Source: a virus | Taxonomy: Duplodnaviria; Caudoviricetes | Length of the DNA: 64,000 bases | Virus record (IMG/VR): IMGVR_UViG_2831987924_000001 | Reading direction: 5' to 3' (one strand) | In this document: piece by piece, positions 1-64,000 of the stretch | Layout of the letters: each line of letters opens with the position of its first letter | How positions within the stretch are numbered: position 1 is the first letter of the stretch | The notes under the pieces: generated by a model | Databases searched by the model: none | Told to the model about the DNA's origin: nothing | What the model saw: only the letters and a program-made list of their open reading frames with translations | Position numbers and translations under genes: made by a program

Positions 1-396
1 CTCACTTGTATCAACATCTTCTTGTATGTATTCAAAGAAAATATCTAATTTCTCATTATAACTAAGTCCACTTTTTGCATCCACTTCTTCAAATAATTCA
101 TTACCATATTTCTCACGCAATTGTTTTAATCCGTTTAAAAACTTACCTTTATCTTTTTCTGTTTCTTCAGCAACTCCCATCTCAATAACATTAAATAATT
201 CATTATAATTTACATCTTTTTCATCAATGATGTTTCTGTATTTAATTTCTAATGCTTTATGTAATATATTTCCTAATTCCAAGTGCAACGCTTCTGTTGC
301 GCTTTTATTATCATCTATGTATCTTAATTTATATCTCATTGGACATTGTACAAACATATTCAAGCTACTATAACTTAATCTTGGCAATTCTTTCAC
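1..396 (-). CDS. PD-(D/E)XK nuclease family protein (AddB/Cas4-like), truncated by the window edge
   Basis: Manual translation from GTG at 396: MKELPRLSYSSLNMFVQCPMRYKLRYID...LGNILHKALE (SYS-x-CP-x-G-x-H pattern). Confidence 0.75.
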   Translation of the reverse strand, partial: MKELPRLSYSSLNMFVQCPMRYKLRYIDDNKSATEALHLELGNILHKALEIKYRNIIDEKDVNYNELFNVIEMGVAEETEKDKGKFLNGLKQLREKYGNELFEEVDAKSGLSYNEKLDIFFEYIQEDVDTSE

Positions 397-400
397 TACA

Positions 401-1447
401 TCAACCCCTAACTTTAAATTTATATTCATTATATAGACGATACCACTTATCAATATCGTCTATAGGACTTTCCTTTTTATCAAGAATTTTTTTACTCTTA
501 TCATAAATACAATACACTTTTTGAGATGGTAAAAACTTATCAAATTCTTTACGATAAAAATTCTTATCTACTTTACCTGTTTTCGGATCAATTTCAACAC
601 CCTCATCGTAAGCAATAACAATATCTACACCTAAATGAGTTAATTTTTGTACTTGAGTATCACTTAAACAATGGCTACCAATTGCGACAGTGTTTCTAAT
701 ACCGTGACTCCATGCTTTCATAACGCTTTTTTCAGCTTCAAAAACAATTACTTCTTTTTTCTCTAATATGTAAGGTTTTGTTTTATGTAATCCATATAAC
801 ACTTTTGATTTAGCACATGGTTGAATGTAAAAGTATTTTGATTCCCATTCCTCAACAACTTCTTTAAATAATCTCCCCTTCACGCCGACAAGGAATCCTA
901 ATTCGTCACGGATCGGTATGGTGATCATGTGATAATATAAATCATACCCTAATTCAAACTCCCATTGTGTTTCATAACTAATCCCTTCTTTATAAAATAA
1001 TGGATTGCCATATCGCCCAAAATAATGCAAAATATCTTCATTTATAGGCAACAACTTTTCATCATCGTCACACTTTCCTTCTTTAACAACTTTCCACATA
1101 TTACGAACCCAAGCTGCCAAGCGAGACTGTGGTACTTCTTGACCATAATAATCATAACCGCATACATCACAAATCCATTTGATCGATTCCGTAAAATATG
1201 TATTATTAACAAACGATACGAGTGATATGATGTCACTGTGACCATACGCATCTTTAATATTTCTCGTATATGCTTCTACATGCAAATTATCTTTATAAAT
1301 AACTGTACTTTTAGGATTATTTCCATCCGGCATTCCACAAGTAATATAGTTTCCTTTATCTTTTATGGAGTGCATACCCAATGCTTCAAGTATATCGATA
1401 ATTTTTTCATCTATAATAATGCGTTCTTTTAATTCTTGGGCTTCCAT
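401..1447 (-). CDS. Phage DNA primase (Toprim), YorJ-like
   Basis: IPIRDELGFLVGVKGR, LYGL, FEAEKS, IAYDEG motifs; next to the helicase. Confidence 0.85.
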   Translation of the reverse strand: MEAQELKERIIIDEKIIDILEALGMHSIKDKGNYITCGMPDGNNPKSTVIYKDNLHVEAYTRNIKDAYGHSDIISLVSFVNNTYFTESIKWICDVCGYDYYGQEVPQSRLAAWVRNMWKVVKEGKCDDDEKLLPINEDILHYFGRYGNPLFYKEGISYETQWEFELGYDLYYHMITIPIRDELGFLVGVKGRLFKEVVEEWESKYFYIQPCAKSKVLYGLHKTKPYILEKKEVIVFEAEKSVMKAWSHGIRNTVAIGSHCLSDTQVQKLTHLGVDIVIAYDEGVEIDPKTGKVDKNFYRKEFDKFLPSQKVYCIYDKSKKILDKKESPIDDIDKWYRLYNEYKFKVRG

Positions 1448-1458
1448 TTACACCACCC

Positions 1459-2895
1459 TTAATCAGCTCGTTCTAAATATCCTAATTCTACCCAAGTATT
1501 TAAATCTAAATTTACTTCATACACTAAAATTAAATCTTTCTCACCGCCCCTATTCTTTTCAACCTTTTTTGCATAATATGTTTTATTTCTTTCTAATGAA
1601 ATGTAGCCCCATTCGTCTTTACCTTTAGCTACTTTAATTTGATATTTGTCATATTTATTTTTCGGCAATCTTTTTCCTAACAACATATGATCGCAAATAT
1701 GTTTAATTTGTTTACTGTTTGCAATCATTTTTGAGTTATAATCAAAAATATCTACATCTTTTGCATCATCCGACAACTGGAAGCTTGCATATATCCCAAT
1801 ATTCAATTCATTTGCAATATCTTTTAATAACGTTGCTGTTTGTTTTAATGTATCCCATGCATCTGTCTGATACCCTTTTAACGTGTCATAAAATACATAT
1901 TTGACACCCAACAAGCTATATTTTTTAATTTCACGTTTTAAATCATCATCAGAATATTGATTCATTTCCAAGAAATAAATTTTCGAATGTTCTTCTATAT
2001 ATTTACCCACTTCTAATGCTTTCTGATACTGTTCTTCATTTTCATATGTTCCGAGTAAAACTGTGCGCTCACTTATATTGTATTCAAATCCATATTCTCT
2101 ACTGTTCATAACAGTTGATAAAATCATTGCAAAAAACTCTTCTTCATCCATTTCATTCGCTAGAATTAACACTGGAATTTGTTTCAATATACCTAAATAC
2201 GCTGCTATTTTCGCAACTTTCCTTGATTTACCTTCATTACTTAGCATTCCATCTAAAATTAATTTCTTTGGTCGCCAACCACGAAATAAATTCGTCCAAA
2301 TTTCAAATGGAAATTCTTCTCCCATATCAGGTTCTATACTCCACTCTTCAATCTTTTTAGTTGCATCGCTTCCAAGAATAATTGCTGATTTGCCACCACC
2401 AATAACTGTACTTATATGACTAATGTTATAACTCATCCAATTAATCACATCATCTGGACTCATTTTATGAAAATGTTTAGTAGACAAAAGCTTTTCAACA
2501 GGAAATCCTTTTCTAGCAAATTCACGAACTAATGAATATTTCTTAATCGTTTTAAAGTAATTCTCTGCATCGTTTACATCTGCTAAATCCATTTGTTTTT
2601 CGATTGTTTTCCATCCACCAATTTTACGATACATTTTCCAACGGTCAGGATCTTGTTGCATAAAAATATTCACTTTCGATTCTGTTACTTCTTGTGAAAA
2701 AGTTTTATAAAATACTTCGAAAGCATTGTATAAAAAGCGAACATCTTCATCATAGAAATCATATTTAGCTTTAACTAAACTTTCATAATTTATATAAAGA
2801 ATAGGTTTGGCATACAATGCTCCAATAAACAATGCTTCTGTTGTAATATCATTAGGCTCTTCTACTCGTGTTTTAACCACTAATACACACCTCAC
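1459..2895 (-). CDS. Replicative DnaB-like helicase, YorI-like
   Basis: Walker A-like SNEGKS, ANEM, VFYD, KNRGG arginine finger. Confidence 0.85.
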   Translation of the reverse strand: MRCVLVVKTRVEEPNDITTEALFIGALYAKPILYINYESLVKAKYDFYDEDVRFLYNAFEVFYKTFSQEVTESKVNIFMQQDPDRWKMYRKIGGWKTIEKQMDLADVNDAENYFKTIKKYSLVREFARKGFPVEKLLSTKHFHKMSPDDVINWMSYNISHISTVIGGGKSAIILGSDATKKIEEWSIEPDMGEEFPFEIWTNLFRGWRPKKLILDGMLSNEGKSRKVAKIAAYLGILKQIPVLILANEMDEEEFFAMILSTVMNSREYGFEYNISERTVLLGTYENEEQYQKALEVGKYIEEHSKIYFLEMNQYSDDDLKREIKKYSLLGVKYVFYDTLKGYQTDAWDTLKQTATLLKDIANELNIGIYASFQLSDDAKDVDIFDYNSKMIANSKQIKHICDHMLLGKRLPKNKYDKYQIKVAKGKDEWGYISLERNKTYYAKKVEKNRGGEKDLILVYEVNLDLNTWVELGYLERAD

Positions 2896-3620
2896 AATAA
2901 CAGTTCATCAATTACATCGGTTAATGAGAAAGAATCATCTTCTTTCTTATTTTTCACAATATGATTAATCTTTTCTTGTTCCTTCATTACTTTTTGTACT
3001 TCATTTGCTTTTTCACTTTCTTCTTTTAATCTATTTATATATTTTTTATAATCACCATAATTTCCAACAACAACAGCTAAATCATAATTCATTCGTTGCG
3101 TAGTATTTTTGAACGTTTTCTTTGCTGCAATTTTATTTAAATAATTTGCCATTCGCTGATAAATATCTAACAATATCGCATAATCAATTGGTTCGTTTAA
3201 TCCTTCGTATGTTCCTTCACGAACAGCCTTTAATTTCTTTAAAAAATAAGACGGGAGTGTTCCATCATAATAATCCATAATCCATCTTAAAAATTTATCT
3301 TTTTCTTCTTGTTCTCGGATTTCTTTTTTTGTAATCAATAATCTTTCCGCTACTTTGCGATCAGCTTCTTCTATACTCATTTTCTTTTTCTCTAATAAAT
3401 AATACCCATAGCACTCTGCATGAAAATATTTCCCTTTTTCGTCTTTCACAAACTCATGTTTTTCTGTATCAATAGACTTTACTGGCTTTACTCCCTGCTC
3501 TCTCATTTTTTTAGTAATTACAGGATCACAATAATGACATTTTAATAACACAAGTACCACCTCTTGTTTTAGGAAATAAGGGAGAAAATATTTCTCCCTT
3601 ATTTTTATATTTTTATTCAA
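2892..3620 (-). CDS. Replication-module protein, YorH-like (true start probably near 3557)
   Basis: CHYC...HAEC Zn motif, position between AAA ATPase and helicase; internal GAGGTGG RBS. Confidence 0.55.
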   Translation of the reverse strand: MNKNIKIREKYFLPYFLKQEVVLVLLKCHYCDPVITKKMREQGVKPVKSIDTEKHEFVKDEKGKYFHAECYGYYLLEKKKMSIEEADRKVAERLLITKKEIREQEEKDKFLRWIMDYYDGTLPSYFLKKLKAVREGTYEGLNEPIDYAILLDIYQRMANYLNKIAAKKTFKNTTQRMNYDLAVVVGNYGDYKKYINRLKEESEKANEVQKVMKEQEKINHIVKNKKEDDSFSLTDVIDELLL

Positions 3621-4761
3621 TTACTAACTCGTAAAATTCTTTCAACTGTTCAATATCGTCAATTTTATTATAATCTAAAGGTAGTCCTGCTTTTGTTAGT
3701 TTTGGGCGCAATGCTTTTTTCTTAACTGCTGATAGCTTATCAATTCCTTCTTTAATAGCATTTCTATAGTCTTCTACTGTTTCTAATTTAACTTCTTGTT
3801 TTTCTACAGACACATCTTCTTTCGTTACTTCGTGAATACCTTTTGCTAATACATCCTCGTCTTTTTTAACACTTTCTTCAATTGAATCTTTAACAACGTT
3901 AGATTTTTTACCTTTGTTGCCATCAATTACACATTGCCAATACAAAGGAGTTGGAGCATCGATAATTTCATTTTGTTGAAATACTTTAGTACGGTCTTTA
4001 CGCATAACTTGTGCTTTAATTGATCCGTCTTCATCTTCAAAGTGTCTTAATACTGTATAGAACTCATATTCTGCACCTTCAAAGCAATCAGGCACTTTAC
4101 CAACTTCAACTAAAGTCATTTTTCCGTCTACATTTTGCATAACTTTCTTCGTTTTTTCACGAGATGTTACTACAACATATTTGTCAGTACCAGTAATTAG
4201 CAAACGCAGTAAGTTCTTACCTTTCATTTTGATTTTGTCATGATCACGAAACTCCAATCCGGCAGTTGCTTCAGCAACAAACTGTTCCAAAGCCGTTTTT
4301 TCTTGAGCTTTTGCTTTTAATTTTGCACGTTTTTCTGATACATTGATTGCTGCAAATTTTACATTGTCAAAAATAACAGTGATACCGTCTACAACAATTA
4401 CATCTGCTCTAAATGGGTTACCATCGGCATCTAAAATCAATTCCATTTCTCCATCTTCATTTTCAATATATAAATCTTCATCATTTATTGCTTTTTTAAC
4501 CCATTCTTCAACTTCTGTATAATTTGTTGTGTAAACTAATAACAAGTTATCTAAATTAATACCTTGTGCTTCTAAATCTTCAAGGTAGTTATCTACACTT
4601 CCTGCTTCACAATCGATATATAAAACTCGCAAAGGCTTTCCTTCTTCACTTTTCATTTTCATAAAATCTAATGCAAATGAAGATTTCCACGTACCTTGCT
4701 CACCATAAACAAAGAACTTTAAACCTTTTTTTACAGTGCTTCCTCGTTTTGCTTTTGCCAT
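3613..4761 (-). CDS. AAA-family ATPase (YorG/Sak4-like recombination protein)
   Basis: YGEQGTWKSS Walker A, YIDCE, IVVDG, KDRT. Confidence 0.8.
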   Translation of the reverse strand: MAKAKRGSTVKKGLKFFVYGEQGTWKSSFALDFMKMKSEEGKPLRVLYIDCEAGSVDNYLEDLEAQGINLDNLLLVYTTNYTEVEEWVKKAINDEDLYIENEDGEMELILDADGNPFRADVIVVDGITVIFDNVKFAAINVSEKRAKLKAKAQEKTALEQFVAEATAGLEFRDHDKIKMKGKNLLRLLITGTDKYVVVTSREKTKKVMQNVDGKMTLVEVGKVPDCFEGAEYEFYTVLRHFEDEDGSIKAQVMRKDRTKVFQQNEIIDAPTPLYWQCVIDGNKGKKSNVVKDSIEESVKKDEDVLAKGIHEVTKEDVSVEKQEVKLETVEDYRNAIKEGIDKLSAVKKKALRPKLTKAGLPLDYNKIDDIEQLKEFYELVIE

Positions 4762-4818
4762 TATGTATTATACACTCCTTTTTTTATAATATTTTATGTA
4801 TTATAATTTATTTACTTT

Positions 4819-5820
4819 TCACCACGGCAAGTCCAAATCGTCTATATCTTCACTATCTCCCCAACTTGAATCAACTTGACCTTCTGAATTCAATTTCTTA
4901 ATCGCTTCTTCAATCGCTTCTTCTGTGTAAGTTTCTGTATCAATTGAATCTGGACTCGCACCTGTAATTACCAGTTCACGAACATAGCTTTTATTAATAC
5001 GCTTAAATGTATCTTCTTCACCCCATACATTTGAAGCTTCTTCTACTTCATCTGTATCAATTTTATTTACAATTTTACCCCATACATCAATAGCTGTATA
5101 TGGCTTTAATTTTCCTCTAAAATTATTAGCAAGTGCTTTATTGTAGATAATAAATTCTGCATCTTCAATAGAATTATAGTTAACAATTTTTGCTTCCACA
5201 ATAAAGCGTGGCTCTTCACTTTCATTGTCTTTTTCAATATTCATAAAAACAATTTTTTGTTTAAAATCGCTTGTTTCTTTGAAATCAGGAGATTCAAAGT
5301 CAACATTGCTAGAGTTATAAATTTGTCTTACATTAAATCGTTTATTACGTGAAACTTCTCCATTATCACGTTTAAATGATGAAAATTCAATTTCACCTTG
5401 TACAAATACAGGCATACCATCTTCTAATTGTTCATAAATTTTTTCGGCTGCATCAAACTCTGTATATGTATGTTTTACATTCTTACCGTTCTCATCTTTT
5501 TCTAATCCAACAGCAACACCGATCAATTCATATCCTTCACCTTGATCATCAAATCTTTTTGCCCACGCAACCTTCTTTGTTTCAGTTTTACCATTTCCTA
5601 CCCGTTTGCTAAAATAAACATCGTCACGTTCCATACCTTGTACTGTTACAAATACTGTTGATTCTGGAGCTGTTTCTACACCAAAATTAAGCACGTACAT
5701 TTTTTTGCCACTTCTTGTTTCAATTTCTTTAAATGTATTATCTCGTTGCATACCAGTTACATATCCCCGTAATTTGAAAATCCCTTTTGTTTGCGGTAAA
5801 CCATGTTTTGTATTTGCCAT
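4819..5820 (-). CDS. Single-stranded DNA-binding protein, YorF-like
   Basis: OB-fold-like beta pattern and acidic tail ending DIDDLDLPW. Confidence 0.7.
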   Translation of the reverse strand: MANTKHGLPQTKGIFKLRGYVTGMQRDNTFKEIETRSGKKMYVLNFGVETAPESTVFVTVQGMERDDVYFSKRVGNGKTETKKVAWAKRFDDQGEGYELIGVAVGLEKDENGKNVKHTYTEFDAAEKIYEQLEDGMPVFVQGEIEFSSFKRDNGEVSRNKRFNVRQIYNSSNVDFESPDFKETSDFKQKIVFMNIEKDNESEEPRFIVEAKIVNYNSIEDAEFIIYNKALANNFRGKLKPYTAIDVWGKIVNKIDTDEVEEASNVWGEEDTFKRINKSYVRELVITGASPDSIDTETYTEEAIEEAIKKLNSEGQVDSSWGDSEDIDDLDLPW

Positions 5821-6056
5821 ATTAATATTCCTCCTTTTGTTCCTTTTTAATTTAATATTTTTATATTTTTATTGATAATCTTTTATATTTGGAGGATCAC
5901 GCCCAATTCGTTCTATGGTACTCACCGCCTTTCAATAAAACAATTATTTTATCGTATGTTTAACACAAGATGTTGTATGTCAATTTGTTTATCACTACTA
6001 TATATTGTATTATTTTTATATTTTGTTTGATTCGTGTTGTTTAACCCTGCAATCTT

Positions 6057-6116
6057 ATCTTATAACATTTCATTTTCCTTTGTCAATATTATTTTTATAT
6101 TTTATTTAATTATTTT
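6057..6116 (-). promoter_or_regulatory. sigmaA promoter with upstream phage operator-like motif
   Basis: TTGACA (6086-6081), TAAGAT, and upstream TTAAATAAAATATAA. Confidence 0.7.
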
Positions 6117-6121
6117 ATATA

Positions 6122-7513
6122 TCAGCTTATATATTTTTGATTACGTTGCTCTCTTTCTTGCTTTTCTAACTGTTCTTTAATAATCTTTTCAATATTCGGC
6201 GTTGCAATATTTCTCGCAGCATTAATATCAGCATTCTCTTTATAACCACAAACTTGACAAATGAATTGACCTTGTTCTGGTCTCCAATCTTTTTTCTCAT
6301 AACTCTTATGTATATGACCGCATTTTGAACATCTAGCTGACGTATAAGCAGGATCAATATACACTACATCAATTCCATGTTCTCTTGCCTTATATTCTAT
6401 TTTTTGTTGTAAATCATAAAAACTCCAATTCTTTAAAAACGAATATTCTTCAGGAATAATGCCTTCTAATTTTTCCATTTGAATTGTTCCACATTTGTTT
6501 TTTAAAGCTATGTTAATAATTTCCCTGCTCCAAACATGATTCTTTAAGTTTTTAAAATTATTAATTTTCTCCCCGATATTTAAAACAGGTTTTATACGTG
6601 TCTTAATACCATGCCCTACTCGACCATCTCCAGCCCAAACAGACCATTTTTGCAACTGTTTCTTTCTTACTTCAATTTTTGTTCTAAAATCTTCAATCTC
6701 TTTTCGATCTCCAATAAACCATTTTTTATATGGCATATCATTTATAGCAACAGCAGCAGGAATGTTATATCCAATATCTATTCCCATGATTCGATTTTTA
6801 TCTAATTTTTCATCTTTCTTTTGTTCAAAAGAATAAACTAAATCAAAAAATATCTTGTTACCTTTCATAAAGATACGTGAACCACCTATTTTATATTCTT
6901 TATTTAAAACTCGTTCTAAAATAACTTTATTATATTTATCATTTGCTTTAATATAAAAACGAATATTCATATCATTAATGTTTCGTTTATGTACTTTTTC
7001 TTCTTTTTTATTCTTTGTTTTTACAGTAATACCGTTATATAGTTCTTCAGCATATTCTTTTCGCAATAAACGAACAGTGACAATATAATTATTATCGTTA
7101 CTTTTATTGATCTTTACTTGTGACCCTCTAAATAAAATTGGGTGTCCTTTTTTAAAACTTAAAAAACTTGCTTTACCTAACATAAAATCTTCTTTATTTT
7201 TCTTCATTTTTACTTTTACTTCTCTAGTTATTGTTTCAACAGAGTCACCATTCATTTTCTGAAATTCCTTCTTTAAGTTTCTGTTTATATAAGCGTCATC
7301 TGCAACACCTTCTACGTCTTTTACATTAAACTTTATCCCAAATTTACTATAATAAATCTTTTTAAAGTTGTCTGCTTCCCATAAATATTGAGCACAGCGA
7401 TTTAAACAATTCCATGTTTCGTAACTAATTTGATTTAAAATATATCGAAAAACTTCCCAATCATCATCTAAAGGTCTAACAATTTGATACCTCATTGTTT
7501 TAGTACATGTCAT
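6122..7513 (-). CDS. cas12f: Type V-F CRISPR effector Cas12f1 (V-U3/C2c10-like)
   Basis: Collinear with AsCas12f1 as recalled (RYQIVRPLD, IMGID, GHGIKTRIKP, CGTIQME, FLKNWSFYDLQQKIEYKA, CxxC/CxxC, NADINAARNIA); RuvC D/E/D intact; adjacent array and tracrRNA. Confidence 0.93.
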   Translation of the reverse strand: MTCTKTMRYQIVRPLDDDWEVFRYILNQISYETWNCLNRCAQYLWEADNFKKIYYSKFGIKFNVKDVEGVADDAYINRNLKKEFQKMNGDSVETITREVKVKMKKNKEDFMLGKASFLSFKKGHPILFRGSQVKINKSNDNNYIVTVRLLRKEYAEELYNGITVKTKNKKEEKVHKRNINDMNIRFYIKANDKYNKVILERVLNKEYKIGGSRIFMKGNKIFFDLVYSFEQKKDEKLDKNRIMGIDIGYNIPAAVAINDMPYKKWFIGDRKEIEDFRTKIEVRKKQLQKWSVWAGDGRVGHGIKTRIKPVLNIGEKINNFKNLKNHVWSREIINIALKNKCGTIQMEKLEGIIPEEYSFLKNWSFYDLQQKIEYKAREHGIDVVYIDPAYTSARCSKCGHIHKSYEKKDWRPEQGQFICQVCGYKENADINAARNIATPNIEKIIKEQLEKQEREQRNQKYIS

Positions 7514-7704
7514 TTTTTCACCTTCTTTTTTGCTTTTATTTTCTTTAATATTTTTTCAGCTTTTTCATACGTTTCGTATATCTTCATTAAAGAAACTAAC
7601 TTCTTCTTTTTAATATTTTCGCATTTTACCCATACAGATGTTCCGCGTTTTGATGGATATAATATTTCAATTCTATATATAGAATCATTTCTAATTATAT
7701 ACAT
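7510..7704 (-). CDS. Small Lys-rich protein overlapping the cas12f start (ATGA)
   Basis: GAAGGTGA RBS, 64 aa, stop/start overlap. Confidence 0.6.
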   Translation of the reverse strand: MYIIRNDSIYRIEILYPSKRGTSVWVKCENIKKKKLVSLMKIYETYEKAEKILKKIKAKKKVKK

Positions 7705-7753
7705 TTTATATCACCTTCACATTATATATTTCCATTCAATATAAATTCATCTA

Positions 7754-7981
7754 CTTCACACCATACTTGATTAATTTAAAACTATTGATACAAGCACAGC
7801 GGCAGGCAAAGCGCTGTTCTTCACACCATACTTGATTAATTTAAAACGGAGAAATTAAGGTTTTTTCATAGAATATATAATTATGCTTCACACCATACTT
7901 GATTAATTTAAAACTCGATTAGTATTGATTTCGTATCAAAATCAACATGTTCCTTCACACCATACTTGATTAATTTAAAAC
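7754..7981 (-). CRISPR. CRISPR array: 4 identical 29-bp repeats GTTTTAAATTAATCAAGTATGGTGTGAAG, spacers 36/38/38 bp
   Basis: Repeats at 7754-7782, 7819-7847, 7886-7914, 7953-7981; orientation from the GTTT...GTGAAG ends and leader position. Confidence 0.97.
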
Positions 7982-8125
7982 CCTATAATTATCAAAACTT
8001 TTCTAATTAAACACATTAATCATTTTTACAAAAACACTACATTTTTTATTCATTTTGCAGTGAACCTATTTCGCTAATCCATTGATAAATCAATATTTTT
8101 AAAATTAACTACCACTTCACTGCAA
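7982..8125 (-). promoter_or_regulatory. CRISPR leader
   Basis: AT-rich, with inverted repeat TTGCAGTGAA (8055-8064) / TTCACTGCAA (8116-8125). Confidence 0.7.
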
Positions 8126-8130
8126 TTTAT

Positions 8131-8305
8131 TTTTGTATGGTGTCTAGCCGGAGTTTGTGGCTAGAGTTTCAGCCAGCTTATTGCTGGACTACCTTATCGA
8201 GTGTTGTTCCCTTTAATTATGGTATTCGAACGATTAATATGTATTTACTCTCGTTAGGGAACACTTCTCGATCTAAGGACGCTGAATAGCCCTATGGTGT
8301 GAATT
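8131..8305 (-). ncRNA. Cas12f tracrRNA
   Basis: Minus strand has TTCAGC...CGAGAAGTG...ACTCGATAAGGTAG...GCTGAAACTC, a stem, then anti-repeat ACACCATAC, matching the AsCas12f1 tracr layout; ends approximate. Confidence 0.85.
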
Positions 8306-8373
8306 TATATTTTAAATATTATTATATTTTATTTAATAATGGTTCACATAAACATCACCTCTTTTCTATTCTT

Positions 8374-8493
8374 ATCTTATCGCTGTTGTTTTTAGTTGTC
8401 AATATTATTTTTATAATTTATTTAATTATTTTTATTAAATTATTTAGCAGCAATTTCTAATCTTATCTTACTATTGTTCAAATCTAATGTCAA
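8374..8493 (-). promoter_or_regulatory. Tandem sigmaA promoters facing tracr-array-cas12f
   Basis: TTGACA-17-TAAGAT at 8402-8374 and 8493-8465. Confidence 0.75.
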
Positions 8494-8512
8494 CACATTT
8501 TTTATAATTTTA

Positions 8513-9796
8513 TTAATAATAACTTGGTTCATCTTTATCGTGTCTAATGCAAATAAACACTGGGAAAGATACACTTAATCCTCCGTCTTGATTGCGTGAT
8601 TCACGGAAATATTGAATTTCTGCAATCTTACCTAAATATTTTTCTTTATTGTTCCATATTTCTTTGCGATCTTCATCTGTAAATCCCGAACCGCAGCGAA
8701 GCTCATAGCCTTTATAATCTAAAAGTAATGCACCTAACATACCTTCATATTTTCCTGTTCCCTCTTCAAATCCGATAATTTTACAATCCATAGTATTCAT
8801 GGACTTGATTTTTAATAACACATCAGTGCGTTTGCATTGATATTTACCATCGCTAACATTCAACATCAAGCCTTCCTTACCTTTTCGATTCATTTCTTCG
8901 AGTAATTTAGGAATTACATCTAAATCTTTACCAACATATAAATTCGGCACAACCTTAATATACGGTGATTTTAATTTATCAACAATAAACTCTAATTCTT
9001 CTTTACGCTTTCGATATGTTGCTTTTGATTTCCCCGCTTTAAATTCTTCAATTGGAATCATATCAAATAAATGCAATACCAAACCTCGTTTTTCTCTATC
9101 TTTACGAGCGATCTTTAATGTTTCTTGCAGTACTTCTCGATCTTTATAATCATCAGCATTAGCGATCAATAATTCTCCATCATACACATTATCAGGTAAG
9201 AATACCGCATCTCTCATAATTTCAACTAATCCTGTAATCGGTTGTCCTTGACGTGAAAAGAATGTCACATTCCCATTTTCAACAATCATAATGGTACGCA
9301 TTCCATCAAGCTTTTCAGTAATGACAAATTCTTTGCCTTTTACTTTATGTTCTTCATCTTCAAATTTCTTTGCCAACATTACATTAAACTCTGGAATAAA
9401 CTTCTCACCAAAAGCCTTATTGATTGACTTTGCCGTTGCCCCAATTTTTAGCGTCTTTGTGATAATCTCTTCATATAATCCCTTTAATTCTTCATCATCT
9501 TGTGCATTTAAAAATTCAGCAACCATTTTCACATCATGATCTGTTCCTGTATTATGTACTTTTAAATACTTGATTACTTCAAATAAATCATTAAATTTAT
9601 TTTCTTTACCAGTTGCTTTGTTAATAAATTTCTTTAATTTCTTTTCACCAATACCAAAAACAATATATGGATTTAGTGCTGCGTCTAATACCTTTCTTAA
9701 TGTTTGATTATTTTTATGTTGCTTTAAAATCACTTCCTTTTCATTCCGACTATTTGTTGCTTTGATTTGATTAATAATCTCTAATACCTCTTTCAT
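8513..9796 (-). CDS. ATP-dependent DNA ligase
   Basis: EKLDGMR, YDGEL, EGLML, LKIK, GSGF motifs. Confidence 0.93.
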   Translation of the reverse strand: MKEVLEIINQIKATNSRNEKEVILKQHKNNQTLRKVLDAALNPYIVFGIGEKKLKKFINKATGKENKFNDLFEVIKYLKVHNTGTDHDVKMVAEFLNAQDDEELKGLYEEIITKTLKIGATAKSINKAFGEKFIPEFNVMLAKKFEDEEHKVKGKEFVITEKLDGMRTIMIVENGNVTFFSRQGQPITGLVEIMRDAVFLPDNVYDGELLIANADDYKDREVLQETLKIARKDREKRGLVLHLFDMIPIEEFKAGKSKATYRKRKEELEFIVDKLKSPYIKVVPNLYVGKDLDVIPKLLEEMNRKGKEGLMLNVSDGKYQCKRTDVLLKIKSMNTMDCKIIGFEEGTGKYEGMLGALLLDYKGYELRCGSGFTDEDRKEIWNNKEKYLGKIAEIQYFRESRNQDGGLSVSFPVFICIRHDKDEPSYY

Positions 9797-9853
9797 ACAT
9801 AGTCCTCCTTTGTACTAAACATTCAAAAATAACATCTGAATGAAAGATTGGTT

Positions 9854-12649
9854 TTATTGTAATTCTCTTCTTAACTCTTCAATCAGCTTCTTTTTAGCCC
9901 ATTTAGGAATCATTAAAGAACTCGTGCCACTTCCAACATCCATAGATAACAATACTTTCCCTTTGTTCTTTTCTAATGTTTTTAATACTTTTTTAGCTTC
10001 TGTCCAATCAATTTTACGAAAGAGTGTTTTACATTTTCCCCATTGACAAATATAGATTTGAAAACTGTCTTTAACTTTATATAACTCACCATCCTTCGAT
10101 TCATAATAGTAATCAACATGTATAAATGCATCCTTTTTGAAGAAATTTATAATCCTTTCTATACGGTCAATAATCTTTATCAGTATTCTAATAAATATTT
10201 TCTTCATATATCCACACCCTTTTATATTTGAATCAAATCATCCATTTATATTCACCTCGTTTTATTTGAATTCTAATATCCTAATAACTTTTCCCGTTAA
10301 ATAGAAATTTTCTGCACCACTATACAACACTTCATTAAGCAACCCTTCTTTTTCTTCCTCTGTCATTAATTCCTCATCAAAATCACCAGTTAATTCAATT
10401 TCAGCAATTACTTTCATCTTATCAACCTCCTATAAAATGTTAGTTCTATTTATAATACAATAAGATTCCTATCATCTCCTGTAATACTTCTTTCTCTTTC
10501 TTTAATCTCATTCTTTTCTTTTTATACTTTTTAGCTTTATTATATTTTTTATTAATTAAGTCAACAATAACTCGATCAATATTCATGTATTCTGACATAG
10601 CAACAAAGAACCGATAAAACACCTCACTTTCCATCCATATGTATTCTTTACCATTACGGCTTATTTTTTTAACAGGAAATTCATATTGCATTATCATTCA
10701 CCATCCGATAAAGAGCTAATTTTATCACCATTTTTTCATCAAGAATTTAACCTTCTTTAAATATTCTATAATTGTTTCCGTTAAATCAGATTTTTCCGAT
10801 TGTAAAATATCTAAAGCGTTGTCAACATGTTTAATTGCCTCTTTATATTGGTATGGAACATCATCAATATCCAAACTTCTTTTACAATCATCCATAATCT
10901 CCATTAATTTATCAAAGTTGATATTTTGATTCATATAACTATCTCTTAAAGCATACTTGTACCAACTTAACTCAAATCCCGTTGGTTTATGTATGAAATT
11001 AGGTAATTCACAAATTCTATCATCATCTCCCCAATAATAAGGCATTAAAATGAATGTATCGTTCTCAAAATATGTCGCATCTCCAAACTCTGACTTTATC
11101 GTTTTAAACTCGCCTTTATAAGTTTGCTTGTCATTCACAGGTAATCCATAACCATCAAAACCCATATCATATAATTTATAAACAAATGCATCTTGCCAAC
11201 TACGATCAACTCTATATTCTCCTCTTGAATTCCCGAATATCGCATTACCTAATTCCATTAATATCACCTCTGTTTAAAATTTTGTTTTTAAATAGATTTC
11301 AAAAGATCAATTAATTCTCTGCACTCATTGATAATCGATTCTCTTCCCTCTTTTACATACTGTCTAATCACATCTGCTTGACAATTAATTGTATTTTTGC
11401 CTTTGAACATATCGCTAAAATCATCAAACTGCTTTGCGTATTCAACTAAATGGGGATTTTCATCTAAATATTTTAACCACAGTAATTTATACCAGTATGT
11501 AAGATATTTTGTGTCAAATACCTTTCCTTTCAACTCAATATGAGTAGGCTGTCTACCTTTTGCATCTCTCCATGTTTTTGGTACTTCATTACCAAATCTT
11601 TTGCAAAGTTGATAATGATTTTCTATTGAATCATATTTGCCCCACACATTAACTTTTGCATAAAATGCAGAGAATCGTTTATCACCTTTTGAAGAACATT
11701 CTAAAATTTTAATGATGTATCACCTCTCCACAAAAAATCAATTTTATTAATACTCTGTTGAACAAACAATATACGGTTCATCTTTATTTTCCCATTTCAA
11801 TACATCTGCAATAGTCACTAACGCAAACCAGATGCCGTCCATTATTTTCATTTTTCTTGTTACATCTTGATCTTCTTGTGGAATCTCATCTACTTCATAC
11901 CACATCATTACATTTTCCGGATTAACTTCATATGGATAATACATAGGATCTAAAACCTCTTCCTCATTAAGTCCATAATAGTCCATATACCATTGTTTCG
12001 CTTCTTCAAGACTTTTGGCAGCCACATAATCAAATTCGTTTAATCTAAACACTTTCATTTCTTGCATTTGAAAAACTCCTTTCTAAATGAAGTATCGTTT
12101 TTATATAATCAGATAACAAATTGTCTCGTTTACTCAACAATCCATAAATACAAATCATCTAATGGAATTGTATAAGTGTAAGTATCAATGAGGTTTATAC
12201 ATTTTGCTTTATCTCCATCAATTTCTTTAATTAAATAAGGAACAACTATTCCGTTTTGTTTTCTAGAACGTACAATATCATTTACTTTCAGCATTATCTA
12301 TTCTCCCTTCCACTAATAATATTTTTATACTTTAATCTACAATCGAACGAACAAAATCCACCTTGCACATAGAATACACGCAATTTACTTCCACAATATT
12401 TACACGTTTTATGTTTTGACATATCATTCATCCTTTTTATAATCTAAAGAATTTTTGAGGAAAGTTTTTTGCTTTTGTGTGAATAAATTCATCAATAACA
12501 ATTAATGCCACAATAATATTTGCAACAGGTGTTAAAACAAACATTACATCTAACATTTCAGGCATTGTTGTCATATTATTTTTGGCACGCCATCTTACGC
12601 CTATCCATCCAATTATAAATGGTATCACGTACAATAAAACAAATTCCAA
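9854..12649 (-). CDS. Cluster of small hypothetical phage genes (9854-10207, 10446-10697, 10725-11267, 11288-11713, 11747-12067, 12437-12649 and shorter ones)
   Basis: Co-oriented ORFs with RBSs; no recognisable family. Confidence 0.65.
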
Positions 12650-12701
12650 TTAATGAATCCTCCTTTAAAATTTTCGTTTTATTTAATATATGTATTATGA
12701 T

Positions 12702-13478
12702 TTATTTATAATTATTTAAGTCACTATGTATTTCAAGATTATCCAATCGCTTATTCGCAATTTCTATGTATTTTGATTCTGTTTCAAATGCCATGAATTT
12801 TCTATTTAACATTCTTGCTGCTACACATTCAGTTCCACTTCCACAAAACGGGACTAAGATAATATCATTTTCATTTGTATGCAAATTAATTAAAATATCA
12901 GTTAACCCTTCAATTCGTTTTTGTGAAGGATGTTTACCATAAGTCTTTTCTTTTGAAGGAGTTTGCGTAGTTATAAATACATTTCTTATATTTTTACCTT
13001 CGTTTATTTCTTTAGCATAGTTCAAGTTATATGTCCAATTCTTTCCTTTTACAGCCCATATTAATTGTTCAGTGCTTTCAGAAGGATTCCTGCCAGTTAA
13101 ACAAGGCATTGCATTTGTTTTATACCATGTATAATGAGTTTTAATATCATAACCTATTTTTTCAATTTGGTATCCACAAATATAAATATTATGACGACTT
13201 CCCCAAACTAATAATGAACCACCATTTTTTAAAACACGATAAGCCTCACTAAGCCACAACCAATTAAATTCTTCGAAATTGTCTAGTGTGTCCCATTCTT
13301 CTTTTATAGCATAAAATCTTTTTTCTTCTGATTGTATGTACTTCCCTTTCTTCCCAATATTATATGGAGGATCTGCGATTATTAAATCGACACTATTATC
13401 AGGTATCAATTTCATCCCTTCCAAGCAATCCATTTGATAAATGCGATTTAATTCTAAACTACCTAATAATTCTTTCAA
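12702..13478 (-). CDS. DNA methyltransferase, N6A/N4C beta class
   Basis: IADPPY, HPSQK, PFCGSG. Confidence 0.92.
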   Translation of the reverse strand: MKELLGSLELNRIYQMDCLEGMKLIPDNSVDLIIADPPYNIGKKGKYIQSEEKRFYAIKEEWDTLDNFEEFNWLWLSEAYRVLKNGGSLLVWGSRHNIYICGYQIEKIGYDIKTHYTWYKTNAMPCLTGRNPSESTEQLIWAVKGKNWTYNLNYAKEINEGKNIRNVFITTQTPSKEKTYGKHPSQKRIEGLTDILINLHTNENDIILVPFCGSGTECVAARMLNRKFMAFETESKYIEIANKRLDNLEIHSDLNNYK

Positions 13479-13520
13479 ACTATCATCTCCTTTTATAATT
13501 TTCTAAATAAAAGACTGATT

Positions 13521-14530
13521 TTAAACAACCTCAAACCAATTTCCAAAATAACCTTCATGACCTACAACAGCTGCAAAATAATGATGTTTATTGCGATCAT
13601 CAATAATTCCAATCCATTTACCATCATTATGTACAACATCATACACTTTATCTTTAGTTACAAAGCGTTCTTTGGAGATTTTCATATAGTCATCCTTAAT
13701 GGCTTTGAGTTTCATTTATTAACACTCCTTAACTTTATATTTTTATAATTATATTTATTTATCCATCCTTAACTCAACTGGACAAATCATCTCTAAATCA
13801 TCCGCAAGATTACCCATTCTGTTTCCATATGTATCAGCAGTTACCACAAAATCATCTTCTATACCGATAACTTCTAATGGTTTATGGCATTTATTTTTAA
13901 CAATGTCGCCCTTCTTCCATCGCTGCTCTTTTCTTATTTGTTTTAGTTGTTGAATAAGTTCGTGTGCTTTCATAAAACTTATCATCCTTTATTAGTTGGT
14001 TTAACATTAATTACCAACATATTTTGCTTCTAAAAACTTCTCCCACAACTTAAATTCATCATCTATATAATTTTGAAAATCTTCACTCTCACAGAAAGTA
14101 TCTACTGACTGTTGCATACACTCAAATTCTTCCTCTAAAGGCAATTCAACTACATGAATTCTATTCATATACGCCCACCTGATGATTTGATCTTTATTAG
14201 CATTGCTTCCTACAAGTTCATTCATCTTTTCTAGATTTGTCATTTTTAATCCTCCCTTTTTATTAAATACACTTTTTCTTCGTACTGTTCACTAAATTAT
14301 TTTTTAGAATTAACTTCTTTTACAAATTCTAAAGCCTTTTCTAATTCATCTTGATAAAGATAAATTGTAGTGTCGTTATAACCGTTTAAATAATTTTTTA
14401 AAGTCAGTGTTAAAGCGACAAGTTCACCATCTGTTTCAACTTTCAAACTAGACCTATCATTATCAAAAATCACTTTACTTTTCATTTCTTCCACTTTAAT
14501 CACTCCTTTACAGTATGTGTCTAACATCAA
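13521..14530 (-). CDS. Four small hypothetical genes
   Basis: ORF track plus RBSs. Confidence 0.6.
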
Positions 14531-14544
14531 TTAAAACAGTCATT

Positions 14545-14700
14545 TTAATCAAATTTACCATCTACAATAAATTCATAAAGCATTTTATAAGCCATTTTTC
14601 CGCCTTTAAAAATTAACTCTTCTTCGTAGTTTCTTTTTGGAACATTTTCAATTTCGTTAAGTTTCAATTCTAATCACTTTAACAGTTTATTCTTATCCAT
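14545..14700 (-). pseudogene. Small gene with in-frame TGA at codon 9
   Basis: MDKNKLLK*LELKLNEIEN...GKFD* after a good RBS. Confidence 0.55.
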
Positions 14701-14952
14701 TCTTGCTAGCCTCCTCTAATTCAGCTAAAATCAACCATATACTCTCTTCGCTGTTCTCTCTGGCGTGCTGAAGGTCGGCAATTGCTATTCTTAATTCACC
14801 ATTTTCTATATTGTTCAATGCTCTTTCTAAATTCTTCATTGCTTTCTCGATCTTTTCTACAACAAAATCCATGAGATATTATCATCACCTCGCTTTTTTG
14901 AATTCTAATATTATTATATTTTACTTAATTCATTTTGACAACCACTTTTTTA

Positions 14953-15531
14953 TTATTTTTTACTATTATTTTTAAATTTAATATAACACTTCCGACAAAC
15001 AGGTAAATACTCCTCATCACCGATTTGAATTTGTTCGCCTTCAAAAACAGGATTACCATCAACTGTTCTTAAATTCATTCGAGCTTTTCTGTCGCAATAC
15101 CAACAAACTGTTTTAATTTCTTGAATCTTATCTGCTAATTCAACTAATCGTTTACTTCCTTCAAATAACTTACCTTGAAAATCTGTTAATAATCCAAAAC
15201 ACAATACAGGCACATTCAATTCATCCGCAATACGAGCTAATTCATCAATATGATGTTCTTTAGCAAATTGAATTTCGTCACATAAAACAGCATGATATTT
15301 TCGTAATTTCACCATATTGTATATGTATTCGTAATCATTTTCATCAAATGTATAAACTGGATATGTCGTCTCTAACGCTCTCGACTTAACAATATTACCA
15401 TCTCTCGTATCAATTGAAGGCTTAAATATGATAATTGGTTTGTTTTGCTGCTGATAATTATAAGCCGTCATAATTAATTGAGCTGATTTAGATGAACGCA
15501 TAGTGCCATAATAGAAAATTAATTTACTCAT
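14953..15531 (-). CDS. tdk: Thymidine kinase
   Basis: YGTMRSSKS, DEIQF, GLLTDF, CxxC pairs. Confidence 0.95.
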   Translation of the reverse strand: MSKLIFYYGTMRSSKSAQLIMTAYNYQQQNKPIIIFKPSIDTRDGNIVKSRALETTYPVYTFDENDYEYIYNMVKLRKYHAVLCDEIQFAKEHHIDELARIADELNVPVLCFGLLTDFQGKLFEGSKRLVELADKIQEIKTVCWYCDRKARMNLRTVDGNPVFEGEQIQIGDEEYLPVCRKCYIKFKNNSKK

Positions 15532-16071
15532 TTACTTTCTCCTTTCTATGATGATGCCCAATCCCTAAAACATATCCAGTCAACACGCTAAATAAACCAA
15601 AAATAAAATTCTCTAAAGGAGGAATCCAAATACGCCAATCTTTTGTTCCCGTATCAATAATACCCCAAAATCCAATCAGCGCAACACCGATATGTATAAC
15701 ACCTTCTAATGTATTAAGTATTGCTAATCCTTTAATTAACCATTTCATCATTCGTTTACCACTTCAATCTCTTCATTTTCTTCAATCCCTAATTCTTTAT
15801 TTAATTCATTATATTTTTCTTTATCTAATGTCCAATCTTCAGGTACATAACATTTATTTCTCATCCATACAACCTTATCATCTTTCACTAAAAACCAAAG
15901 TGAACCATACTTGTACAACTGACAAGGATAACCTGATGAATCTTCTTTCTTTGCTAAAAGCATGTTACGTGTCATCTTACGTCTAATTTGATCATATGAA
16001 ATATTTTTATTCCCTTTCACATTGTTTCGATAGTATTTTTCTACCTTTCTTTTCAATTTCAACAATTCCAT
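15524..16071 (-). CDS. Small membrane protein (15524-15751) and hypothetical protein (15748-16071)
   Basis: Overlapping ORFs; hydrophobic segments in the first. Confidence 0.6.
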
Positions 16072-16089
16072 TATGCTTCATCTCCTTTT

Positions 16090-16491
16090 TTATTTATATA
16101 TCATTTGCAATATTTGTTTTGGAACAAAAGTTCTAACTATATTACCTTTTGCAGCGTTCTTGGCTAAATGATGTGCTGTTGTATTTTGTCTTCTTGGTAT
16201 CCAGCCAAATGCTATATTATTTATCTCAGAATGATATTTGCTCGCAAATTCATTTACTATATCTCTGTTGTCAGACAAAATTATAATGTCGTTATTTATA
16301 TTTAATTCTTTTAACTTATACAAAGCATACACAATTGCTAACCGTTCACAGTGGAACGAATCTTTACAATGTGTTCTAATATTGTAGTAATACCTCCCTT
16401 TATACCGATCAATCACAACCATTCCTATTCCGCTTTCCTTGTTCTTGTGATAAGAACCATCTACTTTAACTATATATCTTCGTCTTGGCAC
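16090..16491 (-). CDS. RNase H-like protein
   Basis: VDGS...E...SD...WIPRRQN..AH.LA. Confidence 0.75.
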   Translation of the reverse strand: MPRRRYIVKVDGSYHKNKESGIGMVVIDRYKGRYYYNIRTHCKDSFHCERLAIVYALYKLKELNINNDIIILSDNRDIVNEFASKYHSEINNIAFGWIPRRQNTTAHHLAKNAAKGNIVRTFVPKQILQMIYK

Positions 16492-16522
16492 TTTATTTTC
16501 TCCTCTCTATGTTAATTCTTAT

Positions 16523-18043
16523 TTATATATTTTCCTTTAATTTATCCATCTCAACACTAAATTTCTCTCCCATTTTCTTTAATTCATCTAATCCACCGCC
16601 AACTAAACCAAACTTAACCCATTCTGGATAACGAAATTTCTTTAATACTTCTTTAAATTCTTTTGTACTCAACAAAGGTTCTAGTTCATAAATCCAAACA
16701 TTATTAAAAAACCATACTGTTATTAACGCATCCCATAATGCTCTCGAATCAAAACATAATTTATGTATATACTTATAATATGTTATTCTTGCTAATATTC
16801 CATTATAATTAGCTCTCATTAATACTTCTGTAATATTTTTAATATCTCTATTACCATTAAGTATCTCATATTTAGCGTGATAAAAATCATTTATTGCTAT
16901 GTAGTCAAATGTTTTAAATAATTCATTCTGCAATATTCGCACTTGTTCATTGAAAGGTATACTCACTGTATTATCACCTCTTTGCATAAAGTTTGTCCTT
17001 TATTCAAATTCCTTTAAATACTTTTCAACCTCAATAAAAACATCACAAATCTTTTCATAATCATCAACACTCAAATTATGCTCTCCACGATTTAAATATG
17101 TACAATATTCTACATCAAGTTTTGTTGAAGCTTCATATAACTTTTTTAATAAATTATTTAATTTACTAATCTCCTCCATATATATTTCTTTCTCAACTAA
17201 CAATGACTCAATAGTAGGTAAATCAGCAATTGGACATAACATTGAAAGCTGTTTGCGAAGTTTTTCGTTTTCTTCTTGTACTTGTTGGAGCTGTTTCTTT
17301 AATTGATATCGATCTTCTAACCATTTATTTTTATAAAACTCCCTCATTTTTGCATTTTGTTCATTTTCTTGCTGCAACTCCTCAATAACTGGCTTAATAC
17401 CTTCAAACACTTCATTTAAAAATTCCTCATCAACTTCAACAAAATCATCTAATGTCATTGTTCCATAGCTAAATGCTTCTTTTGATCTAGTCAAATGATA
17501 AAGATATGTACCATCTTCACATTCATCAGTTAAACCAAAATGTGAAGCCAAGATATTTCTGATTTGCTGTAATTTATCATTCATTCTTCCACCTCCAATA
17601 TCAACTCTCTATATTTTTCAATTTCATACCCTCCCCAGAGTGTCGGATCACCAAGCTCTCTTAATTGTTTAATCTTTTTTGCTCGCTCAATAAGCCATTC
17701 TATATCTCGATCTTCGATAAACCCTCTTCTGAACCAATCTTCGATCTCATGTAATTTATTATTCATTTATATTTACCTCCTATTATTATATTTTTTCTAC
17801 AAATTGAAACTTTTATCTAATTTCTTTTTGATTTAACGTCATCGCAAAACGTTTCACACATTTATCATTTTTATTGCATAAATGGTAGACCCTATTTGAA
17901 AATGGTGTTTCTACGCAACCATGTTGCAATACTTTACCTAAATGAATTTCTAAAATATTTGTTTTATCTGCATGAAGCTTTCCACACATGTCACATACAT
18001 AAGTTTGTGGAACAAACATCGCTCTAACCTCCCGATAAATCAA
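16523..18043 (-). CDS. Four hypothetical phage genes
   Basis: ORF track plus RBSs. Confidence 0.6.
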
Positions 18044-18047
18044 ACTT

Positions 18048-18299
18048 TTTATTCGATTTCTTCAACAATTAATTTAATTTTTACCATCTTACCTGTATAC
18101 CCAAATAAATGAAAAGGGTATAATCTTAATAATGATTTTTTATCTGGTATAAAATTCCCTTCCTCATCCCAATACCCATTAGCATAATCAAAATCATCTG
18201 GTTCTTTTCCTGTAATTTAAATGTTTCCTTATCTACTTCAAAACAAAATTCTTCGCCATCACCTGAATTAAATCCAACAAATTCAAACTCCTTTTTCAC
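18048..18299 (-). pseudogene. Frameshifted small gene
   Basis: VKKEFEFVGF...ETFK then, in another frame, ITGKEPDDFDYANGYW...; shift near 18216. Confidence 0.5.
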
Positions 18300-18335
18300 A
18301 TTAACATCTCCTTTCTGTTTAAAATGGAATTTCGT

Positions 18336-18671
18336 TTAAATTTCAACATCAATACCTTTTGCTTTAAGCATAGTTATACAAATAGTTTTTGCAAGGTTAG
18401 TGCCCCACCATGTAAATGTTTCTTCAGGTGTATCGATCGAAACACAATATTTTTGCACTTTATCAAAAGAGAAAATGCCTTTAGATATTGAATAGTTATC
18501 AAATTGTTCTAAAGCCATCATAGCGTCCACAATATTAGCTGTAGGAGACCATTTTTCAAATTTAAATGCACTACCATCTTCACGTTTAAGATATTTATCA
18601 GTACCGTAAGTTACTAATTTCCACTCCATCACTTTCTCCGCAACCAAACGGTCAATTGCACGTGAATCCAT
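18336..18671 (-). CDS. Phage ABA-sandwich/BC1872-like protein
   Basis: IDRLVAEKVMEW...WSPT.NI.DA...AKTIC..MLKA. Confidence 0.7.
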   Translation of the reverse strand: MDSRAIDRLVAEKVMEWKLVTYGTDKYLKREDGSAFKFEKWSPTANIVDAMMALEQFDNYSISKGIFSFDKVQKYCVSIDTPEETFTWWGTNLAKTICITMLKAKGIDVEI

Positions 18672-18675
18672 TGTA

Positions 18676-19145
18676 TCACTCTTCCTTCATAAATGTTTTA
18701 ATCCAATCAGGATATCTTACCAACATTTCCTCTAAAATTAAAAATTCCAATTCCTCTTCACATTCATCACAATTTAGACACTCTACTTGACCACAATAAT
18801 CACCATCATACACACTGATCATTTCGTTGCCACAAAATGGGCAATATTTCATCTTATTGATTGAATCAGCCCTAAATACATAATGCAATACACTCACTCC
18901 CCATATTTTACCTTTGCATTTTTGAATTTCATTTCTGTATAATCATTTTTGAAAATCACCTCATCACCAATTACTTTTACATATTTCTCATATGTATGAA
19001 TTACCTTCCCATCCGCATAAATCGTTACTTTCTCACCTTTATCATCCACCTGTAATTTCTCTGGTGTGCTCGTATGGTTTAGACCGATCAAAGTAAACAG
19101 AATTAAAGCACCTAACATAAAAACACCAAACCTTTTCATTATCAC
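18676..19145 (-). CDS. Zn-ribbon small protein and small membrane-anchored protein
   Basis: CPFC...CLNC in the first; N-terminal hydrophobic helix in the second. Confidence 0.55.
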
Positions 19146-19390
19146 ACCCCTTTCTATAAAATAACTATTTCATCACATCTTGATTATATTGTATTATTAT
19201 ATTTTATTTAAGTCAACTGATTTTTACAAAAAAATAACCATCTTAGTTCGAAACATTTTTGTTTCACACCAAGATGACTTTTGAAATAATTTTATCGCTA
19301 TTTCTATTTTATATATGTTATAATGTACATGTTCCAAATGAATTTATTTTCGTTGTTTGGTCACTAGACGTTATGTTTAGTGACTATTTT

Positions 19391-19600
19391 TTATTCCACA
19401 TCTTCCCACTCAATGTGAAAGTTATCTACATTTAATCTATGTACTGTTCCATCAATTGTTTCAATATCGATGTTGCGAATGTTAGCATTTAATTCGTTGA
19501 TAAGAGCATAAATTTTTTGTAGTGCTTCACTTTGACTCTTAGCTAATACTTGCGTTGATACATTCAAAACAATTGATCCAAATGATGTGAATTTATTCAT
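19391..19600 (-). CDS. YopT-like small protein
   Basis: Size and divergent position next to a YopS-like HTH gene. Confidence 0.45.
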   Translation of the reverse strand: MNKFTSFGSIVLNVSTQVLAKSQSEALQKIYALINELNANIRNIDIETIDGTVHRLNVDNFHIEWEDVE

Positions 19601-19831
19601 ATTATACCCCCCCTTTTTTAGTTATTTAAGTAATAAACATTCTACGTTTTTATTTTATATACTCTACATCATCCAATCTCCTTTCAAGAATAAGAACTTA
19701 TGTTCTTATTATTTATTATACACATTATGGTTTATTTTTCTAGTGTTTTTTAAAATATTTTTTATCCTCTTTTACAAACAGGTAAATTTTGTTATTATAT
19801 AATTATTCTGAATAGGAGGCTCGATCTGCTG

Positions 19832-20047
19832 ATGAAAGAGATAAAATTTGGAAAATGCCTACTTTTAGAGCTTCTTCAGAAAAAAGGCATGACACAATCG
19901 GAACTTTCCATAAAAACAGGTATAACCGAGTCGCAAATCTCTCTTTACATCTCTGGAAAAAGAAAAATGTCATATTTAAGCGCCGTTAAAATTTCTTTTG
20001 TATTGAAGTGTCATGCTGAAGACCTATACGTTTGGAAAGAAGAGTAG
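19832..20047 (+). CDS. XRE-family HTH regulator, YopS-like
   Basis: KGMTQSELSIKTGITESQISLYISGKR; RBS; the only convincing plus-strand gene. Confidence 0.88.
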   Translation: MKEIKFGKCLLLELLQKKGMTQSELSIKTGITESQISLYISGKRKMSYLSAVKISFVLKCHAEDLYVWKEE

Positions 20048-20501
20048 GCACACTATGGGGAATACCTCCAATAGTACTTTTTTCTTTGCTTAGGCGCAAA
20101 GTTTTACTTTTACTAATAAATATTTTAATACAAATTTCTACATTTTTCATTGTCTTATTTTGTCGAATTTCGTCTAAATCATTTTTATATTTTATATAAT
20201 TAAATGGGTTCATCACCACAACATGTACTTGACAAGCGATACGTTCTCCTGAACAAGGATGTGCAAAAATCATTGATTTACTGATTTTTCCTCACAAGCG
20301 TAAGTGGGGCATGTTATGAAAAAATCAAGCACAACTTTTGGTGAAGAGCCATTAAATGGTAATAAAGGAAATATATGCTATAATGCAATCGAGTTCATGA
20401 TATTACTTTATACCCATAAAACATCACAAACCCCATTGCATTATTATTATATTTTTATCATTATGTATGAATTTAATCCCTTATAAAAAGGGATTAAATT
20501 T

Positions 20502-21503
20502 TTATTTTTGTCCAATATCAATACCATATAAATCGAGTATGTTATCACGATTAATAAATTGTCGCATTGCATGGTAGTTATAAGTCTCATGCCCATTATT
20601 AATAATTTTCCCTAAACCAAACTGTTCTGCAATCTTAGCTAACTGCTTATTAGTTAACTCTCCATCTTCTTTATATAAATCAACAGCGATCTTAATCATT
20701 CCAGAACGCCATATATTTTTGATTGTTAAATAAGGCATATCAAATAATTCTTTAATCATATACATTCTGCGATATATAACATTTTTGTCAGCTTCTCCTC
20801 TTGTTCTCCCCGTTAGAACGTTTTTAATTATATGATCTGTCTCATAATACGGATACTCACTTTTTCCATGCTTTGATTCTTTTTCACCATTTCGAGCATA
20901 ATACACTTTTTCGTTAATTGCTTTTTCAATAATATCTAAACATCTATCACTAACTGTAATAAATCTTTCACCGTTTTTATCATCATATAATCTTAATCGT
21001 TTATTTGTATAATCTACATCATATTTTTTCAAATTAATTAACTCACTGACCTCATACCCATTTGCGCCTTCAAATAATAATCTTAATATTACTTTATCTT
21101 GATAATTCACTAATTGATCTTCAATTTCAATTAGCTCATCTTCTGAAATAAACAGTTTTTTACTTTTATCTATACATTCTTCGTAATCTTTTGCAGTAAA
21201 CATATCCATTGGATTAATATTACTATTCGTTAATCCTATACGAATAGCCCAATCAATATATTTTTTCATCATGGAAGCAAATGAGCGGACGCTGTTTAAT
21301 GTACTTTTATTTGCATTTAATAATACTTGCTTTAATTCACTCATATTAAAATCATACATATCTTTTTGTAAAATATCCTCTACATCATAACTCTTATAAA
21401 AAACAAACCTGAAAACATGAACCGTTTCCTCTGTATATCCTTCTTCATCGATTAAATATTGCAAAAATGACTCTTTAATTTCCTTATTATACATTTTACT
21501 CAT
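20502..21503 (-). CDS. YopR/MrpR-like master repressor (degenerate tyrosine-recombinase fold)
   Basis: MYN..IKE.FL, LRLLFEG, IWRSG; catalytic R and HxxR missing. Confidence 0.8.
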   Translation of the reverse strand: MSKMYNKEIKESFLQYLIDEEGYTEETVHVFRFVFYKSYDVEDILQKDMYDFNMSELKQVLLNANKSTLNSVRSFASMMKKYIDWAIRIGLTNSNINPMDMFTAKDYEECIDKSKKLFISEDELIEIEDQLVNYQDKVILRLLFEGANGYEVSELINLKKYDVDYTNKRLRLYDDKNGERFITVSDRCLDIIEKAINEKVYYARNGEKESKHGKSEYPYYETDHIIKNVLTGRTRGEADKNVIYRRMYMIKELFDMPYLTIKNIWRSGMIKIAVDLYKEDGELTNKQLAKIAEQFGLGKIINNGHETYNYHAMRQFINRDNILDLYGIDIGQK

Positions 21504-21518
21504 TCATATTCACCTCTC

Positions 21519-22877
21519 TTATGCCAAATCTAATTCTTTAAAGAATTTATACACGCCTTGTTTCGCTCTTGTTACTACATTCTTATTTTTATCCAACACT
21601 TTATATTCTTGCCATTGTTTATTGTCTCTTGAAAAATCAATTTTTGAAACAATGTTAGGTAACTGTTCTAATGAAATACCCTCATCTTTCATTCGTTTAG
21701 ATAATAATACATATCCATAAAACATTACATTAGCGTTAATCAAACTTTTTTCTCTTATCGCTGCTACATCACCTAAAAATTCATCTGGAAATGCATAGAA
21801 CAATTTGTTGAAGAATTCTTTTAAATAATTCGCTGTCTTAATCGCTTCAACTCTATCCTCAATTCCATACACTTCATCAATAGCATCTGCTAATGTTTTT
21901 AACGATACTAATAACGATGTTGTATGTGGGATATTTTCAGATGGTGAAATTCTACTTTTCAATTCACTATTGTATTTCAACTGATCTACGATAAAATCAG
22001 CCTGTCTTTCTTTTTTAATATTTTCTAAATGCCCTTTACCGATTGGTTCAATTGTATTCATTTGTGCAAAGTATGCTCTTGCTTTTGGTATGTCAAAGTT
22101 GACCACATTAAGCATAAATGTCATATCTGCATCAGGATTTTCTTCTAGTGCTTTGACAATTGCCGTTACACGATGGAATCCGTCAAGACAATCCAATAAC
22201 GTACCTTTTTGAATTGTAAGCTCCATTGTTGATTCATCATAAACTAATTCAATACCATCATCAGCAGTACCTAAACGAGCATTGAACGTTAGTGTTGAAG
22301 GTAAAGCATCACCTTTTACAATAGATTCTTTAATATGTTCCATGTGTTTCTTATTAATTTTTACTTCTTGAATAATATTGTTTGGATCATTTTTATCTAC
22401 TCGAACTCTTGCTTCACGTTGCGTTTCAAAGTTATATTGCAGCAATTTATTGTCCATGAAGAGTTTAATTTCACTTGCTTTTATTGTAGTAAGAAACATA
22501 TCTGGTGCAACTTGAATAGCTGGTTTAAGTGTATAAGGAAAATCAACTTTCTTTTGTACTTCACCTTCAAATGTACTTTTTACTTCTTTGATTTCCCTTT
22601 GTGAAAAATAATTCTCAGGATTCAATTCTAAATTACCCGAAGCAATATAAACTTGTTCTGTTAGTAAGCATAAGAATTTGTCATCAATTTGTTTTAATTG
22701 TTCTTCTGGTTCATTCAAGATCAATTGCACTGTTCCCGGTAAAATTTTATATTTCTTTAAGCCGTTTTTAACCTTTGTAACACGCTTCTTATCTGCTTTA
22801 ATACTTTCAATAGTAGCCACAAGAATTTCTTGTAGCTGTCCTTTATTTTTCATTTTAACAACCACTCCTTTTTTCAA
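21519..22877 (-). CDS. YopQ-like protein with ParB/DndB-like motif
   Basis: QYNFETQRE, LDGFHR; synteny. Confidence 0.75.
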   Translation of the reverse strand: MKKGVVVKMKNKGQLQEILVATIESIKADKKRVTKVKNGLKKYKILPGTVQLILNEPEEQLKQIDDKFLCLLTEQVYIASGNLELNPENYFSQREIKEVKSTFEGEVQKKVDFPYTLKPAIQVAPDMFLTTIKASEIKLFMDNKLLQYNFETQREARVRVDKNDPNNIIQEVKINKKHMEHIKESIVKGDALPSTLTFNARLGTADDGIELVYDESTMELTIQKGTLLDCLDGFHRVTAIVKALEENPDADMTFMLNVVNFDIPKARAYFAQMNTIEPIGKGHLENIKKERQADFIVDQLKYNSELKSRISPSENIPHTTSLLVSLKTLADAIDEVYGIEDRVEAIKTANYLKEFFNKLFYAFPDEFLGDVAAIREKSLINANVMFYGYVLLSKRMKDEGISLEQLPNIVSKIDFSRDNKQWQEYKVLDKNKNVVTRAKQGVYKFFKELDLA

Positions 22878-22927
22878 CTCCTTCTCATTATAATATTATA
22901 CCCAAATGTATAAAATGTAAACATTTT

Positions 22928-23953
22928 TTATTGTCGATTTTCATCATTTATAATTTCTTTAAGTTTTATGTTTAAAATTAATTGTATGTCTTTTGGGCAG
23001 TTTTCGATTGCTTTAATTAATTCTTCATGCGAAACTTTTTTATATAATTCCTCATCAATTTTATTTCCAAATGATACCGCGCCAGTAACTCCATAATCAC
23101 GTAAGTCTAAATATCTCATTGTTACTATCGGATTAGAATGCCCTGCTGCTTTCATCGCTTGCGTTAGATCACCTGTAATTCGATACTGAAATGTTACACC
23201 TGCTTTTCTAATACTATGAAATGTAATATTACGTTCTTCGGGAATATTCATAAGTTTTTTTAATCTGCACACCATATCATCAACTGAATCAACTGAAATC
23301 GGGAAGACACGTTCCTCCCCTTCTTTTTTAATATTTAATAATTCACTATAAAATTCTTTACTAATTTTCTGACGAAACTCTTTATTCCCTTTATCAATTG
23401 CATGAACAATTACACCATCTTCTACTTCTTCAAAGTCTGACCATTTTAATTTTAAAATAGCTTGCTTTCGCAAACATGTATCTAATGCAAACAAGATAAA
23501 ATAATACTTTATTTCTTTATATTCTCGTTCTTTTTCTCTGGCTAAACGAGCCATTTCCCACACTTCATGTACATCTAATACTCCATATTTATTATCTTGA
23601 GTTTTTAACCATTTGACTTTTTTGAAGAAATCTGTATTAATACCCCATTCATTTGCTTTTAAATTTTCTAAAAGACTTCGTACTGCCGATATTTTTCTGT
23701 TAATTGTTGATCTAGCCAATCCGTTATCTAATAAAATTTGTTTAAATTTCTCTACATCATTTTTACGCAACTGAACATCTTCCAATGTTAAATGCTCTAA
23801 TTCTTTACCTTTGATTAATTGAAAAAACTGTCTTACATCCGTTTCATATGCTCTTCGTGTATGTTCACTTTCAACCCCCATCTCATTCAAAAAAATCATA
23901 ATATCATCATACAATTTATTATCGAAAAGTTGCACCACTTTTTGTGTATTCAT
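22928..23953 (-). CDS. Tyrosine recombinase, YopP-like, catalytic residues present
   Basis: CLRK, DKG, FHSIR, AGHS, TMRY. Confidence 0.9.
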   Translation of the reverse strand: MNTQKVVQLFDNKLYDDIMIFLNEMGVESEHTRRAYETDVRQFFQLIKGKELEHLTLEDVQLRKNDVEKFKQILLDNGLARSTINRKISAVRSLLENLKANEWGINTDFFKKVKWLKTQDNKYGVLDVHEVWEMARLAREKEREYKEIKYYFILFALDTCLRKQAILKLKWSDFEEVEDGVIVHAIDKGNKEFRQKISKEFYSELLNIKKEGEERVFPISVDSVDDMVCRLKKLMNIPEERNITFHSIRKAGVTFQYRITGDLTQAMKAAGHSNPIVTMRYLDLRDYGVTGAVSFGNKIDEELYKKVSHEELIKAIENCPKDIQLILNIKLKEIINDENRQ

Positions 23954-23977
23954 TGTTATTACCCCTTTATAATTTAT

Positions 23978-24196
23978 TTAATTAATTTGATTAGTTAGCA
24001 ATTCCATATACCCTTTGATCATTTCTTGTCTTATGTTACGTTTCTTTCTGGCTATGTATATTATATCACTCGACCATTTAAAATTCAACATATTTTTATA
24101 TTTTATTTCATAGATATTAATTACCTTCGCGCTCATAATGTTTTTCACCTCCTCTGTATTACACATTATATACAAGGAGGATTGAATATATACCAT
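23978..24196 (-). CDS. Small hypothetical protein (likely start near 24138)
   Basis: GAGGAGGTG RBS before MSAKVINIYE. Confidence 0.5.
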   Translation of the reverse strand: MVYIQSSLYIMCNTEEVKNIMSAKVINIYEIKYKNMLNFKWSSDIIYIARKKRNIRQEMIKGYMELLTNQIN

Positions 24197-24231
24197 AATT
24201 TTATATTTTGAATAAAGGCAGAATTTTATAC

Positions 24232-24262
24232 AGAAATCCGCCCTAAATAACAGGCGGATTTC
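24232..24262. terminator. Hairpin, probable terminator
   Basis: AGAAATCCGCC...GGCGGATTTCT. Confidence 0.6.
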
Positions 24263-24269
24263 TTAATTA

Positions 24270-25229
24270 TTATAATTTATTTATATATGTATGTAATAAC
24301 TGCTTAAAAATTTCTTCACACACCTTAACAACTATACTGTTTCCAGCTAACTTATACAATCTTGTTCTCGATTTATCTTTTCCTTTGAAATATGTATTAT
24401 TTATCGCTTCTTTTGCTTTATTATAATCATCTTCAGTGAATCCCATCAATAAAAAACACTCTTTTGGTGTCATTGTACGAATTTTATAACCGAAAATTTC
24501 TTTTTCAACTCTTAATTCATATTTAGTACATACAGAAGGGATATGTCCACCACCTACAGCAGTCCTAATAGTTGGCGAATAATGATAAAATATTCTTGGC
24601 TCTTTTTCTTTAAAACCACCGTATATGTTATGTAATATTGGCAGCACAGCATCTTCTTCTAAATAGTCCAATAAATTGTTACAAATTTCATTTTTATTTG
24701 GAAAAGAAAAAACTTGATCAATATCTTTTCGTATGCTTACTATAAAAACACGCTCTCTGTTTTGTGGAAATCCATAATCTAATGCATTCAACACTTTCCA
24801 ATAATTTTTATAACCTGCTTTTTCTAATTCATCTAACATTGTTTTAAATTCATTTTTAAATTTCTTTTGTGTTAACCCTTTTACATTTTCCATAATGGCA
24901 TATTTCGGTTGTTTTTCTTTAATAATACGTAAAGCATCGAAAAATAAAATTCCACGTTGATCTTCAAATCCCAATTCTTTTCCTTGTCTAGAAAACGGCT
25001 GACAAGGAGGTGAATAACATATAATATCGCAATCTGGAACATCTCTTTCATCTAATTGTGTAATATCTATTGGTTTAAAATTTGTATCATGTATTGCATT
25101 ATAAGCTGTTATAGGATATTTATCGTTTTCAACAGCTAATACTACTTTATGCTGCACATTTAAATTTTCTAATGCTTTGCTCCAAGCACCAATACCGGCA
25201 AATAACTATACAACTTTCAATGTATTCAT
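24270..25229 (-). pseudogene. C5-cytosine DNA methyltransferase with TAG at codon 8
   Basis: MNTLKVV*LFAGIG from ATG 25229; SPPCQ, ENV, QNRER, AGNS downstream. Confidence 0.85.
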
Positions 25230-25298
25230 TTAATAAAATCACCTCATTTTTATAATTTATTTAAATTAAATAAAAATGAAATTTCATTTGATTTTTTA

Positions 25299-25607
25299 TT
25301 ATTTGACTTTAATCTTTTTCATATCCTTTTTGTATAATTCATGCCCAAATCTTCCGCACTTCCGATTTAATAAAACACCTTCATTTTCTGCTTCAATATT
25401 TAATTGTTCTGTATTATCCCATGTATAATCATTTAAAAACTCTTTTAAACTTTTATATCCCATTTGTTTAATTTTTTCTTTGAGCCATTTTTTAGGTACT
25501 TCAAAAGAAATTCCAAAATCAGTATCATTTTCTTCATCGTATGTACCGTATGTCCACAATTCAATAAAGTTTCTCTTTTTCATATATAAACCTCCTTCAT
25601 TTATCAT
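25299..25607 (-). CDS. Hypothetical protein
   Basis: ORF with RBS. Confidence 0.55.
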   Translation of the reverse strand: MINEGGLYMKKRNFIELWTYGTYDEENDTDFGISFEVPKKWLKEKIKQMGYKSLKEFLNDYTWDNTEQLNIEAENEGVLLNRKCGRFGHELYKKDMKKIKVK

Positions 25608-26127
25608 CCAACAATATCTTTAAAGCCTTCTCATACCTCTCCTTCAAACTCGGTTTCAATGTTTCTGTCCGTGATAAATTATGTTTTATATCGGCAATTT
25701 TTACCTTCCAAGCTATCTCACCAACCTTTGTTTCATTATCCTTCCACCATTTAATTGTTTTAATATAATCAAAATATGTTTGATCATATTCTAAATTTCT
25801 TGTCAATAATTTAATTGCATTATAAATGGTGACATTTGTTAATTCTAATAACATCGCTCGTATTTGATAGCAATTCGGATTATCTTCTAATATGTCATGA
25901 AAAAGACCTACAATCCATTCATCAGTCATCTCTGGGAACTGATTTGCTACTGCCAATGGATGTGTGATGTCATCGTAATATTGTTTGGCAAATTGAATTA
26001 ATTTTTCTTTTAATTCTTCTTTACTCAATCTTAAACCTCCCATTGACTTCTGTTTTATATTTTCTCTGACTCGGACTATCTTTCCAATAATGATACACAA
26101 ACTCAATTTCGTTATTTTCATTAACAA
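25597..26127 (-). CDS. HD-domain protein (small RelA/SpoT-hydrolase-like); true start probably near 26027
   Basis: HPLAVA, LFHDILED, VKIADIKHN. Confidence 0.75.
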   Translation of the reverse strand: MLMKITKLSLCIIIGKIVRVRENIKQKSMGGLRLSKEELKEKLIQFAKQYYDDITHPLAVANQFPEMTDEWIVGLFHDILEDNPNCYQIRAMLLELTNVTIYNAIKLLTRNLEYDQTYFDYIKTIKWWKDNETKVGEIAWKVKIADIKHNLSRTETLKPSLKERYEKALKILLDDK

Positions 26128-26875
26128 ATTTCTTCTCTCTATACAACCGATAATCTATTTCAAAATTATGATTATGTACTGATACAAAACATCTCGGGAA
26201 TGTTGCTTTGCAATAAGGTTTATCATATCTTTCATAAAATGGTTTATATATATTAGGCAATAATTTAGCTAATTTGCCATCATCAATCACAACTTCACCG
26301 AATTTTGCGCTGCCGATAATTCTTGTTTTATCTACACTCCACGGTCTATAATAGTCACTACCTAAAAACTCTAAATAATCATCAAAATTAAATTCTGGTG
26401 ATGAAGGATTTTTAATTTTCGCTTCATAATTTCTGCAAATGTTATTGTGTCCGCTAATTTTTACGCATTCGGGCAATTTGTCGCATGATTCGTCTTCGCT
26501 ATAATGAGTACCTTTAAAGTGTTTACAATTTGCACATCTGTACCTTATTGCATATTCGCCTTTGTATTCAAGCGATTTCATTAATTCATGGTTAATCAAA
26601 TTATCAACTCCTTTTATATTCCAATTAAAATATACTTTTCATTCAGATTGATAAATCCTTTCAGATTCTTTCATGTGTTCTAAACAGACTTTTAACCCCT
26701 CTACTTTACCTTTTAATCGACTATATTCAAATTTATTATGAATATAATTATTTTTATAATCTTCAAGATATTTAATACTATTTTCTAACCAACGCTTTGT
26801 ATCATTCCAAACATCTTGATTCATACTAACGACCTCCCATAAAATCCTTCTTTTGTCCAAAGTTCGCTTCTTCAA
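26021..26875 (-). CDS. Two hypothetical genes (26021-26599, 26639-26825)
   Basis: ORFs with RBSs. Confidence 0.55.
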
Positions 26876-26990
26876 GCAAACCTTTCCGTTATCATTGTAA
26901 CGGCTACACTCATACGAGTGGCAGTGGACATCTGCATTTACTACTTCAACTTAACTTAAGTAGTTAAGTTATCCGTAGATACTTTTTGGT
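26876..26990 (-). ncRNA. Putative omegaRNA of tnpB
   Basis: Several hairpins just 3' of tnpB (ACTACTT/AAGTAGT, CACTC/GAGTG, CCGTTA/TAACGG); ends approximate. Confidence 0.5.
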
Positions 26991-28148
26991 TGTGTAATAT
27001 TTTAGATTTGTATTTGCATTATTATTTAAGATGTTAATTGCTCCAACTAAATCTCGATGTTGTTTATAACCACATGAACACTCATAATTTCTTTTATTTG
27101 GTTTATTTAATTCGCCGCAATTTGGACATTTCTTTGATGTATATTTTTCATTAATTTTAACTAGTTTAATTCCATATCTGCTCAATTTATTTTCTAATTG
27201 TCTTATAATTTCACCAAAATTCCACTGTGATAATTTTTGTCTGACGAATCTATTTCCTTTTTTATTTTGTTTTGTATTTCTTGTGGCTGAGTCTAAATCC
27301 CCATAATAAACTACGCTTACATTATTTTGAATACAGAAGTCTAAATATAATTTTGTTATTTTGTGTACAGCGTCATTTATTTTTCTTTCTGTTTTATACG
27401 TCAATTTTCTCAATGCATTCATATATTTCAAATATTGTTTACTACCCTTTTTACACTTGCTCATTCTTTTATAAATTTCTGCTTGATGTTTATTTCTCAA
27501 TTGTTTAATTGATCTCAATTTCCGACCTGTGATAATAACGGCATTACCACATGTGTCGATAGAAGTGATGGAGTGTATTTCACCAAGATCGATAGCAGCG
27601 TGATTATCTGATTGAATTTGATGATATTGAACTTTTTCTTTATATTTAATTGCAAGATAAAGTTTGTCTCTATAAACTAATTCAATTTCTACAATGTTTT
27701 GTGGAATATTTTTAACATAGCATACAACTGGTTTTTGTTTTCGATATTTACCGTTTATTTTTTCTTTAGTCATTGGTTTAGCTAACATTAATTTATTTCC
27801 GTTTATTTTATAACTTTGCGAATCCCATCCTGTAACAAAATATTTCTTTTGTTTGTATGGATAAAACACATCTTTCCTTCCCTCCTCTTTAGCTCTTCTT
27901 GCCGCATCTCTTGCAAAAAGATATTTATGAACTACATGATGAATTCCTTTCGCATGAAGAGGGACACATTGTTTAGTTAATTTCTGCAATTCATTTCTCT
28001 GAATCCATCTACCATTATTTTGTTCCCTATATTCTTTTTCGATTTTTAAACATAAATTCCATACTTCTGCTGAAAGTTTATTACAGTTAAGTAAATATAA
28101 ATAGTCTTCTTTTGAACATTTAACTGGAACAATAAGAGTTTTATACAT
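26964..28148 (-). CDS. tnpB: TnpB-family RNA-guided nuclease, no adjacent tnpA
   Basis: AIDLGEIH, YYGDL, YTSKKCPNC, CSCG, HRDLVGAINIL. Confidence 0.9.
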   Translation of the reverse strand: MYKTLIVPVKCSKEDYLYLLNCNKLSAEVWNLCLKIEKEYREQNNGRWIQRNELQKLTKQCVPLHAKGIHHVVHKYLFARDAARRAKEEGRKDVFYPYKQKKYFVTGWDSQSYKINGNKLMLAKPMTKEKINGKYRKQKPVVCYVKNIPQNIVEIELVYRDKLYLAIKYKEKVQYHQIQSDNHAAIDLGEIHSITSIDTCGNAVIITGRKLRSIKQLRNKHQAEIYKRMSKCKKGSKQYLKYMNALRKLTYKTERKINDAVHKITKLYLDFCIQNNVSVVYYGDLDSATRNTKQNKKGNRFVRQKLSQWNFGEIIRQLENKLSRYGIKLVKINEKYTSKKCPNCGELNKPNKRNYECSCGYKQHRDLVGAINILNNNANTNLKYYTTKKYLRIT

Positions 28149-28688
28149 TGTATCACCTCCTTCTATAATTTAATATATAATATTTTTATAATAATATCAA
28201 TATTTTTATTATATTTTACTTAATTCTCTTCTTTTATTTGCTTTCCATCCATTTGATCGCTTCATTTATTTCTTACAACTTCTCTCTAATTCGATTTATT
28301 TTTGCTGGATGTATATAAATATCTTGACTAGCTTCCCAAATCATTCTATGTGGCAGTGCCGATTCATTAAACTTTTTCCATCTCGAATAACTCATATTTT
28401 AATCATGCCTTTTCCGCTTTTAATACTGTTAATGCGTAATGTTCCACAATATCACCTCATTCATACCAAGTTTCTAATTGTTTCATAAATTCTTCCATTT
28501 CTTCAATCGCTTCATTTAGTCCCATCATTTTACCTGTTATTGCAGCTTTCCTTATATCTGTTTTTACTTTATTTAATTTTTCTTCATACTCTTTTATCTT
28601 GTCTTGTAGACGTTCAATGATTGTTTCGGCAAATTCTTTATGAGTTAAAATTAATTTTTTATTGTTTATTTCACTCAATTATATCACC

Positions 28689-29057
28689 TTACTTTTTAAT
28701 CAAATCATATCTCACTACTCTGACCTTCAACCCTTTCTTTTTGGCGTATTCAATCATATGTTTTGTCCCATGACTCTTTCCATCCCAAAATGCCACCAGT
28801 GCATCTGAATAATTCCCCATTTCAATATTTCTCAAAATCCCTGCCTGTTTCCCTATGCTCCAATCAGCAGGAAATTGCTTTAACTTACAACCAAATTCAC
28901 GGGCAAACCGCTCCCCTAACCTGTCTGCACCTCTTGCTGTTCCCGACACGATTTCAACTTCAGATAAATCAAAGCCTTTGAGATAATGTAGTATTTTACT
29001 TTTCAACAACTCATAATCATCAAAATCCCTACTACCTGCAATGATTACTCTAAACAT
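28689..29057 (-). CDS. SLOG/DUF2493-family protein
   Basis: IIAGSR, SGTARGAD, AGILRN, FWDGKSHGT. Confidence 0.88.
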   Translation of the reverse strand: MFRVIIAGSRDFDDYELLKSKILHYLKGFDLSEVEIVSGTARGADRLGERFAREFGCKLKQFPADWSIGKQAGILRNIEMGNYSDALVAFWDGKSHGTKHMIEYAKKKGLKVRVVRYDLIKK

Positions 29058-29794
29058 GTTAATTCCTTCTTTATATTTTCTTTTACATGCTCTCTTACTA
29101 CATCCTCAACCCATCGTTTCATTTCTTCATTCGATTTATGTCCCTTGTACCAATCTTTAAGTTTTTCTATCGTATATTGTTCTGTCAATTGCATCATTTC
29201 ATCTAATTCTTGAACAGAATATTTACCTTTTCTGACACTTAACAAATTATCTCGTTGCGCTTCATATGTATACCGAATTGCTAATTGAAAATTGTAATTA
29301 AAATTTTTATATCGTTCTAAGAAATCCAAAATCCTTAAAGCAGACATAGCGTGTTTATTAACTTTATTCTTCCATTGTTCAGGATTGTTGAAATCATCTA
29401 TTGTTACATAGCTCAAATCTCGTTGGAAGTCTTTATACTTTTGATTAAACATACCCATACACGCATCATACAAATAAGGCAAATTCATTCGGACAATCTC
29501 TTCTCTTTTGCTACGCAGTTTATCATACAGTTCATCATATTTATGTACTTCCATTGAAAATAACACTTCAAGAAAATTAACATTAGATTTCCATAACATA
29601 TCAGGTAATTTACGAATGTCGTGATATTCAATGTCTTCTGTATCACTTGTGAATGATTTGGAATATTTTTCGCCTGAATACAAATCCTCAAATGATGGTA
29701 GAAAAAATGCCTTGAAATCCTTATCTGACGATTCGATCTGTAAATTGTAATTATGGCTGCCGACTAAAGCCTTAAAAGAGACTTTTCTATTCAT
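29045..29794 (-). CDS. Pol-beta superfamily nucleotidyltransferase (RlaP/YcgL-like)
   Basis: VGSHNYNL...SDKD, NVNFLEVLF. Confidence 0.82.
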   Translation of the reverse strand: MNRKVSFKALVGSHNYNLQIESSDKDFKAFFLPSFEDLYSGEKYSKSFTSDTEDIEYHDIRKLPDMLWKSNVNFLEVLFSMEVHKYDELYDKLRSKREEIVRMNLPYLYDACMGMFNQKYKDFQRDLSYVTIDDFNNPEQWKNKVNKHAMSALRILDFLERYKNFNYNFQLAIRYTYEAQRDNLLSVRKGKYSVQELDEMMQLTEQYTIEKLKDWYKGHKSNEEMKRWVEDVVREHVKENIKKELTCLE

Positions 29795-29806
29795 AATTCC
29801 ACCTCC

Positions 29807-31256
29807 TTAATCTTTCAACAATCCAAATTTCTCAAAAATCCTTAATTCGACATTCTTATATGCTTCAATCATTCCTTCTGCGTATACCTTTTGAACACCT
29901 GTTTTATCATTTAAACCTTCTTCAAGCATCTGGCGGATAAATTGAATATCAGCAAGCAATTCTAATATTTTAATGCGGTCATCACTCATTTTATATTCTC
30001 CTTTCTGGATCAAAACTGTCATTTATTCAGATAACTTCATATTATATTTCTTTATTTTATTTATAATATTCGACTTCTGAGCTTCTCCACACCACGCATA
30101 AGGATATGTATTTTTGCCTGCTTCAATTAATTCATCTGGATATTTACCTTTTTTCTGTTTAATAAACTCATCAAACGCTTTTTCATTAATTCGTTTCCAA
30201 CAATAATATATTTCTGTCGGATATTCTTCATCTGGATAGTGAATTATTTCATAAATCTCAAAATCCTCATGTGGATGAGTATCGCTAACCCATTTTTGAC
30301 CGACTTCTAAATTAATTTTCAAAGGTTACACCTCCTTCATTGCTTTCTTCAATTTGATATGTATTTCTCTGTTTACGTAATTGTTTCCGTTTTTCTTCAC
30401 ATATTAGTTCATAAAAAGCGAACAATTTTATAAAATCTGCTTTACTTGTTTCCACTAAATCACCTGATATCATTTTTACTTTATTTTTATATTTCTCATA
30501 CAAATCATTGAAGAAGTTCATTCGTTATCACCATCTTCATCAATCAATTCTATTGTAGTTAACTTATTTAATACATTTTTCGTCATCTCAATTAACTCAT
30601 CTATTGCATCTTTATCTTCTATATTTGCAAAACCTATTCTTTCAAGATAATATAAAGACTTACAAAGACCACTATAAATCACATCATAATCATAATTACA
30701 CATTTTATATTGACGGTACATTTAAATTCACCTCACAATAAATTTTCTTTATTAAATCTCCAAAATAAGTCACATTCCACTCACTCCTCATCATTATCAT
30801 ATTCTTCAATACTTACTTCAATTTTATAAGGAATATCAGGACTTTTTCTTATTTGTTTAGATAGTCAATCGACTAGTTGTGTTAAATCTCATCGTAACAT
30901 GATATGAATATTTTCTTATTCATTAATTATCAACCTCTCTAATTAAACAATTCAGCCCATTTTTCATCATTTTTCAAATAATCTCTTATAATTGTTCTAG
31001 GAATTACACAATGCATTTCAAATTCTTTATCCTGAGTTAAGTTTAGAATATAGTGATTCCTCCATCCTCTTAAATTCATAGCTTTAACAACAAATCTTAT
31101 GTAAAATTTATCTGTTTCAATAATACAATGATCTTTCGTTTCTATATCTTTTGTTATTTTGTCTTTCAGCATCAATCTAAACAATCTGTAATACATTTTT
31201 AAATCTTTAATATTCTCTGTTACTACGCCAATTAACACTTTGTCATATGTGATCAT
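29807..31256 (-). CDS. Cluster of small hypothetical genes including a degraded ORF at about 30730-30922
   Basis: ORF track; the degraded ORF has a frameshift and two TGAs. Confidence 0.55.
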
Positions 31257-31307
31257 CTAATTCTCCTTTCTGAACAAAATTAAAATTTTAAACAATTATT
31301 TTTATAA

Positions 31308-32078
31308 TTATTTAATATTATGTATTCTAGGAATAATAATTTCATTTATGTATTGCTCATTTATTTCACTCGCTATGTAATTGCGATTATTTCTTATACA
31401 TGAAACAATTTCACTTCCACTTCCTGCGAATGGTATGTATACTAAATCGCCTTCATTTGAAGCAACTTTTACAATAATATCACAAACTTATTCATGTTTA
31501 GGAGTAAAATGCCCTTGTTTACGTTGATTCCCATAAATCCATACATTACTTCTTAATTTACCTCTTGGATCAGGAATATACCCTCTTTCAATATCTTTTT
31601 TATTTCTTTTCTTTAATATAGTTTCATAATCATCTTTATAAGGCTCTCTCACATCATCTGCATTAAAAATATAATTCTTTTTGTCATTAACAAATGAAAT
31701 ACAATTCTCGAATAATTGTCTAAATTTACATTTTCCACCGATTGGATTCCCATTTGGTTTGTACCAAATATTCTCTTGCAGTGGCTCAAAATATTTTTTA
31801 GCAATATGAACAATTGAATGTATTGTCGGGAAAATACCCCAAATATATACACTTCCATTTGGTTTTAATAATCGTTTAAATTCTTTAAGCCACAACTCAC
31901 ACCAATCAAGATATTCATTTTCATTATTCCATTGTTTATCCCATTTTTCATTAACTACATCATAGTAAGGAGGATCAGCAATAATTAAATCAAAACCATT
32001 AAATCCATTTTTACCAATTTCAAATCTTTTCATTGTTTTTAAACAGTCTTCGTTATATATTTTGTTTAATTCTAACAA
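31308..32078 (-). pseudogene. N6A/N4C DNA methyltransferase with in-frame TAA at 31490-31488
   Basis: DPPY...HFTPKHE*VCDIIVKVASNEGDLVYIPFAGSG; the SAM motif lies after the stop. Confidence 0.88.
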
Positions 32079-32116
32079 AATATCACCACCTTTATAATTT
32101 ATTTAAAATGAGAAAT

Positions 32117-33536
32117 TTATAAACTCATTATTATGGTATCTGTAACATCAATCTCTTTTATTTCGATTTTCACTATTTTGACATTATCAAAATCTTTTAA
32201 TATATAACGTATATCTTCATAATCTAAGTCTTTAGCTAAATATCTGTTTGTAGTAAATTCAATATCATAAATATTTTCATTTACGGGTATAATATTTTTC
32301 ACCCAAGAATTACCTACTCTTGCTTTATACATATGCTTTATCTGCTCCCTTCATTTGATAAAAAACAAGATTTTAATTACTCTTAATTTCAATCGTAAGT
32401 AATCCAGAATTTGCTTTCACAGACATCAATCTGTTATTATATTCATCTTCTTCATGCCACGGTACATATACAGTTTTAATGCGTTCTTGATTCTCATTTA
32501 AAGTATCTATAGTAACAATGTCATTATGTTCCGTAATTCTTCCAAGTATGTTTGGTCTATCTTCAACATTGTTACTCATTGGATTACCTATATACATACC
32601 TAATGGCTCGTCTTGTTCAAGACTATTGTATTGAAGTTCACTTTCATCATTATATGAAATTGATAACAATATATAATCAGTTTCATATGTATTATCTTCA
32701 TAAAATCCTTTTTCGTCAGTTAATTTCTCTAAATTTCCATATTTTAATTCTTTGATCCTGTCAATTGGAATAATGATTGATTCACAATTTTCAAAACCAA
32801 TTTCTATATATTTCCCTTTCATACGTGTTCACCTCATTTTGATTAAAATGTGTAGTTTATTCATCTTTAAAAATTTTTTCAAATTCATTCCAAATATCAT
32901 ACTTTCTTGCAAGTAATAAAAATTCATCTTCACTTAAATCTGGAAAATAATCTTTTGACTTTGCCCATTTCAAAGCTTCTTCCCAATTGTTGTATTCCTC
33001 GCTTTGAGAAAAGTGAAAAGAATTTAATATTGTATTCATTAAAATTGCTTCAATCTTTTCTTTATTGTTATCTTTCATTCTATCACCTCCGATAAAAGAT
33101 GAATTTCATTCATAATACTTAATTGTATATCCATCTAACAATTTCAATTCCTTTAACTTCTCATATTCTTCTTTTTCAAGAATTTTTTCATAACCAACAT
33201 GCTTTACCGCGATTTCATATGCAAACACCAAAATTCGCATAAAATCAATATAAGAATCAGCACCACAAATATGATAATATCCATCTATTTCATTATCAGT
33301 TTTATCACCACAATCTTGACCATAAAACCAAAAATGAGAACACCCATCCCATTCTACCAAAACATCTGCAAAAAAAATTCTGTTTCATAAGGGCTTCCAT
33401 CATCATTCCATGAAACAGTCTGCTTAATTGTGCCACTTATTGAAAGTTCATAATTTTTATTTTGTTCGTATGTAGCAATGACATTCCCTTGATTATCGAT
33501 CAATTCGGCTTTTTTAATCATTTTTATTCCTCCCAA
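32117..33536 (-). CDS. Five small hypothetical genes
   Basis: ORFs with RBSs. Confidence 0.55.
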
Positions 33537-33597
33537 TAAACATGACTTTTATTTAATTTATCAATATTAATAACAAAATATTTTATTTATGTATTTT

Positions 33598-34368
33598 TTA
33601 TAATTTATTTAATTCCGCAATTCTTTTATTAATCATGTCATCTATGTATGATTTATTAATTTCTGTAGCAACATAATTGCGTTTGTGTTTAATGCAACTA
33701 ATTATTTCACTCCCGCTTCCCGCAAATGGAATATAAACCAAATCACCTTCATTACTTGAACATAAGATGATTCTATCACATATCTCTAATGGTTTTTGAG
33801 TTTTATGTCCTACTGATTCTTTTTTCTTCCCAACTAAATTAGGAATATACCAAACATCATCAGGGACTTTTCCTTTTGGGTTTAAACGTTTATCCTTTTC
33901 AGCATATTTACTTTTAATTCTAATTTCATCTGGATTCCATGTATGATTATTAATATCATTAACACAATAAAATAAAGGTTCATGTGCTAATTTAAATTTT
34001 TTATTTGGTGATACCCCACCACTTCTATACCATATAATTCTATTTTTAATTGTAAAATATTTCTGTAATAACAAATCTATTTCAGCCCCAATTTCTTGTG
34101 AATTATAAAGCCAAAGAGAACCATTTGGTTTTAATAATCTTTTATATTCTTTAATATGCGTTTCCATAATATTTAAATAATCTTCTTTTGTTTTATATTC
34201 TAATCCAAAATCTAACTTCCCTGCATCACTAAATCCTTTCACATTATAGTAAGGTGGATCTACAATGATTAAATCAAAACCGTTAAAGTTATCAACGCCT
34301 ACTTCCAATCTTTTCATAAATTTTAAGCAATCTTCATTATATGTTTGATTTATTTTAAGCATACACAT
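33598..34368 (-). CDS. DNA methyltransferase, N6A/N4C beta class (paralog of 31308-32078)
   Basis: VDPPY, HKTQKP, PFAGSG. Confidence 0.92.
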   Translation of the reverse strand: MCMLKINQTYNEDCLKFMKRLEVGVDNFNGFDLIIVDPPYYNVKGFSDAGKLDFGLEYKTKEDYLNIMETHIKEYKRLLKPNGSLWLYNSQEIGAEIDLLLQKYFTIKNRIIWYRSGGVSPNKKFKLAHEPLFYCVNDINNHTWNPDEIRIKSKYAEKDKRLNPKGKVPDDVWYIPNLVGKKKESVGHKTQKPLEICDRIILCSSNEGDLVYIPFAGSGSEIISCIKHKRNYVATEINKSYIDDMINKRIAELNKL

Positions 34369-35599
34369 CCTCCTCTTTTAGTGCTGATTTATATTGATTA
34401 ACAAATGTTATAAATTGGGTAAAAGCTTGTTTGAAGTCTACTCTTCCTAATCGTGTAAAAGCTCGTTCCTCTTTAAAATTCATTTCAGAAGTTAATTCAA
34501 CTATTCTATAAAAATATCCACCAAAATCTATTTCAAATAATCCTAAAATAACTGTATTCTCATCAGAATAAATTAAATTTTGAATTGACTTATCAAATTC
34601 TTGTTCCGAAAACCATTTGATTGCTGCTTCTAATCGCTCTTTAGCTTCCTTTTTAGTTAATCCAGTTTCTTCCCAGTTACCCAATTTAGCAACGTATCCA
34701 TGTTTTAATGGTAATTTTTCTACAGTAATCATTTAAATCACTCCTTTATGTTTATTTTAATAAATAATTAATTTTCTACAAAACATGACTTTTATATAAT
34801 TCATCTTATTAAAACAAACATATAAGGATCGTCATTTTCATATTTAGTTTTTAGCATATTAACTATATTAACTATAATGCCCACATTTTAACTTCAATAC
34901 CATTCCGGCTTATTCCTACTAGTTTCTGATTTACGTTTCTCTTTTTCATTTAAACACTTTTCACAAAAGAAATAATCAATCCTTGTCCATTCAGTCATAC
35001 CTGTTGTTACATGGTATTCTTGTTTTTTTCTTGCAATCAAAATGAACATACTTATGATCACAAATCATGCACATTTTTCCTCCTTATTAAATTAATATCA
35101 ACCTATTAGATACTTTTTTCCACACCTTTTACAGACAAAACCATCTTTTCCGTCTTTCAAATAAGCATCGTGCCATAATAAGAAGCATATAAGTTTTTTA
35201 AACATTCTTTTCTCCCTTTCTTTTAATACAAATATACTATTACTTTAACAATGCTTTATATGCTAATAAAAAATATTTACCACAATCATTGACTAATATT
35301 TCATCTGGTACATCATTAATTTTACACAGTCTTATATGTTCAAAAAAATGATCTCTTTTTAATCCTAATCTAGTAATAATGGCTTTTAATGCTGTCTGTT
35401 GTGAGCTATCTGTATTAAAATAGGCAACAGCTTTTGAGTTATTTTTAATCTTATTAAGCAAATATTCAATATCACTATGTTTAAATCCAAATGTTTCAGC
35501 AACTGGTGCTACTCGTGGGTATTCTTTATATAAAGGATTTTCTGCAATATTCACATAATCATCTCCTAATAATTTCCATAAAACTCTGTTTTTAATCAA
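34355..35599 (-). CDS. Hypothetical genes (34355-34732, 35240-35599) with degraded ORFs between
   Basis: ORF track. Confidence 0.5.
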
Positions 35600-36009
35600 T
35601 TTTTATGTAGCGTGGATTTAAATATGCTTTAATCGCATTTTGTAATCCTTGATTAACTAACTCAATCGACTCTTTATTTAATTTATCATTTTCAAGAAGA
35701 TTAGCCCAAAATTTAATTTCTTCTTTAGGATCAGGCAACGTCTCGATTTTATTTTCAAAATTCATATTTATACATCCTTTTATAATTTTATTTAATCACT
35801 TTTCGATCAGTGTCTCAACTGCCACACCAAAGCTAAATACCGCCAACATCATCAATCCTAGAAATTGTACAACTGTTTTCGGATTATCATACCATCTCAA
35901 AGCAATAGCCATAAAAACAATGCTAAGAAAAAGAAAGAAATAAAACATCAATTCACCTCCTGTTATTATCTTTAATATTATTATAATTTATTTAATTAGG
36001 TTTGACAAG

Positions 36010-36918
36010 TTAAATTTGAAAATTTTCTTTCTTTAATAGCTCATAAATAAACTGTACACCATTCGGTTTTACTTTTGTTGTTGTAGTATGGAATGATTTA
36101 TTACCTTTATCAACTGGAACATCTGTCACATTAAAATAATCTTCATATCCTCGATTCGGATGATTTGTATACTTGCCATGACTTTTATTCTTGCTCAATA
36201 CACCCTTTAACCGCAAATAATTTGTCAATGCTTGAGCTGAAATTTTAATATTCATACCATACATTTCATTAGCTCTTGTTGAGATCATTTTAGCCACTTC
36301 AGTAAATGTGTATGTACCATTTGAAGCAATAAACTGACCCCAAGCATCAACCATAGGTTTTTGTTTTTCTAATTCCTCTTCTAATTGTTTGATATGTCGG
36401 TTTTTATATTCGTCATATTCCTTAATAGCTAAAGCTTTTTCTAAATCATCTTTGGCGCGAATAATATTTAAAAGCAATCGTTCTTCTTCATCAATTCCTT
36501 TTGTTTTCTGATTATCTGTCAATTCCTCTTGTTGATCAAGTAACGCAGCTCGTACACGTCTGGCAACAACTGAATCACGAAGTAGCATTCCAACATTCAA
36601 TAATGCACGTTTGGAAAACACTGTTACTGATCTTGCTCTTGTTTTTAATCCACTGAGTGACTTGATGTCACGCAGTTTCTCTCCACTGAGTGACACAGCT
36701 CCATTTTCCATTAATTCATCTTTATTACGGACATAAAGCTGGCGAATAACATCTTCACTTACTTCATACCATTCTGCAACCATCTTTGTTGTCATTAGTT
36801 CTGTATTAGGTAAAGTAAAAATTTTCCCAACTTTATCTAACACTTCTAAACGATTCATATATTTTTGACGTAAATCTTTATCCTCAACAAATTTATCAAT
36901 TGATACAACGTTACTCAT
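36010..36918 (-). CDS. Phage antirepressor (KilA-C/ANT-type C-terminus)
   Basis: VAEWYEV, LLRDSVVARRVR, QKPMVDAW...T.TEVAK...TKV..NG..FI. Confidence 0.78.
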   Translation of the reverse strand: MSNVVSIDKFVEDKDLRQKYMNRLEVLDKVGKIFTLPNTELMTTKMVAEWYEVSEDVIRQLYVRNKDELMENGAVSLSGEKLRDIKSLSGLKTRARSVTVFSKRALLNVGMLLRDSVVARRVRAALLDQQEELTDNQKTKGIDEEERLLLNIIRAKDDLEKALAIKEYDEYKNRHIKQLEEELEKQKPMVDAWGQFIASNGTYTFTEVAKMISTRANEMYGMNIKISAQALTNYLRLKGVLSKNKSHGKYTNHPNRGYEDYFNVTDVPVDKGNKSFHTTTTKVKPNGVQFIYELLKKENFQI

Positions 36919-37383
36919 TTTACCCTCTCCTTTTATATTAATTTATATAAATGCATTATTTTAATTAGTCTTCTTTTTAACTAATGTTTATATAATGTCA
37001 CAAATTAATCCTACCATTAAAAATATAAACCAATAAGAAGCAGTCGTTGTTTGCTTGTCAAATAATTCATTAATCCCCCTACTAGTCAATTCATCTATAT
37101 TAAATAATGATAGAAGCCAAGCTATAAACAAAGATCCTGATGTATTAATAATAATCACTACCTTTCAAATTCAAAATGTATTTTACTTGCCACTTTCAAT
37201 TCTGTTTTTAATATATCTCTCCAATCTATCTAAAACATTTTCTGCTACTTCAAAAAAGTAATCAATATGACTTCCTTTATTTTCATAGTATCTCTCCTTC
37301 AATGTTGCTAAATGTTTTTTCATTTCTTCAATTTCTTTAACCATTATTATTTACCTCCATTTCTCAATAGAATCGTTCATTTA

Positions 37384-40300
37384 TTAAGAAATAAAATCAA
37401 ACAATAGTTTTATCACATTCTTTTTTATTGATTGAGAAAATCCCAATGTATGCCCATTATGCACAGGTATATAAAGAATTTCCCCATGTTCATTCTCTTT
37501 TGCTAAATATTCTAAAACTCCATCATTCCCGATCACTTTCCAACCTTTATCTAAAAGTTCTTGTTTGCTTTTCTTCAATGCAAATCTCCACCTTTATTTA
37601 AAAGGATTCTTTCGTTCGATTATAACCAACTTCCGTATTTAAAGTTTCCTTTAACATGTATTTGATTATCAACTAACTCTACATCAAAATAAGGGAAGTA
37701 TTTTTGATATTTCAGTATCTCTTCATAAGTTTCATATGTGATTTTTTCTCCATACACTGTTTCACCAATTTTGACGCTAAATTTACATGGATTATCATGA
37801 TGTATACTCCAGCACCGTTCTAACACATTCTTTGTTGACTCATCAAATCTTTCCACTCCATAAAATCATCCCTTTGTATCCAAATAAAATGATTATTTGA
37901 CCGTTAGTAAATTCCCTACTACAATCATAATCATTATGCCGCTCCATATCACATAAGGCAACCAATCCATTTTACTTTCTTCTAAAATATCATCTATGTT
38001 TTTATTTGTCACTAAAAAATTATAATACATTTTTTCGAATCGCTTAATCATTATTTTATACACCTCTTATTATATATTTTATTTAATAAGGGAATCAATC
38101 AAATCTTAACAACCCTGTACTTCTCATTTGTTTTATACACCACAACATCATCCATAACTATAATCTTGACTTTTCTGAATTCCTTCTTTAATTCATTGAT
38201 AATTTGTACTCTCTCCTTGAAACTGCTATATGGAATTGCTCCACACACCATGTATATTCCTCCTTAATTATAATTTATTTACATAAACATATATTTCTAT
38301 AACGCCCCACCAAACAACAACGTTAAAAAGAAAGCAGAAAATACAACAGCAGCCCATCGTGTTTCTTTATCACATACCACTTCTTTAAACATTTCCATCA
38401 TGTTAACCACTCCTTATTATAATTTATTTTTAATATTTTTCCATTCTTCTTGGAGATAGTCACTGGAGACAACGCAATTTTCTCGATACCACTGAATAGC
38501 CTCTTCAAGATCAACTAATTTTTGCTTTTCATATTCAGTTAATTCATTGAACTCAATAATTCGCTGCAAATGTTTAATTTCATCAATAATGCCACGGTAT
38601 AAAAAACGTGATACGCTAAATGGTACATGAGGCATAGATATTCCCCTCTCTTTTAATTAAAATAATTTACCACCAAAACCACACAAACGTTTCACCTTCA
38701 ACAAACGGATCAACAATTTCTTTTTTAAAGTGCTCCCTACAATATTCTTCTGTATAAGGTATCAATTTTAATAATTTATCTTTTTCGAAAATGGTCATAA
38801 ATCCATTTTCATCTACATCGTCAGGCAGTACGGTCGTCCATTCCTTCATTCCTTTTCTCTGATAACCGACTTCTTCAACAAATACTCCAACCTCTGTTGC
38901 TTCATAAGTTTCGAATGGATAGTCAAAAGGAAACATAATTTTCTCATCTGTTTTTAGTGAAATGAAATATATACCATTCTCATCCGTCATTGTCCATTTG
39001 TAATTATTAAGATCTAAACCTCTTTTAATAAATGTATTTTCCCAATCAATATATCGTTCTTTTCGTTCAATTATTTTATCACCTAAAAATTGTTTAGCTT
39101 TTTCAGCGGCAATACCTTCGAACACATGAAATTCATCACTGCTATTGACAATTTTGTATAGATAAATGTCTAACCCCATTTCTTTCACTCCTTTTATATT
39201 TTTATTAAACGCCCGACACACAATCCATGTGAAAATGCATCGGGCGTGCTGTTATACGTTCCATAAAACTATTCTTTAATTATTTACTAACTCACGATAA
39301 ATCATTACATTGTTTGAAATAACATAAATATCATCACCGTTTTCAAGGCACACAACAAACTTATTGTCATCTTCTTGTATAATCTTTTCTATTTTTAAAT
39401 TACTATATTTATCTCCAACTGTAAGCGTCCAATAACTTTTTCCAACGCTTAAAATACGAAGGCTTTTTATAATTTTTTCTTGCATGGCGATACTCCTTTT
39501 GATTTAAATTTGCATAAAATCGAGAGTTTATTTGTTTTACATTTTCATCGTACTATGAATTAACACGTATTAAGCTACTTACTAACCACTTCTCTCCTCT
39601 TTTCTTTTTAGCTTCCTCGTCAATCCAATCGATATAAACAAAAGGATTATCGACTTTTTTTACTACGCCTTTGACATAATCTTCTTTTGTAGCAACAACA
39701 TCTCCTTTCATAAAATCAAAATTTATAACCGCGCCATTTATCATGGCTTTTTGCTGAACTCTATTCTTCTCCATTGCCTTTATACTCCTTCCTTCGCTTT
39801 ATGTGTCTAATTAGAATTAATAATTGAAAGTGATCGCATTGCCTCCTCAAACGTTTGCCAACTCTCTATAATAGCGCCAAGAGAAAGATCATAAATATCA
39901 TATTCTTCAATTATATACCCATCAACATCTATAATTTCTTCAACAATCATATGTGTTGGCGTTAAATGTTTTATGCTTTCTGAAATGATTTTTGCTCTCT
40001 CGTGCATTTGGAAATCATTCATTACAAAACCTCCTCTTTTTATTTAACATTGTTTATTTTTCTTTATCTGATATTTCCAGAATCTCCACAACATCAGAAT
40101 CAACATAATAACCATTTCCGTTGCATTCTGGACAATCCTCTTCAATAATTATACGATCAACAAGATTATTATATACTTCAACATATCCCTTACCATCACA
40201 AAATGTACATTTTACCTTATCCATTTACAACACCCTTTCCACATTAACTACTTCATCACACACTGGACAATAGGCTTTGTCGTTATCAATTTCTGTTGGC

Positions 40301-40687
40301 TCGCACTCTTCGCCGCAAATTGGACATTCGTGCAATACATAGCCGAATTCGGCGAATTCTTGAAGGAGATCAAGCATATCTTTCATATTCTACACCTTCC
40401 CTTGTTTTCTTGTTATTTAAATTTTAACACAAAACCAAAAATTAAATCAATTTTTATTTTTATAATTTGTTTATATTTTCTTCGAGAGTAGCAAATTCCT
40501 CTTCAATATACCTTGATGAAACGATACAATTTTCTTTGTACCAATTTACAGCTTCTTTGACATTTTGAAATAGTCGGAGATCGGTTTCAGTTAATCCTTG
40601 TTCGTTTTTGATTTGCGATTTAAGATATTGGATTTTATGAATGATTCCTGAATACAAACAGGCACAAACACCATAAGGTACGTTCAT
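37384..40687 (-). CDS. Cluster of small hypothetical genes, including paralogs 38417-38635 / 40460-40687 and two Cys-rich peptides at about 40057-40388
   Basis: ORFs with RBSs; CxxCxGxG repeats in the gene starting at 40224. Confidence 0.55.
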
Positions 40688-40792
40688 TTTAACACACTCC
40701 TTTTGATTTGTTTGATGATATTATAGCATGACTTGTTGTTAATTACAATATTTATTTTTATAATTTATTTAGATTTTATCCACTTTACCTAA

Positions 40793-40894
40793 TCTGAATT
40801 CATGCAAGATTATGGTCTGAATTCATGCAAAGGTAATAGACGATATGCAAACCTAAAAATTTAAAACTCAAAGCTAAATCTGAATTAGTGCAGC
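40793..40894. repeat. Three iteron-like repeats TCTGAATT(C/A)(A/G)TGCA
   Basis: Copies near 40793, 40816 and 40880, followed by an A-rich tract. Confidence 0.65.
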
Positions 40895-41024
40895 ACCAAA
40901 TCAGACCTAATAATAATATACATAAGAATATAATAACCATATAATAATCAATTAAGAATCAAATAAGAATCAGTAATACAATGCGCCCACGAAAAATCGT
41001 GAGCGCATTGGTAAAATTATGTAT

Positions 41025-41666
41025 TTACATTTTGTCTATATGTACATAATAATGATTATTATATTTTGTATAAATTAAATTATCGAATTCATCATATCCA
41101 TCTTCTTGTAATTTATGTTTTTTGATCGTAATTAATTTTTGTTTCTTTAGTATATCGTTATATTTCTTTATTGTATTAAAGTCAATACCTAATTCTTTAT
41201 GTATTGTTTCTTGACCAATAAAACAAAACTGTTTACTGATTACATCTTTTCTATTTATAAAACTTTCATAGTAATAAAGTAATCTATAACCAATCAATCC
41301 TATATACTCAACTTGATTAATTAATGATAAAGGTAACTGTGTAAATGATTTACTTTTAAATGGAAGAGGATTAAATGTTATTTTTAACGCTCCTTTAGTC
41401 GGAAGGCGTTTAATTTCCTCTTTTATAATTTCATATTTATATAATGTGTTTAATGATTTCTTTAACGTTCTATTATCACTAATAAACAACTTATGCATAA
41501 GGAATTTATGATCAATTTCTAAACAATCTTTATCTTGTTTGGGATTCCGAAAGTAAGCATGTTTAAGTAAAGCATAAACTCCAAAATCATAATGATTAAA
41601 ATCTACACATTGATTACGGATAATCTCATCGGGAATCTGGATATACATCTTCTTTTTATTCTCCAA
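41025..41666 (-). CDS. Tandem winged-helix protein (replication-initiator-like)
   Basis: Two units with IQIP/FTQLP starts and HTH patterns (QETIHKELGIDFNTIKKYNDILKKQKLI). Confidence 0.6.
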   Translation of the reverse strand: MENKKKMYIQIPDEIIRNQCVDFNHYDFGVYALLKHAYFRNPKQDKDCLEIDHKFLMHKLFISDNRTLKKSLNTLYKYEIIKEEIKRLPTKGALKITFNPLPFKSKSFTQLPLSLINQVEYIGLIGYRLLYYYESFINRKDVISKQFCFIGQETIHKELGIDFNTIKKYNDILKKQKLITIKKHKLQEDGYDEFDNLIYTKYNNHYYVHIDKM

Positions 41667-41721
41667 TCATATCACTCCATTTCACGTATTTTTTATTTCA
41701 CATCATTTCATAAAATACTGT

Positions 41722-41907
41722 TTAATTTTTAAAAATAGCTGTAAACTCTTTTAATGCCTGTTCTAATGTACTATCTTTCTCATATAACCAAAATTTCTCT
41801 AAAGTGTCCTCCCTAAGCGCTGCACATATGTATGGGATTTTCTTTTTATTATGTAAAAACTTATGTAATGTGGGTGAATAACAAAAATAATATTTACTTT
41901 TTTGCAT
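41722..41907 (-). CDS. Small DUF5659-like protein
   Basis: YFCYSPTLHKFL...KFWLY...LEQALKE pattern. Confidence 0.45.
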   Translation of the reverse strand: MQKSKYYFCYSPTLHKFLHNKKKIPYICAALREDTLEKFWLYEKDSTLEQALKEFTAIFKN

Positions 41908-42356
41908 AATCGCTTAACCTCCTATTTGCCTAACTTTTTAAGGCAACCGTATCTATATTTCACCTCCTTGTAAGGTTGCCAAAAAATACTCAATACTAAT
42001 GTAACATGAATTAAATTTACTTGTAAATATATTTTTATAATTTACTCAAAACAAAAAGGTTGATTATTTATCAGCCGCCAAACGATCTAATTTGACTTTT
42101 TCTTTAACAATCCTTTATAATCCATTTACACACCATTTCTTCACACTTTTAGTGGTGACAAAAGCGCACTCCTAAAATGGAATGCGCTTTTTTATTGTCG
42201 TTCTAATCAATATTTGTTACAATATTACTTGACATCTCAAAATCAACCGTCGTTCTTATGTTCCAAGCAAGAGTGTACCTATTATGGTACGCTTTTAATA
42301 TTTTATATTTTGCTTTAAATTAGTAGCATTTAAAGCAATTGACTATTATTAAATAA

Positions 42357-43182
42357 TTATTCATATAATCTTCCTAATAATTCTTTTTCCATATATTCCT
42401 TTAACAACTTTACAGTTTCTTCATATGTTTCATATTTTGTGTTATTGTATAGGTCAGTCATTTCTTCAGCAATTTTAAAGGCTAATTCTTTGTCATTGAG
42501 GTTTTCAAAAACAACATAATTTCTTTGATATTCTTTATCGCCAGTTAAGTATTCATTAATAATAAAATATTTATTTTCGTACTCTATAACTACATAACGA
42601 AATCTTTTATCATATGTGTAAAAGATTTCTTCCATTTTTTATATCAACTCCTTTAAAAGTGTGAATTTATTTTGTAACCCTAGAGGAGAACTCTAGGGCT
42701 TGTTATTGGTTGGTTATACATTTACTCTTGTAATAATTCTTTAAGCACCATTAAAATTTCTCCAATAATCATAACCGAAGCGTATTCTTGGGCTTTCTGA
42801 GCTTCTTTGAATCGTTCTTCGTACTCTTTGATTTTGTTTTCAATTTTTGTTTGTAAATCCATTTTATTTTCCTCCTTTTGATTCATTTAACTATATTATA
42901 CATTTGTTTTGTGTGTTAGTAAATAAACATTTTTTATATTTTATTAAAATGTTCAGCAAGTTAAACTATTGGCTGTTATGTAGTTTTATGCTTTTTCAAG
43001 TATTCGTTTTCATTAAGAAGGTAGCGAATAGTATTAATTAACGTCAACGATTTTTCTTCAATAAGTTTGCGAATGTGTTCATCTTGTATATATCTAAATG
43101 GATCGGTTAGTTCGAGAAAGAAAGTTTCAATTTTAGCTAATTCTTTACGGTCAGTGATGATTTTTGTTTCCATTGCACACAC
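42357..43182 (-). CDS. Small hypothetical genes (42357-42635, 42976-43182)
   Basis: ORFs with RBSs. Confidence 0.55.
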
Positions 43183-43284
43183 TCCTTTTAAAATGGCTAG
43201 TGATTTTAGAAAGTTTCTGTTATGTTAGATTTTCAAAAATAAGCCAGTGATTCAGAAGTTTGTCTGTTATGATAAAAAATGACA

Positions 43285-43740
43285 TTAATCTATTTTATAA
43301 ATCGTTACTTCATAATCTGCAAAAGCCTTATTTATTAAATTCCATACAATGTTCCAATCACCTCCAGCAAATCCACAGCCTAAACCATGAGGTAAAGCGA
43401 CAGTTAAATTATGTTTCTTTGCTTTCTGTTTAAGTGTTTCGAGTGCTTGAAATAGATGTTCATAATTCGTATATCTTTGACCTCTGCCATAATTAAATTG
43501 ACCGAACAAATTAGCAACATATTTATTTTCATTAACCTTTATTACTTGTACTGTACCTAGTAATATTTCTTTGTTGCTGTTATGCATGTTTACTAGCTGC
43601 TTATATTTTTCAAACACAATAGGATGTTTATTTCTAATCTTTGCTGCCAATCCAAAACCTATTACGCCCTGACAGTTGACTTGGTGTCATATGATGTTTT
43701 CGGTTGCTTGTAATAAGTCGCCTTTTACTTCTTTGATCAT
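43285..43740 (-). pseudogene. Macrodomain (ADP-ribose processing) protein with TGA at codon 18
   Basis: MIKEVKGDLLQATENII*HQVNCQGVIGFGLA...ANLFGQ...GCGFAGGDW. Confidence 0.85.
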
Positions 43741-44164
43741 TTTTTAACCTCCCAATAAAACATGGATTTTATTTAAAGTTTAAAGCATTTTAAATGCTTT
43801 TAGAAGCAAGTACATGAAACATTCATACTTAAAATAAGCCCATGATATTCTGTGAATCCTATTATTAAAGTTTACAAAAAATGACTGACAATATTTTCAT
43901 TGTGATGTTATGTTGAAAAGTGAGAACGAAAAACGTTTTAAGTAAAAGTCGCCATGATTTTTAAATCTCGCTGTTATGTTAAAAAAGTTAGTACGAAAAA
44001 CGAACACGGCTTAAAATATCGTAGCAACCTTCTTTGCTGCCTGTTATGTGGAAACGTCAATTTTAAGGCATAGGATGGCGTTTATGCGTTCGATTTAATT
44101 TGTAAATATTATTATATTTTCACACATAAACGCCATATAAGCCCGTTCGCCAGTAGTGGCGCTG

Positions 44165-47100
44165 TTATGATACTTTTTGACTTTCTTTATCCTGTTGCAC
44201 TAAATAAGCTATATATCGTTTTGCATCCTCTAATTTATCGGTTGACTTCATTTCATGAATTTCTCGATTGCCTTTAAATATTCTAAAACATCCCCACAAA
44301 CGAGCTGTCCAATAGTCCCCGTACATATAGACACGTTTACGCTCTTTATAGCCCATGTATTCGATTTCTTTTGTCATGACTGTAAATGTAAGTTCATTTT
44401 TTACACTCTCAACAGCTTCCTTTATACGTTGCTCTTTTTCTTTCTGTATTTCGTTCTTTGCTCTGTTAATAGTTGCATCTATTTGCTTTGTTAGTTCTAC
44501 GGACTCCTGTATTAACTTATCATATCGGCTTAGCGCTTTGTCATATTTGCGCTTATTTAAATTTCCGCGCCCGGTCACTGCCCACGATGGGTTCTCACTA
44601 CGATGACGCAATATTTTCACATAGTTGTCAAAATAACGCTTTTTAAATGACTGAAGGGACTTTTTAAGATAATACTTTATGCGCTCGTTGTCGGTTTGTT
44701 CTAGTAAGTCAATGACCTTGCTGTTATATTGAGTAAATAATTCTTGTATTTCCTTTGTGTGATCTCGTTTTTGAGTTCGAAAAATCCAACTTGCCGCATG
44801 TTCAGCTTCTTGTAGACGTTCATCAATGACATAAGTGTCTATATCGTCAATATTAATATCTGGATATGCTTCCCGTTCGCCTACATCTTGGCTGTTATGT
44901 GTATCGTATGAATGAATTAATACATAATCATTTAAAATGTCGCTGTCATATCCTTTGCCAATTTCTTCACCATTAGCACGAATAAGGAAATAAAACGGTT
45001 TTTGTTCGTCTAAATTGGTATTAATACACTCCAATAGTATAGAATCGCTATTTTTAGCTTTAAATAAGCATAAAGGCATTACATTATCCTTTTCTAGACG
45101 TTTTGACAATGTTTTTCGCTGTTCGTCTGTTAGTTCACTGTTATATGAATCAGACAGGAGCGACTGAACAAAATTAAGTCGCTCGTTTGTCTTTTTAGCA
45201 TACCAAAAACCTTGACGTGACCATTTGAAGCCGTATTGTTTCAATTGCTCCCGAATAGCTTCGCTTGGCTTTTCGGAAAAATAAAGTTCTATGCCGTTCT
45301 TTTCATCGTTGATTTTATAGGATACTTGTAGCGTTGTCGCTTGTTCGCTGTTATTGAGTATTTTGGCTTGTAAGTCTTCTAGTGATTCGTTTGCAGGCAT
45401 GTTATTGAGTTTTTTGGCTTCTTCTTGCATTGTGTCATGGTTCATTATGTCATGGTTGCTTTGTTCTTGTAAAATGCCTAGCTCGTGCATGTTGTTGCTG
45501 TTATTGAATTTTTGGGCTTCTTGTATAGTATCATTTACAGCTTTTTCTTTTTGTTCGTTGCCTAGCTTCTGTATGGTGTCGCTGTTATTGGTAAATTCAT
45601 GTAATAACTTAATACCATACACATGACGATCATAATAATCTAACTCATGACTAGAAAAGGCAAAAGAACCATCGAGAAGGAAAGACATATATAGGTCTTT
45701 GCCTTCATTCGTTTTCACATGTAAAACGGCTTGCTTTGCTTCATTTTGACGCTGATAGACAGCTACAAAGGTAAATTTGTCATTGTCTTTGTGACGGTTT
45801 AGAATCTCATTAATTTTAGCGTTTTGACATTCTGAAAGGTCTTCATGATAAAATAATACTTCTTGAAGCGGTTGTTCTTCTTCTGCTACTATTGCAGCTA
45901 TTTCGCTATTTCCCGCGCTGTTATTGCGTTCGCCCGACTGATCGCTTGGATCAGTCGGGCTTTTTGGTGTTTCATCATCATAGAGCATGTAAGTATCAAG
46001 AAAGTTTTTCCATGATTCACGGTCTGATTTTAAAGCGTTTAGATAGCTTTCATATTGTTCTTGTGTCCAGCTATAAGGTTTTTTCATTCCTGCCATTGTT
46101 AAAGCAAAGTTTTCAATATGCTCGGACAGTGGTGCGCTTTTGTATAAATCGCTTGCTTGTACATCAATACGTCCTTCGTATTTTCCACCGTCTTCCCATT
46201 CGACGCGGAAAGCTGTTTTGTCATATCCACCAGTGTCTTTTCTAAAAGCTATATCTTTTATAATTTTGTTAGCTTCTTCCCATGTTGTAACGGTTGTGTC
46301 GTCTTTAATTACTGGTGATTCAGACCATAAAAATGTAATTGATTTTACTTTAATTTTTTGCGTTTGTTCTTTTTCAGTTTGTAACCGTTCTTTTGCTTGT
46401 TGCGTGTTATCGTGTTCCGATTCGGTTACATATTCGGACTTTAGGATATTAAAAAGTTCGCTATTTTGTAAAGCATTAACGGCATTGTAAACGTCAATAG
46501 GTTGCACAAATGAATATTTGTTATTCTCTTTGACGTCATAGTAGGCATTTTGCAAAGTAACGATATAAGGTTTCAAGTCTGTCATACGCAGAGCGTCATT
46601 AAACGGTCTATTTGTTGCGATTAAATCAATAAGTGATTTATGGGCATTGTAAGCGTCCGCTAATGTTTCGACTTGTTGTGGATCTTGTTGCTCTTCCGAC
46701 TGTTCCGCTACTTCTTCCATTTGTTCTTTTGCCTCACCTGCTAACATTTTCGCGAATTGTAAACGATCAGCAGTTTGTTTTGCATACCATATTTTTTTGT
46801 ATTTACTCCAGCGAAAACCTTGCGCCTTTAGCTCGTTTCTTACTTCTTCACTTGGTATGCTTGTAAAAGAAATTTCGATGCCGTTTAATTGTTCGTTTAG
46901 TGTGTATTTAGCTTGTGCTTCTGAATGTCGCGGCTCTTGTTGGGCTTCTTTTGGTTGTTTCGGCTGTTCTTGTTGAGCTTCTTTTTGGCTCTCAAGTGCT
47001 TCTAAATACTCTAAATACATTTTTTCGGCTGTTTCGTTAAATGCTCTATAATAGCAAGCGCGGTCATTTAAATAAGATTCACCATAATTTGCGCGGACTT

Positions 47101-47371
47101 CCGTTTCAATTTTGTTTTTTAGTTCGTTAGTCCATTCTTGACGAGTGAAAACGAATAAATTACCACCTGACAGAATTTCACCTGTTACTTCGCAACGTTG
47201 CACTTGTTCATATTTTGAAATGACTTCTTCGACGGCTTTTTCTGTAGGGAAATTGGTCCATCTAACATTGATCGAGCCGGAACGTTCGCAACGTACAGAA
47301 AACTTTGTAAAAGGAAATTTTTCTTTTAACTCTTGACGGATTTTTTTAGCTGTTTCTTTTGTGTTCATCAT
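44165..47371 (-). CDS. Large polyvalent protein (LPD29-like N-terminus, duplicated GIE..F..P...LK..GF.WS...WYAK domain, LPD25-like domain)
   Basis: AKKIRQELKEKFPFTKFSVR; WSES...GYDKT...YEGRID; internal duplication. Confidence 0.7.
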   Translation of the reverse strand: MMNTKETAKKIRQELKEKFPFTKFSVRCERSGSINVRWTNFPTEKAVEEVISKYEQVQRCEVTGEILSGGNLFVFTRQEWTNELKNKIETEVRANYGESYLNDRACYYRAFNETAEKMYLEYLEALESQKEAQQEQPKQPKEAQQEPRHSEAQAKYTLNEQLNGIEISFTSIPSEEVRNELKAQGFRWSKYKKIWYAKQTADRLQFAKMLAGEAKEQMEEVAEQSEEQQDPQQVETLADAYNAHKSLIDLIATNRPFNDALRMTDLKPYIVTLQNAYYDVKENNKYSFVQPIDVYNAVNALQNSELFNILKSEYVTESEHDNTQQAKERLQTEKEQTQKIKVKSITFLWSESPVIKDDTTVTTWEEANKIIKDIAFRKDTGGYDKTAFRVEWEDGGKYEGRIDVQASDLYKSAPLSEHIENFALTMAGMKKPYSWTQEQYESYLNALKSDRESWKNFLDTYMLYDDETPKSPTDPSDQSGERNNSAGNSEIAAIVAEEEQPLQEVLFYHEDLSECQNAKINEILNRHKDNDKFTFVAVYQRQNEAKQAVLHVKTNEGKDLYMSFLLDGSFAFSSHELDYYDRHVYGIKLLHEFTNNSDTIQKLGNEQKEKAVNDTIQEAQKFNNSNNMHELGILQEQSNHDIMNHDTMQEEAKKLNNMPANESLEDLQAKILNNSEQATTLQVSYKINDEKNGIELYFSEKPSEAIREQLKQYGFKWSRQGFWYAKKTNERLNFVQSLLSDSYNSELTDEQRKTLSKRLEKDNVMPLCLFKAKNSDSILLECINTNLDEQKPFYFLIRANGEEIGKGYDSDILNDYVLIHSYDTHNSQDVGEREAYPDINIDDIDTYVIDERLQEAEHAASWIFRTQKRDHTKEIQELFTQYNSKVIDLLEQTDNERIKYYLKKSLQSFKKRYFDNYVKILRHRSENPSWAVTGRGNLNKRKYDKALSRYDKLIQESVELTKQIDATINRAKNEIQKEKEQRIKEAVESVKNELTFTVMTKEIEYMGYKERKRVYMYGDYWTARLWGCFRIFKGNREIHEMKSTDKLEDAKRYIAYLVQQDKESQKVS

Positions 47372-47467
47372 AATTAACTACCTCCATATAATTTATTATA
47401 ATTTACTTAAATTATATCATGGTCATTTAATAAAATCAACTTTTTATATAAAACAAAAGCCCACTCT

Positions 47468-50400
47468 TTAAGAGTGGACAGTGTACGGGATAGCGTAGTT
47501 ATTTGCAATCATTTTAATACCTCTTGCTTCTTCTTGCGTTTTTGGGTAAACGGTTAATGTTTGACGATCTCCTTTTATGCTTAAATATCCATATCCTTCC
47601 CTAATCTCTTTTAGACCTTCTCTCACATTGTTGCGCCAAATTTTAAACTCCTTGTCATTGTTACGTTTAATTTTTTTAAGTACGATCATCATTTAAACCA
47701 TCTCCTTTATTATTATATTTTCCCTACAAGTACATTATAAACCTGCTAATTACTAAAGTCAACGACTAAATTATAAAAGTAACATCGTTTTCAACGCACA
47801 TAAACGGCTTATTTTCGCATTTTGCAGCGTTTAAATGGTATAGCATTAGGGTACTATCTAAAACGCAAAATTGGGCGATTTTAAGCGTATGGGAGCGTGT
47901 GAAGTGGATAGGTGAAGGGAAACAAAATGATTGGCTGAATGTGAAAAAATAATAAAAGCAACCTTCTACCATATTGGCAAAAGGTTGCTCGTTATGGTGG
48001 GAATATGTACATTGTATCAGCTCCAGTCATACGATTAGGAAGTATTCTTTCAAGCGATGTTTAGCAAGTAACCGATCTATAACTGGCTCTACTTCTTCCG
48101 CATAGGCAAGCTCCTTAATTTCATCATCGGTTAGGTTTGGGTAGACTTCATTTATTAAAAATTCGTATGCTTCTTTTAGTTCCTCGCGCTCCTTTTTAAT
48201 TGCGTAATATGATGAAAAGTTATAGATGATCGCCATTTTTATTACCTCACTTTCCATATTATATTTTTCAATATTATTATATTGTTTTCCATTTCAAAAA
48301 TCAACCATTTTTTATATTTTGATACAAAAAATTAACCGATCTTTTTATGATCGGTCGAGAATTCCTTGCTTAATATTGTTAATCCAGTCCTCAACATCTA
48401 AATATAAATCATCGAATGATTTTTCAAACGGATACCATTCGGCGAATAAATCAGCGTCAATGTTTTCGCTTTCGACTTCCTCCATTAATTGTAACCATGC
48501 TTTTTTAAAGTTTTCTAATGCTTGTAATGTATGGTTCAATTTTATTCACTCCTTTTTTATATAAAATCGTGTTTTTATCGTACCTATGAGGGATTAAAAC
48601 TCGGGATTCACTGACGCAATCGGTCACTCCAAAACAGTAAACGTTCTTTCCACAAATCTTTATCGCAAACTCGCAAAGTATTGTTTTTGTCATAGTAGGC
48701 GACAATGTCGCCCATGTCGAGGGCAACATCCCAAATATTGTCATTGTTATTCCAATTGATTTCCCATCCTCCTTCCCAGTCCGAGAAATCATCATTAAGA
48801 GATGAAGCGTTAAGAAAGCAATATAAAGTTCGTTCATCAACCGGAAAAACTCCTTTTTCCGTGATAACCGCATCATAAGCTCCCGTATGGACATAAATTG
48901 CTTGATACATGTTATCATCTCCTTTTTTTAAATTGTAATAAAATCAATGTCTAAAACACTTTTTAGACACTCATTTTATTACAATTCGCTTGCAGGGAAT
49001 TCAATCCCTGCAAGCTATGGAATTATTGCATAACTATGCTTGTCACATACTTATAATAAACATTGTTATATTCATCTGTTTTTTCTTCAAACAGATGAGC
49101 AAACTTTTTCCCGTGTGCTTTCGCTTCTTCTCTTGCTTCGTCAGTGTCTTCGACAATTTGATAATAGAGCTCTGCTCCTTCTTCAATTCGATCAACGGCG
49201 AATTGTGAATTATAAGTGTAGATTGCGAACATTTTAAACACTCCTTTTTTTAATTTATTTTTTTTGGGATCACTCACCTTATCGTCGGCACAAGCTCCCT
49301 TATGCCGACTGTAAGAGAAGCGATCATTTTTAAAAGTGCACGTCTACCAGCAACGGTCAGCGATCAGTATAATCAATGATCACATACTCATCCGGTCGAT
49401 ATTCAACTGTGATGGGACGGATGCGGACGTGCAAGCTTGTCGGTGTGTATTCATCCGTATAGACGATGCCATCGTATTCTTCACCGTCCCAAGCGTCATG
49501 AGACAACCCGACAAGCTCCCCTGTCCGCTGGGAGCGGATAAGCCGGACATCGCGGAACGGTGAGCGGATTTCAAACCATTCTGCCAATTCGTTCGGGAAA
49601 CCCAATTCTTCCCATAGTTCGACTACCGCGTCGAAATCATCTTCTTCTGCTGGAAAATTCGCCGGATTGTCGTTCAATCCACACCAGACGAAATCAGCTG
49701 TCCGGTTCTCAAAGTCGATAGTCACGTATACAACGTCGTCGCCGCGGACTTGATCAAGCCGGTCGGCTTCGGCTTCAAAGTATTTGCGAGCATCAACAGA
49801 AAATTGGACTTTCATAACTTTCTACCTCCATTCATCGTTCCCAAAAATGCTTCCATTTTTAAATTTCCCCTTTCGATTTTTAATTTTTTTAACCTTTCTG
49901 ATTATAGTATATCACCATTTTATTTAGCTGTCAACAATATTTTTTATTATATTTTAGTCGAATTGATCTCATGAAATACTGATTTTATTTAGAGTTATGA
50001 AAATCAATAAATTCATTTAACTTGTATATTGACCATTTATAACAATCTGTTAATTTTTGATATTTGTCATGCATACTACACATGTTGTTAATATCTTCAT
50101 TTTCTAATTTTAATAAATCTGTTTCAAGTTCTTTTGCATCCTTATACCAGTCCAAATAAATAATAGAGCATCTAATATAATAATCACCTTCATAATGTTT
50201 AAATAAATGTAATTCCGGTAAATTTCTTTTGATCAACTTAACGGTTAACAATGTATCAGTGATTCTATAAAATTCATTTGCTGAAATCGTAAATAATTCA
50301 TTAAAGTTTGTGATTTCTTTAAATTTAGGCTTAAATGTTGGATTATCAAAAATAGTCATCCCGTTTTTCGTGTAGTTAAATGAAAATATTGCACTTAGCA

Positions 50401-52707
50401 TTGTGAAGACCTCCTATAAAATCATTTTAAAGTTGATAAATTTAGTTAGGTTGCAGGTGTTCGGCTGTTATTGTGAACACCTGCAGAAATGGTGTCACAT
50501 CATCACCGCTTGATCTTGCAACGCATAGAATTTCTCTTTGTCAAAGCCATATTCGCGTTTAAGTCTGTTATACAGCTTATTCATTTTATAAGTGTATTCT
50601 TGCTGCTTTCGCTCCTGCTTCTCAAAGTGTTCAATTGTGCCATCCCATTGATATTCTTGCAATTCATCCATCCATTTTCTAATAAGTAAAGCGTAGACTT
50701 TCATCATTAATGATCATCTCCTTTTTTTAATGCTTTAAGTATTAAAACAGAATCATGTCGCCGTATTGCTGTTTATATGCTTCGTATTCATCCGGCATAA
50801 TTGAGTAGCATTTTTCCATTTTTACCTTAATGCCTAGACCATTGATCATTTTGTCAATGTAAGCATTCATTTCCTTTTTGTCATCCCATTGTGATACGTT
50901 GATAATAATCATTCTAAACACTCCTTTTTATAATTTTCTTTAAAAGTAATATTTTATCGGCTTGCCATCGTCAGGTAGCAAGTTGCCATCTTGCTACGAC
51001 AAGGGAATAACTTCCCTTGTTTCGGCTTATTCTTCGAAAAATTCATCGAGTAAACGATCAAATTCATATATATTAAATTCATGCATATTAATTTGATTAA
51101 CCATTTCACCAGTCATTTCCTCTTTGTCACGAACGAATTCTTCTACACGGTCAGAAATCGAAAAGTTTAAACGTGTAAATTCTTTTTTCATTTTTTCATT
51201 TCCTCCTTATAATTTTTAATAAAAACCAAACAACAGCCAGCAAACTGTCGTCGCGTGACCGTCACATGTATTATGGTGCTGCTCCCTCTTTCGAGATCGT
51301 CGCCAGCTCCGCTCGGTTTATTGGCTCTTGTTTAGTTTTTATTGCCTTATCTGATTATTATTATACAGGTGATTAGGTGATAAGTCAATAGTTTTTTATA
51401 TTTTAGTTAGATTTTTTGAATAGATCAAAGCAATAAAAAATGACTAGCGGTCAGCTAGTCTTTAAATAATCCATCATTGCAATATATGCTATTGCGTCAG
51501 CATCTTGCAGGCTTTCACCTGCTTCTATGCATGCCTTGTATACAATGTTAGAAGCTTGTTGCATCGTTGATCCTGTTTCCATCGCTTCCATAAAGATTTT
51601 CAGCGCTTTTTCGTGTGTCATTGTGAAACCTCCTTCATCATCTGGTAAACTTCTTCCTTCTCATCATCCGAAACATCATATATAGATGTTATGCCTTCCT
51701 CTTTAATATATTTGTATATTTTGTATATCTTTTGATCGGCTTCAAGAAAACTGATCAGAACTTCTTTTTCATGTCGTTTTGGTTTAACTCTTAATACGAT
51801 GTCAAAGAAGTGTATTATATCTAATTCATACAATCCATTTGCATATGCAAGTTTGACTATTTCTAATTTTTCCGCAAACGAAAGTTTTTTATAAATTACT
51901 TCTGCTTGCTTGCGGCTGATAAAGTTTTTTTGTTCATAATAGCGACAAACCGACTGTATAAATTGATCATTATGATGTTTAACAGCTTCATAAATTGCTT
52001 TAGCTTTGACTCGAGCAACGAACAGCCGGAATTTTTCTTGTTCAATTTTCATGCGTTCAATCTCCGGCAACGCGACGCGCTTCCAACATTCTTTTCCGTA
52101 TGGTCGACCATTCCAAAAAAGCGGTTTTTCGATTGGACGATTACAAGCGGCACATTTCATAATTTGTCGCTCCTTTTATATATTTTACTTACTTATATTA
52201 TACACTTATATCATATAAATATCAATACTTTTATAATTTAGTTAAATAAAAAATGGCTAGCAATTAGCTAGCCATATCAAGTGGAATCATATTATGTTTA
52301 ATAAGTAAATCTAAATGTTGATTTTCGATATATTGCCATTCATTAGCATAAATTAGGTTAATCAAATCAACAAGTATCAATTCTTCGTTTTTTGTTAATT
52401 GGTTTCTGAATTTACTCCATAGTTTACGAGCTTCTTTTGTAGACATTTGCTTTAATACGTTCATTGCCTGCTTTCTTTGCTCCTCTTTTTGTTCCATTTC
52501 ATTTTTTACAAATCCTAATTGCTCCAGCTCTTTAGATACTTTTACAAAATCCTTTTTTCCGTGAATCCATTCAGGAATTTCTATGCCTGCTTGTAAGTGT
52601 CTTTTAATGAATAAATCCCATGCAGCATGCGGATCGTTGTTAGTTTTTAAAAGATATTCGGTTACTTCTTCACGCATCCACTTCATTTGTAATTTATTAC
52701 GTCTCAT
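47468..52707 (-). CDS. Early-region small hypothetical genes (47468-47692, 48027-48257, 48345-48539, 48608-48910, 49023-49277, 49357-49815, 49985-50401, 50495-50707, 51618-52160, 52264-52707)
   Basis: ORFs with RBSs downstream of strong promoters. Confidence 0.65.
50964..51026 (-). ncRNA. Hammerhead ribozyme, type II
   Basis: GCC-GAAAC-[AAGGGAA/TTCCCTT]-GTC-[GTAGCAAG/CTTGCTAC]-CTGACGA-T-GGC; complete catalytic core. Confidence 0.88.
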
Positions 52708-53039
52708 TATGTACCATCTCCTTTAGATTTATTATAATTTTATTAATTCCTTTACTTATAATTATAATGTTTATTGTGATGGATGTAAAGGATATTTATA
52801 TAATTTAGATAAATAAAAATGACTTTCGGCGCTCTTTGCCGAAAGTCACGAATGACGAAACGCGAAGCGTAGCGAGCGTTGAGTTATGAGGAGAAAGGAA
52901 AAGAGTAGCGGGAAGGTGCTACTCTTGGATAGATAAAAATTTGGCTAATTACTTTCCTAATTAAGTAAAATATAAAAAAATGAACATTTAAAGGTTATTA
53001 ATACTCATCTAGTATATATAAGGTTATATTGTTCAATTT

Positions 53040-54254
53040 TTAAAATTTATGATCGAGTCGCTTCTTATCTTTATCAATCAATGTTTCTGTAAGTGTTTTA
53101 GTGTTTTCTATATACTTTTCATTTCTTCTAGCAAGCAATAGCTCGTTTTTGTTTTCGGGAAAATAATTAAAGTCGAAAAATATATCATCAATTTCCTTTG
53201 CTTTTTGGTGACGCTTTTCAGCATTTTCTATTATGCGTTCTTTAACAGCGTTATTAAGTAATTCCTCATAGATTGCCTTTTGCATTACTTCCAGTTTATT
53301 ATGTATTAATTCCTTATCTCTGTTTATGTATTTGCGATTTAATACGATATAATAAGCGTCATAATAATAAAGGATATTAGCACGCTCGAAAAGAATGTCA
53401 TTTACTTCTTTATAAAATTTATTAGCTAATCCCTTTTTATATAATTCTCTTATATAATATTTTTTCTCTTTTTCTTGTTTAGTTGCTTCTTTATAGTAAT
53501 TAGTTGTATCTATACCATACTTTTCAAGTATTTCTTTTTCAGTTTCCATGATTAATTCTATTTCTTCATCGTTTGCCTTTTTGTATCGATGTACTGGCTT
53601 TGTTGGATTAGATGGCTCGTATATATATTGTTCTCCTTCAATTTCTTGATCATTGTAAATCGGTTTTTTGTATCTCTTTACTTTTACCTTGCCTAGTTCA
53701 TTTATTTCTATTTGTGAATCTAAATAACATATTGCGGTTACATATGACCAATGTGCCAGTGATTGTTGACGTAAACGTCTTAATGCGGTTTCTATATTGC
53801 TTGTAAGTGTATTATTCGATGATTCGTAGAAATCTTTTATTTCTTCCTCTGAAATATTTATGTATTCAGATAGTTTATTAGTTTTGTCACGATAAAATAA
53901 GTAATTAGTATTAATCATTTTTAATAAGTATAAAAGTTTACTTTTTGAAAGTAATAACGTTCGTTGTTCCTGTTCCGCATATTCTGCAAAGAGATTAAGA
54001 AGTAATATTTCTATGTAATCAATATAATAAGCTGCATTGTTGCCTAATATACGCTTATCGTCTCTTTCTTTTGGCTCGTTGTATATTTCAGTAATGATAA
54101 ATTTGTGACCGTCTTTTGTATATGAGAAATAGCGTTCCCATTCTTTTAATTGTGCTTTCTTGGAGTTTCCTGCCATTACTTTTTCACCTAATACGCTGCA
54201 AAGTTCTTTGTAGTTTTTAAATGTTTGACCTGCTTTGATGTTGGATAGATTCAT
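53040..54254 (-). CDS. Hypothetical phage protein, 404 aa, possibly DNA-binding or Rep-like
   Basis: FKNYKELC..LGEK..GNSKKAQL N-terminus. Confidence 0.6.
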   Translation of the reverse strand: MNLSNIKAGQTFKNYKELCSVLGEKVMAGNSKKAQLKEWERYFSYTKDGHKFIITEIYNEPKERDDKRILGNNAAYYIDYIEILLLNLFAEYAEQEQRTLLLSKSKLLYLLKMINTNYLFYRDKTNKLSEYINISEEEIKDFYESSNNTLTSNIETALRRLRQQSLAHWSYVTAICYLDSQIEINELGKVKVKRYKKPIYNDQEIEGEQYIYEPSNPTKPVHRYKKANDEEIELIMETEKEILEKYGIDTTNYYKEATKQEKEKKYYIRELYKKGLANKFYKEVNDILFERANILYYYDAYYIVLNRKYINRDKELIHNKLEVMQKAIYEELLNNAVKERIIENAEKRHQKAKEIDDIFFDFNYFPENKNELLLARRNEKYIENTKTLTETLIDKDKKRLDHKF

Positions 54255-54634
54255 GAATCAACCTCCTTTTATTATATTTTAGTTTGGTGTTTGGTTTTAT
54301 TGGTGTTTAATGATCACTACTTTCTATGTGCCTAAAGTTTATTGTATAATAAAATGATGGTTGGTGTCAATGGTATTTTATAATTTGGTTAAATAAAAAA
54401 AAGCTAGTCGAGTGACTAGCTTATCTTTTCATATAATTGGTACATGTTGAATTGTTCGAGATATGAAACGATTTCTATTTTTTCGCCTTGTGGATTGAAT
54501 AGAGTTAAGCCGATGTAGTTTGTCATTGTGAACATCTCCTTGAAATGATTTGTATTGTTTACTATTATTATATTGTATTTAATTAGTGAAGTCAAACATT
54601 TATTATAATTTTGTTAAATAAAAAAAGCAACCTT

Positions 54635-55692
54635 TTAACAAGGTTGCCCAAGTCTTTTCTTTATGTCCATTAGTCTATAGTACATTTGTTCCGCTTCTTG
54701 TTTTACTTGTTTGTAGGTTTTCCCGGCTACTTCGTTTCTATATCCTTTTATCTCGAAGTTGAATTTTGCTACTATTTGAAAATTGTAGTTTCTTGTTTCG
54801 TCTTTGTAAATTTTGCCTACTTCTTTCCCATTTACTAGCATGATGTATTCTTTACCATTTTTAATGAATTCCATTTGTAATAACTCCTTTATTATAATTT
54901 TAATTATTTACTTACTTATATTTTAATGCTTGCATAGTTTAAAGTCAATAGTATTATTATATTTTTATCAAATAAAAAAAGAGTAGTTTTTACTACTCTA
55001 TATATAACAGTATCCCAGATCATCGGCTAATTCTGATAATGTCGTATATTTTAATACTTCTTGTAAGGTTGTGCCATTTTCTATACATTCTTGCTCGATG
55101 AGTTTGATAATATCCTCATTTGTGCGTATTTGAATGATAGCAACGTCTAAACGTTCAAGGTCTGTTTTGTATGGTGCATTGTCAATGTCTTTGATGTAAC
55201 CGTAAAATATACCATTGCCTATTGAATCGGCTTGCCATGAATGATCGCATGGGAAAGGGCGTTGAGCGCAAAGGACTGTATAACCGCTTTGAAATGCTTC
55301 TTTCATTTCAGGAGTAAATGAAGGATGTAAAGGATTAATGTATAATGTTTTCATGCGATTTCCTCCTTTAAGATGTATTCAGCGATTTCACCTTTTAGTA
55401 TTATTATATTATCTTTTATTAGATCGGATAATGTGTCATATGTACGATGTCCTAACGGTTGCATGTTACGGTCAAAGTCGGTTATTTGATACGTTTTGTC
55501 ATAGAAAGATGGTGAAATGATGTAAGTTAGAAAGTCAGTTTTGATTGTGCATGCTTGGTATTTGGATAGTGTAGTGATCATTTTTTCGGTTTGCTGTTTC
55601 TCCCATGCTTTGTATTGTTGGCGATATTCTTTGTCTTTTAGGTAGCGTTTGGAGTGTTCGAGCCCTTTGAGCGGTTGAAACATGATGATCAT
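54635..55692 (-). CDS. Three small early genes (54635-54874, 54998-55354, 55351-55692)
   Basis: ORFs with RBSs and promoters. Confidence 0.6.
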
Positions 55693-56454
55693 CTCCTTTG
55701 GGTTACTTTACTATTATTATAATTTAGTTTGATTTGGGAGTCAATACTTTTTTTATAACTTGTTTATAATGTGGATAAGTTTGTGGAAAGGATGTGGGTA
55801 GAGTGTGAGTGAAATTTAATATCAATTTGAGATAAATTTATTATATATTTATCTTATTTTGATATTGATGTCATCGCGCTGCCTCGGCTTGTTATGAAAC
55901 CGACCAAATGACTAAATTTGTATTTTGGTCAGTTTTGTTGGGATTAAATGGGATTTTTATTGGCTGCAAGATGGATCATGTGAGAATGAAATATAAAAAT
56001 GATGGTGAGAGCAATCTCCTATATAACAAACATTATGCAGGCAATTCAAAAGGTATCCGGGGCTGTTTTACATCCTAAAAATGGAAATAAATGGAAATTT
56101 TTGGCATAGCACATTCTCTCATGCACCCTTAAAATTTTCCAGTCGATTACCAAAAAATTTTTCTAATTTCTACCAAAAATCACCCATTTTCAATCGCAAA
56201 TGCAATCGCAAACCCCTTGATATTCCTGCATTTTTCACACTTCCCACTTTCTCAATTTTACCCATTTTCTCCTCAAAATCCACCAAAAACCCTTGTCATA
56301 CAAGGCTTTTCACGATACACACCCATCGATTCACCTGTCTCAATCTACCCAATCATTCAAAAATCCTTGTCATATCAACATTTTCACATATTTCACCCAA
56401 CCTCTCACGATAACCAATTTTCAACCTCACGATAAACAAAAAAAGAGTAGGTCG

Positions 56455-58665
56455 TCACCTACTCTCCATCAACATATCCTTCAAAAACGTATTTCTCTTC
56501 CCACTATGATCTATTCTAATTGCATATCTCAAAGCTCTATGTTCACACAACATAATACATCCCTTACTCGCACGGGTTATTCCAGTATACACAAATTGTC
56601 GGCTTAATAAAGTATAAGAAGAATAATCAAACACAAACAACACAATCGGAATAGTTGAACCTTGACTTCTATGACAAGTAATTGCATAAGCTAGTTCAAT
56701 TTGATCAATCTCATCTCCTTCATAACAAACCACCTCATCTATATCCTCAAATTGAATATACAACTGGTCTTTCCCAACATCTTCAGCTTTACGGACATCT
56801 ACAATGTACCCTATCGTACCATTAAAAATAGAAATATCTCCATTTTCACCAGCTTCATAATTATTACCATTTTGAATAATCTTATCTCCTGCTTTGTAGC
56901 AATAACCATTTCTTGAAATACAAGGTTTCTCATCTGGATTAAATATTTGCTGCAATTCTATATTCAATTTCTTTACACTTAGGTCGCCACGCTCTTTTAC
57001 ACCGCATATCACTTGAAAATCTTGTACTTTATTTTTATATTTTTCACTAATCAATAATACTTTATTTATTATATTTTCTTTATTCCTTTCGGACAACACA
57101 ACAAAATCCTTTAATTCTCCAAATACATGCTTACCAAATTCATCATTACCAAGAATTTGTTTCCCATCTCTAATTATATTAGCACAAGATAAAATCCCTG
57201 ACTTCTGTGCTTGGCGTTGAACAATAGTCAATTCCTGCATTGGAAACACACCAGATTGAATCAGGTCATCAAATACATTACCTGCTCCAATAGGTGATAA
57301 TTGTCCTGAATCGCCAACAATAATTACTTTTGAACCTTCTTTTACGGCAGACAATAATTGATACATGATATAGTTAGAATTCATACCTGCCTCGTCTACA
57401 ACAATGATGGGATATGGCAATTTATTATCTTGATTAAAAGTAAATCCTTTTCCGTTATATCCTAATGCTCTATGTATAGTCATTGCATTTAATCCATGAG
57501 AACTCATGATTTTAGACGCTTTGCCACTTAATGCACAACAAATATGATCGTATTGGTTAAGAATCTTTAATATCGCTTTTAACGTGAACGTTTTCCCTGT
57601 ACCTGCTTTGCCATTCAAAATAAATACATTATTTTCTACAGCTAACCGTATTGCTTGTTTTTGTTCATGGGTATATGTTACATTATTTGCTTTCTCTATA
57701 GCAGCAATTCGTTTATCAACATCTTTTACTTTAATCATGGATTCAGTTTGTAATAAATCAAACAATATTTCTTTGATTCGCTTTTCATAAAAGTAATTTC
57801 TATATAAAGCAACTTTATTGTCGGTTATGTATAGTTCTTTTTGGTCTGTATTTTTTAATTCATCAAGCAGTTTATGTATATGTACCCTATCAATCTCTAA
57901 CAATTTTTCACTTTCATTCAGCATATCCTCTAAAGTAATCCATGAATGACCATTTTGTTCTTCTTGTTCCAATATGTATTTAATTCCAGCGGTAATTCTA
58001 TTCTTATGATGTTTATCATCTCCACGATTTAATGCAAAAGCGTCCACTTTTTTAAATCCAAATCCATGTATATTTGTCAAACAATAAATATTTTCTTTAA
58101 TCTTTTTGGTAGCTAACAATGCACTTCCAAAGTGATCTAATATTTTTTGTGCTTGTTTCGGTGTTAATTTTAATTCATGCAAATCCACTAATATATCTTG
58201 AATTTCTAAGTTGCTTAATAAATCTCTTTTGATTTTTTCAAATCTCACCTTTTTAATTCCTTTAATGCCTTTATAATCGAATGTACCATCTTGAATCATA
58301 TCAATAATTTTGTGGTTTGGATATTTTGCAATAATTGCTTCTGCATATCGTGGGTGCAATATAGTGCGTATGTATAATTGTTGGTCTTCCACAGTTGTTG
58401 GTCTCTTGAATTTGACCATTACAATGTCATATCCATGTCCGTATTTTGGGTGGTTGCTTTCAGTAACAATAACATCATATTCTTTACCAACAAATAATTC
58501 AGGCATTGTGCCACGAATAGTAATATTATTGTATCGGTTTAGTTGAATTTGATCTTTATTGGTTAACGGTTTGACAGCAAATACACCAAAAGATGAATCT
58601 TCGTTATAATAAATTTTTCTATCCACCAATACCTTTAATTCTACTTCTTGTGACAATAACAACAC
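56455..58665 (-). CDS. recD2: RecD2-like SF1B helicase
   Basis: HhH motifs, GKAGTGKT, VDEAGM, GDSGQLSPIG, AYAITCHRSQGS, YTGITRA. Confidence 0.9.
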   Translation of the reverse strand: MLLLSQEVELKVLVDRKIYYNEDSSFGVFAVKPLTNKDQIQLNRYNNITIRGTMPELFVGKEYDVIVTESNHPKYGHGYDIVMVKFKRPTTVEDQQLYIRTILHPRYAEAIIAKYPNHKIIDMIQDGTFDYKGIKGIKKVRFEKIKRDLLSNLEIQDILVDLHELKLTPKQAQKILDHFGSALLATKKIKENIYCLTNIHGFGFKKVDAFALNRGDDKHHKNRITAGIKYILEQEEQNGHSWITLEDMLNESEKLLEIDRVHIHKLLDELKNTDQKELYITDNKVALYRNYFYEKRIKEILFDLLQTESMIKVKDVDKRIAAIEKANNVTYTHEQKQAIRLAVENNVFILNGKAGTGKTFTLKAILKILNQYDHICCALSGKASKIMSSHGLNAMTIHRALGYNGKGFTFNQDNKLPYPIIVVDEAGMNSNYIMYQLLSAVKEGSKVIIVGDSGQLSPIGAGNVFDDLIQSGVFPMQELTIVQRQAQKSGILSCANIIRDGKQILGNDEFGKHVFGELKDFVVLSERNKENIINKVLLISEKYKNKVQDFQVICGVKERGDLSVKKLNIELQQIFNPDEKPCISRNGYCYKAGDKIIQNGNNYEAGENGDISIFNGTIGYIVDVRKAEDVGKDQLYIQFEDIDEVVCYEGDEIDQIELAYAITCHRSQGSTIPIVLFVFDYSSYTLLSRQFVYTGITRASKGCIMLCEHRALRYAIRIDHSGKRNTFLKDMLMESR

Positions 58666-58869
58666 TCTCCCTTATTATAATTTACTTAAAAAATCTATTC
58701 TACAAAATAAAAAAATCAATATAACCAACCTGCTTAATATAAAACCATTACCCAACAGACTTCACTCGATTTTTTCAATATTTATATTGAGAAAAATAAC
58801 AAAAAACCACCTCCTAACTGAATCGTATAGTATTATTATAATTTATTTAAATTAAATGTCAAGAATAAA

Positions 58870-58892
58870 AAGACCACTCGTTTTGAGTGGTC
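58870..58892. terminator. Hairpin terminator
   Basis: AGACCACTC-gtttt-GAGTGGTCT next to an A-tract. Confidence 0.6.
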
Positions 58893-58900
58893 TATATTGA

Positions 58901-59095
58901 TTAAGCTAATACTTTTAACATTCGCATAGCTTCATCGTAGCTGATTTCATTCCAATAGTTGTTAAGGTAAAATGCTTCTGTGTCAAAATCATATCCTAAA
59001 ACATCTCCGTTTGGTAAAATTACAAAATATCTTGTGTCACAATCCCATTCTTGTTCCCAATTTAATAAGATATACGCTTTTAATGTGTTTTCCAT
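58901..59095 (-). CDS. Small hypothetical protein
   Basis: GAGGAG RBS; overlaps the end of the FtsK gene. Confidence 0.55.
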   Translation of the reverse strand: MENTLKAYILLNWEQEWDCDTRYFVILPNGDVLGYDFDTEAFYLNNYWNEISYDEAMRMLKVLA

Positions 59096-61209
59096 TTGCT
59101 TAACTCCTCCTCATTTGCAATAATTTTATAACCCCTGCTCTCTTTTTCTAACCAGCCTTCTTCCACTAATTGTTTCATCAATTCAGCTACTTCTGCCGTC
59201 CGTATTCCCATTTGTTGTTGTAGTTCTTTTACCCTTGTTTCTTTAGTGTCGGCAATTATGCGTTTTAGCCGACAGATTGGTGGTTCTTCAATAACGGTTT
59301 CGTGTGGTACGAATTCGCCTTTTAGGTATCTCTTTAAGTTTTCAAAAAACTCCACCTCTTCATTTTCATCCAATGTAATGACAGGGGCTTGGAATCGAAT
59401 AAATTCTTCTGTTTGACCAATGTATTTCACTACACCGTCACCAAAACCAAGTAATTGATATGGGATACCTGTTCCAAATACAGTTTTATATTCATTAGAA
59501 TTGTCAAGACGGAACGAAATTCTTGAAGGAAGATTAGTTTTTATTACGCCACTCATTACTTCTTTATCAGGTCTTTGTGTACAGATAATAAGGTGAATGC
59601 CTGACGCTCTTGCTTTTTGACCAAGACGTTCAATTAGTTCTTCAACTTCTGGATGTTGCATTTTTAAATCGTTGTATTCATCTATAGCGCACACGATGTA
59701 AGGTAGTTTATTTTTATGTTGTTTATTGTAACCTGCAATATTTTTTACTTTTGCTTTAGACATTAATTCATATCTTGTTTCCATTTCATTTACTAGGAAA
59801 TTTAATGTATTAACTGCTTCAGTCATATCAGTTACAACTTTTTCAACATGAGTAACACCTTCATATTGAGTAAATTCTACTTTTTTTGGATCAATGAGAT
59901 ACATTTTTAATTCTTTTGGTGAACGTAATAAAATGAGTGTAATAAGTAATGCATTAACAAATATAGATTTTCCACTGTTAGTTGCTCCGGCTATCAGTAA
60001 ATGTGGGGCTTTTGTTAAACATTTGAATACAGGTTGATTATACATATCTATTCCACATGTGAACGGTAACGGATTTTCTTCTGCAAATTTAATAAAATCA
60101 TGGTTTTCAAGGATTGTTTTAAGATAAATAATATCACGTTGCTTGCAAGGGATAAGGAATGTAATTGTATTCGGTTCATTCCCTTGAATGATAGATAAAT
60201 CAGTTGCCATTGCTGCTTTGATGTCTTCATATCGTCTTTTGATGTCGGAATACACTAATCCTTTTGGAATCTTAAAGGTGACTCGCTGTACAGTTGCGCC
60301 TAGTTCTGTGTCAATGATTTCAATTTTATGATCTTTGATTACTTTTGCTTTTTGTAATGCTTTTGGAATTTCATAAATCAACTCTTCATCTAATTGTCTC
60401 TCCATTTTTTGACCAATCGGCAATAATTGAATAGCTGATTGATGTGTAGATATAATTTCAATGGTTTCTGTTTCTTGTTTTTGTTCAATTGTTTTACTGA
60501 TTTCATCACATAATAATGCTTTGATTTCATGCTCAGATAAGATTTGTCTGTAAGTGTTGTCAAATATTCGATTGGTAGTAAGTTGATGCAAATTCGGCTC
60601 TTTTTCTATAACAAATTCATTATAATAACTTAGTTTATTGAAGATAGTTTGGATTGTTGATATATCTTCATCAACAAACAGTCGGATGTTGAAAAAGTAA
60701 CAACATGATAATATTTTTTCTTCGGCTTCTAAAATGCGCTCTCTTTGCTCGATTTCTGTGAACCTTTCTAAGAAAGATATGACTTTTTTCTGCCCCTTTC
60801 GTATCCATTTGTTGTAACTAGGTGAATCTAATCCGTTTAGATAATCTTCATATTGATCTAAAATGTTGAACATTTGATTTTGGTTTGCTTTTTTAAATAG
60901 AAATTGTATGAATATAGGTTTACCTTGTAGTTTAGAAAACAATTGTATGGTTTGGTCGTGTAGTAACGGTAAGAATGTAGGGAATGCTAATCGTATAGAA
61001 TAGCTAGTTGAAGGTAAATTTTCAAAAGTACAATTGTTAGCGGCTTCTTGAATACGGATATACGGGGGCGTGATTAAACATAAATCACGCCCATTGTATT
61101 CTACACCCCATACACCAGTTAATTTGGAATTGAATATTTTCATTAACAGTTCTTCATCAATTTTATCTATTTGCCAAGTTTTATAGTTCGTTTTAATATC
61201 GGTTAACAT
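59080..61209 (-). CDS. FtsK/SpoIIIE-family DNA translocase-like ATPase
   Basis: PHLLIAGATNSGKS, IDPKKVE, IDE, ARASGIHLIICTQRP, LLGFGDG; C-terminal wHTH. Confidence 0.9.
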   Translation of the reverse strand: MLTDIKTNYKTWQIDKIDEELLMKIFNSKLTGVWGVEYNGRDLCLITPPYIRIQEAANNCTFENLPSTSYSIRLAFPTFLPLLHDQTIQLFSKLQGKPIFIQFLFKKANQNQMFNILDQYEDYLNGLDSPSYNKWIRKGQKKVISFLERFTEIEQRERILEAEEKILSCCYFFNIRLFVDEDISTIQTIFNKLSYYNEFVIEKEPNLHQLTTNRIFDNTYRQILSEHEIKALLCDEISKTIEQKQETETIEIISTHQSAIQLLPIGQKMERQLDEELIYEIPKALQKAKVIKDHKIEIIDTELGATVQRVTFKIPKGLVYSDIKRRYEDIKAAMATDLSIIQGNEPNTITFLIPCKQRDIIYLKTILENHDFIKFAEENPLPFTCGIDMYNQPVFKCLTKAPHLLIAGATNSGKSIFVNALLITLILLRSPKELKMYLIDPKKVEFTQYEGVTHVEKVVTDMTEAVNTLNFLVNEMETRYELMSKAKVKNIAGYNKQHKNKLPYIVCAIDEYNDLKMQHPEVEELIERLGQKARASGIHLIICTQRPDKEVMSGVIKTNLPSRISFRLDNSNEYKTVFGTGIPYQLLGFGDGVVKYIGQTEEFIRFQAPVITLDENEEVEFFENLKRYLKGEFVPHETVIEEPPICRLKRIIADTKETRVKELQQQMGIRTAEVAELMKQLVEEGWLEKESRGYKIIANEEELSKWKTH

Positions 61210-61315
61210 CTGCTTTCATTCCTTTGATGACGTTATTGCTAAAAATCATCAATACAGTTAGATTTGTAACGATCATTGTTGTATTAAGAATCAAGATTAC
61301 CTCTAATCCAGTCAT
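61193..61315 (-). CDS. 40-aa membrane peptide
   Basis: Manual translation MTGLEVILILNTTMIVTNLTVLMIFSNN...; RBS AAGGAGTG. Confidence 0.5.
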   Translation of the reverse strand: MTGLEVILILNTTMIVTNLTVLMIFSNNVIKGMKADVNRY

Positions 61316-61394
61316 TATTTTTCACTCCTTATTGTTTATTTTTAAGTCTTTCTAAATTTTTCTTAATCAATTATTCAATGTACTCTTTTTCTTC

Positions 61395-62762
61395 TTACTT
61401 TTTCTGTTTGTATTTATCAATGTGTGGTTTAATTTCTTTGTTAAAGAATTCAATTGGAACAAATTTCTTTAAGGTGAAAGTGTTGATTAACTCTTTGCCA
61501 ATTGACCATGAATCTTTACCCGTATCCCCTGCTGCCAATACAAAAGTAGGTGGATTTGCTAATCTCCATAAGCCTCCTGCAATAATCATTAGTTTAACAA
61601 TGAATACAAATGCGCCTTCTGGTGTAAAGTTTCTTGTTCCGAAGATGAGAACTCCCAATAAGCAAATGAAGATGGAGTAGGTAATCTGCATTAATGATAA
61701 TTGTTTCATATGTTTCCACCATTTATGGAATAAATGGCGGTAATCATCAAAAATCCAAGTGGTTAATGCTAATGGTGTTAATGTACCTAAAGTAAGAATG
61801 TCAAAATATCTGCGTCCGTTTTTCAGGAATATCGGGAAAAGTAAGCTAATTAATACAAGATCAAAACCAATGACAGCAATTAAGTCTAATGTTGACCAAT
61901 TAAAAGTGATCGCTTGTTCTTTAGCAATGTAACTTCTTCCAATTGATGAGATGGATTGTGATAATTTGTTTAGTAATTCAAATGCTTTTTCATAAAGAAT
62001 TGGCGCAAATCCTGCTCCTGCCACAGCAACAGGGAATCGTTTTAGAATAGTGGAGAATTTCGTATAGTGAATGCTTTTGTGGTTATACATTTTTTTAAGG
62101 CTTTCGATGATGGTCAAGATGATCACTACAGCTACTGAAAGGATAGAAAATACAAGTGTTGTATTAGAGAACCATGCGTTTTTAAATAACCAAATTGGCG
62201 TAATTAATATGAATTTAGATAGCAATTCGTAAATCCATGACAGTAAATTAACAGACATTTGAGGAATGTGTTCAGGTAAATGATTAAACCATTCGATTCC
62301 CTTATTGATTTGTTGCCATATTGTTTCCCACTGTTCTAATGACTCTTGAATTTTTTGTAGTGTTCCTTCATTTTGTAAATTTTCTTTAGAAAATGGATTG
62401 TTTTTTATGTTTCCTCTTTCATATAGCCATTCGCCAATTGTTTGTGCTTTTGCTTGATGAATAGTAAAGAATAATGAAGATGTAGACACTACTGTAAAAG
62501 GTATAGCGAGTTTTTTGATGAGTTTTAGAATGGACTTATAAACCAACCTGAAGTGCCTAATAATTTGTTTGCTACAAACCAAATCAGAAGAATTAATGGA
62601 GCTGCGATAATGACTTGAAGAAATCCTCGTAGAATTGCATTGTTCCATTCCTTCACAAGTTTTTCTATCTTTGAGTTTGGTATCATTCTTAACATCCCTG
62701 ACATTACCAACATGATTAATGCTTGTGATACTCCGATCCCTACCGATATTGTTAGAACCCAT
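61395..62762 (-). CDS. Polytopic membrane protein (VirB6/TcpH-like topology); true start probably near 62545
   Basis: Multiple TM segments; RYFDIL.L....PLAL..W...HKWW pattern. Confidence 0.55.
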   Translation of the reverse strand: MGSNNIGRDRSITSINHVGNVRDVKNDTKLKDRKTCEGMEQCNSTRISSSHYRSSINSSDLVCSKQIIRHFRLVYKSILKLIKKLAIPFTVVSTSSLFFTIHQAKAQTIGEWLYERGNIKNNPFSKENLQNEGTLQKIQESLEQWETIWQQINKGIEWFNHLPEHIPQMSVNLLSWIYELLSKFILITPIWLFKNAWFSNTTLVFSILSVAVVIILTIIESLKKMYNHKSIHYTKFSTILKRFPVAVAGAGFAPILYEKAFELLNKLSQSISSIGRSYIAKEQAITFNWSTLDLIAVIGFDLVLISLLFPIFLKNGRRYFDILTLGTLTPLALTTWIFDDYRHLFHKWWKHMKQLSLMQITYSIFICLLGVLIFGTRNFTPEGAFVFIVKLMIIAGGLWRLANPPTFVLAAGDTGKDSWSIGKELINTFTLKKFVPIEFFNKEIKPHIDKYKQKK

Positions 62763-63127
62763 TTTACTAAACTGATGATTTCTTTTGGAAACGTTGCTTC
62801 TGCTGGATTGTCTACGATTGTTGTTGGAATTGTATTTACAACCTCTGTCGTTGTTGCTGAAGCTATTGTTGGCAGTATGAGTGCCAAAAACGATGTTGCA
62901 GTTACTATGAACTGTTTTGCCGTCTTTTTTATCTTCTTCTTTTCGGATGGTCTTAAACTCATCACCTCCTTGATTAGATTTGGATGTATAAAATTTTCTT
63001 TATTATATTCTGTTTGAAAAGGAATATATTTAACCCCTTGCTGCAAGTTTTTCGCGGAGATCGTCAAGATTGGAGTCATTATAAGCACGCTCCTTTCTTG
63101 TTTTGTTATTTCTTTTAATTTGATCAA
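62525..63127 (-). CDS. Membrane protein with pilin-like two-helix C-terminus (start probably 63080)
   Basis: Signal-like segment then two hydrophobic helices. Confidence 0.45.
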   Translation of the reverse strand: MIKLKEITKQERSVLIMTPILTISAKNLQQGVKYIPFQTEYNKENFIHPNLIKEVMSLRPSEKKKIKKTAKQFIVTATSFLALILPTIASATTTEVVNTIPTTIVDNPAEATFPKEIISLVKWVLTISVGIGVSQALIMLVMSGMLRMIPNSKIEKLVKEWNNAILRGFLQVIIAAPLILLIWFVANKLLGTSGWFISPF

Positions 63128-63435
63128 TGTGAACAGAATGGATGTAGTTTAATCCTGCATTAAGACCTAGCACTAATCCAGACAATAAACCAAGTTTAAG
63201 AATGAACTTAGTAGTAACAACAAAAACACCTGTTTCCATTTTATTTTCCTCCTACTCGGTAATATTTAAATTTACCTTGTTTTTTGATTAGTGTTAATTG
63301 AACTGTATTTTTTAATGTCTGTTTCGCAATTTTATAGCTAATATAAACTGTTGATGTCACTACACACATTGTTTGAATGCCAATTAATGTCGTTAACATG
63401 ATGTTCACACTCCTTTTGTTGTTGTTAGTATACAT
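63030..63435 (-). CDS. Two small single-TM proteins
   Basis: 63030-63239 and 63241-63435, each with a hydrophobic N-terminus. Confidence 0.5.
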
Positions 63436-63515
63436 TATGCTTTAAATTACATATTTTGCCTGTCCGTTCAAAATTTTTTTATTTTTATTGAACCGATTCA
63501 AATAAATAAAAGTGC

Positions 63516-63947
63516 CTATTCTGGCACTTTGTAAAACATTTCTTCGATTGGTGGAAAATCAAGTGCAGCCCATATTTTAAGAAAAACTTCTAATGTTGGT
63601 TGAGTGCGATTGTTGACAATAAGATTGATGGTGGATTTATCTAATCCCGTTAGTTCAGCAAGGTCTAATTGTTTTATGTTTTTCTCTTTCAGAATTTTTT
63701 TGATGTTGTTTTTTAATTTGTACTCCCCAGTAATATCAAATCCATGAACAATTTTTTCATTGTATGTCTCAATTTTTCTAATGATTTCTATACAGCAGCC
63801 AGCTATAAAATCTTCAACAGTTGTATATGGTTTATCTTTATTAAATAAGCGATTTTTCTTGTTTTCGTATTCCACGATGTTTTCAATAAATTGTAATGTT
63901 GATTCCCTTAATCTTACTGGTACTTCAATCAGTTTTTCTTTTGTCAT
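63516..63947 (-). CDS. XRE-family HTH regulator with N-terminal extension
   Basis: IKQLDLAELTGLDKSTINLIVNNRTQPTL. Confidence 0.85.
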   Translation of the reverse strand: MTKEKLIEVPVRLRESTLQFIENIVEYENKKNRLFNKDKPYTTVEDFIAGCCIEIIRKIETYNEKIVHGFDITGEYKLKNNIKKILKEKNIKQLDLAELTGLDKSTINLIVNNRTQPTLEVFLKIWAALDFPPIEEMFYKVPE

Positions 63948-64000
63948 GTATAACCCACCTCATTATTGGAGAATATATAAACAGCAACATAACACAAAAG

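Follow-up and report, generated by a model that had tools for sequence, protein, structure and literature searches.

A strictly spaced palindrome of SPbeta-like phages as a candidate set of heterospecific crossover joints

We identified the dyad TAAAA-N6-TTTTA as a family-wide feature of SPbeta-like temperate phages. The window studied here (the whole stretch of DNA that was analysed, 64,000 nt) is part of a 143-kb prophage of 30% GC, which resembles phage GVE3, shows SPbeta architecture (YopP-YopQ-MrpR trio) and is carried by a thermophilic Bacillaceae host. The word is located where related phages have swapped genes, which suggests that the copies are matched joints for gene exchange. Our preferred interpretation, to which we assign a probability of roughly 0.4, is that they are heterospecific crossover joints, predicted to be used by a YopP-family recombinase whose catalytic residues are intact.

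A search of the window identified 12 perfect copies against 1.98 expected (sd 1.37, maximum 7), and none of 100 dinucleotide shuffles of the window contained 12 or more. The remaining spacers from N0 to N12 gave 0-6 copies each. A scan of the whole prophage slice yielded 22 copies at N6 and 1-13 at other spacers. The fixed 6-bp spacer claimed in a sequence-only reading of this DNA is therefore borne out, the excess being found at N6 only. All eight perfect copies reported in that reading (starts 5936, 11275, 12666, 13508, 14532, 43756, 48562 and 50941) were recovered, together with four that it had overlooked (17951 and 28646, both within ORFs, 35579 and 47431). The chance background for perfect copies is about two per window. 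The perfect copies, given without strand, are:

5936..5951, perfect joint; identical 16-mer in GVE3 (89237); about 170 nt downstream of the TnpB gene (6122-7513), both flanks alignable to GVE3
11275..11290, perfect joint; a 143-codon ORF stops at its TAA, next start codon 16 nt downstream
12666..12681, perfect joint; GVE3 copy (95407) with one centre-base difference, neither flank alignable
13508..13523, perfect joint; identical 16-mer in GVE3 (95718), neither flank alignable; TAA is the stop of a 64-codon ORF; centre recurs in a Metabacillus locus (L028:952)
14532..14547, perfect joint; TAA is the stop of a 42-codon ORF, next start codon 37 nt downstream
17951..17966, perfect match in ORF 17813-18043 (window scan), possibly a chance copy
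28646..28661, perfect match in ORF 28457-28678 (window scan), possibly a chance copy
35579..35594, perfect joint; TAA is the stop of a 67-codon ORF, next start codon 24 nt downstream
43756..43771, perfect joint; identical 16-mer in GVE3 (128122), RBS directly after; GVE3 homology stops at its last base
47431..47446, perfect joint; identical 16-mer in GVE3 (132623); 3' of a terminator-like hairpin, overlapping the -35 of a promoter-like site upstream of a 1068-aa gene; GVE3 homology stops 4 nt past it
48562..48577, perfect joint; next start codon 22 nt downstream
50941..50956, perfect joint; TAA is the stop of a 52-codon ORF; GVE3 homology begins within it, and GVE3 has no copy at that place

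The placement between a stop codon and the next RBS, as originally described, holds for part of the copies. An RBS directly follows eight of the 12 (seven found by the placement script and 43756 scored by eye because the script missed it). Of the other four, 47431 overlaps the -35 of a promoter-like site (scored by eye), 5936 is downstream of the TnpB gene, and 17951 and 28646 are intra-ORF. According to the script, the TAA of the word is the stop codon of an ORF of at least 40 codons in 6/22 prophage and 7/30 GVE3 copies, and an SD-preceded start codon follows within 37 nt in 11/22 and 18/30, respectively. In about half of the copies an RBS follows after a few nucleotides, and recombination has no need of such a placement.

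The word is strict. One-mismatch copies as a class showed no N6 enrichment (90 at N6 compared to 58-100 at N2-N11), and those with good flanks showed a small N6 excess (10 compared to 1-6 at other spacers). The 22 near-perfect copies listed previously (18 with one core mismatch, four with two) are accordingly not above background as a class. Four of them are credible variants because GVE3 has perfect copies at those positions (no strand given):

10709..10724, one-mismatch joint; perfect GVE3 copy with the same centre (93621), one flank alignable
11731..11746, one-mismatch joint; perfect GVE3 copy with the same centre (94389); GVE3 homology begins precisely at its edge
24213..24228, one-mismatch joint after a terminator-like hairpin; perfect GVE3 copy with the same centre (110255), one flank alignable
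26626..26641, one-mismatch joint, TGA stop variant; perfect GVE3 copy with the same centre (111930), neither flank alignable

The word was N6-specific in every SPbeta-like relative examined. GVE3 contains 30 copies at N6 (1-8 at other spacers) and SPbeta 34 (0-4), N6 accounts for 30 of the 46 N2-N11 matches in phi3T, and four Spbetavirus regions have 10-14 copies at N6 and 0-1 at other spacers. Six further loci, from Bacillus, Heyndrickxia, Metabacillus (two), Robertmurraya and Cytobacillus, were fetched solely by YopP similarity (40-54% identity). These have 4-9 N6 copies per 21 kb or less compared to 0-4 at other spacers; 5-N6-5 palindromes are enriched in each of them, with TAAAA top-ranked and the sole one listed in five of the six. 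The unrelated 155-kb Bacillus phages phiNIT1 and SBSphiJ5 have no YopP homologue and no enrichment of the word (N6 being 1/15 and 1/11 matches), and the host chromosome showed no N6 excess (19 copies, 5-18 at other spacers).

A logo of 86 sites indicated that the symmetry reaches 28 bp. Position -1 is A in 72 sites, T in 14 and never C or G, and the extended dyad reads TTTnnA-TAAAA-N6-TTTTA-TnnAAA, or 11-6-11. This is the layout of Xer-type core sites and reinforces the earlier suggestion of a likeness to tyrosine-recombinase cores. No centre is repeated within a genome, neither among the 22 of the prophage nor among the 30 of GVE3 and the 34 of SPbeta, and none of the 86 is palindromic. Identical centres across genera were observed 10 times, where about 2.7-3.8 were expected; among these, SPbeta and Metabacillus arenae share two adjacent joints, identically ordered and with unrelated cargo.

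The prophage and GVE3 have seven identical 16-mers in common (chance 0.16) and 14 colinear 16-mers with at most one difference, of which about 12 are at the edge of alignable DNA or are islands in unalignable DNA (counted from our own table). The joints keep their order between the two genomes and the cassettes do not carry joints along. Two cassettes of the window have been replaced between conserved joints:

10725..11730, minus strand, cassette between joints 10709 and 11731 with ORFs 10725-11267 and 11288-11647 (NADAR-like), separated by joint 11275; GVE3 has 752 unalignable nt (GP113, GP114) between the same joints
12682..13507, minus strand, 826-nt cassette between joints 12666 and 13508 with an N6/N4 DNA methyltransferase gene (12702-13478); GVE3 has 295 nt between the same joints, with GP118 (88 aa) and blastn cover absent

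By our own count, the outward edge is no more than 2 nt away for 17 of the 33 HSP ends that fall at perfect copies, where a 40-nt span would lead one to expect about four. Of 14 Spbetavirus site families, 12 keep the centre (0-1 change) and change one or both flanks at the 16-mer (own reading). Homology thus ends at the motif, often at its exact edge, as expected of the cassette recombination sites proposed in the sequence-only reading; most breakpoints, however, lie at word-less junctions, and junctions with the word are only about twice as often broken as those without. For perfect copies in the prophage compared to GVE3, 8/15 word junctions were broken versus 50/179 others (p 0.07), and from the GVE3 side 9/24 versus 53/176 (p 0.49). 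With PWM scores the odds ratio was 2.3-2.6 (Fisher p 0.03-0.16, score thresholds 8 and 10), and rank tests gave p 0.02-0.03. For Spbetavirus, an HSP-end test gave an odds ratio of 0.98 and a flank-adjacency test, in which pairs are not independent, 23/35 versus 62/131 (odds ratio 2.1, p 0.06). The concentration of word junctions in accessory regions is a confounder of these comparisons. Since only 3/20 to 12/128 HSP ends lie at a perfect copy, most mosaicism can do without the word. Orthologous joints of the prophage and GVE3 have centres that, in our own reading, diverge at an approximately neutral rate, so that this pair demonstrates no selection on centres. Crossover driven by homology, through the Sak4-like, SSB and RecJ-like genes of the phage, would equally be expected to leave breaks at the edges of a word of 16-28 bp that both partners share.

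The candidate enzyme is encoded mid-array, within the conserved yopP-yopQ-mrpR trio:

22928..23953, minus strand, YopP-family Xer-like tyrosine recombinase (R162, K188, H246, R249, H272, Y281)

The complete R-K-H-R-H-Y set agrees with the earlier prediction that this recombinase is catalytically intact. All 51 YopP-family sequences compared share R, K, H, H and Y without variation; at Arg II, 45 carry R and six carry K, and SPbeta's YopP has Lys at this position. The protein matches Xer models only (best XerA, XerC, XerD and XerS) and does so weakly (53 bits compared to cut-offs of 220-335), and no integron-integrase model matches it at E ≤0.01. In the excerpts of the SPbeta literature consulted, excision uses the serine recombinase SprA (PMC10516654), which leaves YopP with no assigned role that we found there. 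The YopP-family protein is the most likely candidate for the enzyme of the joints. The arms nevertheless do not vary among phages that share only 30-50% identity in YopP, so that a more conserved binder would fit too.

As heterospecific crossover joints, the copies would be fixed points of exchange, each marked by an asymmetric 6-bp centre of its own. Their enzyme would be a simple tyrosine recombinase of Xer-like type, most probably the YopP-family protein of the phage itself; it would bind both 11-bp arms, and strand exchange would run across the centre. Because strand exchange needs matching centres, only like joints would recombine, that is, a joint with the same joint of a co-resident or co-infecting relative. 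Gene blocks would be exchanged with gene order preserved, and the joints of one genome would leave the intervening DNA undeleted. We infer that a recombinase binds or cuts these sites, that YopP may be that enzyme, that exchange would depend on the centre, and that exchange, rather than another role, may be the selected function.

It is possible, though we consider it somewhat less likely, that the dyad is instead the binding site of another dimeric phage protein or of a conserved host protein with a regulatory role. It could serve as an operator or roadblock in the silencing or timing of early genes, comparable to mycobacteriophage stoperators, or as a control element just upstream of the RBS. 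Being identical in related phages, the word would at the same time be a passive patch of short homology for crossover by general recombination, as has been proposed for the PeSLs of T4-type phages. The strict sequence requirement, the dyad with a free centre and half-site centres one helical turn apart would suit a bound regulator, as would arms that are invariant over phages with about 30% protein identity and the stereotyped position of roughly half the copies, with a stop codon 0-50 nt upstream and the next start codon 14-37 nt downstream. The enrichment of breakpoints of only about twofold, with motif-less junctions breaking almost as often, points in the same direction, and the PeSLs described in the excerpts of PMC2839356 provide a precedent in T4-type phages. 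A copy adjoins the SPBRE in three of the ten MrpR-bound SPbeta promoter regions (gene names from excerpts of PMC10516654). The word as MrpR operator was rejected, however: the derived SPBRE is a different, longer and non-palindromic word, and the MrpR ChAP-seq peaks reported in those excerpts are only the ten SPBRE promoters. No candidate binder was identified, and the host chromosome, with no N6 excess, gives no hint of a regulon there. Some copies are flanked by convergent genes or distant from any RBS, and a free centre leaves the identical centres in unrelated contexts across genera unexplained.

Quite improbable, in our view, is a small mRNA hairpin between cistrons, acting as processing site, 5' stabiliser or protein-bound device for translational coupling or repression. 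The copies do lie in transcribed spacers between cistrons, in many cases sharing bases with the stop codon and immediately 5' of the SD, and the palindrome extends outwards like a longer stem. RNA folding of the 28-bp dyad gave no stable hairpin, though: at 37 C the 28-mers had a mean MFE of -1.35 to -1.64 kcal/mol, compared to -0.7 to -0.8 for shuffled controls, and at 60 C, in the range where the host group grows, it was about -0.1. Symmetric double variants, which preserve pairing, were N6-enriched in the prophage only (42 compared to 23-27) and not in GVE3 or SPbeta, one-mismatch variants including G-U-compatible ones were not enriched as a class, and the conserved centres would be unexplained.

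A true integron-like system, as first proposed for this array, would have attC-type sites folded single-stranded, an IntI-type integrase and promoterless cassettes captured at attI by the integrase gene. An array of small accessory genes, most of them on the same strand, with a recurring imperfect palindrome between them and a tyrosine recombinase gene among them, recalls such a system, but the features tested already contradict it and we give it very little credence. The recombinase matches only Xer models, weakly; the site is 16-28 bp without a stable fold, unlike the long structured attC; the recombinase gene lies mid-array in the conserved trio without an attI/Pc arrangement; the genes come with an RBS of their own and in some cases with promoter-like sites; and joints keep their order instead of travelling with cassettes. 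A functionless by-product of AT-rich junctions (TAA stop plus A run, then T run before the RBS), which the 30% GC, the many one- and two-mismatch versions at all spacers and the frequent use of TAA as stop codon might suggest, is already contradicted by the spacer scans, with an N6-only excess in ten independent genomes or loci that is absent from two other AT-rich Bacillus phages, and by the symmetric flanks and whole 16-mers identical at matching positions of diverged genomes, and is the least credible of all.

Heterospecific lox and FRT sites have identical arms and differing spacers, only like sites recombine, and they are used for recombinase-mediated cassette exchange. The phage joints resemble them in centres that are unrepeated within a genome and never palindromic, and in cassettes replaced between two different conserved joints. 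They differ in that lox/FRT represents engineered use of Cre or Flp, whereas spacer dependence in the phage is inferred, and in arms of 11 instead of 13 bp. We know of no natural phage-wide set of heterospecific sites. Stoperators of mycobacteriophage L5 type are asymmetric and aligned with the direction of transcription, and the phage repressor binds them. Both systems have two to three dozen strictly conserved short sites in intergenic gaps of a temperate phage, often at stop codons, but the phage site is a dyad, and MrpR/SroF, the known repressor of the family, binds as a monomer to a different word of 24 bp. Integrons likewise have arrays of small accessory genes punctuated by imperfect palindromes and a tyrosine recombinase nearby; the phage has no IntI-type enzyme, long attC or attI/Pc, and its joints are positional. 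Like the phage word, the PeSLs (promoter-early stem-loops) of T4-type phages are short intergenic repeats found in the accessory parts of large phages, and modules are shuffled between relatives at them (excerpts of PMC2839356). PeSLs combine a sigma70-like promoter with a terminator stem-loop and recombine by homology, whereas the phage word has neither promoter nor stable stem, is far shorter and has a copy-specific centre.

Xer/dif core sites, among them the single-recombinase sites difH (XerH) and difSL (XerS), as described in excerpts of PMC5357621 and PMC6449649, are 28 bp long, with two 11-bp arms and a 6-bp strand-exchange centre. The phage site shares this layout and the dyad in the inner parts of the arms, which in difH and difSL abut the centre as GAAAA / TTTTC, much like ATAAAA / TTTTAT in the phage; XerA, XerC, XerD and XerS models are the best matches of the candidate enzyme. 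The window, however, contains 12 copies and each phage genome 22-34, compared to one dif per replicon; the arms are nearly perfectly symmetric and A/T only, the candidate enzyme is far below every Xer cut-off, and 3/10 positions of the joint core are different in the dif-like site of the host itself. The comparison implies no dimer-resolution role for the joints. The pdif/dif modules of Acinetobacter plasmids have many 11-6-11 sites per replicon, mostly in its accessory part (excerpts of PMC6449649), which bound gene modules shuffled between replicons (excerpts of PMC6449649 and PMC13141974). Sites of the pdif type resemble chromosomal dif and are thought to use the host XerC/XerD, whereas the phage word and the host dif are different, a candidate enzyme is encoded by the phage itself, and the joints are set in a phage genome rather than a plasmid, in fixed order and with a unique centre per joint.

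The window (G000:C5:1379872-1443871, on contig C5 of its genome G000) is the central part of a prophage of ~143 kb and 30% GC (G000:C5 about 1349000-1492000), 20 points below the ~51% GC of the two large contigs of the genome. Among phages, Geobacillus virus E3 (GVE3) comes closest, matching 60% of a 10-kb probe at 83% identity, and 10.5 kb of the window compared with 48 genomes of the family (one per species) gave short or weak matches at most outside G000. Nearly all window genes lie on the minus strand, and three neighbouring genes (20502-23953) are syntenic with yopP-yopQ-yopR of phage SPbeta:

22928-23953, Phage_integrase-family protein, homologue of YopP
21519-22877, DndB/DGQHR-like protein, homologue of YopQ
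20502-21503, homologue of the master repressor MrpR/YopR (Pfam MrpR_N_CB, E 5e-24; MrpR_C_cat, E 7e-30)

The product of 20502-21503 also matches the solved MrpR/YopR/SroF chains (E about 1e-45), and 33 prophage proteins have a match in SPbeta at 21-66% identity. SPbeta-like temperate phages were recognized by the yopP-yopQ-mrpR(yopR) lysogeny trio together with a common replication and structural backbone, both of which the prophage has. By the synteny of the trio and the 33 protein matches, the prophage is a distant SPbeta-like member with a thermophilic host.

The accessory cassettes of the window include a NADAR (DarT1-associated antitoxin-like) domain protein (11288-11647) and four DNA methyltransferase genes, including a short one (12702-13478, 24270-25157, 31488-32078 and 33598-34368), which are plausible counter-defence cargo. 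Two TnpB/IS605 OrfB-type genes with a Cas12f1-like TNB domain are located at 6122-7513 and 26964-28148, and the matching region of GVE3 contains several annotated IS605-like transposases. The gene at 44165-47371, in a locally GC-richer stretch (~36%), encodes a protein of 1068 amino acids with LPD29 and LPD25 large-polyvalent-protein domains, and the promoter-like site 5' of it overlaps a joint, as we call the copies of the word TAAAA-N6-TTTTA, at 47431. Genes for a RecD2-like helicase, an FtsK/SpoIIIE-family ATPase and a weak TrbL-like protein are adjacent to each other at the end of the minus-strand array (56455-62762).

Twelve perfect joints are present in the window against 1.98 expected, a number reached in none of 100 shuffles. 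They comprise all eight perfect copies listed by the sequence-only reading and four more at 17951 and 28646 (both inside ORFs), 35579 and 47431. The preference for a six-base spacer, on which that reading relied, was confirmed: the 12 copies at N6 compare with 0-6 at each of the remaining spacers from N0 to N12, and everted or direct arrangements of the same half-words gave no peak in the prophage. The 22 near-perfect copies of the same reading (one mismatch in 18, two in four) did not hold up as a class, as words with one mismatch number 90 at N6 and 58-100 at other spacers. Those at 10709, 11731, 24213 and 26626 nevertheless correspond to a perfect copy at the same place in GVE3, and one-mismatch words with good flanks show a small N6 excess (10 vs 1-6). 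The same spacer stands out in the relatives.

Perfect copies of the word with a six-base spacer (N6) and with other spacers
Prophage: 22 at N6; 1-13 at other spacers
GVE3: 30 at N6; 1-8 at other spacers
SPbeta: 34 at N6; 0-4 at other spacers
phi3T: 30 of the 46 matches with spacers N2-N11 are at N6
Four Spbetavirus regions (23-27 kb): 10-14 at N6; 0-1 at other spacers
Six YopP-similarity loci (<=21 kb each): 4-9 at N6; 0-4 at other spacers

The six loci were selected solely by the similarity of their recombinase (40-54% identity), using an alignment of 14 sequences, and originate from Bacillus, Heyndrickxia, Metabacillus (two), Robertmurraya and Cytobacillus. When all 5-N6-5 palindromes were counted without bias, TAAAA came first in each of these loci, and in five of the six it was the sole one listed. 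In two B. subtilis phages of the Herelleviridae (155 kb each), included as controls, N6 accounts for one match of 15 and one of 11, and the 3.58-Mb host chromosome without the prophage has no N6 excess (19 vs 5-18 at other spacers). The word is a real and strict element of the SPbeta-like phage family. No earlier account of it was found in the literature searched, which did not include the 1999 SPbeta genome paper. Peculiar to this prophage (slice C5:1345001-1495000) are an enrichment of symmetric double variants of the word at N6 (42 vs 23-27) and 13 perfect copies with an N10 spacer.

A logo of 86 perfect copies, oriented along the direction of the genes, revealed an extended dyad, TTTnnA-TAAAA-N6-TTTTA-TnnAAA, with two 11-bp arms around the six-base centre (11-6-11). 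At position -1, A is found in 72 copies, T in 14 and C or G in none. The first base of the centre leans to T and the last to A, the four inner bases are free, and none of the 86 centres is palindromic. No centre is repeated within a genome (22, 30 and 34 copies), which is weakly informative because chance alone gives ~0.1 repeats. In 6 of the 22 prophage and 7 of the 30 GVE3 copies the TAA doubles as the stop codon of an ORF of at least 40 codons, and in 11 and 18 copies, respectively, a start codon preceded by a Shine-Dalgarno sequence comes no more than 37 nt later. Further copies are located after terminator-like hairpins, before promoter-like sites or between convergent genes. The word was rejected as promoter of the next gene, since by eye the RBS follows 1-20 nt downstream, too close for a -10 element plus leader to fit in between. 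Another stereotyped word of the junctions, AAATAAATTATAA(A/T)A, is present directly 5' of many RBSs, sometimes after a joint (for example 23954-23977, 35766-35795 and 13479-13520), and in SPbeta a TTTAGAATAAAAATAAAATTAGTGGAGG-like word is located downstream of several joints.

The prophage and GVE3 are mosaics. Eleven of the 96 ends of their BLAST HSPs are within 20 nt of a perfect copy, while 0.6 is found for random positions (prophage copies alone), and 25 of the 96 are within 25 nt of a copy scored by an SPbeta-derived matrix. Of 33 HSP ends at perfect copies in six genome pairs, 17 are within 2 nt of the outward edge of the word against ~4 expected in a 40-nt window, in counts that are not independent as the pairs share events; several further ends are 7-12 nt outside the word, near the edge of the 11-bp arm. 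Of the 14 site families in the four Spbetavirus regions, 12 switch one or both flanks at the 16-mer and keep the centre with at most one change, and at one site two upstream and two downstream flanks are found in all three combinations. Seven identical 16-mers are common to the prophage and GVE3 (0.16 by chance), and 14 colinear joints of this pair differ by at most one base. About 12 of these 14 form the edge of alignable DNA or an island in unalignable DNA. In this 83%-identical pair, orthologous centres differ at roughly the frequency expected of neutral DNA. The islands and the cassettes replaced between conserved joints are:

12666, 13508, 26626 and 86437, island joints, unalignable on both sides between prophage and GVE3
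10725-11730, cassette of 1006 nt, 752 nt in GVE3, replaced between conserved joints without blastn cover
12682-13507, cassette of 826 nt with a methyltransferase gene; in GVE3 an 88-aa ORF in 295 nt between the same conserved joints

Gene exchange between relatives demonstrably occurs at the edges of the word. The sequence-only reading, in which cassettes recombine at the word, is borne out insofar as homology ends at word edges and cassettes are swapped between joints; it falls short in that the majority of breakpoints are at word-free junctions, in some cases at an RBS.

At the level of gene junctions the word adds little to the frequency of breakpoints. With perfect copies, 8 of 15 prophage junctions with the word are broken vs 50 of 179 without it (p 0.07), and on the GVE3 side 9 of 24 vs 53 of 176 (p 0.49). 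Scoring by the matrix gave odds ratios of 2.3-2.6 for this pair (p 0.03-0.16 in Fisher tests at thresholds 8 and 10, p 0.027 and 0.024 in rank tests). In the Spbetavirus regions the pooled HSP-end test gave an odds ratio of 0.98 (18/66 with the word vs 49/177 without), and a test on the adjacency of flanks, whose cases are not independent, gave 2.1 (23/35 vs 62/131, p 0.06). Joint-bearing junctions concentrate in accessory regions, which confounds these tests. Laboratory hybrids of phi3Ts and SPbeta were compared by their annotation tables alone: Hyb2 switches within long homologous stretches that are not assignable to a joint, and Hyb1 is phi3Ts-like across the whole region. The preprint on the hybrids mentions one non-homologous junction 'following yosA', which is near the SPbeta joint at 116415.

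The protein encoded at 22928-23953, proposed by the sequence-only reading as a catalytically intact recombinase, indeed contains a full R-K-H-R-H/W-Y set (R162, K188, H246, R249, H272 and Y281), residues which we take to be catalytic from tyrosine-recombinase motifs and not from a structure. It is predicted to be a catalytically competent tyrosine recombinase. The set is invariant in 51 aligned homologues (from 96 hits) except for the second arginine, retained in 45 and replaced by K in 6; SPbeta YopP (NC_001884 78691-79767; L006:28691-29767 in the fetched region) has Lys at this position, where the window protein has Arg. The domain architecture (Phage_int_SAM_1 and Phage_integrase) is Xer-like and the best curated-family matches are Xer models, but the top score of 53 bits is far below the NCBIfam cut-offs of 220-335, so that an equivalog of XerC, XerD, XerS or XerA is ruled out. 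A search by sequence against solved chains gave no match. According to Kohm et al. (PMC10516654), yopP is a core gene of SPbeta-like phages that is probably active in lysogeny, and SPbeta is excised by SprA. No assigned role for YopP was found in the literature searched. An orphan Xer-like enzyme with conserved catalytic residues and orphan 11-6-11 sites occur together in all 10 SPbeta-like genomes or loci examined, and both are missing from the two Herelleviridae phages, in which no homologue of the recombinase was found; this association is weak because the control phages differ in everything else.

Our favoured reading, to which we give a probability of about 0.4, is that the joints are heterospecific crossover sites for the YopP-family recombinase. 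The six-base centre of each joint would be an 'address' read by this tyrosine recombinase, and relatives would swap blocks of genes in register, keeping the gene order and deleting none of their own DNA. Differing centres were dropped as an argument against a tyrosine recombinase, since that objection bears on exchange inside one genome and not on exchange between the matching joints of two. Centres are also identical between genomes of different genera in 10 cases (expected 2.7 if uniform, ~3.8 after correction for composition), and protein similarity between the 700-nt flanks is lacking in 8 of the 9 pairs compared. The neighbouring SPbeta joints 86886 and 87599 share both centres, their order and their strand with the neighbouring joints L027:18726 and 18964 in a Metabacillus arenae region, with unrelated cargo. 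These small numbers are suggestive of centre sharing across genera, and the addresses may be partly common to several genera.

The main rival, which we consider somewhat less probable, takes the joints to be regulatory binding sites at which recombination is passive; it is compatible with crossover sites, as a joint could be both. Several candidates for such a site were rejected. The MrpR operator of SPbeta (SPBRE) is a different word: Kohm et al. (PMC10516654) report ten ChAP-seq peaks of MrpR, every one at an SPBRE-bearing promoter, the upstream regions of these ten genes have in common a long non-palindromic word containing AATATGTATA, and a 2025 preprint describes that SroF, the phi3T homologue of MrpR, reads ~24 bp as a monomer. 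A joint does adjoin SPBRE, within ~5-30 nt, at three of the ten promoters (aimR, yorE and yosX; SPbeta 76171, 99498 and 129297). A ComK-type AT box is AAAA-N5-TTTT, and N5 is not enriched in any genome; a regulon of the host was rejected as its chromosome shows no N6 excess. An RNA element is improbable. As a 28-mer RNA at 37 C, the dyad folds with -1.35 to -1.64 kcal/mol, and at 60 C with about -0.1, so that a stable hairpin is ruled out, and because of this weak fold the selected property is not a free-standing hairpin, in a thermophile least of all.

The sequence-only reading had called the system integron-like, and this part was discarded: there is no IntI-type integrase, no attC-like site and no arrangement of attI and cassette promoter, which makes a true integron very improbable. 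Integron-integrase models did not match the window recombinase at E <=0.01, and weak matches to Xer models were found instead. An attC site is a long imperfect palindrome (tens to more than 100 bp) that folds single-stranded, whereas a joint has 16-28 bp and a minimum free energy of about -1.5 kcal/mol at 37 C and ~0 at 60 C. In an integron, attI and the cassette promoter are beside the integrase gene and head the array; in the window the recombinase gene is mid-array within the conserved trio, and genes have their own RBS, with promoter-like sites at several junctions. A by-product of composition can practically be dismissed.

The wider picture is natural recombinase-mediated cassette exchange in SPbeta-like phages, with 20-35 heterospecific 11-6-11 sites per genome read by YopP and blocks swapped in register, spanning mesophilic Bacillus, thermophilic Geobacillus and five or more other genera of the Bacillaceae; picture and span together we regard as doubtful. 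Phage mosaicism is usually attributed to rare recombination events, illegitimate or at short homologies, on which selection then acts. If the wider picture is correct, modules would be exchanged in a programmed way, through matched order-preserving crossover sites and a dedicated recombinase, in a well-studied model family whose members SPbeta and phi3T can be manipulated genetically in B. subtilis 168. This would give a role to YopP, would explain the fast turnover of accessory, anti-defence and methylase genes between fixed neighbours, and would provide ~30 natural orthogonal recombination sites usable as tools. If the joints are regulatory sites, the word would be an undescribed regulon-like element with ~30 copies in every SPbeta-like phage.

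Compared with known systems, the joints differ from the PeSL elements of T4-type phages, which each have a sigma70-like early promoter and a terminator stem-loop; the word itself has neither a promoter nor a stable stem, and promoter-like or terminator-like sites adjoin only some joints. The core site of Xer/dif systems has a centre of 6-8 bp between two ~11-bp arms whose inner parts form a dyad (PMC6449649; PMC5357621), and the joint logo (n=86) fits this arm-centre-arm layout, with binding and cleavage putative. As in pdif or dif modules, several Xer-type sites per replicon would bound exchangeable modules, as for the two cassettes of the window. The pdif sites resemble the dif site of the host and probably use its XerC/XerD. 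The joints, on which the host enzymes might still act, do not show this resemblance: the host dif-like site, searched with the B. subtilis dif printed in PMC3025954, differs at 3 of 10 core positions where the joints are strict at 10 of 10, and a copy of host dif is thereby ruled out. This host 28-mer, with three mismatches to B. subtilis dif, is present twice (G000:C5:850286-850313, and C1:5029-5056 on a 16-kb contig). The joints resemble heterospecific sites as used in RMCE, which recombine only with a site of the same spacer, in that they share their arms and the centres within each genome are distinct and asymmetric.

What the first reader, a model, noticed from the sequence alone, without database searches (positions are those of the whole stretch)
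6122..8493. Phage-encoded compact type V-F CRISPR-Cas12f system with rearranged architecture
Seen: intact-RuvC Cas12f, 4 perfect repeats, tracrRNA and leader, with no cas1/cas2. The transcription order is promoters > tracrRNA > leader > array > small ORF > cas12f, so the effector follows the array instead of preceding tracr-array as in AsCas12f1-type loci. Relative to AsCas12f1 as recalled, the protein has a roughly 20-aa basic insertion (LYNGITVKTKNKKEEKVHKR). Known: phage-borne V-F/V-U3 systems exist. Inference: a weapon against competing mobile elements and a candidate miniature editor.
Basis: partly seen in the sequence, partly recalled or inferred. Interest (0 to 1): 0.92.

Follow-up and report, generated by a model that had tools for sequence, protein, structure and literature searches.

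The report
Prophage Cas12f CRISPR aimed at capsid islands
A large temperate phage integrated in a thermophilic Bacillus-group genome carries a complete miniature CRISPR-Cas12f system whose spacers match small capsid-encoding chromosomal islands in related bacteria, so the phage appears to use CRISPR against rival or parasitic mobile elements.

Summary
Window 6122-8493 (minus strand) carries two promoters, a tracrRNA, a leader, four perfect 29-nt repeats with three spacers, a 64-aa ORF and an intact 463-aa Cas12f. The best solved relative is AsCas12f (E 1e-81). The RuvC triad and the zinc ribbon are conserved.

The cassette lies in an integrated, 143.8-kb Geobacillus virus E3-like prophage. E3 itself lacks it. 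A 44-nt duplicated promoter flanks it. The prophage holds no cas1, cas2 or cas4.

The order tracr-array-cas12f is real but not rare: 14 of 35 array-bearing relatives have the array upstream.

The new result concerns the targets. Seven of ten spacers, from this array and from the same locus in a second E3-like contig, match integrase-bearing, capsid- and portal-encoding islands in 11 of 47 related genomes. The lysogen itself has no such island. The 5' flank is CCT in 5 of 7 independent protospacers.

The best reading is a phage-borne V-F1 system that cuts satellite-like islands, as phage ICP1 does to PLE. Whether the islands are satellites, and whether the system is active, are untested.

One island carries a solitary copy of the phage's CRISPR repeat.

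The parts
6122..7513 (-). cas12f, 463 aa, type V-F1 (AsCas12f-like) effector with intact RuvC and TNB zinc ribbon
   Evidence: ORF. Pfam PF07282 at 5.8e-24. Best solved relatives are AsCas12f chains at E 1e-81. D246, E347, D429 and four Cys are invariant. It sits inside the Cas12f1 clade and away from the host's own TnpBs (quick tree).
7510..7704 (-). orf64, a small Lys-rich ORF of unknown function. It has its own Shine-Dalgarno sequence, and its stop overlaps the cas12f start (ATGA).
   Evidence: No Pfam, NCBIfam or PHROG family. Only 4 homologue clusters in the large protein collection, 90-94% identical. The ORF is absent from the L011 locus.
7754..7981 (-). CRISPR array of four identical 29-nt repeats (minus-strand sense, starting GTTTT and ending GTGTGAAG). 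Spacers are S1 7783-7818, S2 7848-7885 and S3 7915-7952. S3 is nearest the leader.
   Evidence: S3 matches 38/38 in G031. S2 matches 36/38 in G033 and G021. S1 has no match.
7982..8119 (-). AT-rich leader between tracrRNA and the first repeat
   Evidence: Part of an 89%-identical stretch shared with the L011 locus.
8120..8306 (-). tracrRNA core. The 3' anti-repeat (8124-8148) is complementary to the repeat. A second short complement to the repeat's 3' end lies at about 8296-8306.
   Evidence: Inverted repeats I1, I2, I6 and I13-15. Homology to tracr regions of L094, L019, L096, L107, L103 and L097. Of 29 consensus pairs, 15 show compensatory changes. MFE -48.3 kcal/mol, z -4.7. No Rfam family matches.
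8374..8402 (-). promoter P2', TTGACA-17-TAAGAT, at the head of the cassette
   Evidence: Conserved in L011.
8465..8493 (-). promoter P1, TTGACA-17-TAAGAT, downstream of the DNA ligase gene. It is also present in E3.
6057..6086 (-). promoter P2'', the duplicate of P2' behind the cassette. It faces the gp104 homologue at 4819-5820.
6073..6116 (.). left copy of the 44-nt direct repeat (91% identical to 8389-8432) that brackets the 2.3-kb cassette
   Evidence: Family D4. E3 has a single copy in its 380-bp gp104-ligase spacer.
8389..8432 (.). right copy of the 44-nt direct repeat

Best explanation
This is a complete, probably active, type V-F1 CRISPR-Cas12f interference module with no adaptation genes. 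It is carried as a promoter-flanked cassette in the replication-gene region of an integrated, temperate Geobacillus virus E3-like phage.

Proposed mechanism:
1. Phage promoters P1 and P2' drive one minus-strand transcript through tracrRNA, leader, array, orf64 and cas12f. This step is inferred. No terminator-like site is predicted on that strand.
2. The tracrRNA pairs through its 3' anti-repeat with each repeat, and crRNAs are made. This step is inferred from homology.
3. Cas12f, by homology a dimer on one tracr:crRNA, cuts double-stranded DNA that carries a 5'-CCT-like PAM next to a match. The PAM is inferred from natural protospacers.

The targets are shown by sequence. They are a family of low-GC, integrase-bearing islands of about 16 to 38 kb in related thermophilic genomes. 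These islands encode their own replication initiator, capsid and portal, with no recognisable tail or lysis genes. The most likely role is to destroy satellite-like islands, or small rival prophages, that would interfere with or exploit the phage. This parallels the ICP1 type I-F system against PLE.
For: Identity of the system:
- AsCas12f is the best solved relative at E 1e-81, and the catalytic residues are conserved.
- The tracrRNA core is conserved across 10 loci. Of 29 pairs, 15 covary.

Phage carriage:
- 91% identity to E3.
- The GC drop coincides with 25-nt flanking repeats.
- A review reports E3 as temperate with a 23-bp att duplication (PMC8303945, passages read).
- E3 lacks the cassette.
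- A second E3-like contig, L011, has the locus at the same site between ligase and gp104, with 7 other spacers.

Targets:
- 7 of 10 spacers (W_S2, W_S3, V_S1 to V_S5) have protospacers with at most 8 substitutions in the fetched loci.
- The best cases are 38/38 (W_S3 in G031) and 39/39 (V_S2 in G007).
- They fall in the integrase, the post-rep intergenic region, the GLUG protein, a 150-aa ORF, the capsid and portal genes, and an unknown 87-aa ORF (V_S5).
- All 8 of the 47 other family genomes that carry the island's portal also carry protospacers. The lysogen has no such portal.

PAM:
- Positions -3 to -1 read CCT in 5, CCA in 1 and CTG in 1 of 7 independent protospacers.
- P(at least 5 of 7 CCT) is about 1e-9, given a CCT frequency of 0.0089 in the target loci.

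Island content (G033, 15.9 kb, also an IMG/VR entry):
- Integrase, HTH/replication initiator, SU10-type capsid, SPP1-type portal and a small-terminase-like protein.
- 0 of 26 ORFs hit a tail, lysis or large-terminase family.

Link to the phage:
- An island 190-aa protein shares PHROG families 5251 and 24208 with a prophage protein that lies between the portal and neck genes.
Against: - No expression or cleavage data exist.
- Three of ten spacers (W_S1, V_S6, V_S7) have no match in 48 family genomes or in the phage collection.
- Protospacers of one spacer in different genomes are homologous, so there are only 7 independent PAM observations.
- Satellite status is inferred from gene content alone. 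Many island ORFs have no family, and the G031-type element is large (27-38 kb). It has a large terminase, and one 109-aa ORF gives a weak tape-measure hit. It could be a defective or unusual prophage.
- How spacers are acquired is unexplained. The one host type I-B protospacer on the prophage has a TTA flank, not CCT.
- The window's array has only three spacers.
Confidence: 0.72

Rival explanations
1. The system is a phage-borne Cas12f, but the targets are ordinary competing temperate phages, defective prophages or integrative elements, not helper-dependent satellites. The system serves general competition between mobile elements or superinfection exclusion, possibly during lysogeny and to the benefit of the host.
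For: The G031-type element is 27-38 kb and has a large terminase, portal, scaffold, capsid, adaptor and Neck1. An adjacent FtsK/partition module is also present. Many ORFs have no family, so tail genes could be hidden. [quoted passage not shown]
Against: The G033-type island is only 15.9 kb. None of its 26 ORFs hits a tail, lysis or large-terminase family. It shares a head-module protein family with the E3-like prophage. The cassette sits among replication genes behind copies of the phage's own promoter type, which fits expression with those genes.
Confidence: 0.3
2. The locus is a decaying or non-cutting relic, or a guide-directed repressor, rather than a nuclease weapon. Two of the targeted sites look regulatory.
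For: The array is short (three spacers) and there are no adaptation genes. W_S2 lies in a repeated intergenic sequence next to a promoter-like and ribosome-binding stretch downstream of the island's rep gene.
Against: All three RuvC residues and the zinc ribbon are intact. The ORF is uninterrupted and 97% identical in a 17-member cluster from other assemblies. The repeats are perfect. Most protospacers lie inside coding sequences. The PAM signal implies selection for interference-competent spacers.
Confidence: 0.06
3. The protein is an IS200/IS605-type TnpB with an omega RNA, and the repeats are incidental.
For: The NCBIfam guided_TnpB subfamily model is the top hit. Public names for relatives read 'transposase' or 'TnpB family'.
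Against: The IS200_TnpB model scores 50 bits against a cut-off of 425. The host's own TnpB copies fall outside the 40-row clade that holds this protein, which has 99% SH-aLRT support. Four perfect repeats carry spacers that match foreign DNA with a PAM. A tracrRNA homologue is present. The cassette is bounded by a promoter duplication, not by IS ends.
Confidence: 0.02

Closest known systems
AsCas12f1 (type V-F1, formerly V-U3; solved as PDB 8J12, 8J3R, 8J1J, 7WJU, 8DZJ)
   Same: Full-length alignment at E 1e-81 to 3.7e-78. Same RuvC and zinc-ribbon motifs and similar size. The tracrRNA core is homologous to that of close Bacillales loci. There are no adaptation genes, as the PNAS 2023 survey reports for the Cas12f branch (PMC10691335).
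   Different: About 40-45% identity over the aligned stretch. A 21-residue insertion in the N-terminal half. Gene order tracr-array-orf64-cas12f instead of cas12f-tracr-array. The inferred PAM is C-rich (CCT), whereas I recall a T-rich PAM for AsCas12f1; that recollection was not checked here. The system is carried by a phage.
ICP1 phage type I-F CRISPR-Cas against the Vibrio cholerae PLE satellite
   Same: A phage-borne CRISPR system whose spacers match integrative chromosomal islands of the host group. The papers were seen as listings and abstracts only.
   Different: A class 2 miniature single effector instead of Cascade/Cas2-3. No cas1 or cas2. A temperate phage of Gram-positive thermophiles. 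Satellite status of the targets is not shown.
Capsid-forming PICI (cfPICI) satellites, as the likely kind of target
   Same: Integrase, regulator, replication initiator, own capsid and portal. No tail or holin hits. The G033 island is 15.9 kb, against a reported median of 14 kb (PMC10085698, passages read).
   Different: The G033-type island shows no large terminase, head-tail adaptor or HNH hit. The G031-type has these but is 27-38 kb. The paper reports cfPICI as rare (<2%) in Bacillaceae.
Other Cas12f loci with the array upstream (L011, L012, L014, L016, L017, L107, L115-L117 and others)
   Same: Same order, array then cas12f. 14 of 35 array-bearing relatives show it. L011 is the same locus in a sister phage.
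   Different: Only this sub-lineage has orf64. L011's Cas12f is 50% identical overall, 18-35% in the N-terminal half and 60-100% in the C-terminal half.
Solitary repeat units / RNA anti-CRISPRs of phages
   Same: One target island carries a lone copy of the phage's repeat (27 of 29 bases) in the sense direction within an operon. [quoted passage not shown]
   Different: Here the unit sits in the targeted island and mimics a phage-borne, tracr-dependent system. There is a single instance and no functional data.

Membership tests
Type V-F1 CRISPR-Cas12f (AsCas12f-like) | Split RuvC domain with catalytic D, E, D | tested here: met
   D246, E347 and D429 are invariant in 23 sequences. They align to the GIDxG, QME and NAD motifs of AsCas12f.
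Type V-F1 CRISPR-Cas12f (AsCas12f-like) | Target-nucleic-acid-binding zinc ribbon (CxxC...CxxC) | tested here: met
   PF07282 at 5.8e-24 over residues 365-436. C395, C398, C419 and C422 are invariant.
Type V-F1 CRISPR-Cas12f (AsCas12f-like) | Miniature size (about 400-550 aa) and full-length similarity to characterised Cas12f1 | tested here: met
   463 aa. Aligned over residues 4-449 to AsCas12f at E 1e-81. Also matches Cas14a/Un1Cas12f1 chains at 1e-33.
Type V-F1 CRISPR-Cas12f (AsCas12f-like) | Adjacent CRISPR array with foreign spacers | tested here: met
   Four perfect repeats. Two of three spacers match islands in other genomes.
Type V-F1 CRISPR-Cas12f (AsCas12f-like) | tracrRNA with anti-repeat | tested here: met
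   Sequence homology to tracr regions of 9 other loci. 15 of 29 pairs covary. The anti-repeat covaries with the repeat: ACCAT in the anti-repeat against ATGGT in the repeat here, versus ATCAT against ATGAT in L094. Expression was not tested.
Type V-F1 CRISPR-Cas12f (AsCas12f-like) | Phylogenetic placement with CRISPR-associated Cas12f1 rather than IS-borne TnpB | tested here: met
   Quick IQ-TREE tree of 45 rows; the careful search did not finish. The protein lies in a 40-row clade (99% SH-aLRT) with the Syntrophomonas palmitatica and Sulfoacidibacillus loci. Five host TnpBs fall outside it.
Type V-F1 CRISPR-Cas12f (AsCas12f-like) | 5' PAM-dependent cleavage of double-stranded DNA by a dimer on one guide | not testable with these tools
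   Only a natural PAM signal is available: 5'-CCT in 5 of 7 protospacers.
Cas12f2 (NCBIfam NF049972) | Score at or above the curated cut-off | tested here: not met
   112.4 bits against a cut-off of 450.
IS200/IS605 TnpB | Score at or above the curated cut-off; IS context | tested here: not met
   50.1 bits against a cut-off of 425. The cassette is bounded by a promoter duplication inside phage genes.
Phage-encoded anti-satellite CRISPR (ICP1/PLE type) | CRISPR-Cas carried by a phage genome | tested here: met
Phage-encoded anti-satellite CRISPR (ICP1/PLE type) | Spacers match a phage satellite of the host group | tested here: inconclusive
   The spacers match islands with satellite-like gene content. 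Dependence on a helper phage was not shown.
Phage-encoded anti-satellite CRISPR (ICP1/PLE type) | Own adaptation genes (cas1, cas2-3 in ICP1) | tested here: not met
   Cas1, Cas2 and Cas4 occur only at the host locus, outside the prophage.
cfPICI (the targets) | Integrase, regulator and replication initiator at one end | tested here: met
   PF00589 integrase, phrog_1835/270 HTH/replication initiator and HTH_3 regulator.
cfPICI (the targets) | Own capsid, portal, terminases and head-tail adaptors | tested here: inconclusive
   G033-type: capsid, portal and a small-terminase-like protein only. G031-type: large terminase, portal, minor head protein, scaffold, capsid, adaptor and Neck1.
cfPICI (the targets) | No tail or holin genes | tested here: inconclusive
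   No such hit among the 26 G033 ORFs. One weak 109-aa tape-measure hit at the edge of the G031 region. Many ORFs have no family.

The most novel reading that the evidence does not exclude
E3-like temperate phages of thermophilic Bacillaceae and a family of capsid-forming satellite islands are in a CRISPR arms race fought with a miniature Cas12f.

- The phage keeps an adaptation-less V-F1 cassette aimed at the island's integrase, origin region, capsid and portal.
- Islands answer with PAM changes. The V_S1 protospacer has CCT in 2 variants and CTT in 3.
- In one case an island has captured a solitary copy of the phage's repeat, which could act as an RNA decoy for Cas12f and tracrRNA.
- The phage in turn swaps the N-terminal, recognition half of Cas12f while keeping the tracrRNA and the nuclease half.
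Probability: 0.25. Interest if true: 0.85.

Novelty: new variant of a known kind. Interest (0 to 1): 0.68.

Why it matters
- If the reading is right, this would be a second, independent case of a phage using CRISPR against chromosomal islands, after ICP1 and PLE. My searches of the held library found no paper that links a phage-borne Cas12f to satellites or islands.
- It would show that the smallest class 2 effector serves conflicts between mobile elements without adaptation genes. That raises the question of how its spacers are renewed.
- It points to a previously unstudied island family in Geobacillus-group bacteria and to a candidate helper phage for it.
- On the practical side, the locus offers a 463-aa Cas12f from a phage lineage reported to grow at 60 C (PMC8303945). 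It comes with a defined tracrRNA and a natural C-rich PAM, which would widen the target range of miniature editors.

Tried and rejected
- Rfam: no family matches 5800-8600.
- Spacer targets: none in the lysogen's own genome or in 50,697 phage records, where only chance matches of 19-22 nt or 35 nt appeared.
- More copies of the locus:
  - A single-protein scan found nothing in viral, genome or metagenome contigs.
  - A 23-nt tracr word found only L011's contig in viral contigs, and nothing in metagenome or genome contigs.
  - The repeat motif found nothing in genome contigs and only the G033 island in viral contigs.
- Trans-adaptation by the host's type I-B system: the spacer lengths are similar. 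The one host protospacer on the prophage has a TTA flank, not CCT. The idea is unsupported with n = 1.
- Sequencing runs: 19 rows hold part of the stretch, none holds half or more, and the RNA rows hold 0.21 or less. There is therefore no expression evidence.
- orf64: no family in Pfam, NCBIfam or PHROGs. The weak PhiKZ_gp86 hit (E 0.018) was dismissed.
- Island proteins: the 491-aa protein has no PDB match, and only an HTH/replication-initiator lead from the protein atlas. The 439-aa GLUG protein matches only an IgA1-protease-like chain.
- The fuzzy-regex script timed out and was replaced by BLAST.
- Earlier scan notes: none for this genome.
Full report
**What is there**

All features lie on the minus strand of window 6122-8493.

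- A 463-aa ORF occupies 6122-7513. It carries the Cas12f1-like TNB domain (PF07282, 5.8e-24).
- It passes the NCBIfam guided-TnpB subfamily cut-off (152.6 against 100). It fails the Cas12f2 model (112 against 450) and the IS200 TnpB model (50 against 425).
- Against all solved structures, the best matches are five AsCas12f sequences (8j3r, 8j12, 8j1j, 7wju, 8dzj), at E 1e-81 to 3.7e-78 over residues 4-449. Other Cas12f chains follow, then Cas14a/Un1Cas12f1 at about 1e-33.
- In an alignment with 22 relatives, D246, E347 and D429 (RuvC I-III) and C395, C398, C419 and C422 (zinc ribbon) are invariant.
Four relatives share it (P0005, P0007, P0010, P0022).
- Upstream lies a 64-aa ORF (7510-7704) whose stop overlaps the cas12f ATG.
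- Next come four identical 29-nt repeats (7754-7981) with spacers of 36, 38 and 38 nt.
- An AT-rich leader follows, then a structured region (about 8120-8306), then two consensus-like promoters.

**The tracrRNA**

- The region upstream of the array is 87% identical to the equivalent region of locus L011.
- Its core is 74-91% identical to stretches beside the cas12f genes of L094/L037, L019, L096, L107, L103, L097, L090 and L020.
- In L094, L019, L103 and L097 that stretch lies between the gene and a downstream array. This is the AsCas12f-type order.
- A 10-sequence alignment gives a consensus fold of 29 pairs. Fifteen of them keep pairing through changes on both sides.
- The window's sequence folds at -48.3 kcal/mol, z -4.7 against shuffles.
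- The 3' segment (8124-8148) is complementary to the repeat. It covaries with the repeat between this locus and L094.
- Rfam has no family for it. Expression was not tested.

**Where it sits**

- The window is G000:C5:1,379,872-1,443,871.
- A block of about 30% GC interrupts a 51% GC chromosome from about 1.349 to 1.493 Mb.
- Perfect 25-nt direct repeats at 1,348,898 and 1,492,729 bound the block, which makes it 143.8 kb.
- A 7.7-kb query around the locus is 91% identical to Geobacillus virus E3 over 55% of its length.
- A review describes E3 (GVE3) as a temperate 141-kb siphovirus grown at 60 C that integrates with a 23-bp duplication (PMC8303945, passages read). The carrier is therefore an integrated E3-like prophage.
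- E3 itself has only a 380-bp spacer between gp104 and the DNA ligase gene.
- Here that spacer holds the 2.3-kb cassette. It is bracketed by a 44-nt direct repeat (6073-6116 and 8389-8432, 91% identical). This repeat is a duplicated copy of the phage's own promoter.
- cas1, cas2 and cas4 each occur once in the genome, in a host locus about 195 kb beyond the prophage.

**A sister locus**

- IMG/VR contig L011 (29 kb) is another E3-like phage with the same layout at the same site. The order is ligase, P1, P2, tracr, leader, seven repeats plus a degenerate one, then cas12f. It has no orf64.
- Flanking DNA is 89% identical.
- The Cas12f proteins are 50% identical overall. The N-terminal 224 residues are 18-35% identical. 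The C-terminal half is 60-100% identical, and the last 39 residues are identical.
- The window's exact lineage also exists elsewhere. A 17-member cluster at 97% identity comes from other assemblies. orf64 homologues (90-94% identical) have longest-contig lengths equal to those of cluster members.

**Is the architecture unusual?**

- A PNAS survey states that in almost all conserved Cas12-array associations the array lies downstream of the gene (PMC10691335, passage read).
- Within this clade the picture differs. I fetched 132 loci and counted 56 that are full length (at least 80% coverage), not duplicates, and have at least 1.2 kb on both sides.
- Of these, 14 have an array of at least three repeats upstream, 21 downstream and 21 have none detected.
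- Viral contigs split 9 upstream to 7 downstream. Genome contigs split 5 to 14.
- My finder needs three exact 12-mers, so 'none' may hide small arrays.
- The order is a common variant, perhaps commoner on viral contigs.

**What it targets**

- The three spacers have no match in the lysogen or in 50,697 phage records.
- In the 47 other genomes of the family, S3 matches 38/38 in G031 and 36/38 in G045 and G035. S2 matches 36/38 in G033 and G021.
- L011's array hits the same neighbourhoods. V_S1 is found in G005, G009, G032, G021 and G033. V_S2 matches 39/39 in G007. V_S3 is in G032. V_S4 is in G005 and G041. V_S5 matches 38/39 in G045.
- In all, 7 of 10 spacers have protospacers. W_S1, V_S6 and V_S7 have none.
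- Two further genomes (G040, G020) gave only weak hits, E about 0.008-0.01.

**The targets are low-GC islands**

- In G033 the island is 15.9 kb, between yebC and bofC-ruvAB. It is also listed as a whole IMG/VR entry.
- It encodes a tyrosine integrase, an HTH/replication-initiator protein, a GLUG-motif protein, an SU10-type major capsid protein, an HTH regulator, a small-terminase-like protein and an SPP1-type portal.
- None of its 26 ORFs hits a tail, lysis or large-terminase family.
- Syntenic islands occur in G005, G021, G009, G007, G004, G041 and G032.
- The portal is found in 8 of 47 other family genomes, across 4 of 10 genera, and not in the lysogen. All 8 carry protospacers.
- A second type (G031, G045, G035) shares the integrase-proximal genes. 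In G031 it also has an HNH, large terminase, portal, scaffold, capsid, adaptor and Neck1. It is 27-38 kb.
- Protospacers lie in the integrase, in a repeated intergenic stretch just after the rep gene, and in the GLUG protein, a 150-aa ORF, the capsid, the portal and an unknown 87-aa ORF (V_S5).
- This content resembles capsid-forming PICIs as defined in PMC10085698 (passages read), incompletely for each type.
- One island protein (190 aa) shares PHROG families with a prophage protein encoded between the phage's portal and neck genes. Identity is 28% at E 2e-11. This is a weak hint of a structural interface.

**PAM**

- Taking the best protospacer of each of the 7 spacers, and reading the strand that matches the crRNA, positions -3 to -1 are CCT (5), CCA (1) and CTG (1, a 5-mismatch hit).
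- C at position -3 occurs in 7 of 7.
- With CCT at 0.89% of positions in the target loci, P(at least 5 of 7) is about 1e-9.
- This is the signature expected of a 5'-PAM type V effector with interference-competent spacers. It differs from the T-rich PAM I recall for AsCas12f1, which I did not check here.

**Mechanism**

The mechanism is inferred, not shown. Phage promoters transcribe tracrRNA, array, orf64 and cas12f as one unit. Pairing between tracrRNA and repeat yields guides. A Cas12f dimer then cuts CCT-flanked matches in the islands when they are present in, or enter, the same cell.

- The role I favour is anti-satellite.
- The main rival is general competition with small prophages or integrative elements.
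- How spacers are renewed without cas1 and cas2 is open. The host's own type I-B protospacer flank (TTA) does not fit CCT.

**Novelty**

- The effector is a new member of Cas12f1. The biology, a temperate-phage Cas12f aimed at capsid-encoding islands, is a new variant of the ICP1/PLE theme.
- Searches of the held library found no paper linking a phage-borne Cas12f to satellites or islands. The term sets were 'Cas12f, Geobacillus, phage'; 'phage-encoded CRISPR, satellite, Cas12f'; 'Cas12f, prophage, phage-encoded'; and 'V-F, viral genomes, CRISPR-Cas systems, mini-arrays'.
- Subscription papers and supplements were not seen. Supplementary Table S4 of PMC10691335, which lists spacer matches, could bear on this.

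**Limits**

- The tree is the quick version.
- PAM observations number seven.
- Satellite status, expression and cleavage are all untested.

Noticed in passing
window 1788-1824 (protospacer); host array at G000:C5:1,022,886-1,023,513: The first spacer of a host CRISPR array (30-nt type I-B-like repeat) matches the resident prophage 37/37. The flank is TTA on the presumed crRNA-sense strand. The lysogen therefore carries a perfect self-targeting spacer against its own E3-like prophage.
   Followed up: partly
L166:13136-13164 (G033 island; same as L178:1501-1529): A solitary copy of the phage's CRISPR repeat (27 of 29 bases) lies in the sense direction between the GLUG gene and the next gene's ribosome-binding site. 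Compared with five other islands, it is a 36-nt insertion with a 7-bp duplication (ATGTGGA). It could be an RNA decoy or a recombination scar. Only one instance was found.
   Followed up: partly
window 6122-7513 versus L011:3495-4862: The two E3-like phages' Cas12f proteins are mosaic. The N-terminal 224 residues are 18-35% identical and the C-terminal half is 60-100% identical. The tracrRNA is 87% identical and the flanks 89%. This suggests exchange or rapid change of the recognition half.
   Followed up: partly
G000:C5:1,348,898-1,348,922 and 1,492,729-1,492,753 (outside the window): 25-nt perfect direct repeats sit at both GC transitions of the 143.8-kb prophage. A 316-nt stretch at 64% identity links the host flank and the phage end. 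This fits the reported E3 integration into a gene of which the phage carries its own copy.
   Followed up: partly
window about 27000-27233 (G000:C5:1,406,871-1,407,104): A second TnpB-family ORF (open frame 401 aa) lies inside the prophage. It matches the Cas12f C-terminus at 36% identity and belongs with the host's IS-type TnpB copies.
   Followed up: no
window 8344-8355, minus strand: A three-codon mini-ORF (M-F-M-stop) with a strong ribosome-binding site lies just after promoter P2'. It is also present in L011. It may be a remnant of a gene start or a leader peptide.
   Followed up: no
V_S1 protospacers in L155, L157 versus L158, L159, L152: The same protospacer carries TCCT in two island variants and TCTT in three. 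This may be PAM escape.
   Followed up: no
L176 (G046:C2:341,640-342,911): The only other family genome with a close Cas12f homologue (45% identity) has an in-frame TAA inside the match.
   Followed up: no
L016 versus L090: These two loci encode nearly identical Cas12f proteins (tree branches 0.022 and 0.012). My finder places the array upstream in the viral contig and downstream in the Aneurinibacillus danicus contig. A tracr-like hit lies upstream in L090.
   Followed up: no

What the first reader, a model, noticed from the sequence alone, without database searches (positions are those of the whole stretch)
7783..7952. Two of three spacers translate into recombinase-like motifs
Seen: spacer 7783-7818 reads IDTSTAAGKAL on the plus strand, resembling the conserved IDTxTxxG segment of serine resolvases/invertases. 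Spacer 7915-7952 reads EHVDFDTKSILI on the minus strand, resembling the WxDIDFxxxxIxI segment of tyrosine integrases. I saw no protospacer in this window. Inference: the array targets recombinase genes of plasmids, transposons or rival prophages. The resolvase match is the stronger of the two.
Basis: partly seen in the sequence, partly recalled or inferred. Interest (0 to 1): 0.78.

Follow-up and report, generated by a model that had tools for sequence, protein, structure and literature searches.

The report
Phage CRISPR guides against rival recombinases
A large prophage in a Geobacillus-type bacterium carries its own miniature CRISPR-Cas12f system, and one (probably two) of its three guides were copied from the integration enzymes of competing mobile elements, so the phage probably uses the system against rivals.

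Summary
Window 7754-7981 holds four identical 29-nt repeats and three spacers. S1 (7783-7818) reads IDTSTAAGKAL on the plus strand. S3 (7915-7952) reads EHVDFDTKSILI on the minus strand.

The array belongs to a compact type V-F1 (former V-U3) locus on the minus strand: two promoters, tracrRNA, leader, array, 64-aa ORF, and a 463-aa Cas12f closest to AsCas12f. There are no adaptation genes. The locus sits in a ~143-kb, 30%-GC prophage related to Geobacillus virus E3, which lacks it.

- **S3:** it has a 38/38 protospacer in the tyrosine integrase gene of a temperate tailed prophage, in the predicted frame. A 2-mismatch copy lies in another genome of the host's family.
- **S1:** its peptide occurs only in Resolvase-family genes in the three collections scanned. 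The best DNA match is 30/36, so its true protospacer is unknown.
- **S2:** it has no match anywhere.
The expected T-rich PAM is not supported; the 5' flank is GCGCCCT.
- **Relatives:** arrays of related phages show no clear recombinase bias.

Earlier notes of this scan report integrase-derived spacers in other phages' Cas12f-like arrays. This is a new member of a known kind.

The parts
8374..8493 (-). Two tandem sigma-70-like promoters (TTGACA-17 nt-TAAGAT) at 8493->8465 and 8402->8374, upstream of the tracrRNA
   Evidence: 10 of 12 matches each. Both elements are conserved in L009. They are part of a 33-nt direct repeat pair seen (D2).
8125..8305 (-). Putative tracrRNA. A 5' anti-repeat (8304->8293) is complementary to the 3' end of the repeat, and a 3' anti-repeat (about 8149->8125) is complementary to the middle of the repeat. 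The ends are approximate.
   Evidence: Sequence. Two-sequence consensus fold with L009: 39 pairs, 4 with compensatory changes. No Rfam family matches. Expression was not shown.
7982..8124 (-). Leader between tracrRNA and first repeat
   Evidence: Nearly identical to the same region of L009, although the Cas12f proteins are only 50% identical.
7754..7981 (-). CRISPR array of 4 identical 29-nt repeats (7953-7981, 7886-7914, 7819-7847, 7754-7782). On the minus strand the repeat starts GTTTTAAATT and ends GGTGTGAAG.
   Evidence: The orientation comes from the L009 degenerate terminal repeat and the leader and from the promoters.
7915..7952 (-). Spacer S3 (leader-proximal, 38 nt, 29% GC). The guide equals the sense strand of a tyrosine integrase gene (peptide EHVDFDTKSILI).
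   Evidence: 38/38 match at L003 12366-12403. 2-mismatch match at G045:C1:1805691-1805728. Both genes are PF00589.
7848..7885 (-). Spacer S2 (38 nt, 21% GC), target unknown
   Evidence: No match.
7783..7818 (-). Spacer S1 (leader-distal, 36 nt, 50% GC). The guide is antisense to a serine-recombinase coding sequence (peptide IDTSTAAGKAL on the plus strand).
   Evidence: The best nucleotide match is 30/36 in L006. No hit within 3 mismatches in 48 family genomes other than the spacer itself.
7510..7704 (-). 64-aa basic ORF between array and cas12f, overlapping the cas12f start by 4 nt. No family was found and it is absent from L009.
   Evidence: atlas best score 0.77, which is no evidence. L009 has only about 60 nt at this position.
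6122..7513 (-). cas12f, 463 aa. RuvC residues D246, E347 and D429 and zinc-finger cysteines C395, C398, C419 and C422 are present.
   Evidence: NF040570 1.8e-44 and PF07282 5.8e-24. Best solved relatives are AsCas12f entries 8j3r, 7wju and 8dzj, E 1e-81 to 4e-78. The catalytic and zinc columns are invariant in 18 homologues.

Best explanation
The three spacers belong to a self-contained type V-F1 (V-U3-like) CRISPR-Cas12f system carried by an E3/SPbeta-like temperate phage integrated in a Geobacillus-type chromosome. A minus-strand transcript gives a tracrRNA and a pre-crRNA. Each crRNA (the repeat 3' part plus a spacer) pairs with the tracrRNA through two anti-repeat segments and loads into a Cas12f with an intact RuvC site. 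The complex then cuts double-stranded DNA that matches the guide next to a 5' PAM. S3 was copied from the tyrosine integrase gene of a rival temperate tailed phage that occurs in the same bacterial family. S1 was copied from a small serine recombinase (resolvase/invertase) gene of an element not yet in the databases searched. The phage, as prophage or during infection, therefore most likely destroys such rival integrating elements, or kills cells that carry them.

Shown: the anatomy, homology, orientation, the S3 protospacer, and the S1 peptide identity.

Inferred: expression, cleavage, the PAM, and the competitive role. Whether recombinase genes are preferred targets or were hit by luck is left open.
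For: - **Locus:** Cas12f homology to AsCas12f at E 1e-81; an intact, invariant catalytic triad and zinc finger; four perfect repeats.
- **tracrRNA and orientation:** the tracrRNA is complementary to the repeat and shows 4 compensatory pairs against L009. There are two minus-strand promoters. L009 has a degenerate terminal repeat at the cas12f-proximal end and a conserved leader.
- **No adaptation genes:** the genome's only Cas1 hit is at C5:1687609-1688478, about 195 kb beyond the right end of the 1.35-1.49-Mb AT-rich island.
- **Phage context:** the flanking genes are primase, DnaB, an SSB-like protein and ATP ligase. They are 91% identical to Geobacillus virus E3, which lacks the 2.3-kb insert.
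- **S3:** 38/38 match in a PF00589 / phrog_1 integrase. The record also has terminase, portal, major head and tape-measure genes. A 2-mismatch copy with identical flanks lies in a genome of the same family.
- **S1:** all 3 collection hits to its wobble pattern are Resolvase-family ORFs at the homologous position.
- **No self-target:** there is no protospacer in the lysogen. Its own serine recombinases differ at the motif.
- **Profile test:** S1 and S3 were the top scorers among 159 spacers.
Against: - No exact or near-exact S1 protospacer was found. There were 0 hits in viral contigs. The best is 30/36, in a Rhizobiales-type resolvase. Only the spacer itself was found among 48 family genomes at up to 3 mismatches.
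- S2 has no match at all.
- Only one protospacer is known, so the PAM is undefined. Its 5' flank, GCGCCCT, is unlike the NTTR PAM of AsCas12f.
- No RNA or cleavage data exist.
- Related phage arrays show no detectable excess of recombinase-like spacers. Their few leads point elsewhere: an endolysin, a host carboxyltransferase gene and a self-match.
- The profile scores are partly circular, because the target proteins were in the profiles.
Confidence: 0.72

Rival explanations
1. The spacers do come from rival elements, but the recombinase theme is a sampling accident. Spacers are drawn more or less at random from invading DNA, and two of three happened to fall in recombinase genes.
For: In my profile test of 159 unique spacers (98 from Cas12f-adjacent arrays), nothing beyond S1 and S3 stood out. 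The next best was the L031 spacer, with an empirical p of 0.0037, where 0.6 such hits are expected by chance. Leads from relatives point to an endolysin and a host metabolic gene. With n = 3 the sample is tiny.
Against: In the S3 target record, the integrase plus the invertase make up about 1.6 kb of 36.5 kb, or 4%. Under uniform sampling, two or more of three spacers would fall in recombinases with a probability of about 0.005 (my calculation). The L031 spacer peptide DLGKRISDTTI fits the N-terminal motif of the same integrase subfamily. Earlier notes of this scan report integrase-derived spacers in other phage Cas12f-like arrays (unchecked). The profile test can only detect spacers taken from conserved motifs.
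Confidence: 0.35
2. The guides act mainly on resident integrated elements in the host chromosome. Cutting a prophage integrase gene breaks the chromosome, which helps host takeover during lytic growth or removes cells lysogenic for a rival. On this reading the system does not defend a lysogen against incoming DNA.
For: The near-identical S3 target in G045 is chromosomal and sits in a decayed element next to a transposase-like ORF. The target record is classed as a provirus. The lysogen that carries the array lacks all three targets, as expected if carrying both is lethal.
Against: The same absence is expected for plain exclusion of incoming elements. Nothing shows when the locus is expressed. 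The G045 copy has a mismatch at guide position 6, in the PAM-proximal part.
Confidence: 0.2
3. The system binds or silences rather than destroys, for example by blocking expression of a rival's recombinase as VIPR or nuclease-dead Cas12f systems do, or it serves homing of the 2.3-kb cassette.
For: A phage-encoded RNA-guided system that silences a satellite's excision recombinase has been described (10.64898/2026.10.15.759431; abstract and section 6 read). The locus is an insertion relative to phage E3.
Against: All three RuvC residues and the zinc finger are intact and invariant, and the closest solved relatives are cutting enzymes. S1 is antisense and S3 is sense to their genes, so there is no consistent strand choice as expected for transcription blocking. 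The guides do not match the insertion site.
Confidence: 0.06
4. The array is an inactive relic carried along with a domesticated or decaying TnpB-like gene, so the spacers have no present function.
For: The array is short and has no adaptation genes. The only other close homologue in the host family (G046, 45% identity) has an in-frame stop.
Against: The repeats are perfect and the 463-aa frame is open with its catalytic residues. Promoters, leader and tracrRNA are conserved with compensatory changes, although the proteins are only 50% identical. The leader-proximal spacer still has a perfect database match.
Confidence: 0.05

Closest known systems
Type V-F1 CRISPR-Cas12f (former V-U3), e.g. 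AsCas12f1 of Acidibacillus sulfuroxidans
   Same: The protein is miniature (463 aa against 422 aa) and aligns over its full length at E 1e-81. The RuvC triad and zinc finger are shared. There is a tracrRNA with two repeat:anti-repeat segments, as described for AsCas12f1 in 10.1101/2023.07.03.547593 (passages read). There are no adaptation genes, and the group is found in Bacilli and Clostridia, as Karvelis et al. 2020 describe for V-U3 (PMC7229846, passages read).
   Different: Here tracrRNA and array lie upstream of cas12f, with a 64-aa ORF in between. The system is carried by a phage. The four AsCas12f1 residues reported to read the NTTR PAM (H72, Y76, S92, K96) align with D, N, E and R here (my reading of the alignment). 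The one known 5' flank is GCGCCCT. Identity to AsCas12f is only moderate.
Phage- and virus-borne CRISPR systems and mini-arrays used in competition between mobile elements (reviewed in PMC11656645, passages read)
   Same: The CRISPR locus lies in a viral genome, a spacer matches another virus, and adaptation genes are missing.
   Different: The mini-arrays in that review use repeats identical to the host's and borrow host Cas proteins. This array has its own effector and a repeat found nowhere else in the host genome. The passages I read mention V-F as enriched in plasmids but do not mention recombinase targets.
VIPR system of phage SUSP1 (bioRxiv 10.64898/2026.10.15.759431; abstract and section 6 read)
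   Same: It is a phage-encoded RNA-guided system whose guide matches the recombinase gene of a rival integrated element. This is a functional analogy.
   Different: The protein and guide RNA are unrelated (a non-contiguous code). It silences transcription rather than cutting. Its target there is a satellite, whereas the S3 target here is a complete-looking tailed prophage with its own terminase, portal, head and tail genes.
Geobacillus virus E3 (KP144388, 141 kb)
   Same: The flanking genes (ligase and gp104 homologue) are 91% identical, the replication module has the same gene order, and size and low GC are similar.
   Different: E3 has only about 380 nt between gp104 and the ligase gene. The 2.3-kb cas12f-array-tracrRNA cassette is absent.
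IS200/IS605 TnpB
   Same: The two are homologous (NF040570). Many family genomes carry TnpB copies that match the C-terminal half at 30-36% identity.
   Different: Here there is a CRISPR array with distinct spacers and a separate tracrRNA. No TnpA family turned up among the 10 flanking ORFs scanned, and I did not look for transposon ends. NF038281 IS200_TnpB scores 50 bits against a cut-off of 425.

Membership tests
Type V-F1 (V-U3) CRISPR-Cas12f | Small effector homologous to characterised Cas12f1 proteins | tested here: met
   AsCas12f entries at E 1e-81 to 4e-78 over residues 4-449. PF07282 and NF040570.
Type V-F1 (V-U3) CRISPR-Cas12f | Intact tri-split RuvC catalytic residues and zinc finger | tested here: met
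   D246, E347, D429, C395, C398, C419 and C422 are invariant in 18 aligned homologues.
Type V-F1 (V-U3) CRISPR-Cas12f | Adjacent CRISPR array | tested here: met
   Four identical repeats lie 241 nt upstream of the gene. My detector found repeat arrays in the fetched flanks of 34 of the 43 loci L009-L051, most within about 1 kb of the homologue. Some two-copy cases may be chance.
Type V-F1 (V-U3) CRISPR-Cas12f | tracrRNA with anti-repeat | tested here: inconclusive
   Complementarity to the repeat at two sites and 4 compensatory pairs in a two-sequence comparison. There is no RNA evidence and only one comparable relative.
Type V-F1 (V-U3) CRISPR-Cas12f | No cas1/cas2/cas4 in the locus (V-U3 trait) | tested here: met
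   The single Cas1 hit in the genome lies outside the prophage. None of the 10 neighbouring ORFs scanned matched a Cas adaptation family. Cas2 and Cas4 families were not searched separately.
Type V-F1 (V-U3) CRISPR-Cas12f | 5' PAM-dependent double-stranded DNA cleavage | not testable with these tools
   Only one protospacer is known (5' flank GCGCCCT). A PAM library assay is needed.
Phage-encoded CRISPR for competition between mobile elements | Locus lies inside a viral genome | tested here: met
   A 143-kb island of 30% GC in a 51%-GC chromosome, homologous to phage E3.
Phage-encoded CRISPR for competition between mobile elements | Spacers match other mobile elements and not the carrier or its host | tested here: met
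   S3 matches a provirus that has structural genes. There is no match in the own genome. This is met for 1 of 3 spacers at the DNA level.
Phage-encoded CRISPR for competition between mobile elements | Measured advantage in co-infection or exclusion | not testable with these tools
   This needs an experiment.
Viral mini-array that borrows host Cas proteins | Repeat identical or nearly identical to a host array repeat | tested here: not met
   The 29-nt repeat occurs only 4 times in the genome, all in this array. Host arrays have a different 30-nt repeat. The lone repeat at 48571-48600 does meet this criterion, with 1 mismatch.
VIPR | Vipr protein and guide RNA with alternating GGY/NN units | tested here: not met
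   The effector is a Cas12f homologue and the guides are ordinary contiguous spacers. Only the choice of target is similar.

The most novel reading that the evidence does not exclude
Phage-borne miniature type V arrays may be stocked preferentially with guides against the integration and excision recombinases of rival integrating elements (prophages, satellites, transposons). This would be a cutting-enzyme counterpart of the VIPR strategy. A hit in the recombinase gene would destroy incoming rivals and would also be lethal to cells that already carry them, so the phage would keep its lysogens free of competitors. This array would be a clear natural example, with 2 of 3 guides of that kind. The L031 spacer and the integrase-derived spacers noted earlier in this scan would be further cases.
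Probability: 0.25. Interest if true: 0.75.

Novelty: new member of a known kind. Interest (0 to 1): 0.55.

Why it matters
- **Natural target:** this is a documented natural target for a V-F1/V-U3 Cas12f system, a group known mostly as genome-editing tools. It shows such a system on a temperate phage of thermophilic Bacilli, aimed at another temperate phage's integrase.
- **Thermophile enzyme:** a Cas12f from a probable thermophile with a possibly non-T-rich PAM could be of practical interest.
- **Wider rule:** together with the 2026 VIPR work, it hints that recombinase genes may be recurrent targets in conflicts between mobile elements. That idea can be tested directly by a census of spacers.

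Tried and rejected
- **T-rich PAM:** this holds only if the array were read on the plus strand (flank GGATTT). I rejected it because the promoters, the conserved leader, the degenerate terminal repeat in L009 and the repeat polarity in about 30 related loci all give the minus strand.
- **S3 target as a phage satellite (by analogy with VIPR):** rejected. The record has terminase, portal, head and tape-measure genes.
- **S1 from the invertase of that same prophage:** rejected. The best alignment has 16 of 36 mismatches, and the protein motif there is VDTTTAIGKLM.
- **L006 as the S1 source:** rejected. It matches 30/36 and its homologues are from Rhizobiales.
- **S2:** the exact search and two wobble patterns for its two open frames found nothing in viral contigs.
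- **Whole-array BLAST:** no match against phages or plasmids at E up to 1.
- **L009 array:** against phages there was only a 31/35 match of spacer 1 to Acinetobacter phage endolysin genes, E 0.01, which is probably not a real target. Against plasmids there was nothing.
- **L031 spacer wobble pattern:** it found only L031's own contig.
- **Cas12 hacker (10.1101/2025.01.20.633832):** a different family, 500-700 aa with a GTN PAM.
- **Sequencing runs:** no run held more than 31% of the sampled words, and all listed runs were kept as assembled contigs, so there is no evidence on strand or expression.
- **64-aa ORF:** the protein atlas gave a best score of 0.77, which is no evidence.
- **Alignment of L011 and L012 upstream regions to the tracrRNA:** too divergent to use.
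- **Literature searches:** 'V-U3, spacers, prophage' and 'V-F, phage-encoded CRISPR, integrase, spacers' gave no paper on recombinase-targeting Cas12f arrays. This covers only the held library.
- **Supplements:** I did not open any. The supplementary PAM logos of Karvelis et al. 2020, for example for the Parageobacillus enzyme, may bear on the PAM question.

Full report
**Observation.** Window 7754-7981 holds four identical copies of a 29-nt repeat with spacers of 36, 38 and 38 nt. The repeat occurs nowhere else in the 3.73-Mb genome. S1 (7783-7818) translates on the plus strand to IDTSTAAGKAL. S3 (7915-7952) translates on the minus strand to EHVDFDTKSILI.

**What the locus is.**
- The ORF at 6122-7513(-) encodes a 463-aa protein. 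It matches the TnpB/Cas12f families (NF040570 1.8e-44, PF07282 5.8e-24).
- Among solved structures it is closest to AsCas12f (8j3r, 7wju, 8dzj; E 1e-81 to 4e-78 over nearly the full length).
- In an alignment of 18 homologues, the RuvC residues D246, E347 and D429 and four zinc-finger cysteines are invariant.
- On the minus strand, upstream of the array, lie two strong promoter-like sites (TTGACA, 17 nt, TAAGAT).
- Next comes a structured region of about 180 nt (8305 to 8125). Its 5' end is complementary to the last 11 nt but one of the repeat, and its 3' end is complementary to the middle of the repeat.
- A 143-nt leader follows.

**Orientation.** A viral contig, L009, encodes a Cas12f that is 50% identical. 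It has the same arrangement, with almost identical promoters, scaffold and leader.
- A two-sequence consensus fold gives 39 pairs, 4 of them with compensatory changes.
- In L009 the repeat nearest cas12f is degenerate. That places the leader on the tracrRNA side.
- The array is therefore read on the minus strand, in the same direction as cas12f.
- Two repeat:anti-repeat segments are also what is described for the AsCas12f1 guide RNA (10.1101/2023.07.03.547593, passages).
- I found no RNA data.

**Context.**
- The window is G000:C5:1379872-1443871. It has 30% GC in a genome of 51% GC.
- It lies in an AT-rich island from about 1.349 to 1.492 Mb.
- The flanking genes are a phage replication module: primase, DnaB, an SSB-like protein, an AAA protein and an ATP-dependent ligase.
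- Geobacillus virus E3 (141 kb) is 91% identical over the flanks but covers only 39% of window 5800-10200. It has about 380 nt between gp104 and the ligase gene. The 2.3-kb CRISPR cassette is therefore an insertion relative to E3, or a loss in E3.
- A Resolvase-domain hit inside a 902-aa open frame sits at the left edge of the island. This fits a large serine integrase.
- The genome's only Cas1 hit is at C5:1687609-1688478, outside the island.
- Among 48 genomes of the host's family, only G000 has this gene. One other genome (G046) has a 45% identical copy with an in-frame stop. The remaining hits are TnpB-like C-terminal matches.

**Targets.**
- *S3.* A wobble-degenerate pattern for its peptide found one stretch in viral contigs. 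The DNA is 38/38 identical to the spacer.
  - It lies in frame in a 318-aa ORF that is a Phage_integrase (PF00589 2.4e-32; phrog_1 5.5e-52).
  - The record is a 36.5-kb provirus, 47% complete by CheckV, with 34-37% GC. It has terminase, portal, minor and major head, major tail and tape-measure genes. It is a temperate tailed phage, not a satellite.
  - Of 401 genomes sampled from the host's order, 2 had S3 within 3 mismatches. One is G000 itself. The other is G045, of the same family, with 2 mismatches, identical flanks and a 285-aa PF00589 ORF.
- *S1.* Its wobble pattern gave 0 stretches in viral contigs, 2 in genome contigs and 1 in metagenome contigs.
  - All three lie at the homologous position of small serine recombinases. 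L004 scores PF00239 at 2e-46 and L005 at 6.6e-17. The 120 listed homologues of the L006 ORF all carry PF00239.
  - Nucleotide identity is low in L004 and L005 (25 of 33 in L004, my count) and 30/36 in L006, whose relatives are from Rhizobiales. None of these is the source.
  - In the 48 family genomes only the spacer itself was found at up to 3 mismatches.
- *S2.* It gave nothing.
- The whole array had no match at E up to 1 in 50,697 phage records or 72,556 plasmid records.

**Chance.**
- The S1 pattern has 22 fixed and 3 two-fold positions. I calculate about 0.009 chance hits in 596 Gb on both strands. Three hits were seen, all in the predicted family and position.
- In a profile test I built profiles from 105 tyrosine recombinases and 128 serine recombinases. 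I scored the six-frame peptides of 159 unique spacers against 100 shuffles each.
  - S3 was the top scorer for the tyrosine profile (empirical p 0.0008).
  - S1 was the top scorer for the serine profile (no shuffle reached its score).
  - This is partly circular, since the target proteins were in the profiles.
- If spacers were drawn evenly from a genome like the target, where recombinase genes are about 4%, two or more of three in recombinases would occur about 5 times in 1000 (my calculation).

**PAM.**
- On the minus-strand reading, the S3 guide equals the sense strand of the integrase gene, and its 5' flank is GCGCCCT in both copies.
- The TTT flank appears only on the rejected orientation.
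- The AsCas12f1 residues reported to read NTTR (H72, Y76, S92, K96) align with D, N, E and R here (my reading). A different PAM is therefore plausible.
- V-U3 enzymes are reported to use T-rich or C-rich PAMs (PMC7229846, passages).
- One protospacer cannot define a PAM.

**Generality.**
- Relatives of this Cas12f are common in IMG/VR. Of 190 pattern matches, 97 encode a relative and 79 loci were kept.
- My detector found periodic repeats in the fetched flanks of 34 of the 43 loci L009-L051, most of them within about 1 kb of the gene.
- Among their spacers, only one further candidate looked recombinase-like. The L031 spacer peptide DLGKRISDTTI fits the motif D-x-G-K-R-[IV]-S-D-x-T-I of the same integrase subfamily. 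Its p of 0.0037 is not significant over 159 spacers, and its pattern found only its own contig.
- Other leads point elsewhere:
  - L009 spacer 1 matches an endolysin at 31/35.
  - A G046 spacer resembles a host carboxyltransferase gene.
  - An L038 spacer matches its own contig at 34/34.
- Earlier notes of this scan, on other genomes, report integrase-derived spacers in phage Cas12f-like arrays. I did not check them.

**Reading.**
- The locus is a phage-borne V-F1 system of the V-U3 kind, complete for interference and lacking adaptation genes.
- Its newest spacer was taken from the integrase gene of a rival temperate phage of the same host family. Its oldest spacer was taken from a serine recombinase gene of an unknown element.
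- The lysogen carries none of the targets. Its own serine recombinases differ at the S1 motif.
- The most likely function is destruction of rival integrating elements.
- The closest functional precedent for aiming at a rival's recombinase is VIPR of phage SUSP1, which silences rather than cuts.
- Whether recombinase genes are preferred targets remains open.

Noticed in passing
window 48571-48600 (-): A solitary CRISPR repeat (Rfam CRISPR-DR2, 42.6 bits). It differs by one base from the 30-nt repeat of the host's own arrays at C5:1.02-1.03 Mb and C4:0.998 Mb. It lies between two minus-strand phage ORFs and in their orientation. It looks like a phage-borne single repeat unit of the kind proposed to act as an RNA anti-CRISPR or as a hook for host Cas proteins.
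   Followed up: partly
G000:C5 about 1,349,000-1,492,000 (the window lies inside): The whole 143-kb island has 27-36% GC inside a chromosome of 51% GC. It is the size of phage E3. A Resolvase-domain hit in a 902-aa frame lies at its left edge (C5:1350080-1350538), and a tyrosine recombinase lies about 3 kb beyond its right edge (C5:1495233-1496108). It is probably an integrated E3/SPbeta-like prophage. The attachment sites were not mapped.
   Followed up: partly
L038 6638-6671 and L038 339-372: In a 118-kb viral contig with a 36%-identical Cas12f, one spacer of the array matches the same contig 34/34 about 6 kb upstream, inside a 112-aa ORF. The 5' flank is AATAATTCC. This is a self-target or a regulatory guide.
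   Followed up: partly
L093 (G046:C2:340140-344411) and L104, L105, L107, L110: The only other close Cas12f homologue in the host family has an in-frame TAA. Its 6-repeat array has a spacer that resembles a conserved host carboxyltransferase gene of about 520 aa. The match covers 25-30 nt at 87-92% in 6 of 48 family genomes, including G046 itself.
   Followed up: partly
L031 4567-4600: A spacer of another phage Cas12f array translates to DLGKRISDTTI. This fits the N-terminal motif of the integrase subfamily that S3 targets. It is suggestive but not significant on its own.
   Followed up: partly
L090 6789-7418 (record G434): The prophage targeted by S3 also encodes a 209-aa DNA invertase (phrog_125, 1.6e-68) next to its terminase gene. 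S1 does not match it at the DNA level.
   Followed up: yes
window 8370-8520 (-): The two promoters upstream of the tracrRNA are part of a tandem duplication of about 90 nt (33-nt repeat pair at 8397-8429 and 8488-8520). The duplication is conserved in L009. A ribosome-binding-like site followed by ATG-TGA lies just before the tracrRNA.
   Followed up: no
L009-L051 (IMG/VR contigs, many of 100-150 kb): Relatives of this Cas12f with short arrays of 2-7 repeats, 29-34 nt long with a period of about 66 nt, are widespread on large viral contigs. The arrays lie either upstream or downstream of the gene.
   Followed up: partly
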